IMG/VR virus record: IMGVR_UViG_3300027874_000010
Span: 10,413-74,412 of that record
Origin: a virus
Taxonomy: Duplodnaviria > Caudoviricetes
Length of the DNA: 64,000 nt
Direction: 5' to 3' (one strand)
This document shows positions 1 to 64,000 of this stretch, piece by piece (positions within the stretch are counted from its first letter, which is position 1; the number at the start of each line of letters is the position of its first letter). The notes below the pieces were generated by a model. It was not told where the DNA came from, did no database searches, and was given only the letters and a program-made list of their open reading frames with translations. The translations under genes were made by a program, and so were the position numbers.

Positions 1-3000
1 ATTCATGACGGCATCCACGACGGCGTTGCGGCCGTTCTGCAACGCCGTCTTGACCACCTTGCCCGCGATGTCTGAGGACTCCTCGTGGACCTTCATCGCC
101 CACTTGACCGAGCCAGCATCGCGCATGGCCTGCGTCTCGGGGATGTCCTCGGTCTTGTTCCAGTCGGCGTTGCTCCACACCGCGTGGTCCTTATCGGGCA
201 CGGCGAACTGCTCGGGGCTGCGCTGCAGCGCCGTGCTCTTGCCCGACGCGCCGCCACCGCCCAGGACGCTGACGGTCGGTCCCCCCTCGGCGGGTGGCAC
301 GTAGCCGCCGCCAGCCACACCTTGTTCGTGGTTCTCGTAGATGCCGTGTTGGGCGCGGTCGATGGCCGGCTCGTGTACCTTGTCCAGGCGCGCCTGCACG
401 TAGTCGCCCTTCTTGCCGCCCTCGGGCATGTACAGCTTCTGAGTGTCACCCTTGTCGCGCAGGAAGCCGTGCGGGTTGTCCTTGGTAATCAGCGACGAGG
501 AGTCGCCCGACTCGACGTTCTCGCCGCCGCCGACGCCAGCGGCGAAGCGCCCCGAGTTGTCGCGCGGGTGCTTGTCCTCGAAGTCCTGATCCTTGGTTTC
601 GGGCAGATCGAGGATGTTCAGCCAGGTCTGCGTCTTGGGGCGGAACACCTGTACCGGCTGGCCCGCACCGAGCAGCGAGCGCTCCATGTCGCGGATCTGC
701 TCGGTGACGGCCTTGGTCAACTCGTCGCGGGAGTCCACGATGGTGTGCTCCCACCCGTTCAGGTTGAGCTTGCCGTTCTTGTCGCTCTCCTCGGACGGCG
801 CGTGCCCAGGCCAGTAGCCGGTCGCCTCGTGGTGCAGCCACGCGCACAGCGCCTGGGGGTTGTCCACCTTGTCGGTGAGCGTGTCCACACAGTCATCGAA
901 GTCGCCCGGGTGCCCGCCGTCGAAGCGGTCCTTCCAGTAGTCGAGCAGTGCCTCCAGATTGCCCGCCTTGTAGCTCAGCCGCTCGCCGTCGTCCGCGACC
1001 TTGGTCGGCCACTCGCCCGTGGCGTGCTTGTACAGCCACGCCGTCACTTCGAGGTGGTCGTCCAGGGCTTTCATCGCCGCATCGAAGTCGCCGCCGCCGG
1101 CCGCGAAGGTGTCGCGCCAGTGGTTGAGTAGTTCCACCACCTCGGCGGTCTTCTTCTTCTTGGGCGGCTGGCGCGGGCCACCTGGCGGGACCATGATGCC
1201 GCCGTAGGTGTCGATGCCCTCGGTCAGGATCTTGGTGGCATTCAGCGGGATGGCGACCTGGCGACCATCGGTGCCCGAGTAGGTCAGATCCCCCAGGGTG
1301 ATGTGCATGCCATACAGCGGCGACCTCTGGCCGACGTACTTCGAGACGGCCGAATGCTTGATGTAGGCGATGGTCACGTGCGGCGTGTAGTTGGTGTGCG
1401 TCTCGACGTTGGCGAGCGAGCGCTTGATGATGCCGTTGAGATGGCCCGCGTCGTCGCTGGTGACGCTCACGTACAGCGGCACGCCGCCGCCCTGGTCCTG
1501 GCCGGCGAAGACGTAGTTCGGCCCAAACGTCATGGCGACCGGCGTCTGGTCCTTGACCACGCGCGCCACGTCGCTCGCGCCGACGTTGGGCATCAGCCCG
1601 TACTTGACGGTGACGTGCGGCTCCATCTCGATGCCGCCGCTGCCCAGGTCGTCGGGGTCGATGTGGTCCTCAGCCCACTCGACCAGTTCGTTGCCCAGGA
1701 TCTCTGGCAGGTTGAGTTGCGTCGAGGAGTAGTCGTAGCCGCTGGTCGCGTCGGTCTTGAGCATGTACGGGTCTTGGCCGCACCAGGCGCACACGCCGAG
1801 TTCCACCGAGCGGTAGTGGCCCATGTCGTCTTCGGGGCAGTCGGGGATGATCTCGAACCGCCCGTCGCTGGTCATCTTCGTCTCGATCATCTTCCCTCCT
1901 GGGCCGGCTGAGCCTGACTCCTGTGCGCCACCCGGTGGCGGTACGCCAGGGATGGATGGTGGTGCGCCGCCGCCGCCAGGTCGTCCGCCGAACGCGCCGC
2001 CGCCACCTGGCGGCAGGCCGGGCGGCTGGTCAGGCTGTCCTGGCGGCTTGTCCCCCTTGTGGTAGTTCGCCAGTTCGTCGGAGGGCGTCGGGATCATGTT
2101 GGCTGGCAGCAGCACCCACCCTGGCTGGTCGGTCGGGTAGCCGAGCGTCTGCGCCGCGACGTGCCACGGGATCAGGCCCGCCGTGAAGTCGGCACGCACG
2201 CGGGCGTGCACCTTGTCCACGTCCTCGGTGTAGCCCGGCACCTGGCTGAGGTCGAAGTCGAAGTGGTCAACCTCGGGGAAGTCGGGCTTGATCTGCAGCG
2301 AGAACTGCTGCGCCAGATCCTCGTACATCGGAGCCAGCGAGCCAGTCCACCACTGCGCTCGGTCCGACTCCTTGTTCGAGTTGTTCAGGCCCGACGAGGA
2401 CTGGTGGCCGAGGACCGTCCAGATGATCGACGGCGGCACGTCCAGTACCGCGCAGATCTTGGACTCGGTGACGCGGTTGATGTCGTCCAGGCCCAGGCCC
2501 ACCGGGTCCATGCCCATCTTGGTGTAGGTCGCCTGCCCGTTGTCGATGACCAAGACGTTGCCCCACCCGTCTGGCCCGCCGTACTGCTGGCGGAAGCGCT
2601 GGCGGATGATCTCGCGCTCGTTGGGTTCGACCGAGCGCATGATGTTGAGCAACCCGCTCGGCACGCCCGCGTTCCTGAAGAACGCCGTGGTGAACTCGCG
2701 GCACCACACGTCGATGTCGATGCGCTCGGCCAGCACCGCCAGCGGCGACAGGCCGTAGTAGTCGTTCAGCGGGTTGGGGTTCTTGAAGTGGATGACATCA
2801 TCCGGATCCAGGGTGAACACCCGCTCCCCGATGCGGTACTCGTACGCCTGGATGTAGTCCTTTTCGTCAGGGATGATCCACACGCGGTCGGGTCGCAGCG
2901 GCCAGTACTCGATGATCTTGCCCGAGCGCCCTCGCACGATCTCCCAGTAGGCGTTGCCGTTGATCTTGAGCGCCACCACCGTGGACGACCACAGCATGAA

Positions 3001-3315
3001 CGTCGTCCACCACTTGTTGGGGCGGTTCAGGACATCCAGCGCGGGGTGGTCGAAGATGGCGTCGGCGTCGTGCGCCTTGGAATCGAAGACCACCATGCGC
3101 GGCAGCGCCGCTGACTTCGCGACGGCCTGGCACGCGGCGAAGACGACCTCGGACCCCAGGTAGCCCTTGCGCGCCAACTGGTCGTACGAACGTTGGTTCC
3201 AGATCGGCGTGGCCGGCAGGCCAACCTGCCAGGTCGGGATGGCCGTCGCCACAGCCTGCTTCGTCTCGCCCCCGAACAGAGCGAGCGTGCGGAAGGCGTC
3301 GGCCAGCAGGCCCAT
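1..3315 (-). CDS. Portal protein (HK97-like) fused to an Acb1-like 2H phosphoesterase, two helical repeats and a zeta-toxin-like P-loop kinase; runs off the left edge (>=1105 aa)
   Basis: Absent from the ORF track because there is no stop in the window. ATG at 3315 abuts the upstream TAA. Hand translation found no stop; codon-level checks at 1141-1320 and 1861-2100. Portal motifs GNAYWEIVR, LRPDRV, DVIHFK-NP-D-YYGLSPL, FFRNAGVPSGLL. Then a Pro/Gly linker, 2H motifs HVTVKY (1609-1617) and YTPHVTIAY (1372-1380), the HPRDNSGRF tag, and Walker A GGGGASGKST (235-261) with VHEESS. Located downstream of terL. Confidence 0.9.
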   Translation of the reverse strand, partial: MGLLADAFRTLALFGGETKQAVATAIPTWQVGLPATPIWNQRSYDQLARKGYLGSEVVFAACQAVAKSAALPRMVVFDSKAHDADAIFDHPALDVLNRPNKWWTTFMLWSSTVVALKINGNAYWEIVRGRSGKIIEYWPLRPDRVWIIPDEKDYIQAYEYRIGERVFTLDPDDVIHFKNPNPLNDYYGLSPLAVLAERIDIDVWCREFTTAFFRNAGVPSGLLNIMRSVEPNEREIIRQRFRQQYGGPDGWGNVLVIDNGQATYTKMGMDPVGLGLDDINRVTESKICAVLDVPPSIIWTVLGHQSSSGLNNSNKESDRAQWWTGSLAPMYEDLAQQFSLQIKPDFPEVDHFDFDLSQVPGYTEDVDKVHARVRADFTAGLIPWHVAAQTLGYPTDQPGWVLLPANMIPTPSDELANYHKGDKPPGQPDQPPGLPPGGGGAFGGRPGGGGAPPSIPGVPPPGGAQESGSAGPGGKMIETKMTSDGRFEIIPDCPEDDMGHYRSVELGVCAWCGQDPYMLKTDATSGYDYSSTQLNLPEILGNELVEWAEDHIDPDDLGSGGIEMEPHVTVKYGLMPNVGASDVARVVKDQTPVAMTFGPNYVFAGQDQGGGVPLYVSVTSDDAGHLNGIIKRSLANVETHTNYTPHVTIAYIKHSAVSKYVGQRSPLYGMHITLGDLTYSGTDGRQVAIPLNATKILTEGIDTYGGIMVPPGGPRQPPKKKKTAEVVELLNHWRDTFAAGGGDFDAAMKALDDHLEVTAWLYKHATGEWPTKVADDGERLSYKAGNLEALLDYWKDRFDGGHPGDFDDCVDTLTDKVDNPQALCAWLHHEATGYWPGHAPSEESDKNGKLNLNGWEHTIVDSRDELTKAVTEQIRDMERSLLGAGQPVQVFRPKTQTWLNILDLPETKDQDFEDKHPRDNSGRFAAGVGGGENVESGDSSSLITKDNPHGFLRDKGDTQKLYMPEGGKKGDYVQARLDKVHEPAIDRAQHGIYENHEQGVAGGGYVPPAEGGPTVSVLGGGGASGKSTALQRSPEQFAVPDKDHAVWSNADWNKTEDIPETQAMRDAGSVKWAMKVHEESSDIAGKVVKTALQNGRNAVVDAVMN

Positions 3316-3534
3316 TTAGAGTTCTCCGGCAGCTTCGAGTTGGTCAACCAAGAGCGCGATGTCGTCGTAGGCCCGCTGCGTCTTGGCCCTGCCGCCCCCG
3401 CGCGACTGCTTCATGCACACGGCCATCCGCTGTTGCATGTCGGGAAACTCGCCCTTCAGTGCCGACATGCAGCGACCCATGAAATCGCTCTGTGACTCGC
3501 CGCCGCTTGGTTCAGGTAGTGGCATGGTTTCCAT
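3316..3534 (-). CDS. Small head-region protein (MPLPEPSGGESQSDFMGRCM...QRMAVCM)
   Basis: 3' part of track ORF 3316..3711; stop abuts the portal ATG. Confidence 0.7.
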   Translation of the reverse strand: METMPLPEPSGGESQSDFMGRCMSALKGEFPDMQQRMAVCMKQSRGGGRAKTQRAYDDIALLVDQLEAAGEL

Positions 3535-4033
3535 CCAATTCGGCAACCCGCGTGATGAGCGCTTGTCCGCGCACCGCCTGCGCGCCGACCTGTTCGAGGA
3601 CGCCCTGCAAGTCGAGAATCGTCTGGCGCAGCACGGCGTTTGAGTGCTCGATGCGCGTGATGCGCTGCGAGGAAGCAGCGAGACGAGACTCACTCGCGCG
3701 CCGCGCCCCAACCGCCTCGCTCAGTGCGGCGCTCTGTCGTTCCGCAGCGGCTTCGAGTTCGGAGATGCGCTGCTGCAGGCGCGTGATGTCGTCACGATTT
3801 CTCGCCAGGGTCCGCTCCAGGGTCAACGTCTCGGCGCGAATTCGCTCGATCTTCGCGCCACATGGCGCGTGCTGAGCGTTCAGTTCATCGAACGCTCGTT
3901 GCCACTGCGCTTCGAGCCGCTGCGCATCAGCTTCCATCCGCAGGATGCGCTGGTCCCTGATCTCGACGTAGCGCATCAGGGTGCCCACGTCGGGCGCTCC
4001 CTCTACCGTGGCGTTCGGCTCAGGCAGCGGCAT
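3512..4033 (-). CDS. Coiled-coil hypothetical protein, 173 aa
   Basis: Track ORF; heptad-rich, in operon order between terL and portal. Confidence 0.7.
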   Translation of the reverse strand: MPLPEPNATVEGAPDVGTLMRYVEIRDQRILRMEADAQRLEAQWQRAFDELNAQHAPCGAKIERIRAETLTLERTLARNRDDITRLQQRISELEAAAERQSAALSEAVGARRASESRLAASSQRITRIEHSNAVLRQTILDLQGVLEQVGAQAVRGQALITRVAELDGNHATT

Positions 4034-4042
4034 GGCCCCACT

Positions 4043-4174
4043 CTAGCGCAGGCCGGACACAACTAGGAAGATGCGGACCGCCAAACCGAGCAGCGCGGCC
4101 GAACCGAGCACCAGCAGCACGACCACGACGATGACGCCAGCCGGCCTCAGATCGGAACGGTCAACGACTGCCAT
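4043..4174 (-). CDS. Small membrane protein, 43 aa (MAVVDRSDLRPAGVIVVVVLLVLG...)
   Basis: Hand translation; one long hydrophobic segment; fills the gap in the operon. Confidence 0.5.
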   Translation of the reverse strand: MAVVDRSDLRPAGVIVVVVLLVLGSAALLGLAVRIFLVVSGLR

Positions 4175-4252
4175 ACCCTATCCGTGCACCAGCGGGGAAT
4201 AGTTGGCGGTCCTCCGCGCTCGCGGACACATGCCGCTCGCCCCGTTGGTGCC

Positions 4253-4266
4253 GATAACCGGTTATC
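4253..4266. promoter_or_regulatory. Palindrome GATAACCGGTTATC (copy 1 of 7)
   Basis: Perfect 14-bp palindrome, intergenic downstream of terL. Confidence 0.7.
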
Positions 4267-4270
4267 ACTG

Positions 4271-4312
4271 GTGCTCCGACCGACCTTGCACGTGTTAGAT
4301 CGGTCGGAGCAC
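4271..4312 (-). terminator. 13-bp perfect stem-loop immediately after the terL stop (terminator or processing hairpin)
   Basis: GTGCTCCGACCGA / TCGGTCGGAGCAC, 16-nt loop; no U-tract. Confidence 0.45.
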
Positions 4313-5788
4313 TCAGATCACCCACACGCCCACCGATCCCTGGACCAGTAGCTCGGTCAGCGACCAGACGGCGGCGTCCAGGCGGTTGGGCGACCAGCCC
4401 GTGGTGACCGGATCCCAGGTGCACATCTCGTCTTCAAGCTCGGTCAGCCCGTTGACGCCGACGTGGTGCACGCGGCCCTGGTCGTACAGCATGGCGACCG
4501 GCTCAGCCCTGATCGCCTTGCCGCGCGAGGCCGAGCGCTTCTGGACGTTGCAGTAGATGCCGCGCTCGCGGGCGGCTGTCTCGATGACCGCCATCGCCAT
4601 GTCGCCGCCGAAGTTCGTCTCGACCACGATCAGGTCGGCCTTCCAGTCGAGCCACGCCTGGACCACCCGCGCGCCCCATCCCTCGGGGTGCAGCTTGCAC
4701 GAGTAGTCCGCGATCACGTAGCCGTGCGGCAGCGCGCCCGAAAGCTGCGTCGAGTCGGCCACCCAGTTGTCGGGCGCGGGTCCAACGCCGCATACCACGA
4801 TGCCCTGCTCGTCGTTCTCGGCACCCGCGCCGCCGGACGGGTCCACGCCGATCACCACACGTCGGAGGTCGGTGGGAGCGCGTGGTACCCGCTGGCTGTC
4901 CAGCAGCGCGCGGTTCCAGAACGAGTCGGGGTTGTCGTCAATGAGCTTGCCCTCAAGCTCCTGGCGACCGAGCCGCGTGCCGGCGTACTTGTCGTAGAAG
5001 AACTGGCGAACGTCGGCGTGCAGGAAGCGGTTCTGCGCCGTGGTCGCGATGGTCAGTGCCGTCTTCGGGTCGTTGACCAGATCCTTGATGCGCTTACGCG
5101 GCTTCGGGGTGGTCGAGGCAACAGCGTGTGGGTGCGGCCCCAACCGCAACCCGAAGCGCATGTGATCGTAGCACTCGTCCAGCTTCTGCCACGCGGCCAG
5201 TTCCTCCAGCCACGCCAGACAGCGGTTGCCACCCGCTCGCAGCCGCTCAACGTCCTCGGGGAAGCTCGCGCCGAACAACTTGCCCTCCGATCCGTTGGGC
5301 CACACGATGTGCAGCCCGCCCTGGGTCTTGAACTTGATGCCGCCCGAGTGCGCCTTCAGGCCAGACGGCCCGGTGACGCACGCCTCCACCGCGTCTCCCA
5401 GGTTGGGGGCGATGATGGCGATACGATGGCCGCCGGGCAACGACTCCAGACACGGTGGACCCAGTACATGTTGGGTCACGTAGTGGGCCATCGCGTCGGT
5501 CTTGCCCGACCCGCGCCCGCCGAGCATCAGCCAGAGCAGCCACCAGTCGCCCTCGGGCGGGATCTGGTGCGGTTGCGGCGTCCAGGCGTTGAGGAGACGG
5601 TCGAGTTCTTCTAGCTCGCGCTTGTTGAGGAGAGGGAGAAGCTCCTGAAGCTCCTCGACCTCAACCCCGAATCTAGCCGCTTGCTGCCGAACTGTCTCCA
5701 GTCGCGGGTCGTCCGGTGGAACGTGTCCGTTTTGCCCGTTCGCGCGCGAGATCAAGGATGCCGCTAATTCGCTCGGCTCGCTGGTCAT
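4313..5788 (-). CDS. terL: Terminase large subunit
   Basis: Walker A LGGRGSGKT, Walker B AWLEE, RNase H-like VIGVDPSGG ... NRLDA; 491 aa. Confidence 0.95.
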   Translation of the reverse strand: MTSEPSELAASLISRANGQNGHVPPDDPRLETVRQQAARFGVEVEELQELLPLLNKRELEELDRLLNAWTPQPHQIPPEGDWWLLWLMLGGRGSGKTDAMAHYVTQHVLGPPCLESLPGGHRIAIIAPNLGDAVEACVTGPSGLKAHSGGIKFKTQGGLHIVWPNGSEGKLFGASFPEDVERLRAGGNRCLAWLEELAAWQKLDECYDHMRFGLRLGPHPHAVASTTPKPRKRIKDLVNDPKTALTIATTAQNRFLHADVRQFFYDKYAGTRLGRQELEGKLIDDNPDSFWNRALLDSQRVPRAPTDLRRVVIGVDPSGGAGAENDEQGIVVCGVGPAPDNWVADSTQLSGALPHGYVIADYSCKLHPEGWGARVVQAWLDWKADLIVVETNFGGDMAMAVIETAARERGIYCNVQKRSASRGKAIRAEPVAMLYDQGRVHHVGVNGLTELEDEMCTWDPVTTGWSPNRLDAAVWSLTELLVQGSVGVWVI

Positions 5789-6146
5789 CCGTCAGTCCAC
5801 TCACCTCGACCTCGATTGCGCCGCCATTCGGTCCGCTGAACTCGGCCCGCTCGATGTAGCCACGCTGCTTGCCCTGGGTCTTGAGCAGGAAGCACACCGC
5901 CCACGCCTCGCCGCGCTGGACGGCGCGCAGCAGCGACAGTTCGCCCACGTCGAGGAAGCTCTCGCGCTCCTGGCGGCGGACTTCGGCCACCTGGGGGTAG
6001 ACCTTGCAGTAGTTCTCGACGGTCTTCAGGTCGCAATGCAGCAGGCGCGCGGCGACGGTGTTCATACCCTTCGCCTCTTTGAGCGCCGCGATCATCTGGT
6101 CCGCCGAGTACTTGCGGTACGTCCCAGGCTTACGTCCACGTGGCAC
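5673..6146 (-). CDS. terS: Terminase small subunit (probable)
   Basis: GTG 6146 in track ORF 5673..6323; N-terminal HTH, FLLKTQGKQRGYIER and EFSGPNGGAIEV tail typical of TerS; directly upstream of terL. Confidence 0.8.
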   Translation of the reverse strand: MPRGRKPGTYRKYSADQMIAALKEAKGMNTVAARLLHCDLKTVENYCKVYPQVAEVRRQERESFLDVGELSLLRAVQRGEAWAVCFLLKTQGKQRGYIERAEFSGPNGGAIEVEVSGLTDDQRAERISGILDLARERAKRTRSTGRPATGDSSAASG

Positions 6147-6192
6147 GCCCCGAGCATAGCACTGGCGCACACCGGCGGAAACTACGGAATGC

Positions 6193-6221
6193 GTGCGCTC
6201 ACGTGCGAAATTGTGTATACT
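6193..6221 (+). promoter_or_regulatory. Sigma70-like promoter, repeated cassette family
   Basis: GTGCGC-17-TATACT with internal GTGCG box. Confidence 0.5.
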
Positions 6222-6351
6222 CGTGTCGTGAGGAGAGCAGAGAGTCCACCACCGGTCCCGCCGCCCGACCCCGAGCAGGAGGCGTACGAGGCCGCTCTTG
6301 TCCGAGAGTACGAGTTGTTCCATCGGTATTCAGATCAAGTAACCTATAAGC

Positions 6352-6738
6352 GTGTCTTCAAACGCTTACATGCGTGAATACATGCAGCGGCGCTACCGAG
6401 CGCGCATGGCGACAGCTATCGAACGGCTCGGTGGCCGGTGCATCCAGTGCGGCTCGACCGAGAGCCTGGAGTTCGACCACATCGACCCGTCCACGAAACT
6501 CATGGACATCTCCCAGGCCGTCACCTACTCGACCCGCGTGTTCGAGGCGGAACTGGCGAAGTGCCAACTGCTGTGCGCCTCGCACCATCAGCAGAAGACG
6601 CTCCAGCAGAACGGCATGACCCTGGCCCGAGGCACCCACGGCACGCTCTCCGCGCTCCGCTACTGTCGCCCGCCATGTGACGCCTGCCGAGCGGCCAAGG
6701 CCGACTACAACCGGCAGCACTACCTCTCGCGCCGTTAG
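6352..6738 (+). CDS. HNH endonuclease
   Basis: CIQCG...LEFDHIDP...KCQLLCASHH, C-terminal HGT...C..C; stop lies inside the tRNA-Lys. Confidence 0.9.
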   Translation: MSSNAYMREYMQRRYRARMATAIERLGGRCIQCGSTESLEFDHIDPSTKLMDISQAVTYSTRVFEAELAKCQLLCASHHQQKTLQQNGMTLARGTHGTLSALRYCRPPCDACRAAKADYNRQHYLSRR

Positions 6739-6802
6739 CTCAACTGGCTAGAGCAAGAAGCCCTTAACTTCGAGGTTCTCGGTTCGAGTCCGAGACGGCG
6801 CA
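6729..6802 (+). tRNA. tRNA-Lys(CUU)
   Basis: Cloverleaf: acceptor GCGCCGT/ACGGCGC, D-stem GCTC/GAGC, loop CCCTTAA, T-arm CTCGG-TTCGAGT-CCGAG; atypical C33; no encoded CCA. Confidence 0.88.
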
Positions 6803-6899
6803 CTGCCCCCGGCGTTGACCCCGCTGGCGCGTAAACGTTCGCTCATCAGCGACGACCCGCCTTGTCACGTCGGGGCTTTTCCATATCGTGGAGCGGCCA

Positions 6900-7175
6900 A
6901 TGAACCCTGACGAGATCCCAGTCAAGATCCTGCGCGAAGTCGAGGTCGGTGACACGCCGATGTTCCCCCGAGGGCACGCCCCTGGCGCATTGCCCAACGG
7001 CACGCGGGTGCGCAAGAGCCGCGACGACCCGGGCGACACTCACACCATCGGGGACCAGGCCACCGTGCTGTCCAGCGTCGGACCGCACGAAGGCATGTTC
7101 CTGTACTTCGTGGAGTGGGACGACTTGCCCCGGATCCCTGTCGGCATCCGCAGTGACAAGCTCTCCCGAGCCTGA
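6900..7175 (+). CDS. Hypothetical protein
   Basis: Track ORF 6888..7175, ATG 6900 after GGAG. Confidence 0.7.
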   Translation: MNPDEIPVKILREVEVGDTPMFPRGHAPGALPNGTRVRKSRDDPGDTHTIGDQATVLSSVGPHEGMFLYFVEWDDLPRIPVGIRSDKLSRA

Positions 7176-7284
7176 TGAACGACGGCTCAATGTCGCGCTG
7201 TTCGTCATCCTTTTCGTTTTTCTCACCTTCGGGATCGCCCTGGTGTTGACGCTTTCTCGACTGCATGGCGCGTAGGGTGGCGAC

Positions 7285-7497
7285 GTGGCACAACCACTAC
7301 TTGCCGCCTGCATGGGGTGCGGGGAGCGACTCGCCGTGGACGCTCAGGAAGCGCTCGCGGATACCAGAGGTTGGAAGTACGACTTTGATCTCGGCTGGCT
7401 GTGTCAGCGCTGCGACGGGCTGGACGCACGCCTGCAGCAGCGCCGCCGCCGAGGACCAGGCATGCCGATGAAAGGACACGGCAACGATGACCGATGA
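7285..7497 (+). CDS. Hypothetical protein with CxxC pairs
   Basis: Track ORF; overlaps next gene. Confidence 0.55.
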   Translation: MAQPLLAACMGCGERLAVDAQEALADTRGWKYDFDLGWLCQRCDGLDARLQQRRRRGPGMPMKGHGNDDR

Positions 7498-7783
7498 TCC
7501 GCGCACCTGGCTGGATCTGGACAACTGGTGCTACGAGCACATGGTCGAGAAGCTCGACTGTGTGCACTGCCAGTTCGGGGACGACAGTCTGATCTTCATG
7601 TACGACTGCGAGCGCTGCGCGATCCCGCACGGTGCCAAGACCTGGGGGTGGCTGTCGCCCGAGGGCCGCGAGTACTGCATCCGCTGCATGGCGATTGGGG
7701 CGTATCAGGATCTGGTGAGCCACGACTTGCTGATGCCGCAGTTCCCCAACCAGGGCGATCTGCCACCCGGCGCGCGACCATGA
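7487..7783 (+). CDS. Cys-rich hypothetical protein
   Basis: Track ORF; three CxxC; stop/start overlap. Confidence 0.7.
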   Translation: MTDDPRTWLDLDNWCYEHMVEKLDCVHCQFGDDSLIFMYDCERCAIPHGAKTWGWLSPEGREYCIRCMAIGAYQDLVSHDLLMPQFPNQGDLPPGARP

Positions 7784-7959
7784 CCAACTACAGGCCGATG
7801 GCGGTGTGGATCGTCAACCTGCTGGAGACGGACCCGGGGCAAGTCCTGCAGGCCCTGGCGGTGATGATGCGCGACACGCCCATCGACCAGCGCCTGCCAC
7901 TGATGGAAGCCATCGAAGCCGAGACGGTGAGGAGGCTCAATGAGCAAGAGCGAGGATAG
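7780..7959 (+). CDS. Hypothetical protein
   Basis: ATGA overlap with the previous stop. Confidence 0.65.
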   Translation: MTNYRPMAVWIVNLLETDPGQVLQALAVMMRDTPIDQRLPLMEAIEAETVRRLNEQERG

Positions 7960-8254
7960 GGCCTGGAAGGACTACGGCGACCGCTTCCGCCGCGAGGTGC
8001 TGCCGAAGATCATGAACTCGGCCGTGTTCCTCGCCATCGGCACCGAGGAACTGGACGTGAAGATGGCGACCGAACTCGGCGCGGCGCTGCTGGCCGACAA
8101 GCCGCTGCTGCTGGTCTGTCCGCGCGGCAGGCGTATCCCTGAGCGACTGCGGCGCGCGGCCGACATCGTGGTGGACAATTGGGATCCGGCCGATCCCGAC
8201 GCCCAGGAGCGCTTCGCGGATGCCCTGCAGCAACTGGATCTGCCCCCGCGCTAA
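7940..8254 (+). CDS. Hypothetical protein, 104 aa
   Basis: Track ORF; operon packing. Confidence 0.75.
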   Translation: MSKSEDRAWKDYGDRFRREVLPKIMNSAVFLAIGTEELDVKMATELGAALLADKPLLLVCPRGRRIPERLRRAADIVVDNWDPADPDAQERFADALQQLDLPPR

Positions 8255-8284
8255 TGTAGCCGAACGTGTGCTATAAGTGGCGGC

Positions 8285-8734
8285 ATGAAGCCGACCGGTA
8301 AGGTCTACGTCGGGGTGCGCCTGCCACCCCTCAACTCCGCAGGCGAAGCCGTGGTGCTGGTGCTCGACCCCGAGCGGCAGCAAGCCCACTACCTGCCGCA
8401 CATCTGCGACCAGCACACCCCGCGCGCCAAGGCGCTACTGGCCCACTACGGCTGTCACAGCCCAACCGGGTTCAACTGGGGCTACGGCGGCTCGGGACCA
8501 TCCGAGCTTGCCTTCATGCTGCTGCTGGATCTCGGCATCGCGGACGAGCGCGCGTGGATGGCCCACAACCCGCTGACGACACAGATCATCGCCGGGCTGC
8601 AGCAGGACCAGCCGTGGATGCTGAGCGCCAGACGCCTGCGCACCTGGCTGCTGCACTTCGAGAACGGCATGCTCGGCCGCAAGGCCAGCCCCGAGGAAGT
8701 CGCCCACGCCATCCGCGAGGCCGAGGGGGAATAG
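8285..8734 (+). CDS. DUF6166-like phage protein
   Basis: HSPTGFNWGYGGSGPSELA motif. Confidence 0.7.
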   Translation: MKPTGKVYVGVRLPPLNSAGEAVVLVLDPERQQAHYLPHICDQHTPRAKALLAHYGCHSPTGFNWGYGGSGPSELAFMLLLDLGIADERAWMAHNPLTTQIIAGLQQDQPWMLSARRLRTWLLHFENGMLGRKASPEEVAHAIREAEGE

Positions 8735-8931
8735 TGCACATCCACCACCCCGACCATCACGCCTGGGGCCAGCAGGCCATCGACGCCCTGGAAGCCAACT
8801 TCAAGACCATCCCGAAGTACGAGGCGATGACCACCGACCAGTTGGCCGACTTCTGGCAGGGCATGACCGAGGCGTGTGTGCTGCGGCTGGTCAAGCTCAA
8901 ACCCGAGGGCGTCTCCCACCCACCTGAGTAG
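8734..8931 (+). CDS. Hypothetical protein
   Basis: GTG overlapping the previous TAG. Confidence 0.6.
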   Translation: MHIHHPDHHAWGQQAIDALEANFKTIPKYEAMTTDQLADFWQGMTEACVLRLVKLKPEGVSHPPE

Positions 8932-8938
8932 CTAATTC

Positions 8939-8968
8939 TTGCGAGCGTGTGCGATCAATAGTTAGAAT
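8939..8968 (+). promoter_or_regulatory. Sigma70-like promoter, repeated cassette family
   Basis: TTGCGA-18-TAGAAT with GTGCG box. Confidence 0.65.
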
Positions 8969-8973
8969 GTAGC

Positions 8974-9567
8974 GTGAGCGAGAGAGAAAGCTGGATAGAG
9001 GTCGCAGCGCGGCATGAGGCGACGTTCCAGCCGTACGTTGACCGCGCGGTCGAAGCAGGGGCTGACCCTGGGACGATCAAGTACCTGGCACAGACCGCTG
9101 GCATGCAGCGGTACATCTTCGAGAACAACAACCCTGGTCGCGAGACGGCCTACGCCAGCTTCGAGGAGTTCGTGTTGAAGCACGGTGAGGTCTTCGAGGC
9201 CCCACCCACCAAGAAGCCACGACCCAAGGGTTTCCGCAAGGGCCGCGACAAGATGTGCTTCATGAACTCGACGCACGCGGCGTTCGAGCACGGCTGGTCC
9301 TATGTCGAGGGCTTCGGCACCGGCTACATCCCCGCCCACCACGCCTGGGTCGTTGACGACGACGGCAACGTGGTCGAGACGACGTGGAAGCAGGCGGGCA
9401 GCACCTACTTCGGGGTCAAGTTCTCCGACGAGCAGTGGCGGCTGTCGATCTCGTTGACCGGGGTCTACGGCGTGATGAACGCGGTCTTGATGGAGCAGCC
9501 GTACACGCCCGAGGGCCACGTCGCGGCGTTGCGCGCGGCGTTGGCCGAGAAGCGCAGGGCGGCATGA
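8974..9567 (+). CDS. Hypothetical protein (C...YVEG...HAW motif, possibly papain/transglutaminase-like)
   Basis: Track ORF; CFMNS, YVEGF, HHAWVVD. Confidence 0.7.
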   Translation: MSERESWIEVAARHEATFQPYVDRAVEAGADPGTIKYLAQTAGMQRYIFENNNPGRETAYASFEEFVLKHGEVFEAPPTKKPRPKGFRKGRDKMCFMNSTHAAFEHGWSYVEGFGTGYIPAHHAWVVDDDGNVVETTWKQAGSTYFGVKFSDEQWRLSISLTGVYGVMNAVLMEQPYTPEGHVAALRAALAEKRRAA

Positions 9568-10214
9568 CCCGGCTCCCGTTGACGCTGGACATCGACGGTC
9601 GGACGTGGCGTACACCGCTTACCGCGTCGGATGTCCGTGAGCATGGCGGCGCTCGCATGGTGCCGAAAAGCTATGGGCGGGGCGGCTACTGGCGAATGGA
9701 AGGCACTGGCGGGTACGAGTTCTTTCGCGTGCGCGGCGGTCGCCTGACGGTGATGTCCCTGGACCGCCGTGAACCTGGCCGCAAGCGCTGGAAGACGTGG
9801 ATGGTCGATGACCCGCTGCACTGGTACGGGATGCGCGAGTTGGTCCTCGATCTGCCGCCCGGACGCCTGCTGGTCGCCGGGTTGGGACTTGGGCTGTTTG
9901 CCCACCACCTGATGGACCGTCCCGACATCACCAGCATCGAGGTCATCGAGATCGACCCGGACGTGATCGCGCTGGTCGAGCCAACGCTGCCCGACGATCC
10001 GCGACGAGTCATTGTCAGAGGCGACTACTACGACCGCATCAGCGACGGGCCTGCCCCGGACGCGGTGCTGTGGGATCTGGCAGTTGGCACCGAGGATCAG
10101 ACCCGCCCCGACTTCCTCAAGGCGCAGTTGCTGACAGCCGTCTACCTGCCCGGCACGCCGCTGTTCTGCTTCGGCCTGCGGCGAGAGAAGCACGCCGAGG
10201 AGTTGCTTATCTGA
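9564..10214 (+). CDS. Class I SAM-dependent methyltransferase (spermidine-synthase-like)
   Basis: LLVAGLGLG motif I, IEVIEIDPDVI, VIVRGD; ATGA overlap. Confidence 0.8.
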   Translation: MTRLPLTLDIDGRTWRTPLTASDVREHGGARMVPKSYGRGGYWRMEGTGGYEFFRVRGGRLTVMSLDRREPGRKRWKTWMVDDPLHWYGMRELVLDLPPGRLLVAGLGLGLFAHHLMDRPDITSIEVIEIDPDVIALVEPTLPDDPRRVIVRGDYYDRISDGPAPDAVLWDLAVGTEDQTRPDFLKAQLLTAVYLPGTPLFCFGLRREKHAEELLI

Positions 10215-10414
10215 TGCCGCTGAACGCCGAGCAGATCGAGCGCGAGACGCTGTGGTGGTGCATCAAACGCCAGGTGAAGGTCGTCGGCGGCTGGCACATC
10301 GCGGCCTTCTGCCCACTGCTGATATGGGACTCGGCCCGCGAGGTCCAGGCCGAGGTCAAAGACATGCACCGCCGCCAACTGGCGATGGAAGCCCTGTGGG
10401 ACCGTCTGCTGTGA
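10214..10414 (+). CDS. Hypothetical protein
   Basis: TGATG overlap. Confidence 0.6.
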   Translation: MPLNAEQIERETLWWCIKRQVKVVGGWHIAAFCPLLIWDSAREVQAEVKDMHRRQLAMEALWDRLL

Positions 10415-10418
10415 ATTC

Positions 10419-10448
10419 TTGCGCACACGTGCGAACATAGCGCATAAT
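10419..10448 (+). promoter_or_regulatory. Sigma70-like promoter, repeated cassette family
   Basis: TTGCGC-18-CATAAT, GTGCG box, followed by GGAAGGAGAG SD. Confidence 0.7.
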
Positions 10449-10468
10449 GTCTCTGGAAGGAGAGAGGA

Positions 10469-10852
10469 ATGTCCACCACCAAGACGCCGTTCGTGCCGAG
10501 CTTCATCCCTGAGCCGGACGGCCTGCCAATCTGGAAGATGCGCGAGATCGAGCGGTCACGCCAGCACTTCATCGAGGGCGGCGCGTACGTCGGCCCCGAG
10601 GGTGAGGTGCGCTGGTTCTCCAACGACAGCGTGGTCCCGGGCGACGTGTTCCGTGATGCCTACGTGCGGGTGCCCAACCCCGAGGCTCAGGAGCGGGTGC
10701 GCGACCGTGAGACGCAGGCGTTCCTGGCCGAGTACCGCCGGGCCAACAAGGGCCGCAAGCGGTCGGCTGAGGAGATATTTGAGATGCGCGCGGCCTTCGG
10801 CCCGGGCGAGACGGTTGTCGATGTGATAACCGGTGAGCGGTTCGAGACGTGA
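10469..10852 (+). CDS. Hypothetical protein
   Basis: Strong SD; track ORF. Confidence 0.8.
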   Translation: MSTTKTPFVPSFIPEPDGLPIWKMREIERSRQHFIEGGAYVGPEGEVRWFSNDSVVPGDVFRDAYVRVPNPEAQERVRDRETQAFLAEYRRANKGRKRSAEEIFEMRAAFGPGETVVDVITGERFET

Positions 10853-11721
10853 GTACGACCTACTCACCCTCCCTGTGCACGGCGGCGCGGGATCTCCCTG
10901 TTCGCCTGTCCGAGTGGTGGATGGAACCCAAGATGGACGGCATCCGTCTGCAGATGGTCGCCAGAGGTGGCCGCGTAGACTGCTACTCGCGGGCGGGGCT
11001 GACCTACAACGGTCGTATGCCCGCCGTCGAGGAGGCCCTGTCCGCCCTGGACGTGGTAGTCGATGGCGAGGTCGTCTGGTTCTCACCCGAAACGGGTGAG
11101 GTGGACTTCCACAAAGGCTCGGGCCTGTTCCGTCGCGAAGACTCGGCGCGGGCGCAGCGCTTCGAGGGGCCGCTGACCTACGTGGTCTTCGACATGCTCG
11201 AACTGGCCGGCCAGGATCTGCGCAAGCTGCCCATCGAGACACGGCGCGGCCTGCTGGCGCAGTTGGTCGAGGGCCTCGGGTGCCCGCAGCTTCGCCTGAT
11301 CGAACAGGCCGAAGCGTCACCCGAGGCACAAGCAGCCTACATCGCGCGCTACCGCGAAGGGGTGGTCCTCAAGAAGAAGGGCAGCACCTACGTCGCGGGC
11401 CGGCCTCCGACCTGGCTCAAGCTGAAGGTGGTCGAGGATGCCGATGTGGTCATCACCGGCTTCGAGCGCGGCAAGGGCAAGTACGCCAACACCCTGGGGT
11501 GCGTCGAGTTCAGCCAGTTCCGCGAGGGCCTGTTGGAGCGGCGCGGGACGTGCTCGGGCATGACCGACGCCGAGCGCGATCACATCTGGCACAACCGCTC
11601 CGAGTACGAGGGCAAGGTGCTGGTCATCCGTCACATGGGAGCCGATGGCGAGGGCTTCCGGCACCCACAGTGGAGCCACGTTCGAGAAGACAAAAACGCC
11701 TGGGAGTGCGTCTGGTCATGA
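10849..11721 (+). CDS. lig: ATP-dependent DNA ligase (minimal adenylation + OB domain)
   Basis: EPKMDG (KxDG), VVDGEVV, VVFDML, EGVVLKK, WLKLK, FRHP. Confidence 0.93.
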   Translation: MSTTYSPSLCTAARDLPVRLSEWWMEPKMDGIRLQMVARGGRVDCYSRAGLTYNGRMPAVEEALSALDVVVDGEVVWFSPETGEVDFHKGSGLFRREDSARAQRFEGPLTYVVFDMLELAGQDLRKLPIETRRGLLAQLVEGLGCPQLRLIEQAEASPEAQAAYIARYREGVVLKKKGSTYVAGRPPTWLKLKVVEDADVVITGFERGKGKYANTLGCVEFSQFREGLLERRGTCSGMTDAERDHIWHNRSEYEGKVLVIRHMGADGEGFRHPQWSHVREDKNAWECVWS

Positions 11722-11802
11722 CGCGCTCCTGTCGTATGCTGACCCCGCTGCCGGGGAGTCACCCTGTTTCTCCTTCCAAAGTGCAGGGGCGCTTGGAGTG
11801 CT

Positions 11803-12594
11803 GTGGTGGCCTCTGAGCCGACGACTCCCGGCAGCGGTCCGCCCATCCCGCCCGAGCTACTGCGGCAAGCGCGCGTGACGCTGCGCGCGCACGAGGCGAT
11901 GGACGAGGCGTGGCGGCTGATCGAAGAAGTCAACGCCCGCCAGGAGCACCCGGGCCAGGTCGCGTGTGCCAGCGGTTGCGCGGCGTGCTGCAGCTACCTC
12001 GTGGACACCATCTCCTCCGAGGGAGCGGTGATCGCCACGGGCATCGAGTACGGCGACCCGGGCTACAAGGCCGTGGTCATGGAGCGGCTGCTGGATTGGG
12101 AGTACGAGTTCATGCACTGGATGCTGCGGCACCCCATCCCCAACGAGGGCCGCAAGGATCACGAGCACGACCTGTGGCGCGGCCAGTGGCAGATCCGCAG
12201 GATCGCCTGCCCGTTTCTGGATCTCGACTCCAACATGTGCTCGATCTACGCCGACCGACCGGCGACGTGCCGAGGGCACCATGCCTGCTACCCGCCGCCC
12301 CAGGTCGCGGATCACGTCTCGATGCCGCCCGAGGGCTGCTTCACCAAGATCGAGGATCTCCAGCGCGGCGAACTGACCCCGATCTGGCAACTCAACGACA
12401 CCGTGACGCAGACGTTCTCGAAGTTGCTGGCCGACTCGTTGCACGCCCGCGACATCGCGTTTTCGTCGCATCTGCTGCCGATCATGGTGCTGTGGGCCGG
12501 GCGCTCATGGTTCGGTTGGCCCGCACCCGACTCGCGCAAGCGGAGAGCCAAACCCCCACGGATAACCGTAGCCAGGAAGGAGCCACCACAATGA
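11803..12594 (+). CDS. YkgJ-family (CxxCxxCC) cysteine-cluster protein
   Basis: CASGCAACC, CPFLD, CSIYADRPATCR. Confidence 0.85.
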   Translation: MVASEPTTPGSGPPIPPELLRQARVTLRAHEAMDEAWRLIEEVNARQEHPGQVACASGCAACCSYLVDTISSEGAVIATGIEYGDPGYKAVVMERLLDWEYEFMHWMLRHPIPNEGRKDHEHDLWRGQWQIRRIACPFLDLDSNMCSIYADRPATCRGHHACYPPPQVADHVSMPPEGCFTKIEDLQRGELTPIWQLNDTVTQTFSKLLADSLHARDIAFSSHLLPIMVLWAGRSWFGWPAPDSRKRRAKPPRITVARKEPPQ

Positions 12595-12836
12595 TCGACC
12601 CGATGAACCTGCTGGTGCTGGAGGCGACGTTCTGCACGTTCTGCTTCCGCCAGGGCAAGCGTCCGCCAGCACACGAGGCGGGCATCCTGGGCGGCGTGCG
12701 CTTCGGGCGCGGCGGACGGATCGGCAACTTCGACCGCAGCTACCGGCGTGCCACGCGGCGGCGCGTCATCAAGCACGTCCGCGCCGAGCACCCCGAGTTC
12801 AAGGCCCCACTCAAGGGCGAGAAGGTCGCGCCATGA
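12591..12836 (+). CDS. Hypothetical protein
   Basis: SD AGGAG, ATGA overlap. Confidence 0.65.
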   Translation: MIDPMNLLVLEATFCTFCFRQGKRPPAHEAGILGGVRFGRGGRIGNFDRSYRRATRRRVIKHVRAEHPEFKAPLKGEKVAP

Positions 12837-13045
12837 GCGTCTGCGACGACGAGCGGAATCTGTACCCGCTGGAGGCAGCGCTCGATGCCCTCGAACGGCT
12901 GCACGACTACATCGTGCAGGACGGCGAACAGAAAGCGCGGGAGTGTCTGTGCCAGGAAGCCGCTGCATGGCGGGCCGCGCGCAAGGTGACTGTGGCGTGG
13001 CGGGAGGAGCGCGGCATGAAGGTCCGCCTGCTGGATCAGGTATGA
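12833..13045 (+). CDS. Hypothetical protein
   Basis: ATGA overlaps at both ends. Confidence 0.65.
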   Translation: MSVCDDERNLYPLEAALDALERLHDYIVQDGEQKARECLCQEAAAWRAARKVTVAWREERGMKVRLLDQV

Positions 13046-14112
13046 GCATCGGCAACCCGGGCGTTGGCTTGAGCCTGCGAGACGCCATGCTGAACATGAC
13101 CCGCAACCCGACGCGGCTGTGGCACGCCTCGTCGCTGGTCGCCAACAGCAACGACGACGACGCCATCGCGACGATGGCCGGCTACATCAAGCCGACCGCC
13201 GAGCGCGCCGCCGTGTACTACGCGACTTCGAGTGTCTCGCGCGACCTGGGCGCTGCCGCCAGAGCGCTGCAGCAGGAGCACCTCGTGCGCTTCTACCGTG
13301 AGGACTTCCCGACGCCGTTCGGCCTGATGGTCTTCGACGGCGACGACTATGAGCTACCGTCCTGGGGCACCTACGGCAAGCAGACGCTGCGCGGCATCCT
13401 GTGGGCGGTCGCCGCCGACGCCCTGATCCTGTGGAGCATCGTCCACGACCGGAGCGACTTCGAGGAGCACGCGCGCATATTCAGCTTCGGCGGCGCGCAC
13501 TTCCGCCAGATGCTGGCCGCGCCCTGGGGACGCCAGATGCAGATCGTGCCCGGCCCCAACCCGCAGCAGCGCGCCGAGGCCGAGGAGTCCAAGGGTTGGC
13601 CGGGCGGCAAGGGTGTCACCCTCCAATCGGACGGCATCGTGCGAATCCACGGCGGCGACATCGCCACCTTCCGCGAGGAGACGGAGAAGAAGATCCCGGG
13701 CTACGACGCGGGCATCAGCGTCGAAGACGAGCAGGTTCAGGTTGCCTACGCCGCCGCTGCGATTTTCAGATTGGTCTACACATGGACGCAGTTCGTGGCC
13801 GACGAGATCGTGACCGTCAGCCGTGCGGCGCTGAGCCGTGCTGAGAGACGCCGCGCCGAGCGCGAGAAGACCCCCGAACCGCAACTCAACGTCATTCTGC
13901 TCAGACGGGTGCGGCACGAGCGACCCGAGGGCGACGAGATTCACGACGTGGACTGGAAGTCGCGCTGGTACGTGCACGGCCACTGGCGCAACCAGCCGTA
14001 CGGTCCCAGGGACAACCCCGAGTACCGTGCCAAGTTCATCACCGGCTACATCAAAGGGCCAGAAGGGAAACCTCTCGTGATGAAAGATCGGGTGATCGTC
14101 CTTGGCCGCTGA
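13042..14112 (+). CDS. Conserved phage hypothetical protein, 356 aa (C-terminal VHGHWRNQPYGP...KGPE)
   Basis: ATG 13042 within track ORF 12748..14112. Confidence 0.8.
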   Translation: MSIGNPGVGLSLRDAMLNMTRNPTRLWHASSLVANSNDDDAIATMAGYIKPTAERAAVYYATSSVSRDLGAAARALQQEHLVRFYREDFPTPFGLMVFDGDDYELPSWGTYGKQTLRGILWAVAADALILWSIVHDRSDFEEHARIFSFGGAHFRQMLAAPWGRQMQIVPGPNPQQRAEAEESKGWPGGKGVTLQSDGIVRIHGGDIATFREETEKKIPGYDAGISVEDEQVQVAYAAAAIFRLVYTWTQFVADEIVTVSRAALSRAERRRAEREKTPEPQLNVILLRRVRHERPEGDEIHDVDWKSRWYVHGHWRNQPYGPRDNPEYRAKFITGYIKGPEGKPLVMKDRVIVLGR

Positions 14113-14293
14113 CCCGCGCCTCGACGTGCGCAATCTCATCGAGCAGTGCATCGACCAGACCGAGGAGCGCCGCCGTATGGAAACGGTGATCGACGCCGTG
14201 GTCGCCAGGATCAAAACCGACCCGGCGCTCACGGACGCCATCATCGAGGAGTACGTCCGCAATCAGTACCGCAGCCGTGAGTACGGGCTGTGA
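14102..14293 (+). CDS. Hypothetical protein
   Basis: Track ORF. Confidence 0.6.
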   Translation: MAADPRLDVRNLIEQCIDQTEERRRMETVIDAVVARIKTDPALTDAIIEEYVRNQYRSREYGL

Positions 14294-14535
14294 GCGAGGA
14301 GTTCACCATCCTGTGCGGCTGGTGCCACCGCGAGGTGGTCAGCTTCGTCGGCCCGCCAGCGATGGTCACCGTCAACACGCTGGCTCCTGGGCTGGACGGC
14401 AACTTCTGGCGGATCTGCCTGTCGTGCTACGCCGAACTCATCAAGCTGATCGCTGAGCGCGACTGGCGCTCGACGCCTCCTGACCGTGAGCCGCCTCGCC
14501 CTGGCAGCTTTGAGTTCGAGATCGAGAATCCGTGA
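14290..14535 (+). CDS. Hypothetical protein with two CxxC
   Basis: GTGA overlap. Confidence 0.65.
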   Translation: MSEEFTILCGWCHREVVSFVGPPAMVTVNTLAPGLDGNFWRICLSCYAELIKLIAERDWRSTPPDREPPRPGSFEFEIENP

Positions 14536-14702
14536 TCCCTGACGACCACAAGCCCACGCTGTACCGCGCGCGAGGCCACGCCTGGGTGGTGTGCGCCTGC
14601 GGTTGGAAGTCCGGCGACCAGCGCGACCAGGCTGCGGCGCAGCTTGCCTGGTCAGGCCACATCCGCGACGTGCTGCTCGCTCATCCTAGAGATCGAGGAT
14701 GA
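14532..14702 (+). CDS. Small CxCGW...H protein
   Basis: Hand translation; GTGA overlap. Confidence 0.55.
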   Translation: MIPDDHKPTLYRARGHAWVVCACGWKSGDQRDQAAAQLAWSGHIRDVLLAHPRDRG

Positions 14703-14765
14703 TCCCCGACTGGCTGGTCTACCTGCTGTGCTTCGCGGCGGGCGAACTCAGCGTGGTGCTCTGGC

Positions 14766-15086
14766 TCAACTTTCGATGCTCAAGACGAGGCCGCGACCGT
14801 CGTTAGGGAAGCTCTCCTGATGCCCGGGCCACGCCACCAGCCAGTGGTAGAAGTACGCGCCAGGAACGTCCGTCTCGCCAGGTAGCCAGATGTGCTGCAC
14901 CAGCCCCTGGGTCGCATCGGCACCCGCGATGGTCGCGGGCAGGATCGTCTCGATGCTGGTCGCCATCTCAAAGAGCTTGAGCGAGACGGTGGCGTCGGTG
15001 AGATCCACGGCACTGAGATCCGGGTTGAGCAGCGTGCCCGTGATTGTCGGCAGCGTGTCGGAGAGCTTGAGATAGAAGTCGGCCAT
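14766..15086 (-). CDS. BppU-like baseplate/tail-associated Ig-fold protein
   Basis: FYLKLSDTLP...VDLTDATV...GLVQHIW...DVPGAY...ESFP; overlaps the stop of the giant tail gene. Confidence 0.7.
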   Translation of the reverse strand: MADFYLKLSDTLPTITGTLLNPDLSAVDLTDATVSLKLFEMATSIETILPATIAGADATQGLVQHIWLPGETDVPGAYFYHWLVAWPGHQESFPNDGRGLVLSIES

Positions 15087-18000
15087 CAGCTTGGCTCCTC
15101 GCCTCGATTCGGGTTGCCCCACGTCACCTTGCCAGATGCACCCGCGCTGGTCCTAGAGCCGTAGGGCGAGCCACTGGTTGCCCTGCGCCGTCCGCCCGCC
15201 GAGGTGCGCCCGTTGCTGCCGCCCACTGAGGTCCGCGACGGACCGGTGTGGATGATCTGACCGTCACCGGTCGTGCCCTCGAAGCGGTTGATGTGCAGGG
15301 TCGCATCCAGCGTGGCCTGCCCAACGGATGACCCGAACAGCATCTTGAAGATGGCGATCTCGCATTCGAGGGCGACCGAGGTGAGCACGCCCGATGGCGG
15401 CAGGTAGACCAGCAGCCCGGCCGCGAAGCTCGACTGCGCGACGGTGACCACCGTCAGGCCGATACGCAGCGGACTCAGGCTCGAAGACGCCTGGGCGACC
15501 AGCGGCGGCGGCTGGATGTACTGATAACGGGTTATCGCTGCCGTGCTGCCCGAGGCCGTCAGCACCGTCGCCTGGACGAAGACCGTCAGCCCCGCTTGAG
15601 TGCCGCCCTGAGCCGCGCCCGAGGCCCCCAGGCCGATGGCGAGCACCGCGTCGAGGGTGACGTGGGTGGTGACGATGCCCGCGAACTCGGTGCCCGCCTG
15701 GACGAACGTCACACCCGAGGTCTGCGCCTGGGCGATGGTGACGACACTCAGGCCGAAGTTGACCGGCGGCGCGCTCAGGCTGGCCTGGGCGATGACCGTG
15801 CCCGAGAGCACCGCGCGCTGGCCGGTCTGCGCGCTCGACGCGGCCTGGGCGACGGACTGGCCCGCCAGCAGCAGGACGAAGGGGACGTTCTGGACCAGCG
15901 CCTGACCCTGGACGCTGCCCGCAACCAGCGTGTTGAGCAGTGCGTCGAACTGCGACTGGGCGCGGATCGGGAGTGGCACCAGCGTGGCACCGAAGGCGCA
16001 CGCTGAGATCGCCTGCGAGACAACCTGGCCGCTGAGCGCCACGCGCACCGTCAGCGCCGTGACGCTCGTGCTCGCCTGCGGCAGGACGCTGCCAGCCATG
16101 AAGTAGGTGATGAACGGGTTGGGGACGAAGACCGTCGCCTGGGCCGCGCTCGCGCCGACGAGTGGGGAGGCAGGCACCAGCGAGCACGAGGTGCTGGCCT
16201 GGGCGACGGTCAGCCCGGCGAGGCCGTACGTAGCGGGCAGTTGTCCCGTGGCCTGGGCCTGGGCGACCACAGATCCCTGCAGCGCCAGGGCGACCTGGGC
16301 CGTGGCCGTGGCCTGGGCGACCACGACGGCCGAGCCGATCAGCGGCGAGTAGATCGCGGAGAGTGTGGCCTGCGTCGTGATCTGGCCGGTCAGAAGCTCG
16401 GTGGCCGGGCCGAAGACCAGCGCCTGGGCCGTGACGGTGCCCGCCAGCCCGATGGTGAGCGTGCCGGTGCCCGTCGAGAGCGCAACGGACTGGCTCGCCA
16501 GGAGCACCGTGGGTGCACCAAGCACTTCATCCAGCGCCGCCTGGGTGACGATGGCGACCGGTGCCAGGACCAGTTTGAGCGCCGCCGTGGTGTTGGTCGT
16601 GGTGAGGACCGCACCCGCCATCTGGACGCCGGTGCCGAAGGCTCCCGTCGAGATGGCCTGGGCGACGACGGCCTGCGAGCCGAGGGCGACCTTGAGGCCA
16701 GGGATTGGCCCGACTTCATCCAGTGCCGCCTGGGTCGCGATGGTGCCCGCCAGGGCGTTGGCTTGGCTCAGCGCCGCAGTGCTTACTGCCTGGGTCGCGG
16801 CATTGCCAGCCAGCCCCAGGACCAGCGTGTTGGTACTCAGCACCTGGGTGACCGTCGCGCCCTGGAGCTTCGCCGTCAGCGTGGCTGTGGACTGCGCCTG
16901 GGTGACCGTCGCACCCGTAACCAGCATGCCGATGATGAGTTGCGCCGAGGTGCTCGACGCCTGTGCGGTGGTGACCTGGGGCGGGAAGGCGACGGTGATG
17001 ATCGCGCTGGTCGATGCCTGCGCTGTGCCGATGCCGGTCAGGTTCGACATCGCACCGACGAAGACGGCCTGGGCGACGATGGTCTGGTTGCCGAGCGACA
17101 GCTTCAGCCCTGGGGTTGCGCCGATCTCATCCAGCGCAGCCTGGGTGGTGACCGTGCCCGTCAGGATGTTGACCTGGCTGAGCGCGCCAGCCAGCGTGAC
17201 CTGGGTGACCGTCGCCGCTGGCAGGAAGACGGTTGGCGCGCTCGTACTGAGCGCCTGGGTCGCCGTCAGCCCCTGCAGCTTGAGGGTCGGCGCGGCTCCG
17301 ATCTCGTCCAGTGCGGCCTGCCCGAAGAAGCTCGCCTGGAGCGCCTGGACCTGAACCATCACCGCGCTGGTGCTGGCCTGGGTGACGGTCGGTCCTGCCA
17401 GCAAGATCCTGGGCGCGCCGGTCGCGACGGCCTGGGTGACGATGCCCGGGGTACTCAGCCACTCGGTGAGCGGACCGCTGACGATGGCCTGGGCGATGAC
17501 CGATCCCTGAACCAGCAGCGTCGGCGCAGCCAGGATCTCGTCCAGGCCGGCCTGGGTCGCGATGGTGCCCGCCAGCGCCTGCTTCGCCGTGAGCGTGCCG
17601 CTCAGCGTTGCCTGGCCGATGGAGTTGCCGCCGAACGCTGGCGCGACCTCGCGCGGCGCGCCCAGGACGATGCGCCCGAGCAGCGTCATCGGCGTGCCCA
17701 GGACCGCCGTGTCGCGCAGCGCGATGCCGAGGCGCGTCGGCACACGAAGGTTGGCCGAGGTAACTGCCTGGGTCGCCACGACCTGGGTGCCGAGCGCGAA
17801 GCGCGGGCTGGCGGTGCTGACGGCCTGGGCGACGGGCGAGGCCGTCAGCATCTCCCACATCGGACCGATGACCGTGGCTTGCGCGACAGAGGTGCCCGCC
17901 AAACCAGCGGTCAGCGTAGTGAGCACCGGTGCGCCCTGGCTGACCGTCGCGCCCGCCAGTGCGAAGGCTTGGCTCAAGGTTGCGGACGAGACGGCCTGGG

Positions 18001-21000
18001 TCGCCGTCACCACCGCCGGTAGTGCCTGGGTGAAGGTGACGCTGCCGCTAGAGACGGCCTGGGTCGCGATGACCTGGGCACCGAGCGAGATTCGCAGCGT
18101 GGCCGTGCTGATCGCCTGGGCGACGAACGCGCCCATCATGCTGCCGCCGCCTGCGGCGTAGTGCAGTGCGACCTGGGTGGGCGACAGCGCCACGTTGTAG
18201 TAGGCGAACTGGGCGAGCTTCCCGGTGAAGTTGCCGCCACCGCCGCCGTTGCGCCAACCGAAGTTGTTGGTGATGTTCGTCAGCAGCGCGTAGCCGCTCA
18301 GGTCAATCGTGCCGACCTGGGCACCGTTGACGTAGGCGATGCCCGTGTTGACATCGCGCACGACCACGATGTGGTTCCACTGGTTCTGCTTGATGACACC
18401 CGTCGTGGACTGGATGGCGTGGTTGCCGCCGCTGCTATCGACGTAGTTGGCGTACAGCGCGGTTGGCGTGTCGTACTGCCAGACGTGGAAACCCTGGGTG
18501 GCGGTGCCGTTGCTGTAGTCGATAATCGGCTCGGTGTTGGCCGTTGTCGGGTAGATCCACATTTCCCAGGTGAACGGGTTGCTAATCAGATCCAGCAGTG
18601 AGAACGGCGCGGCGCTGTCCAGCGTGGCGTTGGTCGTGCCATCGAGCGAATAGGCGTAGCTCGGAACGTCAGTTGACAGACCGGGCTGCATGACGTTGAC
18701 GCCTGTCGGATTGGCCCGCATGGTCAGGCCGTGACCGCTCTCATCGAAGGCGTTGGCATCGCCCGCCTCGTGCATCCGCCAGTAGCCTTGAAGCCCCGTC
18801 GTAGCCTCGATGGACGAGCCGAGCGAGTCGCGTGCCTTGATGCCCTTGTAGTAGTGGTCCTGAGCGACGGCCAGGGTCATGACGTTGGTGTAGATCGCCA
18901 TCTCGTCAACGTTGCCCGCAAGGAGCGCGTTCGTGTACGAGTTCTTGCCGACGTAGGTGTTCCCGTATGCGTCAGCAAAGTTGTAGAACGTCCCCTTGCT
19001 GCCCGCCTGGGCCTCGATAGCCCCATTGACCATGACCGTCAGCGTGCCGCCACCGGAGGGCGACCAACTCGCCACGATGTGGTGCCACTGGCCGGTGGAC
19101 AGCGGTCGCCAGGTCGTGATGTTCTGCCAGGTGCCGTTGCCGCTCGTGTCGATAAACCAGTTCAGCGTGCCATTTGTGGCCGCGACCTCCAGCGAGAAGC
19201 CGCCCTTGTTGGTGTTGTCGTAGTAGCGGCGCTGAAAGATGGGCGCGCCAACAGTCCACGACGTGGCCCTTAGCCACGTCTCGATGGTGAAGCCGGTTGT
19301 GGTCCAGGGCGTCGAGTAGTCGCTCGAATAGATGTAGTTGACCGAGCCGTCGAGCGTTGCCGACTTGCCAATGCCATCGCTCAGCGCTGATGTGCCGCGC
19401 GGCTGCAGCGCACCCTGGAGGGCGAGGTTGGCGTTGAGCGCGGAGTCCCAACACGTCGTGCCGGCCGCCTCATCGAAGCGCCAGTAGTACTTGAGCGAGC
19501 CACCGAAGTTACTCAGGATCGTCGTGCTGTACTCGTTGTTCGCTATTGCCGAGGAGGTCGAAGCCTGAGCCTTCGCGATGCCACTCGATCCTGTCCACGT
19601 GATCGGGAGCCAGGTGTTGAGCGAGCTATAGAGGGCTTTGCCCGGCGAGGTGACGGCCTGGTAACAGCCCTCGACAATGTTCACCAGCAGGGCGGTGACC
19701 GCGAACGGATCGGCAACGGCGGTTCCGAGGGGGGTCCACTGGGCATTCAGCGGACCCCACGCCTGGAAGATGGTGTACCCGGTGTCGTAGTACGAGAAGT
19801 AGACCTTGCCAGCAGATTCGGTGATGCGCAGCCACAGGTTGTGGAGGCTCGTATTCGCGACCGTGCCGAGGGTGGTGAGCGTGCCCGCCACATTGGTGCG
19901 CGCAACCACATTCAGATCGACCATCCCGATTTCGAGGTAGTTGTTGCTGTCGATCTGAAGCTGAATCGTGGCGGTCTGGCCGGCCTTCCACGTTGAGGAC
20001 AGTTGCAGGTAGACGAACATGGATTTGTTCGTCAGGTCGTAGCTAGATTTTGAAAGCACCCCGCCATAGGTGCTTGCTCCTGGCCCGGCGTTGTTGACAG
20101 CCAGCGTGTAGGGGAAGGCCCACGGGTAGCCGGAGTAGCCAGAGTCGTTCTCGATTGCGGCTCCCGTGCCCCAGAAGCCCCACAACGTCGTATTCAGCGC
20201 TGGAGCGTTGAAGTAGTCGCTGATGGGGATGGTTGCCCCCATCGCAACCTGCCCCGAGCCGATCAGGAAGTGGTTGGTAATCTGTGATTTGGTGAGCGCG
20301 GTGTTGTACCAGGCAACTTCGTCAACACCGCCGCCGCCACCGATTGAGTAGTTGGTCGTTGGTGATGTCGGATAGCTGTTGCCAAGGACGAGGTTGGCCC
20401 CACCACTGGATCCGGGTCCGGCGAAGCTACCGCCAGTGACAGGGGACGAGCCTTGCAGAATAGAGTCGATGTAGATGGCAGCATTGGCTCCGTCGTACGT
20501 CAGGGCAACGTGGTGCCACACGTCCTTCGTGACGGTGTAGTTGACGCCACCGACCCAAACGCTGCCGCCGGTGCCATAGAACAAGCAATCGAGTTGCGTG
20601 CTGTTGCCTGGGCCGAAGTAGTAGCCAGCACTGCCATTGGTGGTGTCAAAAAACTGGCCGTACGCAACTGTTTGCGTTGAGGACCACTTGAACCAGCACT
20701 CCATCGTGAACGGATTGGTGCCACCAGTGCCGACATCGACACTGGTGCCAGAGATCCTGTCGGTGGTCTGCTGTGTGGTCCATGTCGCGCCGATGTTGCC
20801 CAGTAACGAGCTTGTCGCAGCGCCCTGGACGAGCGAGCCGCTGCTCGTCGCCATCAGGTCGTCGGTGCCTTTGTAGTCGTAGACCCGGCCGCTGCTCTCG
20901 TCCAACCGCCAGTAGTGCCTGAGCGACGACTCGGCGGCGATCATCGTGCCGTACGGATCGGTGGGAGCCGGTGGAGTTGGCCGGATGAACGGAAACGCGA

Positions 21001-22207
21001 TCCACGGGAAGATGTACTGGGTGGTTGTCGCGTTGGTGGCGTAGTTGACCGTGAAACCTGTGGCAGTCATCGAGCCGTGGTCGAGCAACACCTCGGTCGT
21101 GCCTGCCGCCGACACAGACGCTGGCAGGTTGCGCTGCAGCAGCAAGTCGGCTGCACCGCCACCAGTAATGCTGTGCCGCGACTGGGTGCTGAGGACGCCG
21201 TTCTTGTTCTCCCAACAGCCCTGGTTCCAGTTGGTCCCGTCCGAGGCACCGATGGCCGAGCGCCAGCCGGTGGACTGCGCCGTGCTGCTGGTAGCCGAGT
21301 TGGTGAACAGCATGTACGCGCTCGGCTGGAAGCCACAGGTGACCGTCTCGGAGGTAGCCGTCGTGTTGGCGGCTTTGGTGATCGCGCCCACGGCGAAGCT
21401 CGCCGCAGCGCCACCGAGCGCCAGGTAACGCGCACTCACGGCCGTCGCGCTTGCCGTCGTCCAGTTCAGCGTGAAGCCGTTGGCGTCCATGCTGGTCAGG
21501 TCCGCCGCCATCATGGTTGTCGTCGCGCCGCTGGCAGTCAGCAGGTTGATGCACTTGGTCGTGTCCTGAATACGCGAGGCAAGCGCGGTGCTCGACATCG
21601 TTGCGCCGCCTGTGGCCGACTGACTGAACGCCCACCGCGCGGTTGTTGACGCCGCTGCTCCATAGCCAACACCGTTGTTGCCATTGGTCGTCGTAGAGCC
21701 GAGGAGCGCAAACAGCAACAGCTTCGGCTGGAAGCCCGTACCCGTGTACGCCTGGGTGCCGGTGCTGGTCTTGGGCGTGAACGCCGCACTGAAGACACTG
21801 AGATCTGTACCGCCAAGCGCCAGGTAGTGCCCGGTGTAAGACCCGCCGCCACCGACAGTCCAGTTGATCGTGAAGCCGTTGGTGTCGAGCGAGACGAGCG
21901 TGCCTTGCAGGGCATACCCGAGAGCAGCATTGAAGATCGTGCCGCTATTGGTCAGGTAGGCGTTGGAGGTACTACCGTTGGTGGAGGAAGCGTTGTTGCC
22001 CATGCCCCCACCGAAGACACCTTGCTGGCCGGCTCCTGTTCCTACGGTCCACCCGAAGCCGAAGACTGCGTTCGCCTGGTCACCTGTGCCAGCCGGATCG
22101 GAGGCGTTGAACCAGATGATGACCTTGGGCGTGAAGCCACAGGTGTACGAGACGTTGCCGTTCGCCGCTGGTGCGCTGTACGTGCCCTGGTAGGCGAAGA
22201 AGGTCAG
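15086..22207 (-). CDS. Giant tail/fibre protein (~2373 aa): N-terminal GFxPK repeats, three LamG/concanavalin-like domains, long C-terminal xQA repeat region
   Basis: Track ORF 15086..22003. The frame stays open and homologous for 68 more codons to a CTG at 22207. LamG starts LRHYWRLDE, LKYYWRFDE, LQGYWRMHE. Confidence 0.85.
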   Translation of the reverse strand: MTFFAYQGTYSAPAANGNVSYTCGFTPKVIIWFNASDPAGTGDQANAVFGFGWTVGTGAGQQGVFGGGMGNNASSTNGSTSNAYLTNSGTIFNAALGYALQGTLVSLDTNGFTINWTVGGGGSYTGHYLALGGTDLSVFSAAFTPKTSTGTQAYTGTGFQPKLLLFALLGSTTTNGNNGVGYGAAASTTARWAFSQSATGGATMSSTALASRIQDTTKCINLLTASGATTTMMAADLTSMDANGFTLNWTTASATAVSARYLALGGAAASFAVGAITKAANTTATSETVTCGFQPSAYMLFTNSATSSTAQSTGWRSAIGASDGTNWNQGCWENKNGVLSTQSRHSITGGGAADLLLQRNLPASVSAAGTTEVLLDHGSMTATGFTVNYATNATTTQYIFPWIAFPFIRPTPPAPTDPYGTMIAAESSLRHYWRLDESSGRVYDYKGTDDLMATSSGSLVQGAATSSLLGNIGATWTTQQTTDRISGTSVDVGTGGTNPFTMECWFKWSSTQTVAYGQFFDTTNGSAGYYFGPGNSTQLDCLFYGTGGSVWVGGVNYTVTKDVWHHVALTYDGANAAIYIDSILQGSSPVTGGSFAGPGSSGGANLVLGNSYPTSPTTNYSIGGGGGVDEVAWYNTALTKSQITNHFLIGSGQVAMGATIPISDYFNAPALNTTLWGFWGTGAAIENDSGYSGYPWAFPYTLAVNNAGPGASTYGGVLSKSSYDLTNKSMFVYLQLSSTWKAGQTATIQLQIDSNNYLEIGMVDLNVVARTNVAGTLTTLGTVANTSLHNLWLRITESAGKVYFSYYDTGYTIFQAWGPLNAQWTPLGTAVADPFAVTALLVNIVEGCYQAVTSPGKALYSSLNTWLPITWTGSSGIAKAQASTSSAIANNEYSTTILSNFGGSLKYYWRFDEAAGTTCWDSALNANLALQGALQPRGTSALSDGIGKSATLDGSVNYIYSSDYSTPWTTTGFTIETWLRATSWTVGAPIFQRRYYDNTNKGGFSLEVAATNGTLNWFIDTSGNGTWQNITTWRPLSTGQWHHIVASWSPSGGGTLTVMVNGAIEAQAGSKGTFYNFADAYGNTYVGKNSYTNALLAGNVDEMAIYTNVMTLAVAQDHYYKGIKARDSLGSSIEATTGLQGYWRMHEAGDANAFDESGHGLTMRANPTGVNVMQPGLSTDVPSYAYSLDGTTNATLDSAAPFSLLDLISNPFTWEMWIYPTTANTEPIIDYSNGTATQGFHVWQYDTPTALYANYVDSSGGNHAIQSTTGVIKQNQWNHIVVVRDVNTGIAYVNGAQVGTIDLSGYALLTNITNNFGWRNGGGGGNFTGKLAQFAYYNVALSPTQVALHYAAGGGSMMGAFVAQAISTATLRISLGAQVIATQAVSSGSVTFTQALPAVVTATQAVSSATLSQAFALAGATVSQGAPVLTTLTAGLAGTSVAQATVIGPMWEMLTASPVAQAVSTASPRFALGTQVVATQAVTSANLRVPTRLGIALRDTAVLGTPMTLLGRIVLGAPREVAPAFGGNSIGQATLSGTLTAKQALAGTIATQAGLDEILAAPTLLVQGSVIAQAIVSGPLTEWLSTPGIVTQAVATGAPRILLAGPTVTQASTSAVMVQVQALQASFFGQAALDEIGAAPTLKLQGLTATQALSTSAPTVFLPAATVTQVTLAGALSQVNILTGTVTTQAALDEIGATPGLKLSLGNQTIVAQAVFVGAMSNLTGIGTAQASTSAIITVAFPPQVTTAQASSTSAQLIIGMLVTGATVTQAQSTATLTAKLQGATVTQVLSTNTLVLGLAGNAATQAVSTAALSQANALAGTIATQAALDEVGPIPGLKVALGSQAVVAQAISTGAFGTGVQMAGAVLTTTNTTAALKLVLAPVAIVTQAALDEVLGAPTVLLASQSVALSTGTGTLTIGLAGTVTAQALVFGPATELLTGQITTQATLSAIYSPLIGSAVVVAQATATAQVALALQGSVVAQAQATGQLPATYGLAGLTVAQASTSCSLVPASPLVGASAAQATVFVPNPFITYFMAGSVLPQASTSVTALTVRVALSGQVVSQAISACAFGATLVPLPIRAQSQFDALLNTLVAGSVQGQALVQNVPFVLLLAGQSVAQAASSAQTGQRAVLSGTVIAQASLSAPPVNFGLSVVTIAQAQTSGVTFVQAGTEFAGIVTTHVTLDAVLAIGLGASGAAQGGTQAGLTVFVQATVLTASGSTAAITRYQYIQPPPLVAQASSSLSPLRIGLTVVTVAQSSFAAGLLVYLPPSGVLTSVALECEIAIFKMLFGSSVGQATLDATLHINRFEGTTGDGQIIHTGPSRTSVGGSNGRTSAGGRRRATSGSPYGSRTSAGASGKVTWGNPNRGEEPS
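15523..15536. promoter_or_regulatory. Palindrome GATAACGGGTTATC (copy 2 of 7)
   Basis: Inside the tail gene. Confidence 0.65.
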
Positions 22208-22560
22208 GGTGCGATCCTCAGCGTCTGTGCTCTAGCCGCCAGATCCCAAAACGCGGTGCCTGTCGCCTCCAGCATCCACGCCCCCGTCTTGAGCGCGCCT
22301 GCACTCAGGTCGGCTGGTACGTCGGCGGCTGCGCCCGCGCCAGGACCGTCAGCGCCGAGCCAGTAGTAGTCCTGGCCGTAGAACTGCTCGACGTAGTTCT
22401 CGGTGACCCACTCCGTCTCGATCCAGATCGGGTACGTCTCGGCCAGGTAGAAGGTGACGAACTGCACGTCCTGGCTCGGCAAGTCGGCCCACTCGCCCTC
22501 TCTGCTGGTCTTGACCAGGCCGTTGCCGTACCAGATGCGGAAGCCAACGTAGTCGGGCAT
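22204..22560 (-). CDS. Hypothetical tail-region protein
   Basis: Track ORF; coupled to the next gene. Confidence 0.75.
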   Translation of the reverse strand: MPDYVGFRIWYGNGLVKTSREGEWADLPSQDVQFVTFYLAETYPIWIETEWVTENYVEQFYGQDYYWLGADGPGAGAAADVPADLSAGALKTGAWMLEATGTAFWDLAARAQTLRIAP

Positions 22561-22563
22561 AGC

Positions 22564-22577
22564 GATAACCGGTTATC
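22564..22577. promoter_or_regulatory. Palindrome GATAACCGGTTATC (copy 3 of 7)
   Basis: Fills the gap between two tail genes. Confidence 0.7.
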
Positions 22578-22974
22578 AGACCGGCTGCGGCGGCGGCGCG
22601 GGTGCCTGGACCTGGCTCTCGTCCACCACTGGTCCCGCCGGCGACATGGGTGTGACGACGGTGCCCTGGTCCAGGCCAAGCGCCGAGACGACTGCGGCTT
22701 GCTGCTCGGGTGTGCCGTAGGCGTACGCCGTCGCAATGTCAATGGTCGGCACCGGCGTGGTCGCCAAGTTGAAGCTCCGCACGTAGGTGTCGAGGATCTC
22801 GTTGTTGCGGTCCTGCAGCCACTTGGCAGGGTCGTTGCCCTCGCCCGCGACCCACAGCAGCGCCTGGTTCTGCACGTCGGTCGCCTCGATGGTGTACGTG
22901 CCTGCGGCCAGCGGCGGGATGTACGGCGGCGGGGCGACGATGGTCGTACCAGGGGTCGGTGGTTGGTCAGTCAT
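22576..22974 (-). CDS. Hypothetical tail-region protein (possible fibre assembly factor)
   Basis: ATG 22974 overlaps the tail fibre TGA. Confidence 0.7.
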   Translation of the reverse strand: MTDQPPTPGTTIVAPPPYIPPLAAGTYTIEATDVQNQALLWVAGEGNDPAKWLQDRNNEILDTYVRSFNLATTPVPTIDIATAYAYGTPEQQAAVVSALGLDQGTVVTPMSPAGPVVDESQVQAPAPPPQPV

Positions 22975-25900
22975 GCAGCCCTCCCGTCGAGCGCGTCCAC
23001 GCGGCCGGCAAGCTCTTTGATCGCCTCGACCACGATGGGGATGAGTTCGGTGTACGCGATGCCCTCGATCTTGCCTTCTGCACTGCGGCGCACCACGTCG
23101 GGCAATATGGCATCCAGATCCTCCGCGATGAAGCCGTGGTGCGCCTGCGCCGGGTCGTGGACGTAGTTGAAGCGCTGGCCGTCCATGCGGCGCACCGTCG
23201 CCAGGGCGTTGCTCAGCGGGGTCAGGTTGGTCTTCACATCCCGCGTCGAGCCGACCGCCCACGCCTGGTTGACGTAGGGATAGCCGTCACCCCGAAGGTA
23301 GAAGATGTTGATCGAAGCCGCTCGGTTGTAGACCACCATCGCGATGTCACCGGACCCAGTGCCAGCCTGGACTTGCAGTCCGTACGAACCCGACCCGTTG
23401 TAACCAACGAGCAGCGTGCTGTACGAGCCAGTCGCCCCGTAAACATTGAAGACGTTGCCCGCCGAAACGGTCTGTTGGGTATTGACCGTAATCTGACCAC
23501 CAGAAGCAATGGTGAGCCACTGGTTGGTAGCCGTAAACCCGTTGTTGCCCGCGTGCAGCGCGAGCGTGCCCGCCGACTTGATGCGCTGTGTGCCCTGCGC
23601 CGAATCCGACCACATCTCGAACTGGGGTGTGCCGTTGTTGGCCTGGATGAAGTAACCGCCCAGGTCACCCGCCGAGTTGCCGCCCGTGCGAACGAGTACG
23701 TTGAGGTGCGAGCCTGACGACTGCGCGGCGATGAGCACGTCGGCAACGCAATAGATGCCGTAGTTGCTCGATGACGCGCCGCTCTGCGCCGCGATGTAGA
23801 TCCCGAAGGCGCTCGTGATGCCCGCCGCACCCTGGTTGGCGATATACAGGCCGTACTGGGTCGTGAGCGATGAGCCAGCCCCGAGCGACGGGCCATACGC
23901 CAGGAACGTGTAGCCCGTGCCGACCGTGTAGCTTGCCGCCGCCGTGGTCATCACGGCGCTCACCCCGATGATGCCGCTCGTGCCCGCCGAGGTGCCGTTC
24001 ACGACGACCTGAACGCCGAACTGGTTGAGGCCACCCAATGCGGTCGGGTTGACGTATAGCGAGGACTGGTTAGGGCTTGGATTTGCGGCTCCAATGCTGA
24101 TGTTGCCCTGGTTGTTGACCTGCATCCGAACGGTGTTGCCCTGGTAGAAGTCCAGGCCGTTCTGGTTGCCGCCGCTCGTGCGCTTGGAGCCGAGGCCCTC
24201 GCCACCACCCGCGAAGTGCAGCCACGGCTGGTTGACCGTGCCGTCGCCCAGGCCGTTCCTATCAACGTTGACGCTGCCACCTCGGTAGTCGCCGTCCGTG
24301 ACGAAGTACTGGCCCTGCATCCAGCCACCGGTCTGGAAGTTGCCGTTGGTGCTGAAGCCGCCCGCCGAGACGTTGCCCGCGTACCACGCGGCTCCGTTGA
24401 CGCGCAGCGCGTACGCCGGGTCGGTACCGCCCATGATCCCGGTGCGATCCAGGCTGTTGTTGGCCGCGCCCGTGGTGCCCTGGACGATGCTCATGCCAGA
24501 AGCCATCACCAACTGGTTGCTGATGGGTGCGGTGCCCATCCCGACAGCGGTGCTCAGTTGCGTCGAGCCGGCGTTATACAGGCTGATGTTGGTGCTCGAC
24601 GCGCCCGAGGTGTTCTCCAGATACAGGCCGTAGGCGTTGGCGATCCCCGACACGCCCTGGTTACGGACATACACGCCGTACTGCGTCGTGATGGCACTGC
24701 CTGACCCCAGGACGGGAGTCTGCACCCACAGCGCGTACCCCGATGTGACCGTGAATCCAGCGGCCTGGGTGATGACGGAGCAGGCGATGGCTGCAGCAGT
24801 CGCTGTCGTCTGCGAGTTGAACGTCGGGTTGACCCAAAACCCGTAGCCGTTTGGACTAGTAGAGATGAGCAGGGTGCTGCTCATCCGGAATCCCACCGAG
24901 GGATTCGGCACCGTACCCATCCCGATGCCACGGTCGAAGCGGGCTTGACCCAGGCACCACAACCCGACGTTGTTGGTCGATCCTGTCTGGTCCGCGATGT
25001 AGACGCCGTAGGACGTGCCAACACCCGAGACGGTCTGGTTGTTGACGTAGATCCCGTACATCGTCGTGACCGTGGCCCCGCTCTGCACCAGCGCAGCCTG
25101 GATCTGAAGGCCGTAACCGCTGGTCATCGTGAAAACTTGTGCGGCGGTCTGGAAGCCGACCGAGATCGACGCGCCCGAGACGGTTGCGGACGAGTTGAAA
25201 TTGGTCGTGACAGCCAGACCGCTCTGTTGAGTGCCCGTGAGCGTGGAGCCGCCCTGGAGCCAGACCATCGTGGTGCTTGATGGGCCTATGCCGATGCCCA
25301 GGAACGAGTTAAGTTGGGTGGTGCCCGCGTTGTACAGCCCGACGTTCTGGCTCGATCCAGACTGAGCGTCGATGTACACGCCGTAAGCGTTGGTCGCCTG
25401 CCCGCCGCCCTGGTTGTTGACGTGCACGCCGATGGCGTTGGTGATGCTCGAACCCGATCCCCAGGACGGTCCGAGTGCCAGGAAGTCGGTGCTCTCGGCC
25501 TGGGTGAAGCTCGCCGGCTGCGTTGCTGACTGGGCCGCGACCGCCGCGCCCATGACCGTCGCCACACTGGAGGTGATCGCCGCGAACAGCGCGCCGTACT
25601 GGGTCGCACCCGCCAACTGGGTGGACGGCGTGAGCACGACCATGCCCGTGTTGCTCAGGACGGGCGCGCCCACGCCTAGCTGCCCCTGGACGGTCAGGTT
25701 GCCAGTAAGCGTGCCACCCGTCAGCGGCAGGAAGTTGCCTGCGCCCAGGTACGCTGCCAGCCCACCATTGGTGATAACCGCCGAGATGGTCGAGCCACTC
25801 GGCCATGCATAGGCCGTGGTGCTGCCGTTGTAGCTCTCGGCCCCGCGCACCACCGTCAGGGTCGCCGTGCCCTGCCCACCAGTGATCCTGACCAACTCGA

Positions 25901-26063
25901 ACGGACCGTTGACCGGATCCTGGCACAGCACGGCGCGATACTGGCCCGACGACGGCCAGCTACCCGCATCACCCGTCTGGATGGTGAGGCTCGTCGCGGC
26001 GGCGGTTATAGCTCCGTTGAGCGTGCTCTGTAGCCCGTTACCGGGCAGCACCTCCATGACCAT
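22971..26063 (-). CDS. Tail fibre/spike with C-terminal intramolecular chaperone (Peptidase S74-like)
   Basis: STRDVKTNL...HHGFIAEDL...IAYTELIPIVVEAIKEL; internal ~80-aa repeats with YGVY..NQ motifs. Confidence 0.9.
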   Translation of the reverse strand: MVMEVLPGNGLQSTLNGAITAAATSLTIQTGDAGSWPSSGQYRAVLCQDPVNGPFELVRITGGQGTATLTVVRGAESYNGSTTAYAWPSGSTISAVITNGGLAAYLGAGNFLPLTGGTLTGNLTVQGQLGVGAPVLSNTGMVVLTPSTQLAGATQYGALFAAITSSVATVMGAAVAAQSATQPASFTQAESTDFLALGPSWGSGSSITNAIGVHVNNQGGGQATNAYGVYIDAQSGSSQNVGLYNAGTTQLNSFLGIGIGPSSTTMVWLQGGSTLTGTQQSGLAVTTNFNSSATVSGASISVGFQTAAQVFTMTSGYGLQIQAALVQSGATVTTMYGIYVNNQTVSGVGTSYGVYIADQTGSTNNVGLWCLGQARFDRGIGMGTVPNPSVGFRMSSTLLISTSPNGYGFWVNPTFNSQTTATAAAIACSVITQAAGFTVTSGYALWVQTPVLGSGSAITTQYGVYVRNQGVSGIANAYGLYLENTSGASSTNISLYNAGSTQLSTAVGMGTAPISNQLVMASGMSIVQGTTGAANNSLDRTGIMGGTDPAYALRVNGAAWYAGNVSAGGFSTNGNFQTGGWMQGQYFVTDGDYRGGSVNVDRNGLGDGTVNQPWLHFAGGGEGLGSKRTSGGNQNGLDFYQGNTVRMQVNNQGNISIGAANPSPNQSSLYVNPTALGGLNQFGVQVVVNGTSAGTSGIIGVSAVMTTAAASYTVGTGYTFLAYGPSLGAGSSLTTQYGLYIANQGAAGITSAFGIYIAAQSGASSSNYGIYCVADVLIAAQSSGSHLNVLVRTGGNSAGDLGGYFIQANNGTPQFEMWSDSAQGTQRIKSAGTLALHAGNNGFTATNQWLTIASGGQITVNTQQTVSAGNVFNVYGATGSYSTLLVGYNGSGSYGLQVQAGTGSGDIAMVVYNRAASINIFYLRGDGYPYVNQAWAVGSTRDVKTNLTPLSNALATVRRMDGQRFNYVHDPAQAHHGFIAEDLDAILPDVVRRSAEGKIEGIAYTELIPIVVEAIKELAGRVDALDGRAA

Positions 26064-26161
26064 GCGTCACCACCAACGGAACCAGTAGTGGCCCGCGTCG
26101 AACATCAGGTCGAAGAAGAACTTCAGGATCAGGAACAGCAGGATGAGACGGACGAGAAGGA

Positions 26162-26590
26162 TCACGCCTCCGTAACTTTGAGCGCACCCGCCGCGAACGA
26201 GGCTGTCGCACCCGAGCCAACGGTCGTGGCCGAGCCGAACGTGCCCCAGTACAGCAGCGTGCCGACCGTCGCCGTGTCATAGATGCCGTAGCCCGTCGCC
26301 GCCGTCCAGCCTGCCGAGGCCGTGGGGAACGAGATCTGGTTGGCGTTGGTCTTCCACACGCCCGTGGCGTCGGTGGTCGTCGCGCTCCAGGCGGCTGCAG
26401 CGTTGGCCGCGTCGATGGTCGCCCGCGTGTAGCCCGATCCCGAAAGCTCCGTAAACGTGCCGTTGTCAGCCGTCGCCGTGGTGCTAAACAGCGCCGCATA
26501 GCAGCCCGCCGGAGCCGTGTACGCCGCTTTGCCCAGGACGTACTGGAGGATGTTCGAGTCGGTCGTGGAACCGCGTCCTGATGTCGCCAT
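26162..26590 (-). CDS. Virion structural (tail) protein, 142 aa
   Basis: YAALFST...ELSGSGYTR...N...ISFPTA...W...YGIYD...GTLLYWG pattern of phage tail proteins. Confidence 0.8.
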   Translation of the reverse strand: MATSGRGSTTDSNILQYVLGKAAYTAPAGCYAALFSTTATADNGTFTELSGSGYTRATIDAANAAAAWSATTTDATGVWKTNANQISFPTASAGWTAATGYGIYDTATVGTLLYWGTFGSATTVGSGATASFAAGALKVTEA

Positions 26591-26593
26591 CGC

Positions 26594-27058
26594 TCAGGCC
26601 CCCGTCGTGGCTGGTGCTGGCACGTCCTCGGGATTGCCGAGCCGCACGCGACCGGTCGCGTTGCCAGCGGAGTCGAGTTCCGCAACGTAGTGCATGCCGC
26701 GCACGCGCACGAACGAGCCGTCCGCTGGCGGGCCGTCACCCGATACCCACTCGGGATGCCGCGCACTGAACACACCGCGTACCGCCTGGAGATCCAGTTC
26801 GAGCGGCTTGCCTGGCGCTGGTCGGCCCTCGCTATCGAGTTGCGAGTAGTCCTCGGCCACCAGATAGATGGGGTGGCGTCTGACCTGGCGTCCTGGCTCG
26901 GCCGGGTGCGGGTCGAGGTCGTGAGAATTCGCAGCGATTGCGACTTCGATCTGCTGCAGGTTGCAGTCGTGGCAGTTTATGACCGCCGACCACTGATCTT
27001 CGGTGCTGCTGGCATCACCCGTTGGGGGTGGGCTGCTCGACAAGGGCTGGTCCGTCAT
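26594..27058 (-). CDS. Hypothetical protein
   Basis: Track ORF; SD GAGGAG. Confidence 0.75.
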   Translation of the reverse strand: MTDQPLSSSPPPTGDASSTEDQWSAVINCHDCNLQQIEVAIAANSHDLDPHPAEPGRQVRRHPIYLVAEDYSQLDSEGRPAPGKPLELDLQAVRGVFSARHPEWVSGDGPPADGSFVRVRGMHYVAELDSAGNATGRVRLGNPEDVPAPATTGA

Positions 27059-27173
27059 GGCGTTACTTTGCTCCTCTCTTGGACGCAGTGCAACTGGCCT
27101 GCTCCAAGGTGAAATCGTTGCCGAAAACGTGCGAGTTCATGCAAAATAGACGAAAGGAGTTGAAATCTCACCT

Positions 27174-27341
27174 ATGCCGCGACCCATGAAGCCACTCAAG
27201 CCTGTGTGCCAGACGTGCAAAGCCGTGCTACCGCATGCGCTTGCATGTCGCCACGGCCAGCTACTGTGTCTGTCCTGCTGCAAGCACACCCACGCGCCGG
27301 TCGCCGCACAGACCGCCAAGCGTCAGCCAGTCCTCGTCTGA
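27174..27341 (+). CDS. Small Cys/His-rich (RING-like) protein, 55 aa
   Basis: Hand translation CQTC...CRHG..LCLSCC; cassette-type promoter upstream at 27118-27147. Confidence 0.45.
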   Translation: MPRPMKPLKPVCQTCKAVLPHALACRHGQLLCLSCCKHTHAPVAAQTAKRQPVLV

Positions 27342-27634
27342 GTGAAGCGGCGACCCTGCTCGGTCGCGTGCGGGGATAGCGCCTCGCCCAGTTCCGCCGC
27401 GTAGCTCTTTTGCTGCGCCGGCGGGACTTTCCCGGCTGCCCCCTGGTTGTGCTTGGCCCACGCGCTCGCGTGGTCGGCGTCGTTACTGTTGGCCGCATCC
27501 TGCTGGTCGCTGCCCATCTCGCCCGTGCCGGGCAGCTTGCCGAAGTTCTTCGGCGGCGGCGCTTCTTTGTTCTCGGACAGTCGCTTGTCCTTGTCCGTCC
27601 CCGGGTTGGGCTTGCCGCCCTTCTGCTCGTCCAT
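27323..27634 (-). CDS. Hydrophilic hypothetical protein
   Basis: ATG overlaps the endolysin TGA. Confidence 0.7.
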   Translation of the reverse strand: MDEQKGGKPNPGTDKDKRLSENKEAPPPKNFGKLPGTGEMGSDQQDAANSNDADHASAWAKHNQGAAGKVPPAQQKSYAAELGEALSPHATEQGRRFTQTRTG

Positions 27635-28272
27635 CACTTCACCCTGCACACGTTGCAATCGAGCGGCTCGTCGGTGAACTGCTTCATCCACGCTTCCGTC
27701 CAGCCGCCGTAGGGCCGGAAGCCCACGTTGACATCAGCCTTGCGGTCGTAGTTGCTGTCCCACAGCCGCCGCTCTGACCACCAGTCGTAGTCCGACCAGC
27801 CAAGCTGATCGAAGATCCACTTGCCCGTGTAGAAGGGTGAGTCGGGCACGATCTCGTCGCAGCGCAGCAGATCCGCGTCCACGTCGTCGGGCGTGAGGCC
27901 CATCTCCTCGACATCCAGTGCCACGAACACGATGTCGTCGGTGAAACGCTCGATCAGGTCCAGCCGACGCTGGAAGCGACCCCGGTCCATCGAGTCGCCC
28001 GAGGAGCACCACACGTACGACGAGATCGCCCAGTTGTGGTCGAGGCCCGCCTGGAGTTGCTGAGCCGTGTAGCTGTAGCCATCCAGCCCGACCACCGCCT
28101 GGACGATCAGCCCGCTGTAGCCGAGCGCGCCCCAGTGCTCGAAGAAGTCGTCGCCCAGGACGCGCTGGTAGTTGGATACGTCCAGAGACAACTCAGGCCA
28201 CACGTCCTTGGGAAAGACGAGTGGCCCGGTGGGTGCCCATCGGCGGATGAGTCCCGCGCCGCTGATGCTCAC
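27634..28272 (-). CDS. Endolysin, GH25 muramidase-like
   Basis: LDVSNYQ, VALDVEE (DxE), YTGKW, LWDSNY, KQFT; GTG start 28272 probable. Confidence 0.85.
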   Translation of the reverse strand: MSISGAGLIRRWAPTGPLVFPKDVWPELSLDVSNYQRVLGDDFFEHWGALGYSGLIVQAVVGLDGYSYTAQQLQAGLDHNWAISSYVWCSSGDSMDRGRFQRRLDLIERFTDDIVFVALDVEEMGLTPDDVDADLLRCDEIVPDSPFYTGKWIFDQLGWSDYDWWSERRLWDSNYDRKADVNVGFRPYGGWTEAWMKQFTDEPLDCNVCRVK

Positions 28273-28391
28273 GCGCCTCAGCTTAGCGCACGCCGATGAT
28301 CCGTTACCGGTACGTTCCCTGATTGGTCCCTGATTGGTTCTTGCGTCGTTACGTCTTGCGTCGTAGCGTGATTGGTGTGAAAGGAGTCCTG

Positions 28392-28721
28392 ATGGCAAAA
28401 GCCTTCACCTACACGAATATGTCCCTTGAGGACACGCTCTCGGAATGCCGCTCTGGTGGCGAGGACGTGCTCGTCGGTTACCAGGGCGGCGCGGCGGGCA
28501 TGAAGCGTGACGCCCGCAACTTCCGCGACCCCGACACCGGCGAGCGCGGCGTCACCGTCCCCGAGTACCTGGCGATGCGCACCCGCTTCAAGGTCCATCG
28601 CAAGAACGGCGACGGCGACCTGACGCTGATCGGGCCACCCGTGGCCGCGAATTGGATGAAGGCGGCGGACTTCATCAAGATGGCCGAACCCGAGCCGGCC
28701 CTCCCTGCCGCCACAACGTAA
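28392..28721 (+). CDS. Hypothetical protein
   Basis: SD AAGGAG, ATG 28392. Confidence 0.75.
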   Translation: MAKAFTYTNMSLEDTLSECRSGGEDVLVGYQGGAAGMKRDARNFRDPDTGERGVTVPEYLAMRTRFKVHRKNGDGDLTLIGPPVAANWMKAADFIKMAEPEPALPAATT

Positions 28722-28726
28722 ACGCC

Positions 28727-28753
28727 GAAGCCCGGACCAGTGGTCCGGGCTTC
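28727..28753. terminator. Bidirectional terminator hairpin
   Basis: GAAGCCCGGACCA-G-TGGTCCGGGCTTC between convergent genes. Confidence 0.75.
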
Positions 28754-28761
28754 TCTTGTGT

Positions 28762-29361
28762 CTAGCGCAGGCCGATGATCCGCGAGCACCTCGGCCAAGC
28801 GCCCCATCCCTGTGACGCCTGCCCCGCTATGGCGACGGTGATCTGCTGGTTCGGACTTGCCAGGTCGGGCCTGGCAGCGAAGGCTTTACCACCGTAACGT
28901 GCCCAAAATGTGAGATCCTCTTGGAGTCCGCCGTAGTAGCCATTGCCCGTATTCGTTGCCCAGTTTCCGGAAGATTCGCAGGCAGCGAGACGAGTCCAGA
29001 CGCTACTCGGCGGTCCCGTTTGTGGGGGAGTCGCCGCCTGAGCGGAAGACGCCACAGCCTGCTGGCCCTGCGGAATTTCGAGTCGCCAGGTCCGCCAGCC
29101 ATCGGTAAACGATGGTTGCTCGCCTTTGCGCCACACGGCCAGCCCGGTCGTTGTTCGCTGCACAGCGTCGGCATCCTCATTCTGATGCTCGACTTCGACC
29201 GGGGTGCCCATGATGTCCCCGATCTGGCTATGCAGTTGCTCAAACCCTTCCGCGAAGTCTGGCCCGCGCGCCGCTGGTAGGATAGTCATCTCGTCTGCAG
29301 ACACCCCGCCCCCGGGGTTCAGCGTCTGCGCGACGAGTAACAAACTCGCCAGTACGTGCAA
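28762..29361 (-). CDS. Exported resuscitation-promoting-factor (Rpf)-type transglycosylase
   Basis: WTRLAACESSGNWATNTGNGYYGGLQ...W...PDLAS..QQI...QGWGAWPRC; hydrophobic N-terminus. Confidence 0.92.
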   Translation of the reverse strand: MHVLASLLLVAQTLNPGGGVSADEMTILPAARGPDFAEGFEQLHSQIGDIMGTPVEVEHQNEDADAVQRTTTGLAVWRKGEQPSFTDGWRTWRLEIPQGQQAVASSAQAATPPQTGPPSSVWTRLAACESSGNWATNTGNGYYGGLQEDLTFWARYGGKAFAARPDLASPNQQITVAIAGQASQGWGAWPRCSRIIGLR

Positions 29362-29427
29362 CGGTCTGCAACCACCCTACCGGCCCCGGCCTATCGACTG
29401 TCAACCCTGTCCTGCGAAAATGAGACG

Positions 29428-29616
29428 GTGAAGACGTTTGTAGTGCGGTATCCAGAGTGGTTCATGGGTAACGCCGAGACGCCCGAAGAAGTCGTGCTGT
29501 ACGCCATCGCGCGCGCCAACCTGCACGCCGAGACGTACATCGTGTACGACCACGACCTGAACCGCTTCGAGGTGCCCCACCCTGAGCGGCCATCCGAACC
29601 ACCAGCCGTGGGCTGA
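29428..29616 (+). CDS. Hypothetical protein
   Basis: GTG in track ORF 29356..29616. Confidence 0.55.
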   Translation: MKTFVVRYPEWFMGNAETPEEVVLYAIARANLHAETYIVYDHDLNRFEVPHPERPSEPPAVG

Positions 29617-30024
29617 CCATCCGACCAACGGCGGTCCTGGCTGCATCTCGTGCGCGCTGTTTGTGTTAGTAGTTTGCGTCGTGCTCGTGATCTGCGCCGG
29701 CGGGATCATCATGGCGGTGCGCACGGGCCTATGATGGTCGCGCAGGACCAGTCCCCTTCCCCCTCCTGTGCGCCGGACGGCTTATGCCTCCAACTCCCCG
29801 GGCCGTCTGGCGCTACGCCTCCGAGCCAACTGGCGGCGGCAAGCGCAACTGGCGCGAGCGTCGGGGCAGACGATGCGGGTCGTCCTCGGAGACGCCCTCG
29901 AAGAACTCGCGTAGGGCACTACGCCCGGCACCGTGCAGCGAGCCATTGCAGCGACACTTGCAGCGCGGGTGCTTGCCCTGCTCGCAGCGCGTGACCTGAG
30001 TCGAGGTCAGCGCTCTCACGTCCG

Positions 30025-30120
30025 ATGCCTGACCATCTGGTGCTGCTCGCCATCCTTGTCGTGGTGGTCCTGGCCGTGGCCGTTGCGCTCTGGTACTGGC
30101 GTGGCGACGACTGGCACTAG
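30025..30120 (+). CDS. Small single-TM peptide, 31 aa
   Basis: Hand translation MPDHLVLLAILVVVVLAVAVALWYWRGDDWH. Confidence 0.5.
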   Translation: MPDHLVLLAILVVVVLAVAVALWYWRGDDWH

Positions 30121-30239
30121 CGGCTTCAGTGGTCTGCCCTTCCGAAAACGCCGCACCCGCTTGGTTCGTTTTGGGGCTGAAGGCTCATCTGTCATGCGAT
30201 AATGGGCATGCTAACGCACAGGCACGAAGGGATTCGAGG

Positions 30240-30386
30240 ATGAACGGATGGCTACTACTCCTCGGTGCCTGGGTCACGGGCGGGGCGCTCGTGGCGTGGG
30301 GCTTCTGCCGATTCAAACAGTACGAACGCTGGAAGGACGAACAAGAACGTGAGCTTCAACATCGACGCGGATATTGCGAATGCTGA
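30240..30386 (+). CDS. Small membrane protein
   Basis: MNGWLLLLGAWVTGGALVAW... Confidence 0.5.
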   Translation: MNGWLLLLGAWVTGGALVAWGFCRFKQYERWKDEQERELQHRRGYCEC

Positions 30387-30561
30387 CTGGGCCAAGCGCA
30401 CCTGGGACATCTACACGCCGGACGGCCAGGTGGTCACCTCACTGGTGCAGTTGAAGTCGGTCTTCCCGGCGTACTCGGACGCCGAACTCAAGCACTTCCT
30501 CGATCTGCCCGTGGCCGAGAACATGCCCGCGCAGTTGAAGGGTGAGCTTCAGCGACTCTAG
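30349..30561 (+). CDS. Hypothetical protein
   Basis: GTG in track ORF 30265..30561. Confidence 0.6.
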   Translation: MSFNIDADIANADWAKRTWDIYTPDGQVVTSLVQLKSVFPAYSDAELKHFLDLPVAENMPAQLKGELQRL

Positions 30562-30683
30562 GTGGTCGAGGGCTGCGGAGGCTATCGAACTTCCTTCGCT
30601 CGCGCAGCCGGTCATGGGGCGGGGGGTTAGCCACCATGACGCTTTACATGGAAAGGTGCAGCGATCCTTTGTGTCTATGACAC

Positions 30684-30947
30684 ATGGAACACTGCACCGT
30701 TTGCGGCCATCCGCTGGATGCGCACGAACCCGACAACGACGGCTTCGCCTGCACCGTCCCGTACTTCGACCCGCTCACCGACGAGGTGAGCTTCTGCACG
30801 TGCTCGCGGACGTGCTGCCTGCCCGAGCGCTGCCCGCACTGCCCTGAGTACCAGGGCCGCGCCGTGGGGTGGGGCGGCGGCAATCCCCGCCACATCTGCT
30901 GTCTGTGCCTGGATCTACCCGAGGAGATCCTCGCCGCCAACCCGTAG
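30684..30947 (+). CDS. Cys-rich zinc-binding hypothetical protein
   Basis: Track ORF, SD GAAAGG; CxxCGH...H pattern. Confidence 0.6.
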   Translation: MEHCTVCGHPLDAHEPDNDGFACTVPYFDPLTDEVSFCTCSRTCCLPERCPHCPEYQGRAVGWGGGNPRHICCLCLDLPEEILAANP

Positions 30948-32564
30948 CTGGAAGCGGCGGATCTGCGCCAGTCGGTGCTCCGAGAACCGATAACCGGTTA
31001 TCGTTTTGGTCGCGAGCGCACTTCTGGCTTCGGGCGAGATCGGGTAGCCGTACTGGTCGGCCTTGCCGATCACCGCCTTGCCGAGCGCGGGGAACTTGTC
31101 GGCCATGAAGCTCGGTTCGTCGTGCAGCACCGAGTACGCCTCCGCGACGATCTCGCCCGGCGTGGTCTGGCCGTTGACGCCCCATATCTCGCCGTTTTTG
31201 CCCTTCGCGCCCATCGCCCCCTGGTCGGCCAGGTCGAACGCCGAGCCGTCCTTGAGCATCTCGTCGGACAGACCGTGGCCGATCTCGTGGTGGATTACCG
31301 CCTCCCGCTGGCGATTATCCAGATCGAAAAATTCTGAACCGAGGGTGATGTCGCTGCCGCCGCCGCGCCCGTGCTGGCCCTCGTGCCCCAGGCCGGCGTC
31401 GTACTTGAAGCCTTTGGGCGGATGGTCCTTGAAGTCCTGCTCGGACATGGCCGCGACCTTCTTCGGGTCGGCGTAGGTCGCCTGCACGCTGCCGCCGCCA
31501 CCACCTACGGTCCAGCGACCCGACTCGTCGCGGGCCTGGTCCTCGCGAAACTTCAGCACGCGCGCCAGCAGCGGGTCCATCGCGACCCACTGGCCCGGCC
31601 CCTGGACGGCGAGCACCTTCAGGATGGCTTCGAGCATCTTGGCTGTGCCCGCTTTCTGCGCGATGCCCATTGCCGTGGTGTACTCGCGCGAGGTGTCCAG
31701 AATCGTGCCGATGTCGGCGTCCACGCGCTGCACCGGCAGATCGAACTTGGTCTTGCCCGCTCTGAGGTTCGCCAGCACCGTCGCCGCCCACTGGTGGTGG
31801 CCGTCCACCACGTAGTCGTCCTTGCTAACAAAGATCGGCCGGATGTTGAGCTTGCCCTGCTCCAGGGCGTCGGCCATGCCCGCGACCTGGGGGCCGACCA
31901 GATCCATCTGAGTCGCCCGCAAGCTCTCGGCCGGCACGCGACCGTCCGTCACCTTGAAGCCCTGGTGCTCCAGTTCGTCGCGGAACGCCTCGCCTAAATT
32001 GACCGAGCCGCGCGAGTTCTTGGGGTACTTCGACTCGTCGTCGGCTGGACTGCCCTTGGTCGGCGGGCCGGATAGTTGCGGCATCTGCACGCGCGGGATG
32101 CCCAGGGACTGCTGCGTAAAGAGGTTGGTGCCCGGCACGGTCACCAGGCCCAGGTCGTACGTCGGGGCCTTCTCACCCTTGGCGACGGCATCCTCAGCCA
32201 TGTCCCCGAGCTTGTCGGTCAACGTCACCACCTGGCGGGCCTGGTCCAGGCGCACGTGGTGCCCGGCATGGATCTCGCGTACCGCGTGGTCGAGGTCGCC
32301 ATCGACGTAGATCGGATGCGCCATCGAGCCATCCGCGTTCGGGTCACCGCCGGTGTGCGGCACCTGAGCGACAGCGTTGTGCGCGGCGTCACTGTGATCG
32401 GGTGGTGGCGACGACGATGGGGTCGTCGCACCCCCTCCCCCGCCAGACGAGAACTCGCCGCGCTCGTTGCGCGGATGCTGCGATTCGTCCCACTCCTTGA
32501 ACTCGACGCGCTCCAGTACCGCGCGCATGGCCTGGATCTCGCGGGTTAGCTCGGCGCGGTCCAT
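30915..32564 (-). CDS. Two-module tagged protein (549 aa): ParB/Srx-like domain + HExxH zinc metallopeptidase
   Basis: ATG 32564 in track ORF. Tags KEWDESQHPRNERGEF and KFREDQARDESGRW. ParB-like LRATQ...IFVSKDDYVVDGHHQWAA; peptidase HHEIGH...EIVAEAY. Confidence 0.85.
   Translation of the reverse strand: MDRAELTREIQAMRAVLERVEFKEWDESQHPRNERGEFSSGGGGGATTPSSSPPPDHSDAAHNAVAQVPHTGGDPNADGSMAHPIYVDGDLDHAVREIHAGHHVRLDQARQVVTLTDKLGDMAEDAVAKGEKAPTYDLGLVTVPGTNLFTQQSLGIPRVQMPQLSGPPTKGSPADDESKYPKNSRGSVNLGEAFRDELEHQGFKVTDGRVPAESLRATQMDLVGPQVAGMADALEQGKLNIRPIFVSKDDYVVDGHHQWAATVLANLRAGKTKFDLPVQRVDADIGTILDTSREYTTAMGIAQKAGTAKMLEAILKVLAVQGPGQWVAMDPLLARVLKFREDQARDESGRWTVGGGGGSVQATYADPKKVAAMSEQDFKDHPPKGFKYDAGLGHEGQHGRGGGSDITLGSEFFDLDNRQREAVIHHEIGHGLSDEMLKDGSAFDLADQGAMGAKGKNGEIWGVNGQTTPGEIVAEAYSVLHDEPSFMADKFPALGKAVIGKADQYGYPISPEARSALATKTITGYRFSEHRLAQIRRFQLRVGGEDLLG
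30989..31002. promoter_or_regulatory. Palindrome GATAACCGGTTATC (copy 4 of 7; 16 bp with C/G flanks)
   Basis: In the 3' tail of the 549-aa gene. Confidence 0.7.
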
Positions 32565-32746
32565 GCGGGATCTCCGTCCTCGAACTGGATGCCGTGGTCG
32601 CCCGGGTACGTCTGGCGATGCTCGATCTTGGACTGCCAGATCTCGTCGGGGATGCCGTGCGTAAACGCCTCGCAGCGCATGAACGCCTTGGGTGGCGGCG
32701 CTTCGAGGTGGATGCAGTGCAGGCAGATGGCTGGTGGGAACTTCAC
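32546..32746 (-). CDS. Small Cys/His protein (CxxCxH...CxAF..GIP..I...H...GDHGIQF), candidate immunity/inhibitor
   Basis: GTGA-coupled to the polyprotein stop. Confidence 0.8.
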   Translation of the reverse strand: MKFPPAICLHCIHLEAPPPKAFMRCEAFTHGIPDEIWQSKIEHRQTYPGDHGIQFEDGDPAWTAPS

Positions 32747-35700
32747 TCGTCGCTGGCCCGTGGCGCTTTTCCAAACACCTTTTTCATCACGTCACCCGCC
32801 GCTTTCGCGACCGGGTGCTCTGAGCCGAGATAGTACGCCGAGAACGCCTCGGCCCACGCCTCGTCGCGAGATCGCTGCGCGTAGCGCGAGAAGTCACCCA
32901 CGTTCTCGGGAGCCAGCGTCTTGGACAGGAAGAAGAAGCTGTTGAACGCCATGCGCTGATCCTCGGTGAAGGCGTCTCTGTTGTCCTGAATGGCGTTAGC
33001 GACCGCGTGGCCGAACTCGTGCACCGCCGTCGAGCCGGGGATCTTCGACTCGGGGTACGAGAAGCCCGTGTCCGCGCCGTCGCGCTCGTACTTCTCGGCG
33101 GGCAGCGGGTCGTTGGGCTGGTAGCCCGAGCCGAAGTGGATGGCCGAATAGCCGAACTCGTTGCTGCTGGTCGCCATGATCGCCTGCGGGTTCTCGCGCA
33201 TGTAGTCCTTCATGTCCTTGGTGCGCGGCTGGCCGACCTGAAGCAGCATCTTGCCGACCTCGGGGTACTGGTTGGAGAGCTTGCCCAGGAACTGCGAGAC
33301 GGGCACGAGTTGGCGCTTCAGATAACTGTCGTAGTCCACCCGTGCGCGCGGGTTCGGCAGCGTGCCCTTGAGTGCCTTGGCGATCTGTGCCTGACTCCAC
33401 TTGGTAGCGTCGTTCTGGCCGTACGGACTCTCTGGCCCGAGCGCAGCGGGCGGGTTCTTGAGTGGCGCGTCGAGCGCCGCGAACTTGGGCTTCGGAGCGC
33501 CGCCGCCGCCGCCTGAAGTCCAGCGACCACTGTCGTCGCGCGGCTGATCCGGGTCGTACGCCTTCGTCTCTAGATCTGCCCAGGTCGTCTTGGTCTGGAA
33601 CAGCGCTGCGCCATTGGGAGGTGGCCCACCGCCGCGCCGCTTGCTGTACGCCTGGGCGCTGACTTCATCCTTGCCGCCCAGGAGCACGACCTCCTTCTCA
33701 GGTTTGCAGCCGAAGCCGCTGTTCATAGTTGAGAGGATGCGACTGGCCGGTACCTTCGCGGCCATCATCGCGCCCTCGTGCTCACCCGCAAAATTCGCGG
33801 CCTGCTTGAACGAGTAGGACCACGACGACGCCGGCTGCTGTGCCGTTTGCACCACGGCAGGCTTGCCGTTGAACTTCATCCCCGTCTCACGCTGTAACGC
33901 CGCCACGGTTTTGCCAGCGCTGAAGTTCAAACCTCGGTACACGGTCATCTCGGTGATGCCTTTTGCAGCCAGGTCCGCCTGGGTGTTGTCGTACATGGCG
34001 CGAGCAAACGCTCGGTAGGCGGCACCATTCTGCTGGTACTCCTGCTCGACCCTCGCCTGGGCGTCACGTCCCTGGTAGGCAACACGAGCATCGAGGTGCT
34101 CGGTGGTCGCGTCCTCCAGGCCGAACTCGTCCTTGATGGCCTGCTGCATAGCGATGGCTCGGACGTTGGTGTCGCCCGAGGTTTCCGCCCACCCGTGAAC
34201 AAGCCTGGCAGTTTGGTTCACACGGTCCACGTCGTCCATTTGGCGTGACGGCAGGCCAGCACGACTGGCACGGCCCTCATCGAGGAGCCGCTGCACGTAC
34301 TCGTTGAATGGGGCACTGTCCTTGAGACGGTTGCCTAGTTCCCACGAGATGCGCTCCTTGTATTCGTCGCGACTGGACCTGGGATTGAACAGCGCCTTGT
34401 TCGCCGCCTGCTCGTCGGCCCTGGCCGCATTGACTGCCGTGCGGCCCATGCCGAGCGGGTCGTCGGGCGCGGAGGGCGCACCAGTAGCTTCCCATCGCCC
34501 GCGCTCGTCACGCGCCTGGTTGGGGTCGTACTCCTTCAGTTCGAGCAGCGCCCAGGTCTTGTGCGAGGGCAGCGCGCTCGGCAGCGGCGGACCGTCGTAG
34601 GCGTGGTAGGCATCCATCACGTCCTGGCTGTAGGTCTTGCCGTTGAGCATCCCGGTGTACGTCTCGGCCACGAACTCGGCTGGCTCGGTCGCCGCGTAGC
34701 GCGAGACTTGTGCGGCAGCGGCCCGGTGCGCCGGGTTCGCCCACGGCTCGTGTGCGTCGTGCTCCTTGCCCAGGCTCTCCTCGTGCACCGCGTGCTGCAA
34801 GTGCGCCAACTCGTGGGTCATCACATGCGCGGGGTCACTATCCGACCAGGCGTGCGAGTTGGCCTGATCCTGGGCGGTCGCCTTCGCGTTCGACCAGTCG
34901 CCGTTGCGGTTGACCGCCAGGTAGTCGCCGCCACGGTTGTAGCTCGCCAGCGTGTCGCGGTCGGCCATCGACTCGACGGCCACGCTCTTGGGCATGACCA
35001 TCGACGGGTTCTTCTCGGTGATGTCGAACAGTTGCCGGTTGGCCTCGTTCGCAATGGGCAGATCGCCTTGCTCCTCGAAGTGCGGGTACTTGATGCCAAG
35101 GCCCCTGGTGAACTGCGCGGCGTCCTCCAGCGACTTCGCCGGAGCGAACGCGGTTGGGCGCGGGATGACCTCCGGCTCGGGCGGCTTGTAGTCGGGCGGC
35201 AGGATGCTGCCCTTGACGTGGATCACGTCCGGGTTGATGTCGGGAGCCTCGCTGACGAGGATCTTGTCTCCTGGCTGGACGTTGCCCGGCACGTCGTACA
35301 CCACACGGACGCTGATACCCGGGATGGCGGCGGATTGCGCTGCGGTGTGGCGCTCGGCCTCCTCGGGCGTGCCGAACGCCTTCGCGCCGCTCGGGATGGT
35401 GTGGACCGAGCCTTTGTCGAGCAGCATCACCGCCGACAGCGCGTGCGGATCGCTCAGCGGGATCGCTTGGCCCAGGTGCGTCCATCGCCCCCGCTCGTCG
35501 CGCGGCTGGCTCTCGTCGTACGCCTTCGTGAACCAGTGCCGCAGGGAGGCAACCAGTTGCAGGGCGAGCTTGGTGTGGAAGATCTCGCTGGCCCCGTGCG
35601 GCGCGCCGGTTGGCGTGTTGCCCCAGGCTTGCGCCGCCACCACGTCGTCGGTGCTGCCGAGCACGACAACCTCGTCCTCGTTCTTGCAGCCGATGCCGGT

Positions 35701-38700
35701 CTTGAGCGTGCTCAGGATGCGAGACGCGGGCACCGTCGCGGCCATCAACGCCCCAGGGATGTTGCGCCCGCCCGAGAATTTGTACGCCTGACGGAAGCTG
35801 TACGCCCAGGATGACGCGGGCTGATTGCCGACCGTCACCTGATGCGGGTTGCTATCGGGCTTGAAGCCCGCCTGCCGCACCATGTCCGCGTCACGGAATC
35901 TGACGCCGCGATACAGGGTCATCTCCTTGATCCCGTCGCGCGCCAGTTCCTCCTGGGTGTTGTCGTACATAGCACGCGCGAACGCGCGATACGCCTCGCC
36001 GTTCTGTGCGTACACCCTCGCGACGTTGGGGGAGTCCATCGGCATGTGCTCGGTGCGCGCCTTCAGCCCGAACTCCTCGTTGATCGCCTTCTGCATCGCC
36101 ACCGCGTTGATGTTGCCGTCGCCCGACGTGCCAGCCCACATCGCGACCAGGCTGTTGACCGCGTGGTGCTGGCGTGTCTCGCCGGGCTTCAGCAGCGCCG
36201 TGGACAGGCTCATGGCGTACTTGCGGAACGCGGGATTGTTCGCCAGTCGCCCCGAGAGGTTCCGCACGATGTCGCCCTTGAAGTAGTTCGGGTTCAGGTT
36301 GTCGTTGTTGAGCGCCTGCTCAGCCGCCTGCTCGCGCGACTGGGCCTCGGCCTGACCCCACTCCTTGGGCGGCGCGGACATGGCGTTGCCGCCCACCGTC
36401 GTCCAGCGTCCATACTCGTCGCGCGGCTGGTTCTCATCGAATGCCTTGAGTTCGAGCCAGCGCACAGCGGTCTTGGTGTTCACCACATCCTCGGGGAAGC
36501 TCGGCGGGCCGTTACCGTTGGCTGACCAACTGAACGCGGCCACGTCGTCCTTGCCGCCCAGGACCACGACCTCCTTCTCGTCTTTGCACCCGAAGCCGGT
36601 CTTCATGGTCGAGAGGATTCGCGAGGCGGGTACCGTCGCCGCGATGACCGCGCCGTGCGTATCCGAGCCGCCCGCGAAGCCGGAGGCCACGTCGAAGCTG
36701 TACGCCCAGGACGACGCGGGCTGCTCGTTCACCGTCGCCGGGTGCGACTTGTCGTCGTACTCGAAGCCCATCGGCGGGTTGTCAGGCCCGAACTGGAGGC
36801 CACGGTACAGCGTCATCTCGCTGATGCCCTGGCGCGCCAGTTCCTCCTGGGTGTTCTGATACATCGCCCGCGCGAACGCGCGCAGGCCCGGCCCCTGCTC
36901 CCTGTACTCCTTGCGCGCCTCGAACTTCAGGTCCGCTGCGCTCTTGTCCCACGATGGTCCGCTGAGCAGATGGTCCATGCGGGCGTCGTTCAGGTGGAAC
37001 TCGTCGCGTATGGCCTGCTGCATGATGACCGACTGGACGTTGTTGTCACCCGAGCTATTGGCCCACTGCGCGATCAACCCCGACGCCGTGTCTACGGGGC
37101 TGGAGGTGCCAAAGCGCTTCTCGCCGTCAGCCAGGTACTTCTCCCAGTCGGGGTTGCCCTGCAGCCGATACGCGAGATCCTTGCTCAGGCGCTCCTTGTA
37201 CTCCGAGGCCGAGTGGGAATCGAACTGGCTGTCGATGGCCGCATCCGCGACGTTCTCGCGTCCGATGAGCGTGGAGCCTGACTCCTTGGCTGGAGCCTTG
37301 AGCGCATCCTCCTCGGCGTTGCCCTCAGCGGTCCAGCGGCCGGCGGCATCGCGCGCCTGGTTCGGGTCGTAGTCCTTTGTCTCCAGGGATCTCCAGGCGG
37401 TCTTGACGTTGAACAGTCCCTCGGGACTGAGCGGGCGTCCGGAGAGCTTGCTCCAGGCTTGTGCGGCGACCTGATCGTTACCGCCCAGGACCACCACTTC
37501 GTGTTCCCGCTCGCACCCGATACCCGAGTTCAAGGTGCTCAGGATGCGACTGGCGGGCACCGTTGCCGCCAGCATCGCGCCCCGCGAGTCGAAGTGACCA
37601 TGCAGCGCACTCGCGGCCTGCGTCACGACGCCAGCGATGGTCGCGCTCCCAAAATCGTAGGACCACGATGAGGCGGGCTGCTGGCTGACCGTCGTCGCGT
37701 GGGGTTCACCGTCGAACGTCAGGCCAGGGGGAGTCTGAGAGCCGAAGCTCATGCCGCGATACAGGGTCATCTCCTTGATGCCCTTTGAAGCGAGGTCGGC
37801 CTGAGTGTTGTCGTACATCGCCCGCGCAAACGCGCGGTAGGCCGCACCGTTGGCCTCGTAGTCGGGTCGCGCCCCTTCAATGCCCAGGTGATCCGTCACG
37901 GCGTCCTTCAGTCCGAACTCGTCGCGGATCGCCATCTGCATTGCCACGGCCTGCGGTCGGTTGTCACCCGAGGACTGCGCCCACAACTGGACCAGCGACG
38001 ACGCCGCCGTCTCGGACTGAGTGGGCACGTGCGCCCTGAGCACGTCGTACATCACCACCCTGGGCGGAACGGGATGCGCTCGCGTCAGGTACTCCTTCCA
38101 GGCGGGGTTGTCCTCAAGTCGGTCGCTGAGTTCCTTGGCGATGCGGACTTTTTCCTCGGGCCGCGAGGTCGAGTGGTCGTTGAGCGCACGGTCGGCTTCG
38201 TCCCGCCGCGCGTGCGCCACGATTTGCTCCTTGGACCAACCAGGCTTGCCGAAGGCTTCGATGGCCGAGGCTGTGGGTGCGCCGGTCGCCGCCCACCGTC
38301 CGCGCTCGTCGCGCGCCTGGTCCGGGTCGTACGCCTTGAAATCAAGCGATAACCCGTTATCGGCCCAGGTCTTGGTGTGGACCAGATCGCCCGGCTCGGA
38401 CGGCGGGAAGCCGTGGTTGGCGTACCAGGCCCACGAGTTGACTTCATCCTTGCCACCCAGGACCACGACCTCCTTCTCGTCCTTGCAACCCCACCCCGAG
38501 TCCATCGTGCTCAAGATCCGTGAGGCGGGCACGGTCGCGGCGAGCATCGCGCCGGTACCGCTCTCGGTCGGCGCGAAGCCGCTGGCCTGGTGGTAGCTGT
38601 AGGACCACGACGAGGCGGGCTGCTCGACGGTGGTGACCGCGTGCTCGCGGCCGTCGAAGATCAGACCCGTCTTCGGATCCGGGATGGTGGGGTGCGGCGT

Positions 38701-41421
38701 CACGCCGCCGACGCCGGTATCGAAGCTCATACCGCGATACAGGGTCATCTCGGTAATGCCTTTTGCAGCCAGGTCCGCCTGGGTGTTTTCATACATCGCC
38801 CGCGCGAAATCGCGGTACGCCTCGCCCCTGATGGCGTACTCCTGGCGCATCTCCTCCTTCAGGCTGGCCGCGCTCGTTCCACTCGATTCCCAGGACTGGC
38901 CGCTGAGCAGATGGTCAGTCGTCGCGTCTTTCAGCCCGAACTCGTCCTTGACAGCCTGCTGCAGCGCCGCCGGAATCACGTGGTTGTCGCCTGATGAGCC
39001 GGCCCAACTCTGGATCAGGTTGGACGCAGCCCAGGCACGCTCGGCAGCGACACTCCTGGCAGGCGCTTCCATCGGCTCGCTGCCCGACCAGTTCTGGTAC
39101 GGGTGCTCGCGGAACGCCTCGGCCTGAGAGTGCGCGTAGTCGTTGAAGGCGGCACTGCCCTCCAGTCGATCCCCGATCTCCTGGGAGATGCGCGCCTTGT
39201 ACTCCTGCTTGGAGGCGCTCATGTCGTTGATCGCCTCGTCCACTTGGTTGTGCGCCGTCTCCGCTGCCGCCGTGCCCGCCGCCGGACTGCCCGGGAAGTA
39301 CGAGCCTTCTTCGGGGTTCGGCAGGCTCGGCGTGCCGGTCGCCGCCCACCGTCCGCGCTCGTCACGCGGCTGGCTCGGGTCGTAGTCCTTGCGCTCCAGG
39401 GGGAGCCATACTGTCTTGACGCTCAACAGCGGCCCGGTGCTCTTGGGTGGACCGGCACCACCCGCGTCCCACGCCTGGGCAGTCACTTCATCTTTGCCGC
39501 CGAGCAACACCACCTCGCGCTCGGGCTTGCAACCAAAGCCCGAGTTCATGGTTGAGAGGATGCGACTGGCGGGGACGGTCGCCGCCATGACCGCACCCGG
39601 GTAGCTGCTGCCAGCTTCGGACGAGAACGTCGTGGCCTGGGAATAGGCGTACGCCCAGGACGAGGCCGGCTGCTGCACCACCGTGGTGCGGTGCGGCTCG
39701 CCATCCCCCTGCAGGCCGGCTGGCAACTCGGCATCGCGGGCGAAGTGCATCCCGCGATAGATGGTCATCTCCTTGATGCCCTTCGCCGCCAGGTCTGCCT
39801 GGGTGTTGTCGTACATCGCTCGCACGAACGCGCGGTAGCCATCCCCGAACGTGCCACCCGAGAGGCCGGTGGACTGGTTCGAGAAGTCACTGGCTCGACT
39901 GAGGTCCGTCCGGCCCACGTGGTCCATCGTCGCGTCCTTCAGGCCGAACTCGTCCTTGATGGCCTGCTGCATGGCGACCGAGGCGCTGCTGGAGTCCATC
40001 GAGGTGTTGGCCCATCCCTCGATCAGTTGGCTGACCAACTTCTCCGACGCCGCCGGACCGGTCGATGCGCCCACGTAGTCGCGGAACTTGACCCACCGTG
40101 GATCTTTGTTGGCGCGGACGGCGATCTCCTTGGCGATGCGCGCCTTGTACGCCTCGCGTGTGGCACTCTGGTCGTTGAGCGCGGCCTCGGTCGCTTTGAG
40201 CATCGCCTGCCCGGAGTCCTTGCCCGTGTCAGGCGCGCGAGTCACGTCGCCCGCGCCCACCGTCCAGCGACCGGATTCGTCGCGCGGTTCGCTCTCGTCG
40301 TACGCCTTGAATTGTCCAGCGCGTTGGACAGTTTTTCTGCGCGGGTTGTACTTGGCTCCTGGGCGCGACAGCATGCCCGCGATTCGCGGACCGTCGCCTT
40401 TGCCGAAGAAGTTGCCCGCGCCCGTCCACGAGTTCACCGTGTCCTGTCCGCCGAGCACGACGATCTCGTTCTCGTCCTTGCAGCCCATGCCGCTTTTCAT
40501 CGTGCTCAGGATGCGTTCGGCCGGCACCGTCGCGGCCATGACCGTGCCCACGACGCCGCCCGAGAAGGCACGCGCCACGTCCGGGTTGTAGGACCACGAC
40601 GACGCGGGCTGCTGAGTGACCGTCAGCGTCTCGGTGGCGGGCACGTCCTGATTCAGGCCGAAGCCTGCGGCGTGGGCGTCAGACGAGCGATCCCAGGACA
40701 TGCCGCGATACAGCGTCATCTCCGAGATCCCCTGGGCCTTCAGTTCAGCCTGAGTGTTGTCGTACATCGCCCTGGCGAACGCGCGATACGCCTCGCCGTT
40801 TTTGGCGTAGTCCCGCTCGGCCTGCTCCATCGTGCCTGCCAGGTCTTCGCTCAGGAAGTGCTCGGTGCTGGCGTTGGTCAGCCCGAACTCGCGCTGCACG
40901 GCGAGTTGCATCGCCACTGCCTGGCGGTCGCCGTCACCCGAGGTGCCCGCCCACTGGTTGACGAGGATGCTGACGCCGGTCTTCAGCGGGTCGGCCTCGC
41001 GGTCCCACATCGGCTTGAGCATCGGGTTGTGACGACCCGTCGCGACCATCTCTTTGAAGGCCGCGTTGTCGCGCAGCCGCGTGGCGATCTCGTCGGTAAT
41101 GCGCGCCTTGTACTCCTCGGCCTTGGCGTTGGGATCGTTGAGCTTGGCGTCGGCCTCCGCGACACGCTCATTGACGCGCTCCTCGCTGGCGCGCTTGGGC
41201 TGCGCCGTACCACCGCCCGAGTCCGTCCAGCGCCCACCTTCGTCGCGCGGCTGAGACGGATCGAAGTCCTTCTTCACCCACACGCCGCTGCGATTTTCCA
41301 GAAAGCTAAATTTTCGGAGCTTGGTGGTCGGCCGCTGCTCCTCGGCCGCGAGGTCCGCCCAAATCTTGTCGAGGATGGCCTCGTCCTCGGGCGTGGTGTC
41401 GTACGGCGAGCCGACGCTCAC
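32743..41421 (-). CDS. Nine-module polyprotein (2892 aa): seven ADP-ribosyltransferase-like domains + two HExxH metallopeptidases, each with an N-terminal PRDxxGRW tag
   Basis: Seven copies of EMT[LIV]YRG...QPASSW[SA]Y...AA[TK]VPA.RILST..[ST]G.GC..E.E.V.LG (R-S-ExE); THELAH and VHEFGH modules with SRYA...E..AE. Confidence 0.92.
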   Translation of the reverse strand: MSVGSPYDTTPEDEAILDKIWADLAAEEQRPTTKLRKFSFLENRSGVWVKKDFDPSQPRDEGGRWTDSGGGTAQPKRASEERVNERVAEADAKLNDPNAKAEEYKARITDEIATRLRDNAAFKEMVATGRHNPMLKPMWDREADPLKTGVSILVNQWAGTSGDGDRQAVAMQLAVQREFGLTNASTEHFLSEDLAGTMEQAERDYAKNGEAYRAFARAMYDNTQAELKAQGISEMTLYRGMSWDRSSDAHAAGFGLNQDVPATETLTVTQQPASSWSYNPDVARAFSGGVVGTVMAATVPAERILSTMKSGMGCKDENEIVVLGGQDTVNSWTGAGNFFGKGDGPRIAGMLSRPGAKYNPRRKTVQRAGQFKAYDESEPRDESGRWTVGAGDVTRAPDTGKDSGQAMLKATEAALNDQSATREAYKARIAKEIAVRANKDPRWVKFRDYVGASTGPAASEKLVSQLIEGWANTSMDSSSASVAMQQAIKDEFGLKDATMDHVGRTDLSRASDFSNQSTGLSGGTFGDGYRAFVRAMYDNTQADLAAKGIKEMTIYRGMHFARDAELPAGLQGDGEPHRTTVVQQPASSWAYAYSQATTFSSEAGSSYPGAVMAATVPASRILSTMNSGFGCKPEREVVLLGGKDEVTAQAWDAGGAGPPKSTGPLLSVKTVWLPLERKDYDPSQPRDERGRWAATGTPSLPNPEEGSYFPGSPAAGTAAAETAHNQVDEAINDMSASKQEYKARISQEIGDRLEGSAAFNDYAHSQAEAFREHPYQNWSGSEPMEAPARSVAAERAWAASNLIQSWAGSSGDNHVIPAALQQAVKDEFGLKDATTDHLLSGQSWESSGTSAASLKEEMRQEYAIRGEAYRDFARAMYENTQADLAAKGITEMTLYRGMSFDTGVGGVTPHPTIPDPKTGLIFDGREHAVTTVEQPASSWSYSYHQASGFAPTESGTGAMLAATVPASRILSTMDSGWGCKDEKEVVVLGGKDEVNSWAWYANHGFPPSEPGDLVHTKTWADNGLSLDFKAYDPDQARDERGRWAATGAPTASAIEAFGKPGWSKEQIVAHARRDEADRALNDHSTSRPEEKVRIAKELSDRLEDNPAWKEYLTRAHPVPPRVVMYDVLRAHVPTQSETAASSLVQLWAQSSGDNRPQAVAMQMAIRDEFGLKDAVTDHLGIEGARPDYEANGAAYRAFARAMYDNTQADLASKGIKEMTLYRGMSFGSQTPPGLTFDGEPHATTVSQQPASSWSYDFGSATIAGVVTQAASALHGHFDSRGAMLAATVPASRILSTLNSGIGCEREHEVVVLGGNDQVAAQAWSKLSGRPLSPEGLFNVKTAWRSLETKDYDPNQARDAAGRWTAEGNAEEDALKAPAKESGSTLIGRENVADAAIDSQFDSHSASEYKERLSKDLAYRLQGNPDWEKYLADGEKRFGTSSPVDTASGLIAQWANSSGDNNVQSVIMQQAIRDEFHLNDARMDHLLSGPSWDKSAADLKFEARKEYREQGPGLRAFARAMYQNTQEELARQGISEMTLYRGLQFGPDNPPMGFEYDDKSHPATVNEQPASSWAYSFDVASGFAGGSDTHGAVIAATVPASRILSTMKTGFGCKDEKEVVVLGGKDDVAAFSWSANGNGPPSFPEDVVNTKTAVRWLELKAFDENQPRDEYGRWTTVGGNAMSAPPKEWGQAEAQSREQAAEQALNNDNLNPNYFKGDIVRNLSGRLANNPAFRKYAMSLSTALLKPGETRQHHAVNSLVAMWAGTSGDGNINAVAMQKAINEEFGLKARTEHMPMDSPNVARVYAQNGEAYRAFARAMYDNTQEELARDGIKEMTLYRGVRFRDADMVRQAGFKPDSNPHQVTVGNQPASSWAYSFRQAYKFSGGRNIPGALMAATVPASRILSTLKTGIGCKNEDEVVVLGSTDDVVAAQAWGNTPTGAPHGASEIFHTKLALQLVASLRHWFTKAYDESQPRDERGRWTHLGQAIPLSDPHALSAVMLLDKGSVHTIPSGAKAFGTPEEAERHTAAQSAAIPGISVRVVYDVPGNVQPGDKILVSEAPDINPDVIHVKGSILPPDYKPPEPEVIPRPTAFAPAKSLEDAAQFTRGLGIKYPHFEEQGDLPIANEANRQLFDITEKNPSMVMPKSVAVESMADRDTLASYNRGGDYLAVNRNGDWSNAKATAQDQANSHAWSDSDPAHVMTHELAHLQHAVHEESLGKEHDAHEPWANPAHRAAAAQVSRYAATEPAEFVAETYTGMLNGKTYSQDVMDAYHAYDGPPLPSALPSHKTWALLELKEYDPNQARDERGRWEATGAPSAPDDPLGMGRTAVNAARADEQAANKALFNPRSSRDEYKERISWELGNRLKDSAPFNEYVQRLLDEGRASRAGLPSRQMDDVDRVNQTARLVHGWAETSGDTNVRAIAMQQAIKDEFGLEDATTEHLDARVAYQGRDAQARVEQEYQQNGAAYRAFARAMYDNTQADLAAKGITEMTVYRGLNFSAGKTVAALQRETGMKFNGKPAVVQTAQQPASSWSYSFKQAANFAGEHEGAMMAAKVPASRILSTMNSGFGCKPEKEVVLLGGKDEVSAQAYSKRRGGGPPPNGAALFQTKTTWADLETKAYDPDQPRDDSGRWTSGGGGGAPKPKFAALDAPLKNPPAALGPESPYGQNDATKWSQAQIAKALKGTLPNPRARVDYDSYLKRQLVPVSQFLGKLSNQYPEVGKMLLQVGQPRTKDMKDYMRENPQAIMATSSNEFGYSAIHFGSGYQPNDPLPAEKYERDGADTGFSYPESKIPGSTAVHEFGHAVANAIQDNRDAFTEDQRMAFNSFFFLSKTLAPENVGDFSRYAQRSRDEAWAEAFSAYYLGSEHPVAKAAGDVMKKVFGKAPRASDE
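38348..38361. promoter_or_regulatory. Palindrome GATAACCCGTTATC (copy 5 of 7)
   Basis: In the linker between polyprotein modules 3 and 4. Confidence 0.65.
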
Positions 41422-42239
41422 GCGCTCAGGCCCTTGGCCTTGAGGTACGCGGCCATCACCTGGCGACCCTGGGAAGTCGGGTCAGTGTCCATCGTCATGC
41501 CCGTTGGTCCGCCGTGCTCCTTCCAGAACGCCGCGCCGCCGGGCATCTTCATCAGGTTGCTGAGCGTGCCCGCGCCCTTGTACTGGGCCGGCCAGGTGGG
41601 GCGGAAGCCGACCGGAGCGTCGAAGCCGATGCGCGCCCAGGTGTAGTAGCCGTTTTCCTCGGGGTGGAACTCCTTGGAGCCGACGCCGGTGAGTTGGACC
41701 TTGGGCAGGCCAGCCTGGTGCGCTGCCTCGACCGCCCGCGCCATGACCTGCACGCCCTTGCCGGATCCGCGCGCCTCGGGCTTCAGGTAGATCTGTTCGT
41801 AGTGCAGGTACGGGCCGTTCGGCGCACCGTAGGTGCCGTCGCCGTTGTAGATCATGGCGACGGCCTGGTCTTCGATGTCGGGGTGCTCCGCGACGATGGC
41901 TACGCCTGGACCGTGCATCTGGTCATCCCAGTTGACGACCTTGATCTTGGCCCCGTTCGGAGCACCGACCAGTCCCGCGATCTGGTGGTCCGAGAGATCC
42001 CTACCCAGGAGCTTCTGCACGCGCGCGTGCACATCCTTGGCGACTTCGAGCGGACCGCTGCTGCCACCAGCAGTCCAGCGACCACCCTCATCTCGCTCCT
42101 CGGTTTCCCACGCTGCCTTGCGGTTTTGATCCGGCCGAAATAACAAACGCCGGGTAGGGACAATCTCCCCTACCTCGGCGCTAACGACCCGCCGCAGGGT
42201 CGCCTCCATGTCCAGCAGTGCGGCTCTTGGCTCAGCCAT
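41418..42239 (-). CDS. Tagged GNAT-like acetyltransferase
   Basis: Tag KAAWETEERDEGGRW; GNAT motif A IYLKPEARGSGKG; GYYTWARIGF. Confidence 0.8.
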   Translation of the reverse strand: MAEPRAALLDMEATLRRVVSAEVGEIVPTRRLLFRPDQNRKAAWETEERDEGGRWTAGGSSGPLEVAKDVHARVQKLLGRDLSDHQIAGLVGAPNGAKIKVVNWDDQMHGPGVAIVAEHPDIEDQAVAMIYNGDGTYGAPNGPYLHYEQIYLKPEARGSGKGVQVMARAVEAAHQAGLPKVQLTGVGSKEFHPEENGYYTWARIGFDAPVGFRPTWPAQYKGAGTLSNLMKMPGGAAFWKEHGGPTGMTMDTDPTSQGRQVMAAYLKAKGLSA

Positions 42240-42435
42240 AGCGCGGCACGTACTCCTCGACTACCAGCCAGTTGCCGCCGCACGCCGGACAGTGCAGTGG
42301 GAGCGGGCGTTGCTCGGGTGCCTCGCGTCCGCACATGAAGCAGCGGTACTCGCGCACGAGGTCTTTGTCCAGCCGGCGGCGTACCGCAGGCACGAGGAAA
42401 TCGTCGTCCTCCAGAGTCTTGCGGGGCCGGGGCAC
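42232..42435 (-). CDS. Zinc-ribbon protein
   Basis: YRCFMCG...CPACGG. Confidence 0.7.
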   Translation of the reverse strand: MPRPRKTLEDDDFLVPAVRRRLDKDLVREYRCFMCGREAPEQRPLPLHCPACGGNWLVVEEYVPRYG

Positions 42436-42481
42436 GGCTCCAGTGTAGCCCTGCGGTCAATCTCAGAGCATGCGCTAATGC

Positions 42482-42510
42482 TTGCGAACACGTGCGAGAT
42501 TTTGTACACT
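42482..42510 (+). promoter_or_regulatory. Sigma70-like promoter, repeated cassette family
   Basis: TTGCGA-17-TACACT, GTGCG box, SD GGAAGGAGA. Confidence 0.7.
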
Positions 42511-42529
42511 CTATTCGGAAGGAGAAGTG

Positions 42530-43174
42530 ATGACCACCACCACCGCCCGCGCCTCAGCCCCTCGGCCCGAGGGCGGGATCACGATCCCTGAGTACGCCCC
42601 AGGGATGGAGAAGGACCAGTACGGCAAGCCGCTCGTCGTGGCCTGGAACCAGTCCTACGTCGGGGCCGTGCTCATGACCTACGAACGCAACGGCTACGAC
42701 GACTCGGACTTCTTCGCCATCGTTTACGACGAGGCGACCGACTCGCTCAAGCACGTCGAATACGCCAGCACCCGTGGTTACACCTACGACTGCGGAGCGC
42801 GCGTGGACGCGACCGAGGAAGTCAAGGCCAAGGCCCGCGAAGTCCTGCGGCGCGCGAGCTTCCGGTCGCTGACCGCTGCGGCGGCGAACGAGGCCGAAGC
42901 GCCCGAGGTCGGCAAGGCCGTCACCGTCGTCAAGGGCCGCAAGGTTCCAGTCGGGACCGCAGGCACCGTCGTCTGGAAGGGCGTGGATGCCTACAAGTCG
43001 AAGTACGGCTCGACCCACTACCGGGTGGGCGTCAAGGATGCCAGCGGCACCGTCCACTGGACCAGCGCTGACAACGTGAGGGTGGTCGATCCCCAGGACT
43101 TCATGCCCGCCTGGAGCGACCTCGAACAGCGGGCCGCGCGGTACGCCCGAGGCGACCACTGGCGGCAGTACTGA
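42530..43174 (+). CDS. Hypothetical early protein (GYDDSDF motif, KOW/SH3-like C-terminus)
   Basis: Promoter + SD; track ORF. Confidence 0.85.
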   Translation: MTTTTARASAPRPEGGITIPEYAPGMEKDQYGKPLVVAWNQSYVGAVLMTYERNGYDDSDFFAIVYDEATDSLKHVEYASTRGYTYDCGARVDATEEVKAKAREVLRRASFRSLTAAAANEAEAPEVGKAVTVVKGRKVPVGTAGTVVWKGVDAYKSKYGSTHYRVGVKDASGTVHWTSADNVRVVDPQDFMPAWSDLEQRAARYARGDHWRQY

Positions 43175-43197
43175 GAGGACCTAGCGCCCTCTCTTTC

Positions 43198-43227
43198 TTG
43201 CGCTTGTGTGCGAATGTCGGCTAAAAT
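43198..43227 (+). promoter_or_regulatory. Sigma70-like promoter, repeated cassette family
   Basis: TTGCGC-18-TAAAAT, GTGCG box. Confidence 0.65.
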
Positions 43228-43249
43228 GCTCTTGGAAGGAGAGAGCAGG

Positions 43250-43480
43250 ATGTTCACCCGGATGCCACCACCATCCAAAGAGGAGCGCGCGAAGTTGGCG
43301 CAGTACGTCTTGGATGAGCGCACGGCGCGCAACAAGAAGCGTGACCCGGACAAAGAGGGGTCGCGCGGCTCGACTTGCGAAGACTCGGGCATGAGCTACG
43401 GCGGGCGACCCCGCCAGCCCAAGAAGCGGCGACGGCCCGCGCAGTCGCGCTACGACAGCTACCACACGTGGAAGGGGTAA
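43250..43480 (+). CDS. Basic hypothetical protein
   Basis: SD GGAAGGAGAG. Confidence 0.7.
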   Translation: MFTRMPPPSKEERAKLAQYVLDERTARNKKRDPDKEGSRGSTCEDSGMSYGGRPRQPKKRRRPAQSRYDSYHTWKG

Positions 43481-43482
43481 CG

Positions 43483-43698
43483 ATGTTCACCACACAGCAA
43501 GCGACCTACGTGCGCGAATTACTCGAAGACGAGGTTGACAAGCACGACCTGAACGTCTTCGGCGCAGAGCAGGACATGCAGCACAAGTACGAGCGCATCC
43601 GTGAGCGCGGCAAGCGGCGTCTGCCCGAAGCGCAGCGCAAGCTGGCCCTGGCCCAGGAGACGCTCCAGGCATTCGTGAAGGAGTACTTCCCCAAGTGA
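43483..43698 (+). CDS. Hypothetical protein
   Basis: SD; overlap with the next gene. Confidence 0.7.
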   Translation: MFTTQQATYVRELLEDEVDKHDLNVFGAEQDMQHKYERIRERGKRRLPEAQRKLALAQETLQAFVKEYFPK

Positions 43699-44078
43699 GC
43701 CACCCCGTCACCGGCGTCACCACGCCGACCTACGAAAACTTCCGACATCTGCCCACGGTGTTCTCGGTGCGCATGACCAGCGTCTGTCCGCACGGCAAGC
43801 GCTCGAACCAGTGCTGCGGCAACGCGGAGTGGCTCCAAGTAATCCACGCCGTCAACGGTGCGCTTGAAGAAGGCACGCGCCAGGAGCACGGTTTCGGCGC
43901 TCCGGTCGCGACCTACGCCTGGTGGACGGGCGGCATCTGGACCGAGGAGTACCCCGAGTTTCGGGTGCTGCTGCGGCCGGACTGGACCACCAACATCGTC
44001 GCCAAGACCGAGGCGGCGGCGGAACGACTGAAGGCGGCGGTGCGCCAGGTCACCGGTCACGAGGCTGTCGGTGCCTGA
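43695..44078 (+). CDS. Hypothetical protein
   Basis: GTGA overlap. Confidence 0.7.
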   Translation: MSHPVTGVTTPTYENFRHLPTVFSVRMTSVCPHGKRSNQCCGNAEWLQVIHAVNGALEEGTRQEHGFGAPVATYAWWTGGIWTEEYPEFRVLLRPDWTTNIVAKTEAAAERLKAAVRQVTGHEAVGA

Positions 44079-44337
44079 TCCATTCGCGCGCTACGACATG
44101 TGGCTGCAGCAGGGCAATCCCTGGGACCAGCCCGAGCGCGAGCCAGATCGCCTGATCTGCTCCGAATGCGGCGACGAGTACTTCGATTTCAAAAACCACA
44201 AGGAGGGCGAGGCCCACTGCGTAGACGAAGACGACGGCACGGTGTACGGGAGCCTGCAGTGGGGCTACGGACCCGACGAAGACGATGGGCCGGATCCGGA
44301 TGAAGCCTACGACCGGATGCGAGAAGGAGATTACTGA
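44071..44337 (+). CDS. Acidic zinc-finger hypothetical protein
   Basis: Track ORF; CSECG; ends PDEAYDRMRE. Confidence 0.7.
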   Translation: MPDPFARYDMWLQQGNPWDQPEREPDRLICSECGDEYFDFKNHKEGEAHCVDEDDGTVYGSLQWGYGPDEDDGPDPDEAYDRMREGDY

Positions 44338-44609
44338 TGGCGAGTCCACTGGTGTGGAAGGTCTACAGCGCGAGCGGCGAGCACATCGCCAGCCTGCGCG
44401 ATGCCGAGGATGCTGCGGCCCTGGTCGGGCTGCACGACGACGGCAAGGTGCTCGTGGACGGGCGAATCGTCTGGCGCGAGGGCAAGGAAGAAGATCGGGC
44501 TGGCAACAGCTACGACTTCGCGGCGGGCGTCATGTACCAGCGGCGCGCCGAGCACCACCGTGCGGCCCAGGCGCGCTGGCTGAACCTGCAGCGGGCGGGG
44601 GTGCGCTGA
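44337..44609 (+). CDS. Hypothetical protein
   Basis: TGATG overlap. Confidence 0.75.
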   Translation: MASPLVWKVYSASGEHIASLRDAEDAAALVGLHDDGKVLVDGRIVWREGKEEDRAGNSYDFAAGVMYQRRAEHHRAAQARWLNLQRAGVR

Positions 44610-44785
44610 TGGCCCAACTCAGCGACAGCGAGCGCGCGGCAGTCCTGCTCGCCCTGGACTCCATCGAGACGCTTGCCAATCTGGTGCGCGACGTGCCGCC
44701 GGAGAACATGCGGCGCGTGCAAGGCGAGCTAACGAGCGCGGCCAGCGAGATCCGTAAGCAACTGGATCTCGACTCCGATGTCTGA
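44609..44785 (+). CDS. Hypothetical protein
   Basis: TGATG overlap. Confidence 0.65.
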   Translation: MAQLSDSERAAVLLALDSIETLANLVRDVPPENMRRVQGELTSAASEIRKQLDLDSDV

Positions 44786-44957
44786 GAGCAAGCTGCGCGA
44801 CGTGGTGGAGGGCGCGATGGCGGACCTCGGGCTGGACCCCGAGGACTGCCAGGACTTCATCGAACTGCTCCAGCAGCGCTTGTCCAAAGCCATGCTAATC
44901 GAACTGGACGACGCCACGGTGTTCGTCCGTCGTCCGCCGCTGCGCAAACTGCGGTGA
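44778..44957 (+). CDS. Hypothetical protein
   Basis: Hand translation MSESKLRDVVEGAM... Confidence 0.6.
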   Translation: MSESKLRDVVEGAMADLGLDPEDCQDFIELLQQRLSKAMLIELDDATVFVRRPPLRKLR

Positions 44958-45202
44958 GCCGCCACACACACGGCGTCCTCTGGACGCTGTTCGCCGCCGT
45001 CCCAGGCGGCTTCTGCGCACTGTTCCTGATCGGCGGGCTGCTGCTCGGCTCCCTGGGCGCGAGCCTGTTCGTCGCCTTCGGCATGGCGTGCATCGCCGCA
45101 CCGCTGCTGGCGAAGGCCCACGCCGCGTTCCGGGACGCACGGGAAAGCCGACTACTTGATGAGTCGCGGTCGGCCAGCGCGAGCAACACGTTGCCCCGAT
45201 AA
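44954..45202 (+). CDS. Membrane protein (2 TM)
   Basis: GTGA overlap; hydrophobic. Confidence 0.65.
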   Translation: MSRHTHGVLWTLFAAVPGGFCALFLIGGLLLGSLGASLFVAFGMACIAAPLLAKAHAAFRDARESRLLDESRSASASNTLPR

Positions 45203-45595
45203 CGGGGGCATGTGTAGGTCACCAGTATAGGCGTGCCCGAGCGCTTGTGCGTTTCCTCGAACCCACCCCGCGTCCGCTCCCTCAGAGAGTTCGCGACGGT
45301 TCGGGGCGCACCGCGATGTCGCTTCCCGCCTGAAACCCCGGGCGGCTCCAGTTTACACCCTTCCGAAGGTTCGCACACGTCTTAGCATTCAGTCGCTTAC
45401 GAAACAACGTACACGCATGAAATGACTGACGTGTCCGATGCGTCGTGAGCGTCTAGCCCGGGCCGACGTTTCCGACGCCCTGCCGCGAATTCTAACACTT
45501 CTCTTACACATGCCAGCCTTGGATAATGTGTGTGAACCCGTGCGAGTGTGGTATAAATTAGTGTGGCCTCCGAGGGGGTCACAGAGAGGAGTCGA

Positions 45596-46009
45596 ATGAC
45601 CGACAGTCGGTTCAACCCGTACCGCTACGTCTATGACGAAGTGGCGCGGGAAACGCGGGCCATGTACGACGTGTGGTCGGGGACGGAGATCCCGCCCGAC
45701 ACGCGCCCCGTGGTCTTCCCTGAGACGTGCCCGGCGTGTGGCGCGGAGGCCGTGGCCCACGGCACGTTCTGGCGCAAGCCAGTCACCTACGCCTGTGGCG
45801 GCGGGTATGACTCGAAGCCACAGATCCAGAACCACCGCGACGTGTGGTGGGGACACTGCCCCGTGACGAAGGCCCAGGTTGAGGCCGAGGCCGAGGCAGC
45901 AGGCATGGTCAAGACCGAGTTCGGGGGCTACATCCCTCGCGCTCAGGCCGAGGCCGAAGGCTGGACATTGGGTAGATGGGGTTACCAGCGCCCCACGGGA
46001 GTTCGGTGA
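45596..46009 (+). CDS. Hypothetical protein
   Basis: SD GAGGAG; promoter-like TATAAA at 45552. Confidence 0.75.
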   Translation: MTDSRFNPYRYVYDEVARETRAMYDVWSGTEIPPDTRPVVFPETCPACGAEAVAHGTFWRKPVTYACGGGYDSKPQIQNHRDVWWGHCPVTKAQVEAEAEAAGMVKTEFGGYIPRAQAEAEGWTLGRWGYQRPTGVR

Positions 46010-46452
46010 CCACCATCCCCTTCGTCTTCGATGACGGCGGCCGGGAGGCCGCCGGATTCAGGGGCATCGCAGGCGACTGCGCTGTCCGAGCTATCGCCAT
46101 CGCCACGGGCAAGCCGTACCGCGAGGTGTACGACGCGATCAACGCCATCGCCAGGACGACCAGGCGGCGCAAGAGCGGCAAGCGGTCGAGCGCGCGCGAT
46201 GGCGTCTTTGTCGAGGACATGCACCGCTACCTGGGCGGCGTGCTCGGCTGGACCTGGCACCCGACAATGCACATCGGCTCGGGCTGCACGGTCCACGTGC
46301 GGGCTGACGAACTGCCGCCAGGTCGCCTGGTGCTCAACCTCAGTCGCCACTTCGCAGCGGTGATCGACGGCACGCTGTTCGACACCCACGACTGCTCGCG
46401 CGACGGTACGCGCTGCGTCTATGGCTACTGGCAACCACCTGGGGGCGCGTGA
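46006..46452 (+). CDS. Papain-fold (C39-like) hypothetical peptidase
   Basis: GDCAVRAIAIATG...RHFAAVIDG..FDTHD...GYW. Confidence 0.7.
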   Translation: MTTIPFVFDDGGREAAGFRGIAGDCAVRAIAIATGKPYREVYDAINAIARTTRRRKSGKRSSARDGVFVEDMHRYLGGVLGWTWHPTMHIGSGCTVHVRADELPPGRLVLNLSRHFAAVIDGTLFDTHDCSRDGTRCVYGYWQPPGGA

Positions 46453-47120
46453 TGCGCCCCTTCTCTGTGCGTACCACCTCCCAGGAGGAGCGCCTGGTGC
46501 GCGCTCGGGATCTGGTGGACGCCCTGGTCGTGGCCCGCGCCACCTGGCCGGAGGATGCGTTCGTCAGCGTCATCGAGGCTCCCGAGCCACCCCGCCGACG
46601 CCCTGGTTGGCAGAAGGGCCGACCGCGACCGTTCACCCACTGCGGGTGGTGCGGGCAGCGCGGCCACAACGCCAGGACATGCCCCGATTGGGACAAGGCT
46701 CACCAGCCGGTCGAGACGCTCGGTGACTGGCTGCTGCGCAACCAGCCGCAGACCCTGGAGCAGGCCATCGCCCTGGACCCGCCCGTCGAAGCGCCCAGGC
46801 CGACCAGGGTGGTCGAGCCAGATCCCGCCGATGTCGAGCGCACCCCCGATGGCGTCCGCCTGTGCGAGTGCGGCGAGCCGTCCATCAGTCAGAAGAACAC
46901 CCGTGTGCGCACGTGCCAGCGCTGCCGCGACATCGAGGAGGCATCGACCCACCGAGGCGACCACGTGCGGGGTGCCCACCCGACGCCGAACACGAGCTAC
47001 AAGGTCAACTTCAACCCGACCACGAGGCTGCTGCCGCAGCTTGACTCGCGCACGATCCACTCGGGTCTGGCCGAGGTCATCCGCGAGATGAACCGCCTCA
47101 AGCCGTTCACCACGATGTGA
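46449..47120 (+). CDS. Hypothetical protein with CCHC zinc knuckle
   Basis: CGWCGQRGHNARTC; CECG...CQRC. Confidence 0.75.
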   Translation: MMRPFSVRTTSQEERLVRARDLVDALVVARATWPEDAFVSVIEAPEPPRRRPGWQKGRPRPFTHCGWCGQRGHNARTCPDWDKAHQPVETLGDWLLRNQPQTLEQAIALDPPVEAPRPTRVVEPDPADVERTPDGVRLCECGEPSISQKNTRVRTCQRCRDIEEASTHRGDHVRGAHPTPNTSYKVNFNPTTRLLPQLDSRTIHSGLAEVIREMNRLKPFTTM

Positions 47121-47123
47121 GCC

Positions 47124-47137
47124 GATAACCCGTTATC
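47124..47137. promoter_or_regulatory. Palindrome GATAACCCGTTATC (copy 6 of 7)
   Basis: Intergenic, 36 bp upstream of a cassette promoter. Confidence 0.7.
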
Positions 47138-47173
47138 GCTTGCCGGCATGTGTGTGCGTCCGTGCGCTAATTC

Positions 47174-47202
47174 TTGCGCAGATGTGCGAACGGGTGTATT
47201 AT
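47174..47202 (+). promoter_or_regulatory. Sigma70-like promoter, repeated cassette family
   Basis: TTGCGC-17-TATTAT flanked by GTGCG boxes. Confidence 0.7.
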
Positions 47203-47225
47203 CTAGTTGTCAGGAGAACAAGGCA

Positions 47226-47438
47226 GTGACCACCACCACGACGGCCTTCCCCACTTGGAAGCCTTCCCCCCGCCACGCGGCGATGATGGAAGAACCACCC
47301 ACGGCCCCCAAAGCTACGGCCGAGGCCGTGACGCACGATTGGGGCTTCGGGGCCAGGGGCGCGGCCAAAGCCTGGTCGCCGCCCGAAACGCCCGCTCCAC
47401 CCAAGGATTGGTGGAAACGGGATCGAGCTTTCGCCTGA
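47226..47438 (+). CDS. Hypothetical protein
   Basis: GTG ACC ACC start after AGGAG. Confidence 0.65.
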   Translation: MTTTTTAFPTWKPSPRHAAMMEEPPTAPKATAEAVTHDWGFGARGAAKAWSPPETPAPPKDWWKRDRAFA

Positions 47439-47463
47439 CGGTCTTCGGGCCGTCGTTCCCCTC

Positions 47464-47538
47464 GCACGAGGAGCCAGGCCGGTTGCCAGGCGCACGTCTG
47501 CAAAACGTGATTCGCGGGTTCGACTCCCGCCTCGTGCT
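47464..47538 (+). tRNA. tRNA-Cys(GCA)
   Basis: Acceptor GCACGAG/CTCGTGC, anticodon arm CACGT-CTGCAAA-ACGTG, T-arm GCGGG-TTCGACT-CCCGC, U discriminator; atypical G8. Confidence 0.85.
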
Positions 47539-47626
47539 CCGCGCGTCACCGCCCGTGAATTGTTCGGGCCTGGGCCGGAAGTCTTGCCGCCGACGCGACC
47601 ACACTCAGAGAAGGAGAACCCACCAC

Positions 47627-47833
47627 ATGAAGTACCGCACGTACCGCGTCGAGCAGTCGTCACCTGGCTTTTGGGTCGTGACGGACCCGAACCAGGCCAG
47701 CGAGCCTTGCATGGGCGTCTTCGAGACGCGCGCCAAGGCCAAGGAGTTCGTGGACGAGTTGATGGCCGCTGCCGGGCGCGGCATGGCCCAGGCGATGCGC
47801 GCGATGCGCGAGCGCCGACAGGCGGGCCAGTGA
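47627..47833 (+). CDS. Hypothetical protein
   Basis: SD AAGGAG. Confidence 0.7.
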   Translation: MKYRTYRVEQSSPGFWVVTDPNQASEPCMGVFETRAKAKEFVDELMAAAGRGMAQAMRAMRERRQAGQ

Positions 47834-48057
47834 TGGCCTGGTACGACGTTGATCTGGTCGTGCCGCCCGAGCACAAGTTGTCCTGCACCTCCCAGGACTA
47901 CACCCGCTGGTCGGCCCACTGTAGCTGCGGCTGGCGCTCCCCCTGGGTCGAGCGCGAGTCGTGGTCGCTGCTGGACTGGCGGCTGCACGTCGAGGCGCTG
48001 CTGACCAGCGCCCTGGACCAGCCCTGGAACTGGTCAGCTACCTCACCGCCCGCGTGA
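47833..48057 (+). CDS. Small CxCGW...H protein
   Basis: TGATG overlap. Confidence 0.65.
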   Translation: MAWYDVDLVVPPEHKLSCTSQDYTRWSAHCSCGWRSPWVERESWSLLDWRLHVEALLTSALDQPWNWSATSPPA

Positions 48058-48061
48058 ATTC

Positions 48062-48090
48062 TTGCGATCTCGTGCGTTATCCCGTACACT
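48062..48090 (+). promoter_or_regulatory. Sigma70-like promoter, repeated cassette family
   Basis: TTGCGA-17-TACACT; near copy of 42482 cassette. Confidence 0.7.
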
Positions 48091-48109
48091 CTACTCGGAA
48101 GGAGATGAA

Positions 48110-49057
48110 GTGACCACCACCAGCAAGCGACGGACCGATGCCCACGCTCCGTCGAACTTCGTGCCCGAGAACTACACGTTTGTGGGCAGCTACGACGCCT
48201 CCCCTTCGGCCTACATGGTCGTTGAGGTTGGGCAGTTCGGCCAGAAGTACGTCAGCTACCTGCCCGGATACGAACGGGCCAAGCAATTGGAGGCGATGGT
48301 CGCGGCCTCGTCTGAGAGCCGCAGCGACGGTCGCTGTGACCACTGTGGCGCGACGATCCGCTACCGGGCAGTGATGCGGCACACGCCGACCGGCCAGGTC
48401 ATACAGGTCGGTGAGACGTGCTTGGACAACCGCTTCTCGCTGGCGACCGCCGAGTTCAAGGCGATGAAAAAGGCGGCTGAGGAGGCCCGCAAAGACCAGC
48501 GCGTCAAGAAGGCCGTGGCCCTGTGGGTCGCGGAGAACCCCGAGATGGGCTGGATGGCTTCCCAGGTCGAGACTGAGGCGAAGGCCCCAGGAAACAACTT
48601 CGTCGCGGACGTGGCGCGCAAGCTGCGGGCCTACGGCTCGATCTCTGAGCGCCAGGTCGAGGCCGTCAAGCACTCGCTGGTCAAGGACGCGGAGATGGCC
48701 GCGAAGCGAGCGCGATGGGCTGCTGAGCGCGAGGCCGAGGAGTCCGCGCGAGCCGCCGAGCACGGCACGGCTCCGGTCCCACGCGGGCGGGTGACGGTCG
48801 AGGGCAAAGTCCTGACGGTCCGCGAGCCAGACCCGAACGCGCAGTTCCCCGCCTGGAAGATGCTGGTCCAAACCGACCAGGGTTGGAAGGTGTGGGGCAC
48901 CGTCCCCCGCGCGCTGGACACCGTGGATCGCGGCGACCGGGTGAGCTTCGTAGCTGAGGTCCAGCCATCCGACAAAGATCCGATGTTCGGCTTCTACAGT
49001 CGGCCAATGCAGGCGCGCTTCGTGGAGCGCGCCCCGCGCGAGGGGAGCGGCAAGTAA
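48110..49057 (+). CDS. Hypothetical protein with zinc finger and C-terminal OB-like fold
   Basis: CDHCG...GETC; GRVTVEGKVL...WKMLV...RVSFVAEV. Confidence 0.85.
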   Translation: MTTTSKRRTDAHAPSNFVPENYTFVGSYDASPSAYMVVEVGQFGQKYVSYLPGYERAKQLEAMVAASSESRSDGRCDHCGATIRYRAVMRHTPTGQVIQVGETCLDNRFSLATAEFKAMKKAAEEARKDQRVKKAVALWVAENPEMGWMASQVETEAKAPGNNFVADVARKLRAYGSISERQVEAVKHSLVKDAEMAAKRARWAAEREAEESARAAEHGTAPVPRGRVTVEGKVLTVREPDPNAQFPAWKMLVQTDQGWKVWGTVPRALDTVDRGDRVSFVAEVQPSDKDPMFGFYSRPMQARFVERAPREGSGK

Positions 49058-49256
49058 CTGGAGTTACGCTCCAGACCGTGCGATGACACGTGAGATCATT
49101 CGAGCATGAGCGCGAGCAATTGGGGATTGCGAATCCCTGGAGGAGGGTGCCTCAGACTGGCGGCGGCGAAACACGCCAAACCGCCCGCCAGTCGCCTATG
49201 GAACTGAGCTACACGGATGCGGGTCTGCGGCCTCCCCGCCCATCGAGGCCGCTCGT
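49058..49256 (+). ncRNA. Candidate structured RNA
   Basis: ORF-free gap with several nested stems (see findings). Confidence 0.35.
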
Positions 49257-49263
49257 TGAATTC

Positions 49264-49293
49264 CTGTGAACGTGTGCGAGCATCGGCTATACT
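49264..49293 (+). promoter_or_regulatory. Sigma70-like promoter, repeated cassette family
   Basis: CTGTGA-18-TATACT, GTGCG box. Confidence 0.6.
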
Positions 49294-49313
49294 GTGTGTG
49301 CAAGGAGATAACA

Positions 49314-49481
49314 GTGACCACCACCAAGGCGTATCGACCACAGTGCAAGCAGCAGGTTCCGACCCGCCCAGGGCGGACCTACTTCCCGGTCCCGCTGTTC
49401 GCGCGCTGTTCGCGCCGAGCCGTCGCAGGCTCGCGCTACTGCAAGCAGCACCAGCCAGCATCTGAGAGGAGCCAGGCATGA
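49314..49481 (+). CDS. Small Cys/His protein
   Basis: SD AAGGAG, GTG ACC ACC. Confidence 0.65.
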   Translation: MTTTKAYRPQCKQQVPTRPGRTYFPVPLFARCSRRAVAGSRYCKQHQPASERSQA

Positions 49482-49612
49482 GCAAGCCGCGCATCATCTA
49501 CAGCCGCGTTCTCGGCGGCTGGTTCATCGTCGTCGGTCCGCACATGACGCCCATCGGCGGGCGCTACGAAACCAGGGAAGCTGCGGAGGCTGCGCTCCAT
49601 GCCAAAAAGTGA
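49478..49612 (+). CDS. Hypothetical protein
   Basis: ATGA overlap, SD GAGGAG; hand translation. Confidence 0.6.
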   Translation: MSKPRIIYSRVLGGWFIVVGPHMTPIGGRYETREAAEAALHAKK

Positions 49613-49817
49613 TCGACGCGACCGGCAGCGCGTCAAGGCTCGCTACAACCTGCCGACCAGCCGCACGTTCCTGCACACGCTCGACCGCCTCGCGGCCGAA
49701 CGGGATCGGGCCAAGCGCGCCGAGGTTGCGGACCACGCCTTCGAGGGCGACGGGATGCCTGGTGCCAGCATCTGCTCGTGCGGGCGCTACCGCGAGGAGC
49801 ACCTCCGATTCCGATGA
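49599..49817 (+). CDS. Hypothetical protein
   Basis: Track ORF. Confidence 0.6.
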   Translation: MPKSDRRDRQRVKARYNLPTSRTFLHTLDRLAAERDRAKRAEVADHAFEGDGMPGASICSCGRYREEHLRFR

Positions 49818-50104
49818 CCACCAGCAAGTACCGACCCACCCACTACAAGCCGGTGGCCTTCACCAACGGCACCTCGTGCGGCGTGCAGACGCGGCACGGC
49901 GTCAACTACTCGCTGCGCATGGAGAGCGTGACGTGCCCGCGCTGCATCAAGGAGATGCTCAAGCCGGCCACCACCGTCGAGGAGGCGCTCAAGCGCGTCA
50001 GCCACTACGCCCACCACACGCTCGGCAACGACCCCGAGGCGACCCATCGACTACTCGACACGCTGAATGCCCTGGTCCCAACACCCACAAAGGAGAACTC
50101 GTGA
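49814..50104 (+). CDS. Hypothetical protein
   Basis: ATGA overlap. Confidence 0.65.
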   Translation: MTTSKYRPTHYKPVAFTNGTSCGVQTRHGVNYSLRMESVTCPRCIKEMLKPATTVEEALKRVSHYAHHTLGNDPEATHRLLDTLNALVPTPTKENS

Positions 50105-50493
50105 CCACCAACGCCTTCGATACCCCGCTCTACGCTGGCCCACCGACCGAGGCCACGCTCGACCAACTCACGCGGGATCTGACCGCCTTCGAGAGCTTCC
50201 GTGCGATGCTCGACGCCGAGGGCAACTACCGCCCGACGATCATGATGCGCGATCTGCGCCACGTCCAGTTGGCCGACGCCTACGACCTGGCGATGATCGG
50301 TCGCGGCGATCCACGGCGCGCCTACCGAGGATCGCTGGACAACCGCCCGCTGCCGATCACGCTGACGGTCACCGAGGGTCGCCAGCTTATGGACTTCCTG
50401 GGCACCAAAGACGACGAGATCGTGGACGGCGGGTGGGAGCACGTCGAGAGCGTGCTCGGCAAGGTCGTCGCGGCGCTCCAGGCGGCAGGCTGA
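50101..50493 (+). CDS. Hypothetical protein
   Basis: GTG after AAGGAG. Confidence 0.75.
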   Translation: MTTNAFDTPLYAGPPTEATLDQLTRDLTAFESFRAMLDAEGNYRPTIMMRDLRHVQLADAYDLAMIGRGDPRRAYRGSLDNRPLPITLTVTEGRQLMDFLGTKDDEIVDGGWEHVESVLGKVVAALQAAG

Positions 50494-50816
50494 TGACAAG
50501 CAGTGTGACGGCGGGACCGACCCGCCTGCAGGACTACCTGTACATGCGCGCGTTCATGGACGGCCCTCTGGATGCCGAGCAGCGGCGTGAGGCACGTGCC
50601 GCAGCGGGTGTGAACCCCACCGGCGGCTGGATGGACGGTTGTCTTGAGTGGTGCGCCGACCACGTGCGCATGCAACTGACAATCGGAGGCCGCGCCTACG
50701 TCGCCTGGTGCGAGTGGCAGGGCTACCCCGATGGCCCGATTCACGACGACGACACGCACGGGTGGGAAACCTGGCTGGCTGGCTTCATCCAGGGCTACAC
50801 GTTGGGCGTAGGCTGA
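50493..50816 (+). CDS. Hypothetical protein
   Basis: TGATG overlap. Confidence 0.7.
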   Translation: MTSSVTAGPTRLQDYLYMRAFMDGPLDAEQRREARAAAGVNPTGGWMDGCLEWCADHVRMQLTIGGRAYVAWCEWQGYPDGPIHDDDTHGWETWLAGFIQGYTLGVG

Positions 50817-50820
50817 GGGC

Positions 50821-51102
50821 ATGGCTGAGGAGCAGATGGTCCGCGACATGCTCGACCTGGCAACCGTCAAGGCCCCCGAGGTCGCGGAGTGGGCGCAGGA
50901 CAAACGCCGCGCCGCGTTCGTCGCGTTTGCGATGGGCGCGCAGTGGGCGCTCGAACTCGCTGCCCTGGACCCCGAGGTCGCCCGCAAGCTGATCGAGCAG
51001 ATCCACGCCTCGCAGACCAGCGACACCGCGCCCGAGTGGAACACCAACGCGCTGGCGTTCATCGCTCGCTGCCACGGCCACCGCCCACCCGGATCCAACT
51101 AG
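50821..51102 (+). CDS. Hypothetical protein
   Basis: Track ORF. Confidence 0.7.
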   Translation: MAEEQMVRDMLDLATVKAPEVAEWAQDKRRAAFVAFAMGAQWALELAALDPEVARKLIEQIHASQTSDTAPEWNTNALAFIARCHGHRPPGSN

Positions 51103-51107
51103 CCCAC

Positions 51108-51142
51108 TGGCCTGTAGCTCAACGGTAGAGCACGCGACTGTG
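51108..51142 (+). pseudogene. tRNA 5' half (acceptor 5' strand, D-arm, anticodon 5' stem) ending at CT-GTG
   Basis: TGGCCTG-TA-GCTC-AACGGTA-GAGC-A-CGCGA-CTGTG; no T-arm or acceptor 3' strand follows. Confidence 0.7.
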
Positions 51143-51146
51143 TACC

Positions 51147-51584
51147 GTGTGCTCTATGCAGCGCAACAACCCGAAGGCCGTGGGCGAGCGGTCCGAAGTC
51201 ATGGTCCTGGCGGCGCTCCTGCGTCAGCGCCACGTCGTCCTGCAGCCGTTTGGCGACAACCAGCGGTACGACCTCGTAGTGGATCTCGACGGCGTGTTCG
51301 TTCGCGTGCAGTGCAAGACAGCGCGGCTGGTCAACGGCGCACTCACCTTCGCGACGTGCAGTTCCCAGGCGCACCGCCAGCGGGGGCACCAGACCTACCG
51401 TGGCGAGGCCGAGTACTTTGGCGTCTACAGCCCCGATCTCGACCGCGTGTTCATGGTGCCGGTCGAAGGTACAGGCGAGCGCTCATCGTGGTTGCGACTG
51501 GAAGCGCCGCGCAACGGACAGCAGGCGAAGGTCAGATACGCCGACCAGTTCGCCGTGGAATCATGGGAGCACACTCCCCGGTAG
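51147..51584 (+). CDS. PD-(D/E)XK endonuclease of the group I intron-associated (I-Ssp6803I-like) type
   Basis: GERSE...PFGDNQRYDLVVD...RVQCKT...YRGEAEYFGVY. Confidence 0.88.
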   Translation: MCSMQRNNPKAVGERSEVMVLAALLRQRHVVLQPFGDNQRYDLVVDLDGVFVRVQCKTARLVNGALTFATCSSQAHRQRGHQTYRGEAEYFGVYSPDLDRVFMVPVEGTGERSSWLRLEAPRNGQQAKVRYADQFAVESWEHTPR

Positions 51585-51646
51585 CTCAATGGTCGAGCGC
51601 GGTCCTGTTAAGACCGGAGATGCCCGTTCGAGTCGGGCCTGGGGAG
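51575..51646 (+). tRNA. tRNA-Asn(GUU)
   Basis: Acceptor TCCCCGG/CTGGGGA, anticodon arm CGGTC-CTGTTAA-GACCG, T-arm GCCCG-TTCGAGT-CGGGC. Confidence 0.93.
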
Positions 51647-51655
51647 CCGAAGCCG

Positions 51656-51772
51656 ATGCGTAATGCGCTGCTGCTCCTGGGCGCGGGAATCTTTCTGCTG
51701 GCGACGATAGTCCTGCGGGTGTGGTGGGACTCGCCGCTGTACTGCATCCACTTCGGCTGGTTCTGCCCATAG
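51656..51772 (+). CDS. Small membrane protein
   Basis: MRNALLLLGAGIFLLATIVLRVWW... Confidence 0.5.
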   Translation: MRNALLLLGAGIFLLATIVLRVWWDSPLYCIHFGWFCP

Positions 51773-51797
51773 CCGCCGGCGCACTGTGTGCGAATTG

Positions 51798-51826
51798 TTG
51801 TGCGCATGTGCGAAATCGTGTATTAT
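51798..51826 (+). promoter_or_regulatory. Sigma70-like promoter, repeated cassette family
   Basis: TTGTGC-17-TATTAT, three GTGCG boxes. Confidence 0.7.
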
Positions 51827-51867
51827 CTTCTTGTGGGGCTGAGAGGCCCCCGAGAGGAGTCCGAGAG

Positions 51868-52038
51868 ATGAGAGAGCGAGCCGCCACCACCGCGCGCCGA
51901 ATGCGCGCGAAGGCCCGCCGAGCCGCCCGCCGCATGATGCGCGCGATGGCCGCTCCCCGCAGGCCAGTGCCGATGGCGATGGCCGCGCCCCGCATGGGCT
52001 ACGCGACCAGTCACACGATGACCTATCGGTACGCCTAG
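51868..52038 (+). CDS. Arg/Ala/Met-rich basic peptide, 56 aa
   Basis: SD GAGGAG directly after the promoter. Confidence 0.6.
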   Translation: MRERAATTARRMRAKARRAARRMMRAMAAPRRPVPMAMAAPRMGYATSHTMTYRYA

Positions 52039-52042
52039 TGAG

Positions 52043-52420
52043 TGGCGCACTGACCAGGGCGTCCAGCCGTGGGGTTCCCCCTTCTATGGGCCGGGAACAG
52101 CCGGAGAACGCAGCCAGGTGGTCAATACGGAGAGCGGACACGACGCCAAGCGCCCGCTCGTTCCTGGCCTGTCGGACCGGTGGCGGGTGTGTCGCCCAGG
52201 GGTGCCTTGGTCAGTGCGCCAGTCACAACCCGGCCTCTCGCGTCTGGACGAGGGGTCCGCGACGGGGCCACAAGCCTGCGTCGTGCAGTCCGGGTGTCGC
52301 CTCCAGTAGTTGAGTAGAGGTGGTTCACGACCAGTCCCTTGCCCCCCTATGGAAGTGGGCTGGCTCAGCCCCGAGCGGCTGAGGTCAGGTCGGTCTTGGT
52401 ATCCGACCGTCCGCTCGAAC
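52043..52420 (+). ncRNA. Candidate large structured RNA
   Basis: 22-bp helix 52043-52064/52200-52221 with nested stems plus further hairpins. Confidence 0.5.
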
Positions 52421-52431
52421 GAAAGGAGCGC

Positions 52432-52659
52432 ATGGCAAAACTCACTCGCGGACAGATCCGCTACTTCGCCCGCCAATCGGTCACGCCCGTTTACAGCGTG
52501 CCTGCTGACCGATGGGGGCACGGCTTCGCGATGTACGCCTCGGTGCCCGTCTTCGCTGACAACCGCACCAACCGCGCCATCGACGCCCACGAAACTCGCA
52601 TCCGCAACCGCCGCACCTTCCGTCGCCGCCCTGGTCCTACTGCGGCAGATTGGAGCTAA
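52432..52659 (+). CDS. Basic hypothetical protein
   Basis: SD AAGGAG. Confidence 0.65.
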   Translation: MAKLTRGQIRYFARQSVTPVYSVPADRWGHGFAMYASVPVFADNRTNRAIDAHETRIRNRRTFRRRPGPTAADWS

Positions 52660-52664
52660 CCCTA

Positions 52665-52877
52665 ATGTTCGAGGTCGTCCCTGACGGCCAGCGCTTCCGG
52701 GTCGCTCGCAACGGGGAGCTTCTCCCCGCGCGGTTCCACCGCCGCGAGCAGGCCGAGGCGTACGTCGCCGCCCAGGAGCAGGCCGTGCGCGACGAGTACC
52801 AGGCCCGCAAGGGGCACCTCCAGGCGGGCAACCTGCCTGACGTGTACGGCGGGAACCTGCTCAGCTACCCGCGCTAA
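52665..52877 (+). CDS. Hypothetical protein
   Basis: SD GGAG. Confidence 0.65.
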   Translation: MFEVVPDGQRFRVARNGELLPARFHRREQAEAYVAAQEQAVRDEYQARKGHLQAGNLPDVYGGNLLSYPR

Positions 52878-52880
52878 TTC

Positions 52881-52909
52881 TTGCACGTTCGCACACGCTC
52901 GCATATCAT
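52881..52909 (+). promoter_or_regulatory. Sigma70-like promoter, repeated cassette family (boxes inverted, CGCAC)
   Basis: TTGCAC-17-TATCAT. Confidence 0.65.
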
Positions 52910-52928
52910 TTGGATGTAAGGAGAAGCA

Positions 52929-53243
52929 GTGACCACCACCACCCAACGACCAGCCACGGCCATGAAGAACGAGATCAAGCGCTTTCTCAAGCGCAACGGC
53001 TTCGACTACGAGGTCACGTGGTATTCCAAGGCCGCGTGGCAGGCGCGCGGCGAGCGCTTCGGCAACGAGGCGGACGTGAGCCTCGTCTTCGAGGGGCCAC
53101 TCTACGAGGCCCTCAACTACGGCAGCTACGGCGGGTACCGCGAGGGCGGGGCCGTGGACTTCTTCGCTGAGACGGCGCGCAAGTACGGCTACTTCTTCGA
53201 GCAGGGCTTCGCCTGGTCGGGCCACTTCTACAAGTGGGATTGA
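52929..53243 (+). CDS. Hypothetical protein
   Basis: Track ORF, SD. Confidence 0.8.
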   Translation: MTTTTQRPATAMKNEIKRFLKRNGFDYEVTWYSKAAWQARGERFGNEADVSLVFEGPLYEALNYGSYGGYREGGAVDFFAETARKYGYFFEQGFAWSGHFYKWD

Positions 53244-53254
53244 GAGGAGATCCA

Positions 53255-53659
53255 GTGACCACCAACGTTCGCCTGGTAGCAGTCCAGGCCCAGGAACTCA
53301 ACGACCCGGACGGCGATCCGGGCTACGTCTTCGAGGACGCCGAGAACAACCCCCAGGACCGCTTCGCCCAGGAGCGCGCCAACGCCTACGTGAACGGCGA
53401 CTGGCATTGGGTCGGCATCCGCGCGATGGCAACCCTCGAAGTCGATTCGGGGGCCGACCCCGCTCACAACGTCAACTGGAAGACCGAACAGCACGTCTAC
53501 TCGTCGGGTCTGTGGGGCATCGAGAGCGACTCGTCTGGCGACTACTTCGATGAGGTCGGCCGCGAACAGGTCGCGGAGCTACGCGAGATCGTCCAGGCGA
53601 TGGGCGTCGAGTGGGACGAGTCGGTCGTCCCCGACCACCTCAAGGAGGTGAGCGCGTGA
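53255..53659 (+). CDS. Conserved phage hypothetical protein (SSGLWGIESD)
   Basis: SD GAGGAG, GTG. Confidence 0.8.
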   Translation: MTTNVRLVAVQAQELNDPDGDPGYVFEDAENNPQDRFAQERANAYVNGDWHWVGIRAMATLEVDSGADPAHNVNWKTEQHVYSSGLWGIESDSSGDYFDEVGREQVAELREIVQAMGVEWDESVVPDHLKEVSA

Positions 53660-53889
53660 CCAGCATCCAGCCCAGGGTCGGCCAGTACGTCCGCCCTGGC
53701 ACCGGCTGGGCGCTGCGTCCCTGGTGCCGCGTGATCGCCACCGGCGAAGACAAGTGGGGTCCGTGGTTCATCGCGGAGTACCCCGACGATGCGGTCGCCC
53801 AGGAGCAGTTCCGCCAGTACAAGCAGTACTGGAGCGACCACAACTTCCGCTTCTGTGAGGTCAGCAATGAGACACCGCCCGCAAGCTGA
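53656..53889 (+). CDS. Hypothetical protein
   Basis: GTGA overlap, SD AAGGAGG. Confidence 0.65.
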   Translation: MTSIQPRVGQYVRPGTGWALRPWCRVIATGEDKWGPWFIAEYPDDAVAQEQFRQYKQYWSDHNFRFCEVSNETPPAS

Positions 53890-54079
53890 GCCGCATCCCG
53901 AGTGGTGCGGGCGCTACCAGTACGGCTCCAAGCAACTGTGCGACGACCACCTGGCCGAGGCCGAGCGGCGCTACCCCCAGGGCTGGAGATCGTACCCGGG
54001 CGACACCTGTCGCCACGGCGTGTACGTCGGCGGGGTCGGCATCGACTGGATGTGCCCCGTGTGCGAAGGCGGCGAGTAA
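53867..54079 (+). CDS. Small Cys-rich protein
   Basis: CRHG...DWMCPVCE. Confidence 0.7.
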   Translation: MRHRPQAEPHPEWCGRYQYGSKQLCDDHLAEAERRYPQGWRSYPGDTCRHGVYVGGVGIDWMCPVCEGGE

Positions 54080-54112
54080 TTACGCACGGTTTCGCACAGA
54101 ATCGGCTATAAT
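54078..54112 (+). promoter_or_regulatory. Promoter, repeated cassette family (CGCAC boxes)
   Basis: TATAAT at 54107 followed by GGAAGGAGAGAG; weak -35. Confidence 0.55.
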
Positions 54113-54135
54113 GTCCCTGGAAGGAGAGAGACGAA

Positions 54136-54387
54136 ATGTCCACCACCACCCGAACGAAACGGCCCGCCGTGTGGGTCGATTGCCCTGGCCTGCAGGACGG
54201 CCGCTACGCCCACTCGATGCGCGACGGCTGCTGGTCGTGCGCTCCGTTTTGGGAGCAGTTCCCGGTCTGCCCCGACGACGACACCCGCCTGCGGAGGAGC
54301 CAGCCGAAGCAGTGGGACAAGGCTCCAGATGGCTACTGCCGAACGTGCCGCAAGCACTTCAGCCTGGAGCGGGAGCCGCAGTCATGA
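54136..54387 (+). CDS. Cys-rich hypothetical protein
   Basis: Track ORF, SD. Confidence 0.75.
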   Translation: MSTTTRTKRPAVWVDCPGLQDGRYAHSMRDGCWSCAPFWEQFPVCPDDDTRLRRSQPKQWDKAPDGYCRTCRKHFSLEREPQS

Positions 54388-54548
54388 CGCCTGAAGAACA
54401 GGCCACGCTCCTCGACATCGTTCGCCGGTATCACGCCGGCGAGCCTGCCCAACACTGCATGGCCTGGGTCTACGGCCTGGTCAGCAACAGCAATCTCTGG
54501 AAGCCCGAATACGACGAGGAGGAGCGCAGCAATGCCAACCATCGCTAA
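54384..54548 (+). CDS. Hypothetical protein
   Basis: ATGA overlap. Confidence 0.6.
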   Translation: MTPEEQATLLDIVRRYHAGEPAQHCMAWVYGLVSNSNLWKPEYDEEERSNANHR

Positions 54549-54855
54549 CCGAGGTCCGCTCTCGGACAACATGACCGCCCTGGTCTGGCGCGGCGACTAC
54601 GCCGCGCTCGTCTACCGCTTTGAGACGGCGGACGGCGACAAGGGCTGGACCTTCAGCGTCTTCTACCGCCAGCACGTACTCGGCGGTGAGCAGGGCAGCA
54701 TGGAGTTCGGCACGCCGGATCCGAACGTGCGCTTCTGGAGCCGCGAGTCGGCGCTCAGCGTAGCCGAGGACGAACTGGCACGGCGCGAATACGAGAAGCA
54801 GCGCGCGGCCAAGCACGACGCGACCATCGCCCGGGCGCTCGCCGCCCGTGGATGA
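54532..54855 (+). CDS. Hypothetical protein
   Basis: SD GAGGAG. Confidence 0.75.
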   Translation: MPTIANRGPLSDNMTALVWRGDYAALVYRFETADGDKGWTFSVFYRQHVLGGEQGSMEFGTPDPNVRFWSRESALSVAEDELARREYEKQRAAKHDATIARALAARG

Positions 54856-55309
54856 ACTGAGCGCGCGCTACAAGGTCCGCGAGGTCGCTGCGCACCAGGC
54901 CGAGCAGGGGTGGGATCTGGACTGGTCCCGCCGCCTGCTCAACCAGTACGACGACCTCGTGGAGCAGGCCCAGGAGATCGCCAGGGTCGTCTTTGCGCTG
55001 CGATGGCCGCGCGCCGGTGAGTACAGCTTCGACATCAGTTTCAGCGAGGAGTACCGCGACGGCGGGCAGCACGTCACGGCGACGTACTTCACGCGCGGCG
55101 AGAACGACTCGTTCGCCTTCCCGCTGCACTACCTGTTCGCGACGTACGAGCAGATCGTGACCGCCGAAGACATCCTCAAGGATGAGGCGGCAGCGGCCCA
55201 CGCGGAGAAGCTGCGCGCGGCCCAGGAGGAGTCGCGACGGCGCGACATCGAGACGCTCAAGCGCCTGCAAGAGCGCTATCCGGAGGTCGGATACCGCCGC
55301 GATGCCTGA
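54848..55309 (+). CDS. Hypothetical protein
   Basis: Track ORF. Confidence 0.75.
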   Translation: MDELSARYKVREVAAHQAEQGWDLDWSRRLLNQYDDLVEQAQEIARVVFALRWPRAGEYSFDISFSEEYRDGGQHVTATYFTRGENDSFAFPLHYLFATYEQIVTAEDILKDEAAAAHAEKLRAAQEESRRRDIETLKRLQERYPEVGYRRDA

Positions 55310-55448
55310 GCACGGGTGCCGACCAGAGCCGCACTGCGTCTGCGGCCACAACGCCTGGTATCACGAGGACGAGGAGCCGAGCCGCTGCCACATGCAGGGC
55401 TGCACATGCACCACGTTCCGGCGCTGCCGCGAGTACCGAGATGCCTAA
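55302..55448 (+). CDS. Small CxCGH...H protein
   Basis: CVCGHNAWYH...CHMQGCTC. Confidence 0.6.
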   Translation: MPEHGCRPEPHCVCGHNAWYHEDEEPSRCHMQGCTCTTFRRCREYRDA

Positions 55449-55692
55449 GCGCCACCCGAAGCCCGGCCCCCAGGGATCGGGCAAGAGCAAGTTCGCGGCG
55501 TTCACCCGCCCACGCCAGCGCGGGCCTGCATACATCCTTGAGGACGACCCGAACTGGACCGAGGAGGTGCGCGAGGCCAAGCTTGCCGAGATGCGCGCGT
55601 TTGCCAACGAGCGCGGCCCGGTGCCGGGCGCGCCGTTCATCATCTTTGAGTACGCCGATGGGCGAAGGATTCGACTCGACCGCAACCCATGA
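55441..55692 (+). CDS. Hypothetical protein
   Basis: Track ORF. Confidence 0.65.
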   Translation: MPKRHPKPGPQGSGKSKFAAFTRPRQRGPAYILEDDPNWTEEVREAKLAEMRAFANERGPVPGAPFIIFEYADGRRIRLDRNP

Positions 55693-56255
55693 ACCTCGCA
55701 CCGCAACTGTGGGTCAGCCGCCGCACGCCAGCGGGTGCCCACTTCCAGCGCGTCGTCAACGACCAGGGCTTCGGCGTCAAGCCGACTGGTGGCTTCTGGA
55801 CCTCGACGTACTCGCCCGAGACTGGCTCGGCCTGGGTCGAGTGGTGCCTGGGCGAAGACTTCCGTGTGCCCGCCAACTGGCGCTGGCACGGCTGGCTGTT
55901 GACGCCACCGCCTGATGTCGAGGTACTGACCATCGACACCTACGCCGACCTGTGCCGCGCGCTGGAGGTCTTTGGCATTGCCAGCCCCGTCTCGACGCTG
56001 CACGCGGGCGGCAAGAGCCTGGACTTCGAGCGGCTGGCCGAGAGCTTCGACTGCATCCACCTGACCGAGCGCGGCCAGTGGGAGACACGCCTGAGCATGC
56101 CCCACACGCTGTACGGGTGGGACTGCGAGAGCACGCTCTGGCTGAACTGGCCGTGGGCGCACGGCGAGATCATCGACCTGGGGTTCAAGACCTGGGGCGC
56201 GCCACCGCCCGTGGACACGCGCGGGCGCATCCGGAGGGCACGCCGTGACCTCTGA
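55689..56255 (+). CDS. Conserved phage hypothetical protein (KPTGGFWTS...YGWDCES)
   Basis: ATGA overlap; track ORF. Confidence 0.8.
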   Translation: MNLAPQLWVSRRTPAGAHFQRVVNDQGFGVKPTGGFWTSTYSPETGSAWVEWCLGEDFRVPANWRWHGWLLTPPPDVEVLTIDTYADLCRALEVFGIASPVSTLHAGGKSLDFERLAESFDCIHLTERGQWETRLSMPHTLYGWDCESTLWLNWPWAHGEIIDLGFKTWGAPPPVDTRGRIRRARRDL

Positions 56256-56484
56256 GCGGATCGAGGTGCCATGCGCCGGGTGCAGCACAGACCCGTGCTA
56301 TCACTGGCCGTACTGCACCGAACTGCTCAGCCTCCGCGCCGCGAACGCGCGACTGCTGGCGCTGCTGCAGGAGGTCGAGAGTTGTGGGCACTGGTCAGAC
56401 TGCCCGGCCAGCTTCAACACCAAGTATCGGTGCCGATGTGCCTACGGGATCATCGTAGAGGCGCACGCCCAAGGTGACTTATGA
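56245..56484 (+). CDS. Cys-rich hypothetical protein
   Basis: Track ORF. Confidence 0.6.
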   Translation: MTSERIEVPCAGCSTDPCYHWPYCTELLSLRAANARLLALLQEVESCGHWSDCPASFNTKYRCRCAYGIIVEAHAQGDL

Positions 56485-56521
56485 TCGCATGTCTGCACGT
56501 CCATCGGATATAGTGCCTGCA

Positions 56522-56755
56522 ATGACCACCGCGACCATCGACGCGCACGGCCTGCGCTTGCGGGCGTGGCGCACCGACCACAACCTGACGCAGAAGCAAC
56601 TCGCCAAGCACCTGGGCGTGGCGTGGTTGACTGTCCAGCGGTGGGAGGCGGGCACGCGGGCGCAGCCGAGCTTCCTGTACCTGGCGCTCGAACGCCTGGA
56701 CGAACTGCTCGCCCGAAGGCTGGTGGCACATGACCCGGCCACGGACCCCTGGTAG
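56522..56755 (+). CDS. XRE/Cro-family HTH transcriptional regulator
   Basis: LRAWR...LTQKQLAKHLGVAWLTVQRWEAG. Confidence 0.9.
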   Translation: MTTATIDAHGLRLRAWRTDHNLTQKQLAKHLGVAWLTVQRWEAGTRAQPSFLYLALERLDELLARRLVAHDPATDPW

Positions 56756-57890
56756 GGGACGGCGGGTTCGCTGCGATGCCTGTCGCGAGCTTCGCTACGG
56801 CCCGCTGATTCGCGGCCTGTGCGCCGAATGCGCCGAGCAGCAGCAGCGCTCTGAGGCCGAGTTCGACCGCCTGATCGGGGACACCATCCCCGACGCGCCG
56901 CCCGAGCGTCAGTGCCGCTACTGCCGCGCGGCCGTGTCCTGGCTGAACGACGACGGCTTCTGTTCGCAGTCGTGCGAGTACCGCTATGCGCGCGACGAGC
57001 GTAGCCCCGAGGAGCGCGCGCTGTTCGACGGCGAGCCGTGGCCCTACGGCCGCTCGCCGCTGGAGAGGCTGCGGACGCAGACCAACAACTACGGCCTGTA
57101 CGTCGGCGCGCCCACGCCCGAGGTGCCCGCTCCCCTGGAGGAGCAGGTACGCGCCTGGTTTGACGAGGACACGCCACCCCTGGAGGGCGACGAGCCTGTT
57201 GCCATCGTTCGCGGCGGCGTCGTACACGATGGCGAGGGCGAGATCGCGCGTCTGTGTCGGCGCGGGCATCCTCTGGAGGAGGGCGAGATCCGCTGCTACG
57301 TGTGCCACCCGCTAGAGGACACCGCCCTGGAAATTGACGACAGAGCGTCAGTGCGCGGCGAGCCGGGCCACGATCTGGATCTGGAGTGCTGCCTGGAGTT
57401 CAACGACGTGGATGTGGACCAGGCCGAGGTCAGCCGCGTGCTGGCTCGGGTGCCTGGGCGCTGGAACGGCGAGAACTTCCACTGGCTGCTGGAGCTACGC
57501 CAGGGGCGCTACTGCTATCTGGTCGGCTGGTGCGACTCGAACGGGTGGGAGGGCGACTCGCTGGCCCAGGCGTGGTTCGCCAACACGCCGTACGAGGCCC
57601 TGGTACAGGACGACTCGCTGAGCGAGGACATCATTCGCGCGCTCATGTCGCAGACCCTGAACGGCTTCATCGCGGGTGTGCACGAGCGCATCGCCACGTC
57701 GCTGGCCCAGGATGCCGACAAGCGCCACAAGGTCTACCAGGCGATGGGCTTCGAGATGAACCACACCTGGCTGTGTGAGAACTGCGAGTTCATGACGGGA
57801 TCTGACGCCGACGCGCGCTTCCACTCCGAGCAGCGGCGCGTGATCGACCCGCCGCCGGGCTGGATCAGAAAGCCGCGTAGACCGCTGTGA
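56730..57890 (+). CDS. Hypothetical protein with zinc fingers and a GWCD..GW domain
   Basis: Track ORF 386 aa. Confidence 0.75.
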   Translation: MTRPRTPGRGRRVRCDACRELRYGPLIRGLCAECAEQQQRSEAEFDRLIGDTIPDAPPERQCRYCRAAVSWLNDDGFCSQSCEYRYARDERSPEERALFDGEPWPYGRSPLERLRTQTNNYGLYVGAPTPEVPAPLEEQVRAWFDEDTPPLEGDEPVAIVRGGVVHDGEGEIARLCRRGHPLEEGEIRCYVCHPLEDTALEIDDRASVRGEPGHDLDLECCLEFNDVDVDQAEVSRVLARVPGRWNGENFHWLLELRQGRYCYLVGWCDSNGWEGDSLAQAWFANTPYEALVQDDSLSEDIIRALMSQTLNGFIAGVHERIATSLAQDADKRHKVYQAMGFEMNHTWLCENCEFMTGSDADARFHSEQRRVIDPPPGWIRKPRRPL

Positions 57891-58015
57891 TGAAAACGGC
57901 GGCGGCGTGGCTGGTTGCCATCGCTGCTGCCGTCGCCATCGGCGGCTGTCTGACGCTGCTCCTGCTGGTCGTCGTGGTCATCGGGCTGGCCGGCGCTGCC
58001 TTCAACTACCGATAA
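57890..58015 (+). CDS. Small membrane protein; TAA stop lies inside palindrome 7
   Basis: Hand translation MKTAAAWLVAIAAAVAIGG... Confidence 0.55.
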   Translation: MKTAAAWLVAIAAAVAIGGCLTLLLLVVVVIGLAGAAFNYR

Positions 58016-58024
58016 CCGGTTATC
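58011..58024. promoter_or_regulatory. Palindrome GATAACCGGTTATC (copy 7 of 7)
   Basis: 19 bp upstream of a cassette promoter. Confidence 0.7.
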
Positions 58025-58043
58025 GTCTAGCGTGTGCGAATTG

Positions 58044-58072
58044 TTGCGTCTATGTGTGCGGGCATGTATCAT
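58044..58072 (+). promoter_or_regulatory. Sigma70-like promoter, repeated cassette family
   Basis: TTGCGT-17-TATCAT with GTGCG boxes. Confidence 0.7.
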
Positions 58073-58098
58073 ATGGATGTAGCGAGGAGATCACAGAG

Positions 58099-58494
58099 AT
58101 GACAGCGACGACATTCGCCGGCCGACTTGAAGCGAGCGTGCGGACGCAGAGCCTGATGGCCGAAGCCGCCACGCGCCGAGGCGAGCACGTTGCCGCCGTC
58201 AAGTGGTACGCGATGGCACTCACCAGTTCTCGCGCGCGGGCCGACTACCTGAAAGGACGCACGAAAACCTACCAGCGCATGGCTCAGCAACGCGCCGAGC
58301 AGCAGAACCACTACCTGCACGACCAGATGACGATGGCCGAGGCGATGGCGAACGGAATGCCCGGCGTCGATGTCATGCCTGGCGGCAGCACCTACGTGCG
58401 CACCGACTGCCAGTGCATGAAGGAACGTGACGAACGTGGAGTCGAGCGAGTGGTGACCCACTCAAGCGATTGCCCGCAATACCTGCCCTACTGA
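58099..58494 (+). CDS. Hypothetical protein
   Basis: SD GAGGAG. Confidence 0.75.
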   Translation: MTATTFAGRLEASVRTQSLMAEAATRRGEHVAAVKWYAMALTSSRARADYLKGRTKTYQRMAQQRAEQQNHYLHDQMTMAEAMANGMPGVDVMPGGSTYVRTDCQCMKERDERGVERVVTHSSDCPQYLPY

Positions 58495-58506
58495 CAAGGA
58501 GATCCC

Positions 58507-58716
58507 GTGACCATCAAAGTCCACTACAGCACGCTCGACCACTTCTCGCAGACGCGGAAGTTCAAGACGCTCGAAGGCGCGCAGCGGTACGCGCAAAAGT
58601 GGGTCGGGCCACGCCCCGAAATGAGCTACTGGTACGCCGTCTCGTCGGACGGCATCGGCAAGGTTCAAGTGACTGGCGATGCCACACTGCGCGACCTGTT
58701 CCCGGAAGCCGAGTAA
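58507..58716 (+). CDS. Hypothetical protein
   Basis: SD AAGGAG, GTG. Confidence 0.8.
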   Translation: MTIKVHYSTLDHFSQTRKFKTLEGAQRYAQKWVGPRPEMSYWYAVSSDGIGKVQVTGDATLRDLFPEAE

Positions 58717-58726
58717 AGGAGATCCT

Positions 58727-59311
58727 GTGACCACCACCTATTCCGAGCAGGCCCTCGCGGGAGTGCGAGAGATCGCTGGCGGCACACTGCGCGGCGGGCT
58801 GCAGTTCACCCCCGAGGTCAAAGCCGCCATCGCAGCCGGGCTGGCCGTGGATGCCGACCCGTACTTCATGATGAGCGACATGCTCATCGGGCCATCGGCG
58901 CGGCTGACCCCCGAAGGGCAAGCCCTGGCGCGCGAGCGTGGGGATCTGACCGCGTGCGTCTGCCCTGGCTGTGATCGCGAGGCCAGCCGCAGTCCGTCTG
59001 GCTACTGCCAGTCCTGCCTGCGCGCGGGCAACCGCAGCAATGGTGGCGGACAGTGGGGCGGCTGGATCAATGGCGACCAGTGCTACGACCACTACCTGAC
59101 CACCCACCCCGAAGTTGCCGCCGAGCGCACGCGGCTGCTGCGCGAGGCCACGCCCACCCGTGGCCGGCATCGCGACTACGCCTCGCAGCGGCGCTACAGC
59201 GAACTCCTGGGCTACATCGACCCGTCAGATCAGCGGAGCGAGGACAAGAAGGGCATCCCGTCCTGGCACTACGGTCCTGACGGGCGCGTGGTGTGGGACA
59301 ACCTGCCATGA
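58727..59311 (+). CDS. Hypothetical protein with zinc finger
   Basis: SD AAGGAG, GTG ACC ACC. Confidence 0.75.
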   Translation: MTTTYSEQALAGVREIAGGTLRGGLQFTPEVKAAIAAGLAVDADPYFMMSDMLIGPSARLTPEGQALARERGDLTACVCPGCDREASRSPSGYCQSCLRAGNRSNGGGQWGGWINGDQCYDHYLTTHPEVAAERTRLLREATPTRGRHRDYASQRRYSELLGYIDPSDQRSEDKKGIPSWHYGPDGRVVWDNLP

Positions 59312-59493
59312 ACCATTGTTCGATTTGCCGCGACTTCGCGGCGCAGTTCAAGCTCGATCTGCCGCGCTCCACGCGCAACCTGCTGGCCGAGCAGTGGTGG
59401 TCCCATCAGGACCGGGCCGACGACGTGCGCTGCTGGAATGCGTACATGGCGGTCTTCGACCCCGAACAGGTCGTGGATCTGGAGGCCGAGTGA
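59308..59493 (+). CDS. Hypothetical protein
   Basis: ATGA overlap. Confidence 0.6.
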   Translation: MNHCSICRDFAAQFKLDLPRSTRNLLAEQWWSHQDRADDVRCWNAYMAVFDPEQVVDLEAE

Positions 59494-59666
59494 TGAACGA
59501 GTACCTGGCGGCGCTCGACTACGCCCTGGCGTACATGACGGCCGAACCCCGGCCGTCAACGTCGCTGGTGCGCGCCATCGAGGGCCTGATCGAGATCCGC
59601 GACAAGCTGACCCTGGCCGGCAGCTTCGCGGAGCTACTCAAGGAACTGGAGAAGACCGAGCCGTGA
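59493..59666 (+). CDS. Hypothetical protein
   Basis: TGATG overlap. Confidence 0.65.
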   Translation: MNEYLAALDYALAYMTAEPRPSTSLVRAIEGLIEIRDKLTLAGSFAELLKELEKTEP

Positions 59667-60076
59667 GCTTCATGGACCCGCTGGACGACGACGAGTACGC
59701 ACTCCTGGCGGGCGCGCACGCCCAGGACCAGGCCGAGGAGGACGCCGCAGACGCCGACGCCCACCGTGAGCCGCGCGAAGACGACGACGAACTGGATGAC
59801 TTCGAGGCCAGCGAGCGCGCGCGCGAGGAGGACGAGATCAACGCTGCCAACGAGCGGGCGCTCGCGGGCGGCTACTGCACCGCCGCCAACGCCTGGGACA
59901 TCAAGTGCGGCGACGACGCCGTGTACCTGCTGGTGGCCGGGCCAGACGAGGACGCGCATCTGCCGAAGGTGCGCGAGCCGCTGTGTCACGACCACCTGGC
60001 CGACGAGATCGAGCAGGCGCTCGCCGCCGGCTGGAACCACGTCGAGGTCAGTCTCTGGAAGGCGAACGTGCGCTAA
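59663..60076 (+). CDS. Acidic hypothetical protein
   Basis: GTGA overlap. Confidence 0.7.
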   Translation: MSFMDPLDDDEYALLAGAHAQDQAEEDAADADAHREPREDDDELDDFEASERAREEDEINAANERALAGGYCTAANAWDIKCGDDAVYLLVAGPDEDAHLPKVREPLCHDHLADEIEQALAAGWNHVEVSLWKANVR

Positions 60077-60079
60077 TCC

Positions 60080-60108
60080 TTGCGCACATGTGCGTTATCG
60101 TGTATTAT
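60080..60108 (+). promoter_or_regulatory. Sigma70-like promoter, repeated cassette family
   Basis: TTGCGC-17-TATTAT; near copy of 51798 cassette. Confidence 0.7.
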
Positions 60109-60154
60109 CTTCTTGCGGGGCCGAGAGAGGGCCTCGCGAGAAGGAGTCTGTCGG

Positions 60155-60361
60155 ATGAGCAAGGTCAAGACGGTTGCGCGGGTCGTGGTTCACACGGCTG
60201 TCGCGGTTCACGTCGCGGCCGTCATGTTCCACGCGATGGACCCCTCTGGCAAGGTCGCGCGGGGTGCGCAAGTGCCCGACGCGGTGTTCATGCCAGCCAA
60301 CCCCGTCACGATGACGGTTGATCCACCAGTGCCACCGGTGACGGTGAGCGTTCGGGCCTAG
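60155..60361 (+). CDS. Hypothetical protein
   Basis: SD AAGGAG. Confidence 0.6.
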   Translation: MSKVKTVARVVVHTAVAVHVAAVMFHAMDPSGKVARGAQVPDAVFMPANPVTMTVDPPVPPVTVSVRA

Positions 60362-60371
60362 AGGAGATCCC

Positions 60372-60572
60372 ATGTCCAGCAAAACCTGTCCGCGTTGCGC
60401 GGGCGACACCAGCGTCAAGCACAAGGCCACGACCAAGGCCCCGAGTGTGGCGACGATGGAACGTTGGTCGAACGACGGTGTGGCGCGCGCCACGGACGGC
60501 TGTCGGGTTGAGCCTGACGGCAAGTGCGAGCACGGCCACTCAAGCTGGATGCGAATGATGGGAGTGATCTAG
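60372..60572 (+). CDS. Small protein (ATDGCRVEPDGKCEHGH motif)
   Basis: SD GAGGAG. Confidence 0.75.
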   Translation: MSSKTCPRCAGDTSVKHKATTKAPSVATMERWSNDGVARATDGCRVEPDGKCEHGHSSWMRMMGVI

Positions 60573-60752
60573 ATGACCAGAGCAGAAGCAGTCGAGTACG
60601 TGGTGCGCCGCCTCCTGGCGGTGACCACCCGCGACGACGAGTACGAGGCCGCACAAGAGGCGCTCGACTCGCTCCTGGGCCTGCAGGCTGAGCTACAGCT
60701 TGCCGCTCAGATCGACCAGATGTCCCGGCCGCGTTCCCGCGTGTCTCTCTAG
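60573..60752 (+). CDS. Hypothetical protein
   Basis: Hand translation; adjacent to the previous stop. Confidence 0.6.
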   Translation: MTRAEAVEYVVRRLLAVTTRDDEYEAAQEALDSLLGLQAELQLAAQIDQMSRPRSRVSL

Positions 60753-60770
60753 GGCAAGAAAGGAGAACCA

Positions 60771-61028
60771 GTGTCCATCACTCAGCGCAAGCGCAAGCGA
60801 ATGCACCCGCTGCTGGCGAGCGCGCGCGCCTACTTCCGTCTGGCTGGCAAGGCGTGGCGGGCCGGCAACTCCGGCGAGGCCATCGCCTACACCGAGCAGG
60901 CCCGCCGCATTCAGGATCGCTACTACCGCGAGATGGAAGCCAAGGCCCGCCGCGAGGAGGGCGAGAAGAAGTACCGCAAGGAACTGGCGGCGAAGGTCGC
61001 CGCGCGCAAGGCGGCGGCCGGTGGCTGA
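60771..61028 (+). CDS. Basic helical hypothetical protein
   Basis: SD AAGGAG. Confidence 0.7.
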   Translation: MSITQRKRKRMHPLLASARAYFRLAGKAWRAGNSGEAIAYTEQARRIQDRYYREMEAKARREEGEKKYRKELAAKVAARKAAAGG

Positions 61029-61377
61029 GCGACGGCGCAGCTACCGCCGCTTCCCGCACCGCCGCTCGCGCTTCAAGCACACCGCCAATGGCGTCGAGTA
61101 CACGGTCGAGGTCACCAGCTACGACCGCGTGCTCTCGGGCGAGCGGGTGTTCATGGAGATGGTCATCGAGGGGCCAGACGGCTACAAGCGCGTGCTGCAC
61201 GGCGACTCGAAGATCCACCCGGTCATGGAGCGCATATGGGCCTCGCACGAGGGCGACCCCTGCACCGAGTGTGAGCACGAGCGACGTTTACATGGACACG
61301 CCAACACACACTTTCTGTATGGACCCTGCAAGACCGAGGGCTGTACGTGCTCGAACTTCAAGAGGGAGAAGAAGTGA
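61021..61377 (+). CDS. Hypothetical protein with C-terminal Cys/His cluster
   Basis: GTG 61021 in track ORF. Confidence 0.7.
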   Translation: MAERRRSYRRFPHRRSRFKHTANGVEYTVEVTSYDRVLSGERVFMEMVIEGPDGYKRVLHGDSKIHPVMERIWASHEGDPCTECEHERRLHGHANTHFLYGPCKTEGCTCSNFKREKK

Positions 61378-61586
61378 CCCAACTCAAGCGCTCGATCTTT
61401 GTCCGTTATCGGGACGGCTCGGGCTTCCAGTTCACACGCGGCGACGACGGCCAGTGGCTGGTGCACGTCACCACTGCCAGCGGCCCGCGTCAGATCCGCT
61501 GGCAGCGCAGCGACCTCGTTGACGACGCCTACGTCATCCAGGCCATCGCCCTGCCCAACGTGGAGCGTGTCGATCAGTTCGATTGA
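61374..61586 (+). CDS. Hypothetical protein
   Basis: GTGA overlap. Confidence 0.7.
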   Translation: MTQLKRSIFVRYRDGSGFQFTRGDDGQWLVHVTTASGPRQIRWQRSDLVDDAYVIQAIALPNVERVDQFD

Positions 61587-61590
61587 ATTG

Positions 61591-61619
61591 TTGCGAGTAT
61601 GTGCGTTCTCGTGTATTAT
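61591..61619 (+). promoter_or_regulatory. Sigma70-like promoter, repeated cassette family
   Basis: TTGCGA-17-TATTAT, GTGCG box, SD GGAAGGAGA. Confidence 0.7.
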
Positions 61620-61641
61620 GTCTGTGGAAGGAGAAGACAGA

Positions 61642-61848
61642 ATGACCACCACCACTCCCCGCTCGTGGAAGGCCGGCGTCAAGACCGCTGGCGACCGAAG
61701 TTGGGCCTACAACGCGCTTCGCTTCGCGACCAAAGCTGAGGCTGAGGCGTACGGGACTGACCTGGCGATGCGCTGGACGGCGGTTCGCGAAGTCGAGGCC
61801 CACCCGTCCGACGACGAACCCACTGACACCTGGCCGAGGAGCCGCTGA
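61642..61848 (+). CDS. Hypothetical protein
   Basis: Promoter + SD. Confidence 0.75.
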   Translation: MTTTTPRSWKAGVKTAGDRSWAYNALRFATKAEAEAYGTDLAMRWTAVREVEAHPSDDEPTDTWPRSR

Positions 61849-62204
61849 TGCGCTGCACACGTTGCGGTGCGGATCTGCCGTGGTTCGACCCACGCGACGA
61901 CCGTGTGACCGCTGATCTCTGCGACGACTGCGCGAATAACTTCTTTGCGGCAATGGCCGAAGAATTCCCCTACGGCCAGTGCCCGCAGTGCGGCGCGAAG
62001 TACCAAGCGTTCCAGTGCGAACTGGGCAAGCAGCACGTCGAAGCCTTCCACGCCGAGGGCGCGTGCTCGATGTGGCGTGACGGCGGCGAGGCCGTCGATG
62101 CAGCGGGAGTCGCGGCTGGCTTCTGCAGCTACGGGTGCCGACCCACCGTGAGCCGCGATGAAGTCTGGACCGTGCCAGCCGGCGCGGATGAGATGCCCTT
62201 CTAA
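61848..62204 (+). CDS. Multi-zinc-finger hypothetical protein
   Basis: TGATG overlap; several CxxC. Confidence 0.7.
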   Translation: MRCTRCGADLPWFDPRDDRVTADLCDDCANNFFAAMAEEFPYGQCPQCGAKYQAFQCELGKQHVEAFHAEGACSMWRDGGEAVDAAGVAAGFCSYGCRPTVSRDEVWTVPAGADEMPF

Positions 62205-62227
62205 GAGAGGAGAGGAGTGTTCAACAC

Positions 62228-62848
62228 ATGAGAGCGAGATTCGATGTCCATCAGGCCGAGCGAGAGGCCGCAGAAGTTGTCCAGCCCTCCGGGGTCAAGG
62301 TCTGGCGCGGCGAGGGCCGCGCGACCGGCAAGCCCTGGTTGAAGATGTGGATGCCGAAGGCCACCAAGCCGTTCGTCAACTACACGTTCCGGACGGTCGA
62401 GCAGCGCGAGGAGTACGCCTCGAACGTCATCGCCAACGTCACGGCCAATCAAGCGGCCAAGGCCGAGGCCCGTGAGAAGCGCAAGAACCCGAGCAATGCC
62501 GAGCGGGTCGAGGTCGGCACGGTGTTTGTCCACTCGTGGGGGTGGGAGCAAACGAACGTTGACTACTACGAGGTTGTCTCGAAGTCAGGCAGCTACGTCG
62601 AAGTGCGGCCCATCGCCTCCGAGGAAGTCCCAGGCACGCAGGGCTTCATGTCGGCCACAGTCAAGCCTGTCCCGGGCGCGTTCGTCACCAACAGTTTCCG
62701 GATGCGCAAGAACGACGGCTCCTACCGCCAGAGCTTGCGCAAAAAGGTCCAGTACACCGAGTCAGGCTCGGCGTACCTGAGCTTTGAGTACGGCTGGTGT
62801 GGGGTCAATCGCCCAGGCGAGCAACGCTACTCCAGTTGGTATGCGTGA
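62228..62848 (+). CDS. Conserved phage hypothetical protein (HSWGWEQTNVDYYEV)
   Basis: SD GGAG; track ORF. Confidence 0.85.
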   Translation: MRARFDVHQAEREAAEVVQPSGVKVWRGEGRATGKPWLKMWMPKATKPFVNYTFRTVEQREEYASNVIANVTANQAAKAEAREKRKNPSNAERVEVGTVFVHSWGWEQTNVDYYEVVSKSGSYVEVRPIASEEVPGTQGFMSATVKPVPGAFVTNSFRMRKNDGSYRQSLRKKVQYTESGSAYLSFEYGWCGVNRPGEQRYSSWYA

Positions 62849-63339
62849 AAAGCGACGAGTACCTCGCCGGCCTCTTTGACGGCGAGGGCACGTTCTCGAT
62901 TCAGGTCGGCCTGCGCTACTACCGGGCCGACGTGCCGAGCGCGTGGGTCAACCCGTCGATGGGCCTGAATCTGTACTACGGGACCGACGTGCTACGTCGC
63001 TACGTGGAGCGCTTCGGCGGACAGGTCTATCCCTACCAGAGGGGCGGTGCACCGCGTGGTGCCCGCTGGCACCTGGGACAGCGCGAGGCGCTGCTGGTCG
63101 CTGTAGACGCCCTGCTGCCGCATCTGGAAATCAAGCAGGCCATCGCCCAGGAGTTTCGGCGGGCACTACTGCTGATGCCACCTGACGGTCGTGGCCCCAA
63201 TCGACAAGCGGGCGGGCGAGTGTGGAGGGTCGAGCAAGTGCTGGCCGTTGCGGAGATTGCGCTCGGCTTGAACCCGCCTCGCGCTCGCAAGAGTAACAAG
63301 ACACTGGAATACATCGAGATTCTGAGGAGATCACTGTGA
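62845..63339 (+). CDS. Free-standing single-motif LAGLIDADG homing endonuclease
   Basis: YLAGLFDGEGTFSI...RFGG...LLPHLEIK. Confidence 0.88.
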   Translation: MKSDEYLAGLFDGEGTFSIQVGLRYYRADVPSAWVNPSMGLNLYYGTDVLRRYVERFGGQVYPYQRGGAPRGARWHLGQREALLVAVDALLPHLEIKQAIAQEFRRALLLMPPDGRGPNRQAGGRVWRVEQVLAVAEIALGLNPPRARKSNKTLEYIEILRRSL

Positions 63340-63548
63340 CCACCACGCCCATGTACCACCAAGACCTTCTCGAAGCAAACGACCTGGCGAAGGATGTCTA
63401 CGCGGCCGTCGAAGACGCCGAGATGTGCCGCTCGCGGGCACTGGTGGAGGCGGCGCTCGTCGCCGTCGCCCGACTCAAGGCGAAGCTCGACCTGACGCTG
63501 GTGCATATGGACGTGGAGGGGAACCATGCCGAGACGACCACGTTGTAG
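63336..63548 (+). CDS. Hypothetical protein
   Basis: GTGA overlap, SD GAGGAG. Confidence 0.7.
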   Translation: MTTTPMYHQDLLEANDLAKDVYAAVEDAEMCRSRALVEAALVAVARLKAKLDLTLVHMDVEGNHAETTTL

Positions 63549-63885
63549 CTGCGGCGATCTGTTTTCCGAGCACGACTGGCACTCGCAGAACACCAGAGTG
63601 TGCGACCCGTGTCGTGGGCCGGTGTGCGCGGCGCTGATGCGCGCGCCGCATCGCGAAGATCCGTGCGAGACGTACTCACAGGAAGGCTACGAGTACGTGC
63701 CGCTGCGCCAGATCCTGCCAGCCTACGGGCTGACGCCTGCCGACGTGGGGCTGACAGCAGAGCATCCGAAGAAAGCGGCGTATTGTCGGCGCGGCCTGCA
63801 TCTGCGCTGCCTGGGCCTGATGCCGGATCGCAGCGCGTGCGAATGTGCCTGCCACGCTCCCGACAGGGAGGGCGCGCATGACTAG
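63526..63885 (+). CDS. Cys/His-rich hypothetical protein
   Basis: Track ORF. Confidence 0.65.
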   Translation: MPRRPRCSCGDLFSEHDWHSQNTRVCDPCRGPVCAALMRAPHREDPCETYSQEGYEYVPLRQILPAYGLTPADVGLTAEHPKKAAYCRRGLHLRCLGLMPDRSACECACHAPDREGAHD

Positions 63886-64000
63886 ATCGACAGGGGCGCG
63901 CGCGGCGCAACGAATCCGCTGCGGCAAGTGCGGCTCGCCCGGGCGATGGGGTGAAGCGTTCTTTTTTTGCGGCGCGACCTCCACCGAGAGCGAAAAGGGT

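What the first reader, a model, noticed from the sequence alone, without database searches (positions are those of the whole stretch)
546..42115. One short tag (K-x-[YFW]-D-x-x-[QE]-[PAH]-R-D-x-x-G-R-[WF]) marks 13 enzyme-domain starts in four separate genes: a candidate capsid-cargo address plus cleavage code
Seen: 9 copies in the polyprotein, 2 in the 549-aa gene (~32455-32500 and ~31511-31555), 1 in the GNAT gene (~42074-42115) and 1 in the portal fusion just before the kinase (~546-580). Most copies are followed by a Gly-rich spacer and then a catalytic domain (ART, zincin, ParB-like, GNAT, P-loop kinase). Each is preceded by a Lys in a recurring context (LERK|D, LDFK|A, LETK|D, LELK|A, WFTK|A, LELK|E, LETK|A, VEFK|E, LPETK|D), often with a second KT(x)W site ~8-12 aa earlier; the portal N-terminus also has GETK|Q. 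Known: HK97-type prohead proteases cleave after Lys during head maturation. Inference: the head protease cuts at these Lys and frees effectors that each begin with the tag, and the tag binds capsid, scaffold or portal to load unrelated enzymes. This would be a plug-in effector-packaging system.
Basis: partly seen in the sequence, partly recalled or inferred. Interest (0 to 1): 0.92.

Follow-up and report, generated by a model that had tools for sequence, protein, structure and literature searches.

The report
Boundary tag on phage head-cargo enzymes
A 74-kb uncultivated phage puts the same short peptide in front of about fourteen enzyme modules (seven of them copies of one ADP-ribosyltransferase); the peptide recurs in thousands of other phages next to portal and MuF head proteins, so it probably marks enzymes that are packed in the virus head, cut apart and injected, though neither cutting nor packing has been shown.

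Summary
The strict pattern occurs 9 times, all in the 2892-aa ORF (0 expected). Degenerate copies sit in the 549-aa gene (2), the GNAT gene (1) and the portal fusion (1). One or two more lie just left of the window. Seven of the nine polyprotein modules are paralogues of one C3-like ADP-ribosyltransferase, so the independent contexts number about eight, not 13.

The tag is not peculiar to this phage. A profile of it finds 2720 protein clusters, the best being 1-7-kb 'strings' with up to 20 copies. A DNA pattern finds at least 118 IMG/VR contigs. There the tag follows portal or MuF domains and precedes ARTs, kinases, GNATs, nucleases and zincins. These are the phage-type polyvalent proteins of Iyer et al. 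2017. I found no description of the motif itself.

AlphaFold leaves the tag disordered. It almost never ends a protein and it often begins one.

Cleavage by the HK97-family prohead protease is plausible. The tag context E-x-K|A matches the predicted capsid maturation site EQK180|A, and in one other phage both switch to His. It is unproven. The 'capsid address' half of the reading is weaker, because modules already fused to portal, MuF or capsid protein also carry the tag.

The parts
32743..41421 (-). 2892-aa polyvalent protein: 50-aa leader, then nine tag-headed modules. Modules 1-6 and 8 are paralogous C3-like ADP-ribosyltransferase modules. Module 7 (HELAH) and module 9 (HEFGH) are zincin-like.
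   Evidence: paralogy 37-48% identity; invariant YRG, SSW, ExE; AF2 pTM 0.79; VIA Z 6-7 to iota Ia, CDTa, C3; weak ATLF/M91 hits; HExxH
41227..41271 (-). Tag 1, KDFDPSQPRDEGGRW (after the 50-aa leader)
40264..40308 (-). Tag 2, KAYDESEPRDESGRW
39346..39390 (-). Tag 3, KDYDPSQPRDERGRW
38293..38337 (-). Tag 4, KAYDPDQARDERGRW
37333..37377 (-). Tag 5, KDYDPNQARDAAGRW
36403..36447 (-). Tag 6, KAFDENQPRDEYGRW
35482..35526 (-). Tag 7, KAYDESQPRDERGRW (heads zincin module 7)
34492..34536 (-). Tag 8, KEYDPNQARDERGRW
   Evidence: residues 1-30 of this module have pLDDT below 50
33520..33564 (-). Tag 9, KAYDPDQPRDDSGRW (heads zincin module 9)
33577..40335 (-). Span holding the seven upstream K-T-x-W elements of the internal junctions, at 40321-40335, 39403-39417, 38359-38373, 37390-37404, 36460-36474, 34546-34560 and 33577-33591. 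This is a lineage-specific pre-tag element, hh.TKT.W..LE.K.
   Evidence: the same element occurs in the related protein P0001
30915..32564 (-). 549-aa gene: leader helix, tag, a roughly 300-aa segment with a ParB-like domain, second tag, zincin-like domain (HHEIGH)
   Evidence: (phrog_2859, ParB-like phrog_1033)
32451..32498 (-). Degenerate tag KEWDESQHPRNERGEF (the 'HPR' sister form)
31512..31553 (-). Degenerate tag KFREDQARDESGRW
41418..42239 (-). 273-aa GNAT acetyltransferase with a 40-aa leader that shares RAALLDME with the 784-aa protein
   Evidence: (PF00583, 23.8 bits against a cutoff of 20.7)
42075..42119 (-). Degenerate tag KAAWETEERDEGGRW
1..3315 (-). Portal fusion (1229 aa in all; the last 125 aa lie left of the window): portal, Gly/Pro linker, 2H phosphoesterase, repeats, tag, zeta-toxin-like P-loop kinase
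   Evidence: PF04860 6.8e-55, PF13563, PF06414 2.1e-10
544..594 (-). Degenerate tag KDQDFEDKHPRDNSGRF just before the kinase; a K-T-Q-T-W element lies at 622-636
4313..5788 (-). Large terminase (context: head-morphogenesis operon)
   Evidence: PF03237, PF17289

Best explanation
The tag is this phage's version of a very widespread linear motif that I could not find named anywhere. The consensus is h-h-[K/A]-[F/Y]-D-P-x-[Q/E]-P-R-D-x-x-G-R-W-[T/S] followed by a Gly-rich spacer. A sister form, K-[D/E]-[W/F]-[D/N]-E-x-x-H-P-R-[D/G]-x-x-G-[R/K]-[F/W], is interchangeable with it.

The motif sits at the N-terminal edge of each cargo module in phage-type polyvalent proteins and in portal- or MuF-fused effectors. 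Here it heads seven paralogous C3-like ADP-ribosyltransferases, four zincin-like domains, a ParB-like module, a GNAT, a zeta-toxin-like kinase and a DUF7178 module.

Shown:
- The motif is real and its conservation is at the peptide level.
- It is predicted disordered.
- It is always followed by a domain-sized stretch.
- It is associated with head genes.

Inferred, as the most likely mechanism:
- The tagged proteins enter the prohead, either fused to the portal or through short N-terminal leader helices.
- The HK97-family prohead protease then cuts after the Lys two residues before the aromatic residue (E-x-K|A/D/E). This is the same kind of site as the predicted capsid maturation site EQK180|A.
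- About fourteen separate enzymes are released, each beginning with the tag and a flexible spacer, and are ejected with the DNA.

What the invariant part of the tag binds is unresolved. I read it as a recognition handle for processing or ejection rather than as the capsid-loading address.
For: 1. Reality: 9 strict copies against 0 expected, and 12 core copies against 0.28 expected. Synonymous codons vary among the copies.
2. Spread: the tag profile finds 2720 clusters at E<=1e-3 and 551 at E<=1e-10. The top hits are 1000-7334 aa with up to 20 matched stretches.
3. Architecture in other phages: upstream of the tag lie portal families (12 of 85 segments) and Phage_Mu_F (6). Downstream lie ARTs (17), DUF7178, Zeta_toxin, PI3/PI4 kinase, topoisomerase IB, ParB_N, InPase, nuclease toxins and zincins.
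4. Genomic context: 64 of 118 tag loci have a portal, MuF, S78 protease or capsid gene within the short flanks. The tag starts 6-30 residues after the portal domain in most of the 11 of 36 portal ORFs that carry one.
5. Position in the protein: only 3 of 149 proteins have fewer than 60 aa after the last tag. The median spacing is 249 aa and the median leader is 43 aa. Some proteins start M-A/T-F-D-P.
6. Disorder: pLDDT is below 50 for residues 1-30 of a module that otherwise folds with pTM 0.79.
7. Protease link:
   - HK97-family protease, TIGR01543 65.1 bits against a cutoff of 59, and PF04586.
   - Capsid junction EQK|ALSEG..GGYLVP is conserved in relatives down to 47% identity and aligns with RcGTA ...EGK|ALNS.
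   - Tag contexts are LETK|A, LELK|A, LERK|D and similar.
   - In L057 the capsid junction is ETH|ALLG, and two of three tags read REQH|DFDP and KARH|AFDP. His is not among the common residues at that position in 120 tags.
   - The residues just before the tag are alike within a protein and differ between lineages. That is what a lineage-specific protease site next to a universal handle would look like.
Against: - No cleavage has been observed for any tagged protein. The capsid maturation site itself is only predicted, by analogy with HK97 K103|S104, which I recall from memory.
- The Lys is not universal. At -1 the frequencies are K 29-53% and A 19-25%. Some lineages have F, Y, D or G contexts.
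- The His covariation rests on a single contig, and one of its three tags lacks His.
- The capsid site works without any tag, so the protease does not need the tag.
- 80 related head loci, with 56 S78 proteases, 45 portals and 27 MuF-like ORFs, carry no tag.
- Zincin HExxH motifs are enriched in tagged proteins (70 of 150 against 14 shuffled; 13 of 113 against 2.6). All four zincins of this phage sit in tagged proteins. That fits the rival view of autoprocessing by metallopeptidases.
- A partial match to the motif core occurs in a baseplate hub protein of solved structure, so the core is not exclusive to head cargo.
Confidence: 0.5

Rival explanations
1. The tag is the processing site of the zincin-like metallopeptidase domains carried by the polyvalent proteins themselves, acting in cis or in trans (the autoprocessing proposed by Iyer et al. 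2017). The head protease is not involved.
For: - Iyer et al. propose processing of polyvalent proteins by their MPTase domains.
- HExxH occurs in 70 of the 150 best tag proteins against 14 after shuffling, and in 13 of 113 IMG/VR tag ORFs against 2.6.
- This phage has four intact HExxH domains, all inside tagged proteins.
Against: - Most tagged ORFs have no HExxH (100 of 113 in IMG/VR).
- The four zincins here share no detectable similarity beyond the tag, while the tag is nearly invariant.
- The GNAT and the portal fusion have no peptidase of their own.
- phi24B gp47, a virion polyvalent protein with metallopeptidase motifs, has no tag.
Confidence: 0.2
2. The tag is a capsid-loading address. 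It binds capsid protein, scaffold, protease or portal, and by itself brings any fused enzyme into the prohead.
For: - Stand-alone cargo proteins carry the tag near their N-terminus, sometimes at residue 2-6.
- The tag is disordered and followed by a flexible spacer, like known targeting peptides.
- Tagged genes cluster with head genes.
- Precedents recalled from memory: the T4 capsid targeting sequence and the C-terminal targeting tail of the HK97 protease (Duda et al. 2013).
Against: - Modules already fused to portal, MuF, or protease-capsid fusions also carry the tag. No address is needed there.
- The tag is almost invariant across phages whose capsid and scaffold proteins are unrelated in sequence.
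- Related heads assemble without it.
- Stand-alone proteins here also have a separate leader helix before the tag (RAALLDME is shared by the GNAT and the 784-aa protein). That helix could be the real address.
Confidence: 0.2
3. The tag acts after assembly. It is either an N-terminal threading or ejection leader for passage through portal and tail, or a handle recognised by a conserved host factor once the modules are inside the cell.
For: - The tag always lies on the N-terminal side of a module and never at a C-terminus.
- It is disordered with a Gly spacer.
- Its near-universal sequence across hosts suggests a conserved partner or channel.
- A partial match to the core lies in the baseplate hub proteins that line the tail tip.
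Against: There is no direct evidence. The motif is acidic or neutral and resembles no known chaperone, protease or translocation signal that I can name. The hub match is partial (E 6e-4) and may be unrelated.
Confidence: 0.1
4. The tag has no biochemical role. It is a conserved joint that only provides homology for shuffling modules by recombination.
For: The same tag flanks very different modules, and the two tag forms mix within single proteins. This resembles the conserved pre-toxin motifs of polymorphic toxins.
Against: - Codons differ while residues are kept.
- Nine or more positions are nearly invariant across thousands of clusters.
- Tags also occur at the extreme N-terminus of single-domain proteins.
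Confidence: 0.05

Closest known systems
Phage-type polyvalent proteins, including portal- and MuF-fused effectors (Iyer, Burroughs, Anand, de Souza, Aravind 2017, PMC5512222)
   Same: Many effector domains sit in one polypeptide, encoded next to the portal-terminase head genes. The domain repertoire matches: ART, zincin MPTase, 2H phosphoesterase, zeta-like kinase, ParB-like, GNAT, InPase. The proteins are predicted to be packaged and injected, with proteolytic processing proposed.
   Different: Term searches of that paper for linker, interdomain, boundary, low-complexity and glycine-rich found nothing, and the motif passages I read concerned catalytic motifs, not this one. Seven tandem paralogues of one ART in a single protein is unusual. 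The ART module is not recognised by Pfam ART-PolyVal or any other model.
T4 capsid targeting sequence on internal proteins (IPI-III, Alt), removed by the gp21 prohead protease (own knowledge; reviews PMC9026906, PMC9958956 listed)
   Same: A short N-terminal peptide on otherwise unrelated head-internal, injected proteins, coupled to cleavage by the prohead protease. It is transferable in principle.
   Different: The sequence differs and so does the cleavage rule (L/I-x-E| for T4). The protease family differs. The T4 peptide is cut off, whereas here the tag would stay on the product. The T4 signal is lineage-restricted, whereas this tag spans thousands of diverse phages and is also internal to polyproteins.
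HK97 capsid maturation: gp4 protease, cleavage of gp5 after Lys103, C-terminal targeting tail of the protease (own knowledge; Duda, Oh, Hendrix 2013, cited in PMC12749128, not readable here)
   Same: This phage has an HK97-family protease and a capsid protein with a 180-residue N-terminal scaffold domain. The predicted cut after Lys (EQK180|A) has the same form as the Lys context before the tags.
   Different: HK97 has no tagged cargo. Its targeting signal is the C-terminus of the protease. Cleavage at the tags is only inferred.
MuF polymorphic toxins of temperate phages (Jamet et al. 2017, PMC5576092)
   Same: In other phages the tag sits 6-20 residues after the MuF H-P-x-C-R-C end and before a toxin or effector domain.
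   Different: In this phage the MuF-like protein (262 aa) ends at HPNC and has no extension. That paper has no occurrence of 'conserved motif', 'linker', 'junction' or 'cleav'.
SPN3US and phiKZ-type giant phages, where the prohead protease cuts many ejection proteins (PMC5694885, PMC7411985, PMC10052503; listed, abstracts only read)
   Same: Many head-internal ejection proteins are processed by the prohead protease during maturation.
   Different: Different phage lineage; I did not compare the sites. Those are separate proteins, not tag-punctuated polyproteins.

Membership tests
Phage-type polyvalent proteins (Iyer et al. 2017) | Two to fifteen unrelated effector domains in one polypeptide | tested here: met
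   The polyprotein has 7 ART-like and 2 zincin-like modules. The 549-aa protein has a ParB-like and a zincin-like domain. The portal fusion has portal, 2H and zeta-like kinase domains.
Phage-type polyvalent proteins (Iyer et al. 2017) | Encoded in a phage with a portal-terminase packaging system, alongside virion genes | tested here: met
   Terminase, portal, MuF-like protein, HK97 protease and HK97-fold capsid gene lie on the same strand of a 74.4-kb virus record.
Phage-type polyvalent proteins (Iyer et al. 2017) | Zincin-like metallopeptidase domain(s) interspersed | tested here: inconclusive
   There are four intact HExxH motifs with a downstream E-x-x-A-E-like helix. Pfam hits are only sub-threshold: ATLF 18 bits, M91 16 bits. 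No fold was predicted.
Phage-type polyvalent proteins (Iyer et al. 2017) | Packaged in the virion and delivered into the host | not testable with these tools
   This needs virion proteomics. The only experimental precedent found is phi24B gp47, which lacks the tag.
Substrates of an HK97-family prohead protease | The phage encodes an HK97-family (S78) prohead protease | tested here: met
   TIGR01543 scores 65.1 bits against a cutoff of 59. PF04586 scores 4.1e-16.
Substrates of an HK97-family prohead protease | Candidate sites resemble the capsid protein's own maturation site | tested here: inconclusive
   The predicted capsid site EQK180|A compares with tag contexts L-E-x-K|A/D/E. A K-to-H switch occurs in both in L057. 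That is one lineage only, and the capsid site itself is only predicted.
Substrates of an HK97-family prohead protease | Cleavage actually occurs in proheads | not testable with these tools
   No proteomic data exist for this uncultivated phage.
T4-type capsid targeting sequence | N-terminal peptide followed by an L/I-x-E| site cut by a gp21-type protease | tested here: not met
   The sequences show no L/I-x-E| rule next to the tag. The only head-protease match found is the HK97 (S78) family.
T4-type capsid targeting sequence | The peptide is sufficient to load a foreign protein | not testable with these tools
   This needs a fusion-packaging assay.
R-S-ExE (C3/iota-like) ADP-ribosyltransferases | Catalytic Arg, Ser-x-Ser and E-x-E motifs in order | tested here: met
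   Y200-R201-G202 is invariant, and PASSW and E280-x-E282 are invariant or nearly so, across the seven modules and four outside homologues.
R-S-ExE (C3/iota-like) ADP-ribosyltransferases | ART fold | tested here: inconclusive
   The AF2 model has pTM 0.79. Foldseek finds only ART toxins at the top, but at E>=0.07. VIA gives Z 6-7, rmsd 4.4-4.9 A over 170-183 residues, to iota Ia, CDTa and C3. That is below the tool's Z 8 comfort level. No Pfam or PHROG ART model matches.
MuF polymorphic toxins (Jamet et al. 2017) | N-terminal MuF domain fused to a C-terminal toxin | tested here: not met
   The MuF-like 262-aa protein ends at ...HPNCVRVFLPVFE with no extension. It is recognised only by an iterated profile, not by Pfam.

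The most novel reading that the evidence does not exclude
A single transferable peptide of about 15 residues, with a lineage-specific protease site immediately before it, is a general 'cargo module' code of tailed phages. Any domain placed behind it is released inside the head by the maturation protease and keeps the peptide as its N-terminal handle for delivery into the host. If so, the tag would identify the injected effector repertoire of thousands of uncultivated phages from sequence alone. It would also give a universal cassette for loading foreign proteins into phage heads.
Probability: 0.3. Interest if true: 0.85.

Novelty: new variant of a known kind. Interest (0 to 1): 0.62.

Why it matters
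Polyvalent and portal- or MuF-fused effectors are thought to be the first weapons a phage injects, but which proteins are packaged and how they are cut apart is known for very few phages.

A short, almost invariant peptide at the start of each cargo module would give three things:
- A sequence-only way to list candidate injected effectors. The domains found behind it include ARTs, kinases, GNATs, nucleases, 2H and Acb1-like phosphodiesterases, and topoisomerase IB.
- A concrete processing model that is testable with one virion N-terminomics experiment.
- If the peptide is sufficient, a handle for loading proteins into phage particles.

This phage is an extreme case, with seven diverged copies of one Arg-type ADP-ribosyltransferase in one chain. 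That raises the separate question of whether the copies have seven different host targets.

Tried and rejected
No binding test was run.
- The search for related loci with the tag alignment failed because no stretch was conserved enough. I replaced it with a degenerate DNA pattern.
- tblastn against GenBank phages found no tag matches, either with a 24-aa tag or with a six-tag protein. Short motifs are beyond BLAST here, so I could not name a cultured phage with the tag.
- Pfam, PHROGs and NCBIfam have no model covering the tag or the ART module.
- Ten full-text literature searches and four papers searched by term found no description of the motif. Absence from this library is not proof that it is unpublished.
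- The RcGTA structure paper does not mention capsid cleavage. Duda et al. 2013 is not held. The HK97 K103|S104 site is therefore from memory.
- A wider covariation test failed for lack of data. Five long tag-bearing contigs have no PF05065-type capsid gene. The contigs of P0016, P0004 and P0029 do not reach a capsid gene. Only L057 and L114 were usable.
- Rejected: the tag as part of each catalytic fold. It is disordered and precedes unrelated folds.
- Rejected: chance or low complexity.
- Rejected: recent gene conversion.
- phi24B gp47, the one polyvalent protein with virion proteomics that I found, has no tag. Its data cannot be used.

Full report
**What the window is.** The window is bases 10413-74412 of a single 74,412-bp virus record. 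It is 64-67% G+C, and no GenBank phage is close to it. The late genes run on the minus strand in this order:
- a small zinc-ribbon ORF
- a GNAT gene (41418-42239)
- a 2892-aa ORF (32743-41421)
- a 549-aa gene (30915-32564)
- small ORFs
- a tail-fibre-like gene with an S74 chaperone domain (22971-26063)
- a 2305-aa LamG-rich protein (15086-22003)
- a plus-strand block
- the large terminase (4313-5788)
- a 1229-aa portal fusion (window 1-3315, continuing to the left)

Left of the window (locus L001) follow four more genes:
- a 784-aa protein (DUF7178, coiled coil, HEMGH)
- a 262-aa protein that an iterated profile places with MuF-type head proteins
- an HK97-family prohead protease with a long C-terminal extension
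- an HK97-fold capsid protein with a 180-residue N-terminal scaffold domain

**The observation.** The strict pattern gives nine hits, all in the 2892-aa ORF. Shuffles give none. The core RD..GR[WF] gives 12 hits against 0.28 expected. Two belong to a sister form, K-E-W-D-E-S-x-H-P-R-x-x-x-G-x-F, which is also present in the 784-aa protein outside the window. All copies are followed by a Gly-rich or small-residue spacer. The nine strict copies and the two K-E-W-D-E-S-x-H-P-R-type copies (one in the 549-aa gene, one in the 784-aa protein) have Lys two residues before the aromatic residue. Eight internal junctions also have a K-T-x-W element 8-14 residues further up.

One important correction applies. 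Modules 1-6 and 8 are 37-48% identical paralogues of one roughly 310-aa module. 'Nine enzyme-domain starts' in the polyprotein therefore means one family seven times plus two zincin-like modules. The nine tag-coding segments differ at synonymous sites, so selection acts on the peptide.

**What the modules are.**
- The repeated module keeps Y-R-G, P-A-S-S-W and E-x-E invariant or nearly so across the seven copies and four outside homologues.
- Its AlphaFold model has pTM 0.79. The model resembles iota toxin Ia, CDTa and C3 exoenzyme at Z 6-7 over 170-183 residues. Foldseek ranks ART toxins first, but not significantly. I read it as an Arg-type R-S-ExE ADP-ribosyltransferase that no Pfam or PHROG model recognises.
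- Modules 7 and 9, the C-terminus of the 549-aa protein and the C-terminus of the 784-aa protein each have an intact HExxH. They share no other detectable similarity.
- The 549-aa protein has a ParB-like segment.
- The GNAT passes the Pfam threshold.
- The portal fusion carries a 2H phosphoesterase and a zeta-toxin-like kinase. Only one of its several domain junctions has the tag, so the tag does not mark every boundary.

**The tag elsewhere.** A profile of the 14 tag regions (alignment A1) was searched against 1.84 billion cluster representatives. It finds 2720 proteins at E<=1e-3 and 551 at E<=1e-10. The best are 1000-7334 residues long with up to 20 matched stretches.

From 120 non-redundant viral copies the consensus is h-h-[K/A/G/R]-[F/Y]-D-P-x-[Q/E]-P-R-D-x-x-G-R-W-[T/S]-x-G-G-G. 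The QPRD..GRW and HPR..GRF forms alternate within single proteins.

In the 150 best proteins:
- the median spacing between tags is 249 residues
- only 3 of 149 have fewer than 60 residues after the last tag
- the first tag lies after a median leader of 43 residues

Some proteins begin M-A/T-F-D-P.

Pfam tallies show portal families and Phage_Mu_F upstream of the tag. Downstream they show ART families, DUF7178, Zeta_toxin, PI3/PI4-kinase, topoisomerase IB, ParB_N, InPase, nuclease toxins and zincins. In the giant proteins they also show GNAT, 2H and Acb1. No conjugation marker appeared.

With profiles iterated from this phage's own proteins, 64 of 118 tag loci have a portal, MuF-like, S78 protease or capsid gene within their short flanks. 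The tag begins 6-30 residues after the portal domain in most of the 11 of 36 portal ORFs that carry one. It flanks the MuF domain in 17 of 26 ORFs. Three ORFs are tag-cargo-protease-capsid fusions.

This is the architecture that Iyer et al. (2017, PMC5512222) call phage-type polyvalent proteins. That paper proposes packaging into the head and processing by the zincin domains. My term searches of it turned up no mention of this motif. The MuF-toxin paper has no occurrence of the terms I searched for. My other full-text searches also found nothing.

**How it probably works.** The tag is predicted disordered (pLDDT below 50 for residues 1-30). It is followed by a flexible spacer and precedes unrelated folds. 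It is therefore a short linear motif read by something else.

Three points bear on the head protease:
1. The phage has an HK97-family protease. Its capsid protein aligns with RcGTA and related capsid proteins so that the mature N-arm would begin at A181 after E-Q-K180. That E-Q-K|A-L-S-E-G junction is kept in relatives down to 47% identity. Most tags here sit in L-E-x-K|A/D/E.
2. In contig L057 the capsid protein is 31% identical, and the aligned junction is E-T-H|A-L-L-G. Two of its three tags read R-E-Q-H|D-F-D-P and K-A-R-H|A-F-D-P. His is rare at that position.
3. The few residues before the tag are alike within a protein and differ between lineages, for example E-K|D-[F/W], V-V-Y-L-D-T-K|Y, [L/A/M]-F|Y and F-[S/A]-x|D-W. 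A lineage-specific protease site abutting a universal handle would look like this.

Against this stand several points:
- The Lys is not universal.
- The covariation rests on one lineage.
- The capsid site needs no tag.
- Zincin motifs are enriched in tagged proteins.

The 'address' idea is weakened by tags on modules that are already fused to portal, MuF or capsid protein. It is also weakened by 80 related head loci that carry proteases, portals and MuF-like genes but no tag. The stand-alone proteins here also have a separate N-terminal helix before the tag. RAALLDME is shared by the GNAT and the 784-aa protein without DNA identity. That helix is an alternative candidate for the loading signal.

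**Verdict.** 'Plug-in marker of head cargo modules' is well supported by comparative data. 'Cut after Lys by the head protease' is plausible, with thin circumstantial support. 'The tag is the capsid address' is the weakest part.

The protein class is known. The conserved tag as a feature of that class appears undescribed in what I could search, although earlier notes of this scan have seen the same motif in other phage genomes. I rate it a new variant of a known kind, of moderate to high interest, because one proteomics experiment would settle it.

Noticed in passing
window 32743-41421: Seven tandem, 37-48% identical copies of one Arg-type (R-S-ExE) ADP-ribosyltransferase module sit in one chain. 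Only four homologues of similar length were found in 5.8 billion proteins, and no Pfam or PHROG model matches. The divergence suggests seven different targets or an arms race.
   Followed up: partly
window 42120-42239 and L001:9644-9700: The GNAT and the 784-aa protein share the leader peptide RAALLDME just before their tags without DNA identity. The 549-aa protein has a similar amphipathic leader. This may be a phage-specific loading helix.
   Followed up: partly
L001:3760-5703: The HK97-family prohead protease is 647 aa, about 475 aa longer than the catalytic domain. The extension has an Asp-rich tract, a K-K-W-D-P-D segment that mimics the start of the tag, and two repeats of an L-P-H-H-x-x-D-G-S element.
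   Followed up: no
L065, L066, L074 (IMG/VR contigs): Single ORFs of 1396-1938 aa combine an N-terminal tag, unknown cargo, an S78 protease domain and a capsid-like domain. Cargo, protease and shell would then be one polypeptide. The capsid assignment comes from an iterated profile that may have drifted.
   Followed up: partly
PDB 8FQC chain C1 and 9RKU chain Af, residues 81-102: The baseplate hub proteins of Agrobacterium phages Milano (gp26) and 7-7-1 (gp113) contain Q-P/N-R-D-A-S-G-R-F-x-x-S-G-G-P-G. This is a partial match to the tag core (E 6e-4 and 0.015) in a tail protein of solved structure.
   Followed up: partly
L121-L200 (80 IMG/VR loci with related capsid genes): Relatives with 27-92% identical capsid proteins keep the E-Q-K|A-L-S-E-G junction in the five relatives examined (L121-L125). 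They have mostly unfused portals of 440-525 aa and no tag anywhere within 10 kb of the capsid gene.
   Followed up: yes
L120 (contig of P0001): A related 2585-aa polyprotein has nine tags and the same K-T-x-W...L-E-x-K pre-tag element. It is followed by a gene whose leader and tag resemble those of the 549-aa gene here, so the cargo operon is conserved in at least one other phage.
   Followed up: partly
P0007, P0008, P0019, P0026, P0027, P0030: A second recurrent junction element, Q-I-K-S-A-I-G-N-x-G-x-F-D-P-x-x-x-x-I, ends many modules immediately before the tag in giant polyvalent proteins of other phages.
   Followed up: no
window 15086-22003 and 22971-26063: A 2305-aa protein has three or more LamG/concanavalin-like domains, and a 1030-aa fibre has an endosialidase-chaperone (S74) C-terminus. 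These are probably the host-recognition proteins.
   Followed up: no
L001:394-879: Two small adjacent ORFs (77 and 80 aa) each carry an LGFP repeat. I recall this cell-wall-binding repeat as typical of Corynebacteriales, which would hint at the host group.
   Followed up: no

Follow-up and report, generated by a model that had tools for sequence, protein, structure and literature searches.

Does a phage portal gene that reads on, without a stop, into a series of enzyme domains encode one protein, and what might such enzymes do at the end of a structural head component? The question is raised by the beginning of the window (the whole stretch of 64,000 nucleotides analysed here), where a single frame on the minus strand stays open from position 3315 to position 1. 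All features below lie on that strand and are given in window coordinates.

Architecture and conservation of the portal fusion

The 3' end of the frame was located 124 codons past the window edge, with the stop at G000:C1:10038 of the parent record (74 kb, ~67% complete), and the complete portal-fusion protein has 1229 aa, ~800 of them in the tail that follows the portal. Its modules are arranged in the order HK97-type portal, Pro/Gly linker, Zn-ribbon-like motif, 2H phosphoesterase, two helical repeats, HPRD..GRF tag and zeta-family P-loop kinase, and the portal, 2H and zeta domains each occur once in the record. A single frame and this domain order had been proposed in a sequence-only reading of the window, and both hold, the order being confirmed by Pfam and PHROG matches and the coordinates being correct to ~40 bases. 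The leftward extension called for in the same reading, when run in the parent record, completes the kinase just outside the window.

The fusion is conserved and under purifying selection. Six or more further lineages from metagenomes, 56-77% identical, have a portal that leads into the same tail, four homologues of 1229-1233 aa have the same architecture with invariant catalytic residues, and dN/dS ranges are 0.23-0.28 for the portal, 0.28-0.38 for the 2H domain and 0.58-0.60 for the kinase. Although one related contig carries the gene as four overlapping pieces, its several breaks, one of them inside the portal, are as expected from sequencing errors, and a missed stop, a frameshift or a chimeric assembly joining a portal gene to downstream genes has practically no chance of being the explanation and is effectively refuted, because at least six lineages have the fusion, dN/dS is below 1 throughout, the portal is the only one in the record, the identical protein was found on 5 contigs, the frame is equally unbroken in four further lineages of 56-67% identity, and more distant proteins repeat the module order.

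The order portal, 2H and kinase occurs on two Pfam portal families, the second being PF06381. Four proteins (P0026, P0029, P0031, P0039) combine Phage_portal_3 with 2H and Zeta, P0143 combines Phage_portal with both, and P0023, P0071, P0012 and P0113 consist of portal and 2H. The tail has matches in 4532 library proteins, of which many are 1000-5100 aa in length, and within proteins of this size 2H and kinase relatives occur together with SNF2 helicases and similar domains. The whole tail was found in none of 50,697 cultured-phage records; the only matches there are of the 2H domain, in huge uncultured phages and in phages of Maribacter, and of the helical repeat, in phages of Mycobacterium and Streptomyces, and the kinase had no match in them at E<=1e-3.

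Portal domain and head-gene neighbourhood

The portal domain (residues 1-419; 2059..3315) is of the HK97/PF04860 type. Phage_portal PF04860 matches residues 57-359 with E 9e-55 (186.6 bits against a curated cut-off of 39.1), and the RcGTA portal (PDB 6tba) matches across residues 29-375 with E 4e-25. As PF04860 was matched once in the 74-kb record (~67% complete), this is its sole portal. TerL lies upstream (4313-5788), and the portal fusion is followed in turn by the genes for the DUF7178/HExxH protein, a MuF-like protein, the S78 protease and the major capsid protein. The adjacent gene encodes the 784-aa DUF7178/HExxH protein; in the downstream gene product (P0003), a HEMGH motif lies in a region matching PHROGs of minor head proteins, with no Pfam peptidase match, and no metallopeptidase (MPTase) domain was found within the portal-fusion protein itself. 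MuF is a separate gene of 262 aa. In portal rings, through which the DNA enters the head, the C-terminus faces the capsid interior.

The G+C content of the phage is high and actinophages are among the matches, which suggests an Actinomycetota host. No prophage copy was detected in 185,579 reference genomes.

Linker, candidate internal start and Zn-ribbon-like motif

The Pro/Gly-rich flexible linker (residues 420-475; 1891..2058) differs in length and sequence between homologues (alignment columns 420-500). At its end, a candidate internal ribosome-binding site was read from the sequence (1888..1900), consisting of the SD-like AGGAGGGAAG immediately 5' of the ATG of M476 (1888-1890). The element that had been proposed as an internal start is thus present, and together with the ATG it also occurs in L004 and L005 (three lineages in all), despite their differing linker residues; Met occupies the M476 position in 5/5 homologues. 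Because the SD-like element and ATG are kept in three lineages, a translation start at M476 inside the frame is plausible. P0016, whose start coincides with the internal Met, was considered as a natural split form and rejected: on its contig the gene is broken up into four overlapping pieces, and these breaks are read as sequencing frameshifts since there are several on the contig, including one inside the portal.

Directly after M476 lies a Zn-ribbon-like motif (residues 477-524; 1744..1887) with invariant C493, H500, C509 and C512. It is also N-terminal in P0017, a free 197-aa 2H protein, and its fold is predicted with low confidence (pLDDT 51-61).

2H phosphoesterase domain

The 2H domain (residues 525-700; 1216..1743) was delineated by PF13563, AlphaFold and structure comparison. 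The 2_5_RNA_ligase2 family (PF13563) matches residues 565-656 with E 7e-7 (34 bits against a cut-off of 27), the two HxT motifs are H567-V-T569 (1609-1617) and H646-V-T648 (1372-1380), and both are invariant among the five full-length homologues and in alignments of 12 and 15 sequences. The core is modelled with pLDDT >90. In VIA structure comparison, the best match is drCPDase 5h7e (Z 15.8, 162 aligned residues, rmsd 3.4), LigT gives Z 14.7 and the LigT/CPDase/Usb1 range is 14.7-15.8, compared with Z 12.2 for Acb1 7t26 (135/137 residues, rmsd 3.3), Z being length-dependent and Acb1 smaller.

This domain had been described as Acb1-like. The 2H fold is borne out, as is the resemblance of the segment around the second HxT; the narrower assignment is not, as the LigT/CPDase structures score higher and the Pfam Acb1 model PF23474 has no match at E<=0.1 with the whole protein or at E<=0.01 with the isolated domain. 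Relatives score 19-21 bits on PF23474 against a cut-off of 27, and 12/15 free 2H relatives match it at E<=0.01 (best 5.6e-7). BLASTP to T4 gp57B aligned 20 residues, all around the second HxT, and hhalign gave 75% probability over 52 columns; sequence searches of PDB with the domain returned nothing significant (AKAP7-like E 0.6, Acb1 E 1.6 by profile). Since the free relatives match the Acb1 model weakly, these 2H domains appear to form a neighbour family of Acb1, and from sequence and model the domain is a generic 2H (PF13563) adjoining the Acb1 family rather than within it.

Besides the portal fusions, the free 197-aa protein (78% identical) is encoded on a 136-kb contig with small non-structural genes around it, and the giant 2H proteins P0069 and P0080 have an N-terminus without a recognisable portal; 2H is therefore not always portal-linked.

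Helical repeats, tag and kinase

The two helical repeats (residues ~725-860; 736..1143) match phrog_6439 (PHROG E 6e-12) and no Pfam family. By tblastn they were found in Mycobacterium phage hypothetical proteins and a Streptomyces phage protease-MuF fusion, and a protein atlas search with them gave viral hypothetical proteins only, with no functional lead.

A motif scan identified the tag F-E-D-K-H-P-R-D-N-S-G-R-F with its Gly spacer (residues 912-931; 523..582) as the leader of the kinase cassette. The tag precedes the P-loop by 77-134 aa in 17/76 related kinase modules, and free kinases bear it at their N-terminus, one of them (P0154) being encoded between genes for a Portal_Mu-MuF fusion and a Mu-like protease. 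Nine further copies occur in a 2912-aa polyprotein of the same phage and two in a neighbouring gene. This polyprotein is a multi-ART protein. The relative L010 is 77% identical up to residue 903, its homology ending just before the tag, and in place of the kinase it has a tagged small alarmone synthetase (SAS) module (PDB 8vx3, E 1.6e-13).

The kinase of the Zeta/AvrRxo1 family was defined by PF06414, model and structure comparison; residues 1001-1105 lie in the window (1..315) and the domain extends to residue 1229 at G000:C1:10041. Zeta_toxin PF06414 matches residues 1010-1169 above its curated cut-off (E 2e-10 with the whole protein; E 9e-12 and 45.3 bits against 22.3 with the isolated domain). 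The model (pLDDT 86) matches zeta 1gvn with Z 17.3 (217 aligned residues) and AvrRxo1 4z8u with Z 17.1 (226 aligned), ~3 above the polynucleotide kinases (CthPnkp Z 14.5 over 159 residues with 21% identity; T4 Pnk Z 11.6), in agreement with the zeta-toxin-like kinase expected from the sequence-only reading. AAA_33 scores 21 bits, below its cut-off of 27, and there is a weak Pnkp1 match too. The P-loop GGGGASGKST (residues 1019-1028; 232-261), HEESS and the Asp of VVD are invariant in the five full-length homologues; GGGGASGK(1026)ST and D1051-x-x-K are invariant across 22 kinase sequences plus these five, HEES and the D likewise across the 22, and by motif position D1051 is probably the counterpart of zeta D67. 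The clade has DAVM for DGTG, the near-invariant Gly after the Walker-B-like Asp being replaced. In both the 2H and the kinase domain the catalytic motifs are intact and the modelled folds confident.

Proposed role of the fusion

The protein is probably a structural portal with its C-terminus prolonged by a flexible linker and enzyme modules, i.e. a portal-anchored 'polyvalent' head-associated effector that would be carried in the head and released into the host. Up to twelve copies per virion would be built into the procapsid along with the portal, and the modules may be cleaved off at the linker or tag, either by the S78 prohead protease or by the HExxH domain that the following gene encodes. 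The freed modules would exit with the DNA, so that ready-made enzymes would be present in the host from the very start of infection. Most likely the 2H domain would destroy either a signalling nucleotide or a phosphodiester of the 2',3'-cyclic or 2'-5' type, and the exchangeable C-terminal module would most likely alter the host nucleotide or NAD/UDP-sugar pool, as a nucleotide or nucleotide-sugar hydroxyl kinase here and as a pyrophosphokinase in L010. A second product from M476 may supply free enzyme in the producing cell. Delivery of twelve copies to the host, as put forward in the sequence-only reading, would presuppose their release from the portal. Against capsid delivery, twelve 90-kDa tails would occupy capsid volume.

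It is possible, though unlikely, that the enzymes act in the producing cell late in infection rather than in the next host, working in the cytoplasm as the portal fusion, as a free product of 754 aa from M476 or as both, with the fusion serving co-expression or co-localisation only; an example would be the quenching of signals sent out by sensors of defence systems that detect the portal or other head proteins. Such action would be in line with the SD-like element and ATG kept in three lineages within an otherwise variable linker and with the non-structural surroundings of the free 197-aa 2H protein; portals trigger the Avs and SpbK defences (PMC13728456), and Iyer et al. 2022 (PMC9503650) raised this alternative. 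A product of the internal start, having no portal anchor, would fit producing-cell action as well as delivery. However, the fusions repeatedly involve virion proteins, namely three portal families, MuF and a prohead protease, and this, like the tag held in common with the multi-module polyprotein, fits packaging better. The two modes of action are compatible with each other.

A more far-reaching form of the packaged-effector explanation, which we regard as doubtful, is that the portal serves as the trunk for a system of cassettes. The leader K-x-[FY]-[DN]-x-x-[HQ]-P-R-D-x-x-G-[RK]-[FW] with its Gly spacer would mark exchangeable effectors (kinase, alarmone synthetase, ARTs, peptidases) and serve both as recombination boundary and as prohead-protease release signal for ejection, and the constant 2H and variable nucleotide kinase would jointly disarm nucleotide- or NAD-based defence; for instance, the kinase would add a 3'-phosphate to NAD or to a signal, and the 2H would cut cyclic oligonucleotides. 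If this were true, the tag would give the capsid cargo of phages a general code for address and cleavage, one that resembles the T4 capsid-targeting sequence but is modular and widespread.

Quite unlikely is an RNA end-healing pair for tRNAs or mRNAs that host anticodon nucleases or HEPN RNases have cleaved, in which the 2H would open 2',3'-cyclic phosphates and the kinase would phosphorylate 5'-OH ends. The model for such a pair is the kinase-CPDase half of fungal/plant tRNA ligase, or T4 Pnkp. Consistent with it, at least six separate architectures contain both 2H and kinase, the 2H has its highest structural scores with RNA-end CPDases and LigT, a bacterial polynucleotide kinase is the second-best kinase match and the one of highest identity, weak AAA_33 and Pnkp1 sequence matches exist, and phage 2H domains have been tied to tRNA repair (PMC9503650). 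Nevertheless, no RNA ligase or RtcB was found in the 74-kb record (~67% complete), and the kinase is nearer to zeta/AvrRxo1 over its full length (217-226 residues) and in sequence (Zeta_toxin 45 bits, AAA_33 21). L010 swaps the kinase for an alarmone synthetase and keeps the 2H, which argues against an obligatory healing pair. A PF09414 match (10849-11721), considered as an RNA ligase partner, proved to be an ATP-dependent DNA ligase.

It is very unlikely, finally, that the kinase, as a classical UDP-GlcNAc 3'-kinase of the zeta/PezT type, poisons peptidoglycan synthesis and thereby eases DNA entry or lysis, a role proposed for zeta-MuF fusions (PMC5512222). Both the Pfam Zeta_toxin match and the best structural match, zeta toxin including the UNAG-bound 3q8x, point to it. 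Against this, the NAD kinase AvrRxo1 matches equally well, identity to zeta is just 12-13%, and cell-wall poisoning is slow relative to the infection cycle.

Comparison with known systems

To our knowledge, portal-fused enzymes have been predicted as injected weapons since 2017, and none has been tested at the bench. The clade described here is a compact case, with a constant 2H, an exchangeable nucleotide enzyme, a clear junction tag and a conserved internal start, and it gives definite shape to three questions, namely whether the tail is severed and ejected, which substrates the 2H and kinase use, and whether the tag guides processing. It also corrects an over-specific label, as the 2H is not established as Acb1. 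With an uncultured phage and a general idea that has been published before, the gain is incremental.

The kinase has the P-loop fold in common with zeta/PezT toxins and AvrRxo1 over 217-226 residues, including Walker A, Asp-x-x-Lys after the P-loop and a Walker-B-like Asp; it differs by its 12-15% identity and by the tag and a conserved extra N-terminal segment (DT..Y..ER..LH), and no epsilon/PezA-type antitoxin was seen beside it, the next gene encoding the DUF7178/HExxH protein. T4 Acb1 (gp57B), an anti-CBASS 2H nuclease (Hobbs et al. 2022, PMC9117128), is likewise phage-encoded with a 2H fold and two HxT motifs, and the segments at the second motif are alike (YTPHVTIAY here, YTPHITLSY in T4). 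The domain of the portal fusion, however, is larger (~175 vs 152 aa), is preceded by the Zn-ribbon-like motif and is fused to a portal, whereas Acb1 is a free protein.

MuF polymorphic toxins of temperate phages have variable C-terminal domains that include pyrophosphokinases (Jamet et al. 2017 PMC5576092; Apk domains PMC12226406). They too join a conserved head-protein trunk to an exchangeable, toxin-like C-terminal enzyme, and the RelA/SpoT-type synthetase of L010 at the kinase position adds to the likeness. In contrast to them, the trunk here is the portal and MuF is separate, a constant 2H lies between the trunk and the variable end, and no immunity gene was identified for the fusion.

The fusion belongs with the polyvalent proteins known from phages and conjugative elements. 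Fusions of 2H to portal or MuF and of zeta-like kinases to MuF have already been described, with predicted packaging and injection against nucleotide signalling (Iyer et al. 2017 PMC5512222; 2022 PMC9503650), and the running text of these two papers, figures aside, makes no mention of the three-part order portal, 2H and zeta kinase. The phage protein differs in lacking an internal metallopeptidase, the HExxH domain being in the next gene, and in the HPRD..GRF tag that marks its module starts. Like polyvalent proteins, it combines several unrelated effector domains (2H and kinase) with a virion component, the portal, in one ORF among the late head genes, and the same phage additionally encodes the multi-ART polyprotein. 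The fusion is thus a real and conserved case of the polyvalent effectors already described, and no new kind of system.

Architecture and conservation of the portal fusion protein

The minus-strand frame from window position 3315 to 1 contains no stop. The window corresponds to G000:C1:10413-74412 of a 74,412-base virus record, and beyond its edge the frame runs 124 more codons to a stop, so that the kinase, which the sequence-only reading had running past the edge, is completed just outside and the full protein, P0002, has 1229 aa. Three Pfam families score over their curated cut-offs: Phage_portal at residues 57-359 (E 9e-55), the 2H family 2_5_RNA_ligase2 at residues 565-656 (E 7e-7) and Zeta_toxin at residues 1010-1169 (E 2e-10). 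PHROGs matches comprise a portal family and, on the second helical repeat, phrog_6439, and the portal part also has a match in the RcGTA portal structure (E 4e-25). Because of these matches, the domain order and coordinates proposed from the sequence prove right.

No stop lies between the portal and the 2H domain, and four more proteins of 1229-1233 aa share the three Pfam domains, with 56-67% identity in the tail (the part after the portal). In the alignment of P0002 homologues both HxT motifs, the P-loop, HEESS, the Walker-B-like Asp and the four Cys/His of a small Zn-ribbon-like motif are invariant, and the Pro/Gly linker differs in length. Calculated with the two homologues that have DNA, dN/dS is 0.23-0.28 for the portal, 0.28-0.38 for 2H and 0.58-0.60 for the kinase; these ratios show purifying selection on the tail and make the kinase the fastest-evolving part of P0002. 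On one related contig four overlapping pieces make up the P0002-type gene, and one of the breaks lies within the portal; we read this as sequencing frameshifts.

Portal, 2H and zeta domains each occur once in the record. The P0002 gene is in the canonical portal place of the head module: TerL comes before it, and after it follow the genes for a 784-aa protein with DUF7178 and HExxH, a MuF-like protein, an S78 protease that has a long tail fused to it, and the major capsid protein. The 784-aa gene (G000:C1:7400-9754, L002:7400-9754, minus strand, just left of the window; DUF7178 E 1e-17) also encodes a coiled coil, two tags and a C-terminal HEMGH region matching minor-head-protein PHROGs. In the profile phrog_2662 'portal protein', the P0002 portal covers positions 33-431 and the 262-aa MuF-like protein (L002:6045-6833, minus strand) positions 486-649; in relatives, therefore, portal and MuF form one protein. 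In the phage under study, the enzyme tail and another gene separate the two.

The SD-like element and ATG noticed earlier in front of the tail are present: AGGAGGGAAG precedes the ATG of M476 (window 1888-1890), and an SD-like purine run and the ATG are kept in the two homologues with DNA (CGGAGGGAAG and GAGGGAGAAAAG), among which the linker residues encoded at the run differ. Methionine occupies the M476 position in all proteins (5/5). From this pattern, a separate 754-aa product starting at M476 is plausible.

Assignment of the 2H and kinase domains

The AlphaFold core of the 2H domain has pLDDT >90, and Foldseek and VIA-align identify a canonical 2H fold. The model aligns with D. radiodurans CPDase 5h7e (Z 15.8, 162 residues), Thermus TT0787 (Z 15.1, 158 residues), E. 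coli LigT (Z 14.7, 155 residues), human Usb1 (Z 14.7, 164 residues), phage Acb1 7t26 (Z 12.2, 135/137 residues) and the Burkholderia phage phosphodiesterase 9q2g (Z 12.2, 145 residues). The Pfam Acb1 model has no match in P0002 at E<=0.1, BLASTP with T4 gp57B (NC_000866) aligned 20 residues only, around the second HxT (8 identical), and hhalign run on a 15-sequence profile gave 75% probability over 52 columns. PF13563 is matched by all 15 free 2H relatives, the Acb1 model weakly by 12 (best 5.6e-7) and LigT_PEase by 10. The P0002 domain is a 2H of the PF13563 kind, with Acb1 and LigT about equally distant. The label Acb1-like stands for the segment around the second HxT, which is truly alike, but does not extend to membership in the Acb1 family.

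The kinase model (pLDDT 86) aligns with zeta toxin 1gvn/3q8x (Z 17.3, 217 residues), AvrRxo1 (Z 17.1, 226 residues), PezT (Z 16.7, 210 residues), C. thermocellum polynucleotide kinase (Z 14.5, 159 residues, 21% identity) and T4 Pnk (Z 11.6, 147 residues). No change occurs across 22 relatives in the P-loop G-K, D-x-x-K, H-E-E-S, the Walker-B-like Asp or one Arg, and the designation zeta-toxin-like kinase holds.

Distribution and exchange of tagged modules

When 1.8 billion representatives were scanned in full by HMMER, using the tail as query (E<=1e-3), 4532 proteins matched; the 2H and kinase domains are very frequently parts of proteins 1000-5100 aa long. By domain mapping and Pfam, 2H and Zeta are joined to Phage_portal_3 (PF06381) in P0026, P0029, P0031 and P0039 and to Phage_portal (PF04860) in P0143; portal and 2H only are found in P0023, P0071, P0012 and P0113, and P0098 is a free 2H-tag-kinase protein. 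DUF7178, encoded by a separate neighboring gene here, lies within P0029, which comes from another lineage. Two giant relatives tested contain SNF2 helicase domains, and domain analysis recognized no portal in them. On a 136-kb contig, the gene for a free 2H of 197 aa (78% identical) has small non-structural genes around it. The 320-aa P0057, in which 2H is fused to an XkdF-type prohead protease (Peptidase_S78_2, E 8e-16), adds another head-protein fusion partner for the 2H clade. Two tandem zeta-type kinase copies occur in 15 of the best 150 relatives (including P0020, P0021, P0022 and P0024), and in P0044 the tag is repeated with each copy.

This tag, F-E-D-K-H-P-R-D-N-S-G-R-F plus a Gly spacer in P0002 (residues 912-931), lies ~100 residues N-terminal of the P-loop. 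The phage's polyprotein of 2912 aa (window 32746-41481, minus strand) has nine copies of the same tag, in the form K-x-[FY]-D-x-x-Q-[PA]-R-D-x-x-G-R-W, spaced ~320 aa apart. The tag precedes the P-loop by 77-134 residues in 17 of the 76 related kinase modules, and many kinase homologues that occur as free proteins have it at their N-terminus; the gene of one such tagged kinase, P0154, has a Portal_Mu-MuF fusion on one side and a Mu-like prohead protease on the other. An IMG/VR relative, L010 (IMGVR_UViG_3300047160_003670), is 77% identical to P0002 up to residue 903, and just ahead of the tag the homology switches to another tagged module (L010:2541-3530, plus strand). This module, which replaces the zeta kinase, has a match in SaSAS, a small alarmone synthetase (PDB 8vx3, E 1.6e-13), and none in Pfam at E<=0.01. 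The swap shows that portal, 2H and repeats form a constant trunk, on which the tagged enzyme at the C-terminus can be exchanged as a cassette.

Possible function and relation to known systems

We consider it fairly probable that P0002 is a portal-anchored polyvalent effector. The procapsid would be built with P0002 as its portal, tail included; proteolysis at the linker or tag could free the tail, which would leave with the DNA on ejection, and 2H and the exchangeable nucleotide enzyme may then act on host nucleotides or RNA ends.

Action of the enzymes in the producing cell, which is compatible with this effector role, is rather unlikely as the explanation, even with the internal start at M476 and portals known to be sensed by defense systems in its favor. 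It is doubtful that 2H and kinase form an RNA end-healing pair: their pairing is recurrent and they resemble CPDase and Pnk, respectively; however, a search of the 74-kb record for an RNA ligase found none, the kinase matches zeta better than Pnk, and L010 has an alarmone synthetase in its place. The record does encode a minimal ATP-dependent DNA ligase of 290 aa (window 10849-11721, plus strand; DNA_ligase_A_M E 1.5e-24; PDB DNA ligases down to E 1.6e-14), which reaches the RNA_ligase model as well, at the cut-off. Known members of the zeta-toxin/AvrRxo1 kinase family phosphorylate UDP-GlcNAc or NAD, and a UDP-GlcNAc kinase weakening the cell wall seems very improbable here. An assembly artefact is hardly credible for a fusion whose sequence is known, identical, from 5 contigs.

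Overall, the observation made in the sequence-only reading is confirmed and its interpretation partly supported. Polyvalent proteins have been described, among them fusions of 2H with MuF or portal and of zeta-like kinases with MuF, and 2H was proposed to degrade defense nucleotides (Iyer et al. 2017, PMC5512222); for 2H on portal or MuF, packaging and injection against SMODS (CBASS), cyclic-mononucleotide and CRISPR signaling are considered probable (Iyer et al. 2022, PMC9503650). The present analysis adds that the internal SD-ATG is conserved, that an alarmone synthetase takes the kinase's place at the tag in a relative, that the Acb1 label needs correcting, and that portal, 2H and kinase recur together on two portal families. 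MuF polymorphic toxins have variable C-terminal enzymes, including adenosine 3'-pyrophosphokinases (PMC5576092, PMC12226406), and P0002 and its relatives resemble polymorphic toxins in having an exchangeable C-terminal enzyme on a constant trunk.

Follow-up and report, generated by a model that had tools for sequence, protein, structure and literature searches.

Two endonuclease genes of unrelated folds lie flush against the 5' ends of tRNA genes in the window, the whole 64,000-nucleotide stretch of viral DNA analyzed here (IMGVR_UViG_3300027874_000010), and each reading frame continues into the tRNA gene that follows it. From their sequences and surroundings, we consider it probable that both are free-standing homing-type endonuclease genes that reside in transcribed tRNA leaders. 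All features are on the plus strand unless stated otherwise.

Two endonuclease reading frames end inside tRNA genes

ARAGORN and Rfam agreed in placing tRNA-Lys(CTT) at 6729 to 6803 and tRNA-Asn(GTT) at 51575 to 51648 (57 and 56 bits). The HNH endonuclease gene (6370 to 6738, 122 amino acids [aa]) starts at ATG 6370 or GTG 6352, and its final two codons and stop are positions 2 to 10 of tRNA-Lys. The PD-(D/E)XK endonuclease gene (51156 to 51584, 142 aa) starts at ATG 51156 or GTG 51147, and its final two codons and stop are likewise positions 2 to 10 of tRNA-Asn. The preliminary description of this DNA had reported that both frames end on the TAG at positions 8 to 10 of the tRNA, and reading the frames against the ARAGORN and Rfam placements confirmed this for the HNH stop at 6736 to 6738 and the PD-(D/E)XK stop at 51582 to 51584. 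The phage has only three tRNAs, two of them nuclease linked, in single units and not in an array. The third provides an internal comparator (47226 to 47540), in which a small nonnuclease open reading frame (ORF) with its stop at 47436 to 47438 and tRNA-Cys (47464 to 47540) are 26 nucleotides (nt) apart, without overlap.

The HNH protein matched phrog_4234 (E = 4e-33, profile positions 10 to 124 of 130) and 11 further HNH PHROGs. Its Pfam HNH score was 14.6 bits, under the cutoff of 21.4, and the Cys/His motif CIQC ... DH ... CQLLCASHH is present in the translation. The PD-(D/E)XK protein belongs to Pfam PDDEXK_5 (PF11645, the I-Ssp6803I family; E = 2e-33, 115.6 bits versus a cutoff of 26.1), with residues 5 to 133 aligned to profile positions 2 to 136 of 138, and it matched PDB chain 2OST_A directly by sequence (E = 5e-6). 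An alignment of 17 homologs showed no variation at the catalytic residues D39, Q52, and K54 and almost none at E14; these residues align with YDLV and VQVK of 2OST. The conserved C-terminal motif of the domain ends 0 to 6 residues ahead of the tRNA in all homologs.

The source is a high-GC soil phage. Megablast searches with the two loci matched none of 50,697 phage records; the phage has no close relative in culture. Querying IMG/VR with the terminase and a 107-aa neighbor found no syntenic relative spanning the sites, and an IMG/VR profile search for PDDEXK_5 genes added just five loci. The syntenic relatives used below were obtained from protein look-ups of small flanking genes.

The flush junction, not the stop position, is nonrandom

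The homologs do not bear out a conserved design of the shared stop position. TAG occupies positions 8 to 10 in 52% of 394 distinct phage tRNAs, and 29% of all first in-frame stops within a tRNA were at position 8, so two of two at that position has a P value of about 0.1. Homologs terminate anywhere from -17 to +44, counted from the tRNA start, with most stops at 8, 13, 21, 30, and 37. Among the 27 nuclease ORFs that stop inside a tRNA, 10 do so at position 8 and 8 at position 13, as a neutral null would give. In 9 of 36 cases the nuclease ORF does not reach the tRNA and terminates at a stop of its own a few bases 5' of it. The shared stop position is thus unremarkable, and the flush junction is the nonrandom part. 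Nuclease ORFs ran into the adjoining tRNA far more often than other ORFs did (27 overlapping and 9 abutting versus 2 overlapping and 13 abutting; 27/36 versus 2/15, Fisher P = 9e-5), although this and the other P values from these loci are optimistic because the loci were retrieved through nuclease homology and are related by descent. The independent origin of the layout that had been proposed for the two genes also held, as it is found with the unrelated HNH and PD-(D/E)XK folds and, in related loci, with HNH_3 and HTH-PDDEXK_5 nucleases.

A tRNA leader would offer such a gene a safe, constantly transcribed harbor. With the gene placed directly against the tRNA, the nuclease frame would enter the tRNA and terminate at the first in-frame stop, which in one of three frames is expected to be the conserved U8-A9-G10, or UAG. 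We therefore interpret the shared stop as a by-product of packing; the striking common codon would be a neutral consequence of the conserved U8-A9-G10.

A selected coupling would instead place the stop inside the tRNA so that RNase P strips it; trans-translation would then dispose of the nonstop mRNA, and nuclease dosage would fall as tRNA maturation rises. RNase P is established to cut at tRNA position +1, and such a cut necessarily takes away a stop at positions 8 to 10; the nuclease mRNA would then lack a stop, and only unprocessed transcripts would yield finished enzyme. Loss of the stop codon through tRNA processing is thus plausible. The strong enrichment of read-in among nuclease ORFs relative to other tRNA-adjacent ORFs also fits a coupling, as do start regions that are structured or translationally coupled, consistent with tight damping of such enzymes. 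A comparable hypothesis has been published for selB ORFs, which contain or overlap tRNA-Sec and for which tRNA processing was proposed to limit full-length protein (PMC8124441). In selB, as in the window, a protein ORF enters a tRNA gene, but selB is a cellular gene functionally linked to its tRNA and without mobility, and its processing hypothesis is likewise a proposal. Against selection for the stop are its variable position among homologs, the ORFs that terminate ahead of the tRNA, the position 8 share that equals the neutral expectation, and four loci (L087, L100, L002, and L003) in which the order is reversed, with the cognate tRNA 5' of the nuclease gene. We therefore consider selected coupling improbable and favor packing.

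The HNH gene occupies a variable slot ahead of a resident tRNA-Lys

The HNH/tRNA-Lys unit begins with a promoter-like phage motif, GTGCGAA-N3-GTGTATACT (6203 to 6221), which occurs six times in the window versus 0.05 expected; further copies stand ahead of the tRNA-Cys unit (47184) and of the operon past the tRNA-Asn block (51808). It is followed by a small conserved leader ORF (6228 to 6377), whose start is uncertain (in-frame GTG 6213 or 6228) and whose stop, TGA 6375 to 6377, overlaps the HNH start (ATGCGTGA). Three syntenic relatives (L121, L122, and L123) keep this frame with third-position changes, and they also conserve a terminator-like hairpin with a T run 3' of tRNA-Lys (6859 to 6876). 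The HNH gene is missing from all three, and their flanks are 79 to 90% identical to the window. L122 has an empty site in which the leader ORF stop is followed by 8 nt and then tRNA-Lys. In L121 and L123 the slot is filled by an unrelated 84-aa ORF, which the leader ORF of L121 overlaps at an ATGA. Homology to the window stops at about 6335 and restarts at 6727, 2 nt before tRNA-Lys. From these comparisons, the HNH gene evidently entered a slot between the conserved leader ORF and a tRNA-Lys that was already resident. The slot 5' of tRNA-Leu in cluster L mycobacteriophages also has varied occupants.

The same comparison bears on whether this is a terminase-associated packaging HNH of a cos-type phage, with an incidental tRNA-Lys neighbor. 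The gene does lie about 600 bp from the terminase genes (4313 to 5788 and about 5673 to 6100, minus strand). However, it is transcribed divergently from them, it is absent from L121 to L123 despite their 80 to 90% identical terminase region, and its homologs reside in tRNA arrays far from terminase genes, which makes a packaging role very improbable. These homologs are found in the arrays of Crossroads, Catera, Braelyn, and BUCTxx99, and tRNA-Lys is the commonest adjoining isotype (5/20, P = 0.015); in L002 and L003, it lies directly upstream of the HNH nuclease.

An inverted repeat, TAAGCGT/ACGCTTA (6347 to 6368), lies just 5' of the HNH ATG within the 3' end of the leader ORF and is part of the segment missing in relatives. 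The preliminary description had noted hairpins at the start regions of both nuclease genes. Both inverted repeats are present at the coordinates given there, but only the HNH side folds better than shuffled sequence: the region 6335 to 6385 gave -13.5 kcal/mol (z = -2.95, with 4 of 200 shuffles as good), with a best fold that differs somewhat from the pairing first described. On the PD-(D/E)XK side, the 12-bp stem (51125 to 51157; -18.7 kcal/mol, z = -1.7, 17/200) was not above shuffles. With the leader ORF stop overlapping the HNH start in a folded region, HNH translation would depend on the leader ORF. As a separate observation, the loop of the HNH-side hairpin (GTCTTCAA) may resemble the tRNA-Lys anticodon loop.

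The tRNA-Lys orthologs of L121 and L123 differ from the window copy only at D-loop position 17 and canonical position 33, where the window has C (base 6762) and not U. Both differences are in the 5' half, and two sites are too few to define a conversion tract. C33 occurs in 23 of the 392 tRNAs of the set and is lacking in the tRNA-Lys of the nuclease-free relatives. Phage tRNA genes are currently regarded as counterdefense cargo, and the nucleases might be domesticated helpers whose cutting in or near tRNA genes spreads or amplifies spare tRNAs against host tRNA-cleaving defenses. Such a role has been shown for SegB and tRNA-Tyr; SegB causes amplification of segments that contain tRNAs, and it rescues T6 from Septu (PMC13096335). 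The nuclease linkage of two of the three tRNAs of this phage, the rare U33C anticodon loop change in one of them, and the fixation of both genes across all sampled copies would fit such a role. However, neither locus is tandemly amplified in the window or its copies, nothing ties the host to a tRNA-targeting defense, and U33C could equally reflect self-immunity or drift. We consider the helper role unlikely, slightly more so than selected coupling, and continue to favor homing-type genes.

The PD-(D/E)XK gene and tRNA-Asn form a block with a broken tRNA half

Upstream of the PD-(D/E)XK gene is the 5' half of a broken tRNA gene (51108 to 51141), comprising the acceptor strand, D-arm, anticodon stem, and loop up to CTGT. 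An nhmmer search with a tRNA 5'-half profile detected it at 14.1 bits (E = 3e-4 among upstream regions). It begins with T1, as do nearly all tRNA-Asn genes of the set, and breaks between CTGT and GTA, a break identical to that in L092. On T1 and the break point, we assign the remnant provisionally to the Asn isotype. It did not stand out as a duplicate of the window's own tRNA-Asn, which ranked 13th of 392 tRNA 5' halves by similarity to the remnant; the best was a tRNA-His. The 12-bp hairpin 5' of the nuclease start, which runs to the ATG, is largely the D-arm and anticodon arm of this remnant. Such 5' halves lay directly 5' of 5 of 69 nuclease starts versus 0 of 113 controls, and the remnant had the same isotype as the intact downstream tRNA in L022 (Asp/Asp) and L062 (Lys/Lys).

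In two relatives, L119 and L120, everything from 51103 to about 51772 is gone: the tRNA 5' half, the nuclease gene, tRNA-Asn, and, at the right of the block, a 38-aa hydrophobic ORF (51657 to 51772). L119 homology restarts at about 51773, at a promoter-like region. Neither relative has a tRNA at or near the site, so in this lineage the block did not reach its place by homing cleanly into a tRNA gene. Both nuclease genes are therefore presence/absence polymorphisms against related phages, as the relatives above show for HNH. The description of both as mobile nuclease-tRNA cassettes fits the PD-(D/E)XK gene, which is present or absent together with tRNA-Asn as a block, but not the HNH gene, which joined an existing tRNA-Lys.

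Of 12 PDDEXK_5 homologs with 33 to 66% identity, 8 directly abut or enter tRNA-Asn (P = 4e-8); in L087 and L100, tRNA-Asn immediately precedes the nuclease. The partners of more distant family members are tRNA-Ile or tRNA-Leu. Both nuclease families thus recur beside particular isotypes in phages that are not related to one another. Nuclease divergence did not correlate with divergence of the adjacent tRNA-Asn (rho = 0.03); this absence of codivergence fits retargeting, and saturation could also explain it. No group I or group II intron was found in the window at Rfam gathering scores. We rejected a tRNA intron carrying the PD-(D/E)XK ORF, since there is no Rfam intron and no downstream tRNA 3' half and tRNA-Asn is complete.

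We propose that, in phages lacking the nuclease, the enzymes would cleave the cognate tRNA gene or the junction at its 5' end and that repair would copy the nuclease gene in, with conserved tRNA sequence as the homology. A more specific version, which we regard as tentative and rather doubtful, is that these are intronless homing cassettes: the nuclease would break its cognate tRNA gene within the anticodon loop or just 3' of it, and a cassette of the nuclease gene and a fresh copy of the tRNA or its 5' part would be copied in. The old 5' half would persist on the upstream side, both a scar and the left homology arm, while the downstream side would regain a working tRNA. The 5' halves found at nuclease starts, their isotype matches in L022 and L062, and the T1 and break point of the window remnant would fit this version. 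In that case, an I-Ssp6803I-type enzyme could invade a tRNA gene without a ribozyme for splicing out. Alternatively, the remnant may reflect insertion between neighboring isoacceptor genes with loss of the 3' half of the first. Several samples yielded 14 to 16 near-identical copies of the phage, and all of them carry both genes unchanged, with no sign of recent movement.

Comparison with known tRNA-associated nucleases

The I-Ssp6803I gene resides in a group I intron of a tRNA-fMet gene, and the enzyme cuts the intronless gene in the anticodon arm. As published, its family consists mostly of cyanobacterial members with a 23-bp pseudopalindromic target (PMC3384342). The window PD-(D/E)XK protein shares the Pfam PDDEXK_5 family and catalytic residues with I-Ssp6803I (PDB 2OST); in contrast, its gene has no intron, stands free between a broken tRNA 5' half and an intact tRNA-Asn that follows it, and belongs to a soil phage and not a cyanobacterium.

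T4 SegB cuts tRNA genes and prefers the tRNA-Asn of T2L (PMC2330249). SegB recognizes the universal T-psi-C motif and shows no isotype preference in its neighborhood, and SegB homologs colocalize with tRNAs (PMC13096335). Like the window genes, SegB is a free-standing nuclease gene in a tRNA region, missing from related phages, and its flanking tRNA genes are coinherited. However, SegB is a GIY-YIG enzyme, whereas the window nucleases are HNH and PD-(D/E)XK proteins that are paired with isotypes and whose ORFs enter the tRNA. From SegB it was already clear that phage tRNA genes can be spread and amplified by a homing nuclease. Our comparisons indicate that other folds, including I-Ssp6803I relatives, are bound to particular tRNA isotypes at base pair precision and that such nucleases occupy tRNA leaders, sometimes carrying a broken tRNA half. 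Cut sites in the tRNA-Asn and tRNA-Lys genes are candidate targets, and these units suggest a possible route for single tRNA genes into phages without an array.

HNH genes are the most frequent coding sequences (CDS) of mycobacterial tRNA arrays (PMC5966550). The reports on mycobacteriophage and mycobacterial arrays (PMC5966550, citing Pope et al. 2014) describe co-occurrence and do not describe empty sites, isotype pairing, the flush junction, or the read-in stop; unlike those genomes, the window phage has only single nuclease-tRNA units. For annotation, overlaps between nuclease ORFs and tRNAs should be treated as real and not trimmed. Crossroads gp113 and Catera gp167, which belong to the protein family of the window HNH and are 41 to 44% identical to it, lie between tRNA genes, and their annotated CDS overlap the next tRNA.

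Nuclease genes run into downstream tRNA genes

ARAGORN and Rfam agreed on the same three tRNA genes in the window: tRNA-Lys(CTT) at 6729-6803, tRNA-Cys(GCA) at 47464-47540, and tRNA-Asn(GTT) at 51575-51648. The tRNA-Lys gene is entered by an HNH ORF (6370-6738; 122 aa from its ATG) that matched nearly the whole phrog_4234 profile (E 4e-33), and tRNA-Asn is entered by a PD-(D/E)XK ORF (51156-51584; 142 aa) that matched Pfam PDDEXK_5 at 115.6 bits. The PD-(D/E)XK ORF also matched PDB chain 2OST_A (I-Ssp6803I; E 5e-6). As the preliminary description had stated, both ORFs stop at a TAG that forms positions 8-10 of the tRNA, and each overlap is limited to two codons and the stop. The source is a high-GC soil phage with a 74-kb IMG/VR record, and no close cultured relative of it was found. 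Three very long ORFs lie on the minus strand in mid-genome (15086-22003, 22971-26063, and 32743-41421; 2305, 1030, and 2892 aa).

As a chance baseline, we took the 394 distinct phage tRNAs contained in the fetched loci. TAG occupies positions 8-10 in 52% of them, and 54% of frames entering in the position-8 register end there. Position 8 accounts for 29% of all first stops inside the tRNA, and in the remaining two frames the usual first stops are at 13, and at 21 or 36. Of the nuclease ORFs, 27 distinct ones extend into a tRNA, with 10 stopping at position 8 and 8 at position 13; two of two stops at positions 8-10 corresponds to a p of about 0.1. The window nucleases share this stop because U8-A9-G10 is conserved in tRNAs, and a stop reached by running into a tRNA is a packing by-product.

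Running into the tRNA is itself a nuclease trait. Among nuclease ORFs, 27 overlapped a tRNA and 9 abutted one, versus 2 and 13 for other ORFs (Fisher 9e-5; p-values for read-in and pairing are optimistic, as the loci came from nuclease-homology searches and are related by descent). ORFs of at least 90 aa ended between -20 and +50 of the tRNA start in 56 cases and between -50 and -20 in 7. Genes for glycosyltransferase, DenV-like, RNase H-like, phosphoesterase, and lysozyme proteins stop 2 to 12 nt before the tRNA, and the window's non-nuclease ORF ahead of tRNA-Cys stops 26 nt upstream. Additional tRNA-overlapping ORFs proved to be HNH_3 and HTH-PDDEXK_5 proteins. A 126-aa ORF of Crossroads (L013:4604-4981) with no Pfam match likewise ends at the TAG of positions 8-10 of a tRNA-Asn.

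The HNH gene is a variable insert ahead of a resident tRNA-Lys

Syntenic metagenome contigs for both loci were found through small flanking genes. In the relatives of the HNH locus (L121 to L123), homology to the window ends at about 6335, inside a small, conserved leader ORF at its 3' end, and restarts at 6727, 2 nt ahead of tRNA-Lys; the variable insert is therefore the HNH gene together with the 35-nt hairpin segment before it, and tRNA-Lys is resident. The slot is empty in L122, which has the leader-ORF stop, 8 nt, and then tRNA-Lys, and L121 and L123, with flanks 79 to 90% identical, carry an unrelated 84-aa ORF there. The HNH ATG overlaps the leader-ORF stop (ATGCGTGA) and the 84-aa occupant of L121 shares an ATGA with the leader ORF, which implies translational coupling of the slot in both phages.

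Canonical position 33 of the window tRNA-Lys (6762; loop CCCTTAA) is C rather than the near-universal U33; the otherwise near-identical tRNA-Lys genes of the HNH-free L121 and L123 have U33, and C33 occurs in 23 of 392 phage tRNAs in the set. This change may confer immunity to the phage's own HNH enzyme or let the tRNA escape a host anticodon nuclease, or it may be drift. The terminase large subunit (4313-5788; 491 aa) is without an intein, and some close relatives have terminases of 684 to 718 aa with intein (Hint/Intein_splicing) matches, a second selfish-element polymorphism in this phage group.

The PD-(D/E)XK gene and tRNA-Asn vary as one block

Two relatives syntenic with the PD-(D/E)XK locus (L119 and L120) are without 51103 to about 51772, and no tRNA lies anywhere within their 4.6- to 5.6-kb contigs. 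The left break is the stop codon of the upstream gene and the right break is a conserved promoter-like region; the absent block holds a tRNA 5' half, the nuclease gene, tRNA-Asn, and a 38-aa ORF. Judged from these contigs, nuclease and tRNA-Asn vary together as a block. Of the two nuclease-tRNA cassettes proposed in the preliminary description, only this one varies as a unit; at the HNH locus, tRNA-Lys is resident. In all 14 to 16 near-identical contigs of the window phage from several samples, both nuclease genes are kept unchanged.

The tRNA 5' half (51108-51141; nhmmer 14.1 bits) comprises the acceptor strand, D-arm, and anticodon stem and ends in the anticodon loop at CTGT. A hairpin had been described at the PD-(D/E)XK start; the pairing exists, between this remnant and bases up to the ATG, but the fold is no better than that of shuffles. 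Such remnants lie directly upstream of nuclease starts in 5 of 69 cases versus 0 of 113 control ORFs, and the ORF behind the single weak control match turned out to be an HNH_3 gene. Remnant and intact downstream tRNA have the same isotype in two comparison loci (Asp in L022, Lys in L062). The window remnant starts with T1, as do almost all tRNA-Asn genes of the set, and its break point, between CTGT and GTA, is common to the remnant of a further locus, L092. The remnants fit a nuclease gene having inserted into the anticodon loop of its cognate tRNA gene; they could also stem from insertion between neighboring isoacceptor genes.

Nuclease families pair with particular tRNA isotypes

Each nuclease family has cognate tRNA isotypes. 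tRNA-Asn directly follows PDDEXK_5 homologs (33 to 66% identity) in 8 of 12 distinct cases (p 4e-8, optimistic given kinship), and in L087 and L100 the homolog lies directly downstream of tRNA-Asn instead. For more distant members, the partner is tRNA-Ile (phage My1, L097, L140, and L141) or tRNA-Leu. In all homologs compared, the final conserved motif of the PDDEXK_5 domain ends 0 to 6 residues ahead of the tRNA. The tRNA arrays that hold HNH homologs belong to Mycobacterium phages (clusters L and C), Streptomyces phages, and a Stenotrophomonas phage, with tRNA-Lys the commonest partner (5 of 20; p 0.015, likewise optimistic through kinship). In cluster L phages (Crossroads, Bazzle, Bromden, and Finemlucis; L001, L112, L113, and L114), the slot just before tRNA-Leu(TAG) holds differing occupants: a 128-aa HNH ORF with a 32-nt tRNA overlap, an unrelated 224-aa HNH ORF, or small hypothetical ORFs. 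By ARAGORN, an annotated HNH CDS of Finemlucis contains a tRNA-Trp.

The preliminary description proposed that tRNA 5' processing would remove the nuclease stop codon and couple tRNA maturation to nuclease mRNA inactivation. This is physically reasonable, as a stop at positions 8-10 must be lost on RNase P cleavage at +1, and a comparable idea exists for selB and tRNA-Sec (PMC8124441). However, the stop position is not conserved among nuclease ORFs, a quarter of them retain their own stop, and the cognate tRNA can be on the nuclease's other side, which together argue against processing as the reason for this layout. The best-supported reading is that both are probably free-standing homing endonuclease genes for which a tRNA gene would be both the target and the anchor of homology, with the tRNA leader as a safe, transcribed harbor for the nuclease gene.

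Free-standing homing endonucleases of phage tRNA regions are an already known kind, with T4 SegB as the published parallel. SegB homologs colocalize with tRNAs with no isotype preference (PMC13096335), and HNH genes outnumber every other type of CDS in the tRNA arrays of mycobacteria (PMC5966550). New here are the PD-(D/E)XK (I-Ssp6803I-type) family as a candidate homing endonuclease of this kind, the isotype-specific nuclease-tRNA pairing, the base-precise nuclease/tRNA junction demonstrated by empty sites, and the recurrence of tRNA-half remnants just ahead of nuclease genes.

The window contains six copies of GTGCGAA-N3-GTGTAT(T/A)(A/C)T, a promoter-like motif specific to this phage (6203, 47184, 51808, 60090, and 61601 on the plus strand; 54079 on the minus strand), versus 0.05 expected. 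The motif is often preceded by GTGCG-rich repeats and is often followed by a GC hairpin and GAGAGGAG ahead of the first ATG, and two of the six copies head small-ORF/tRNA units.
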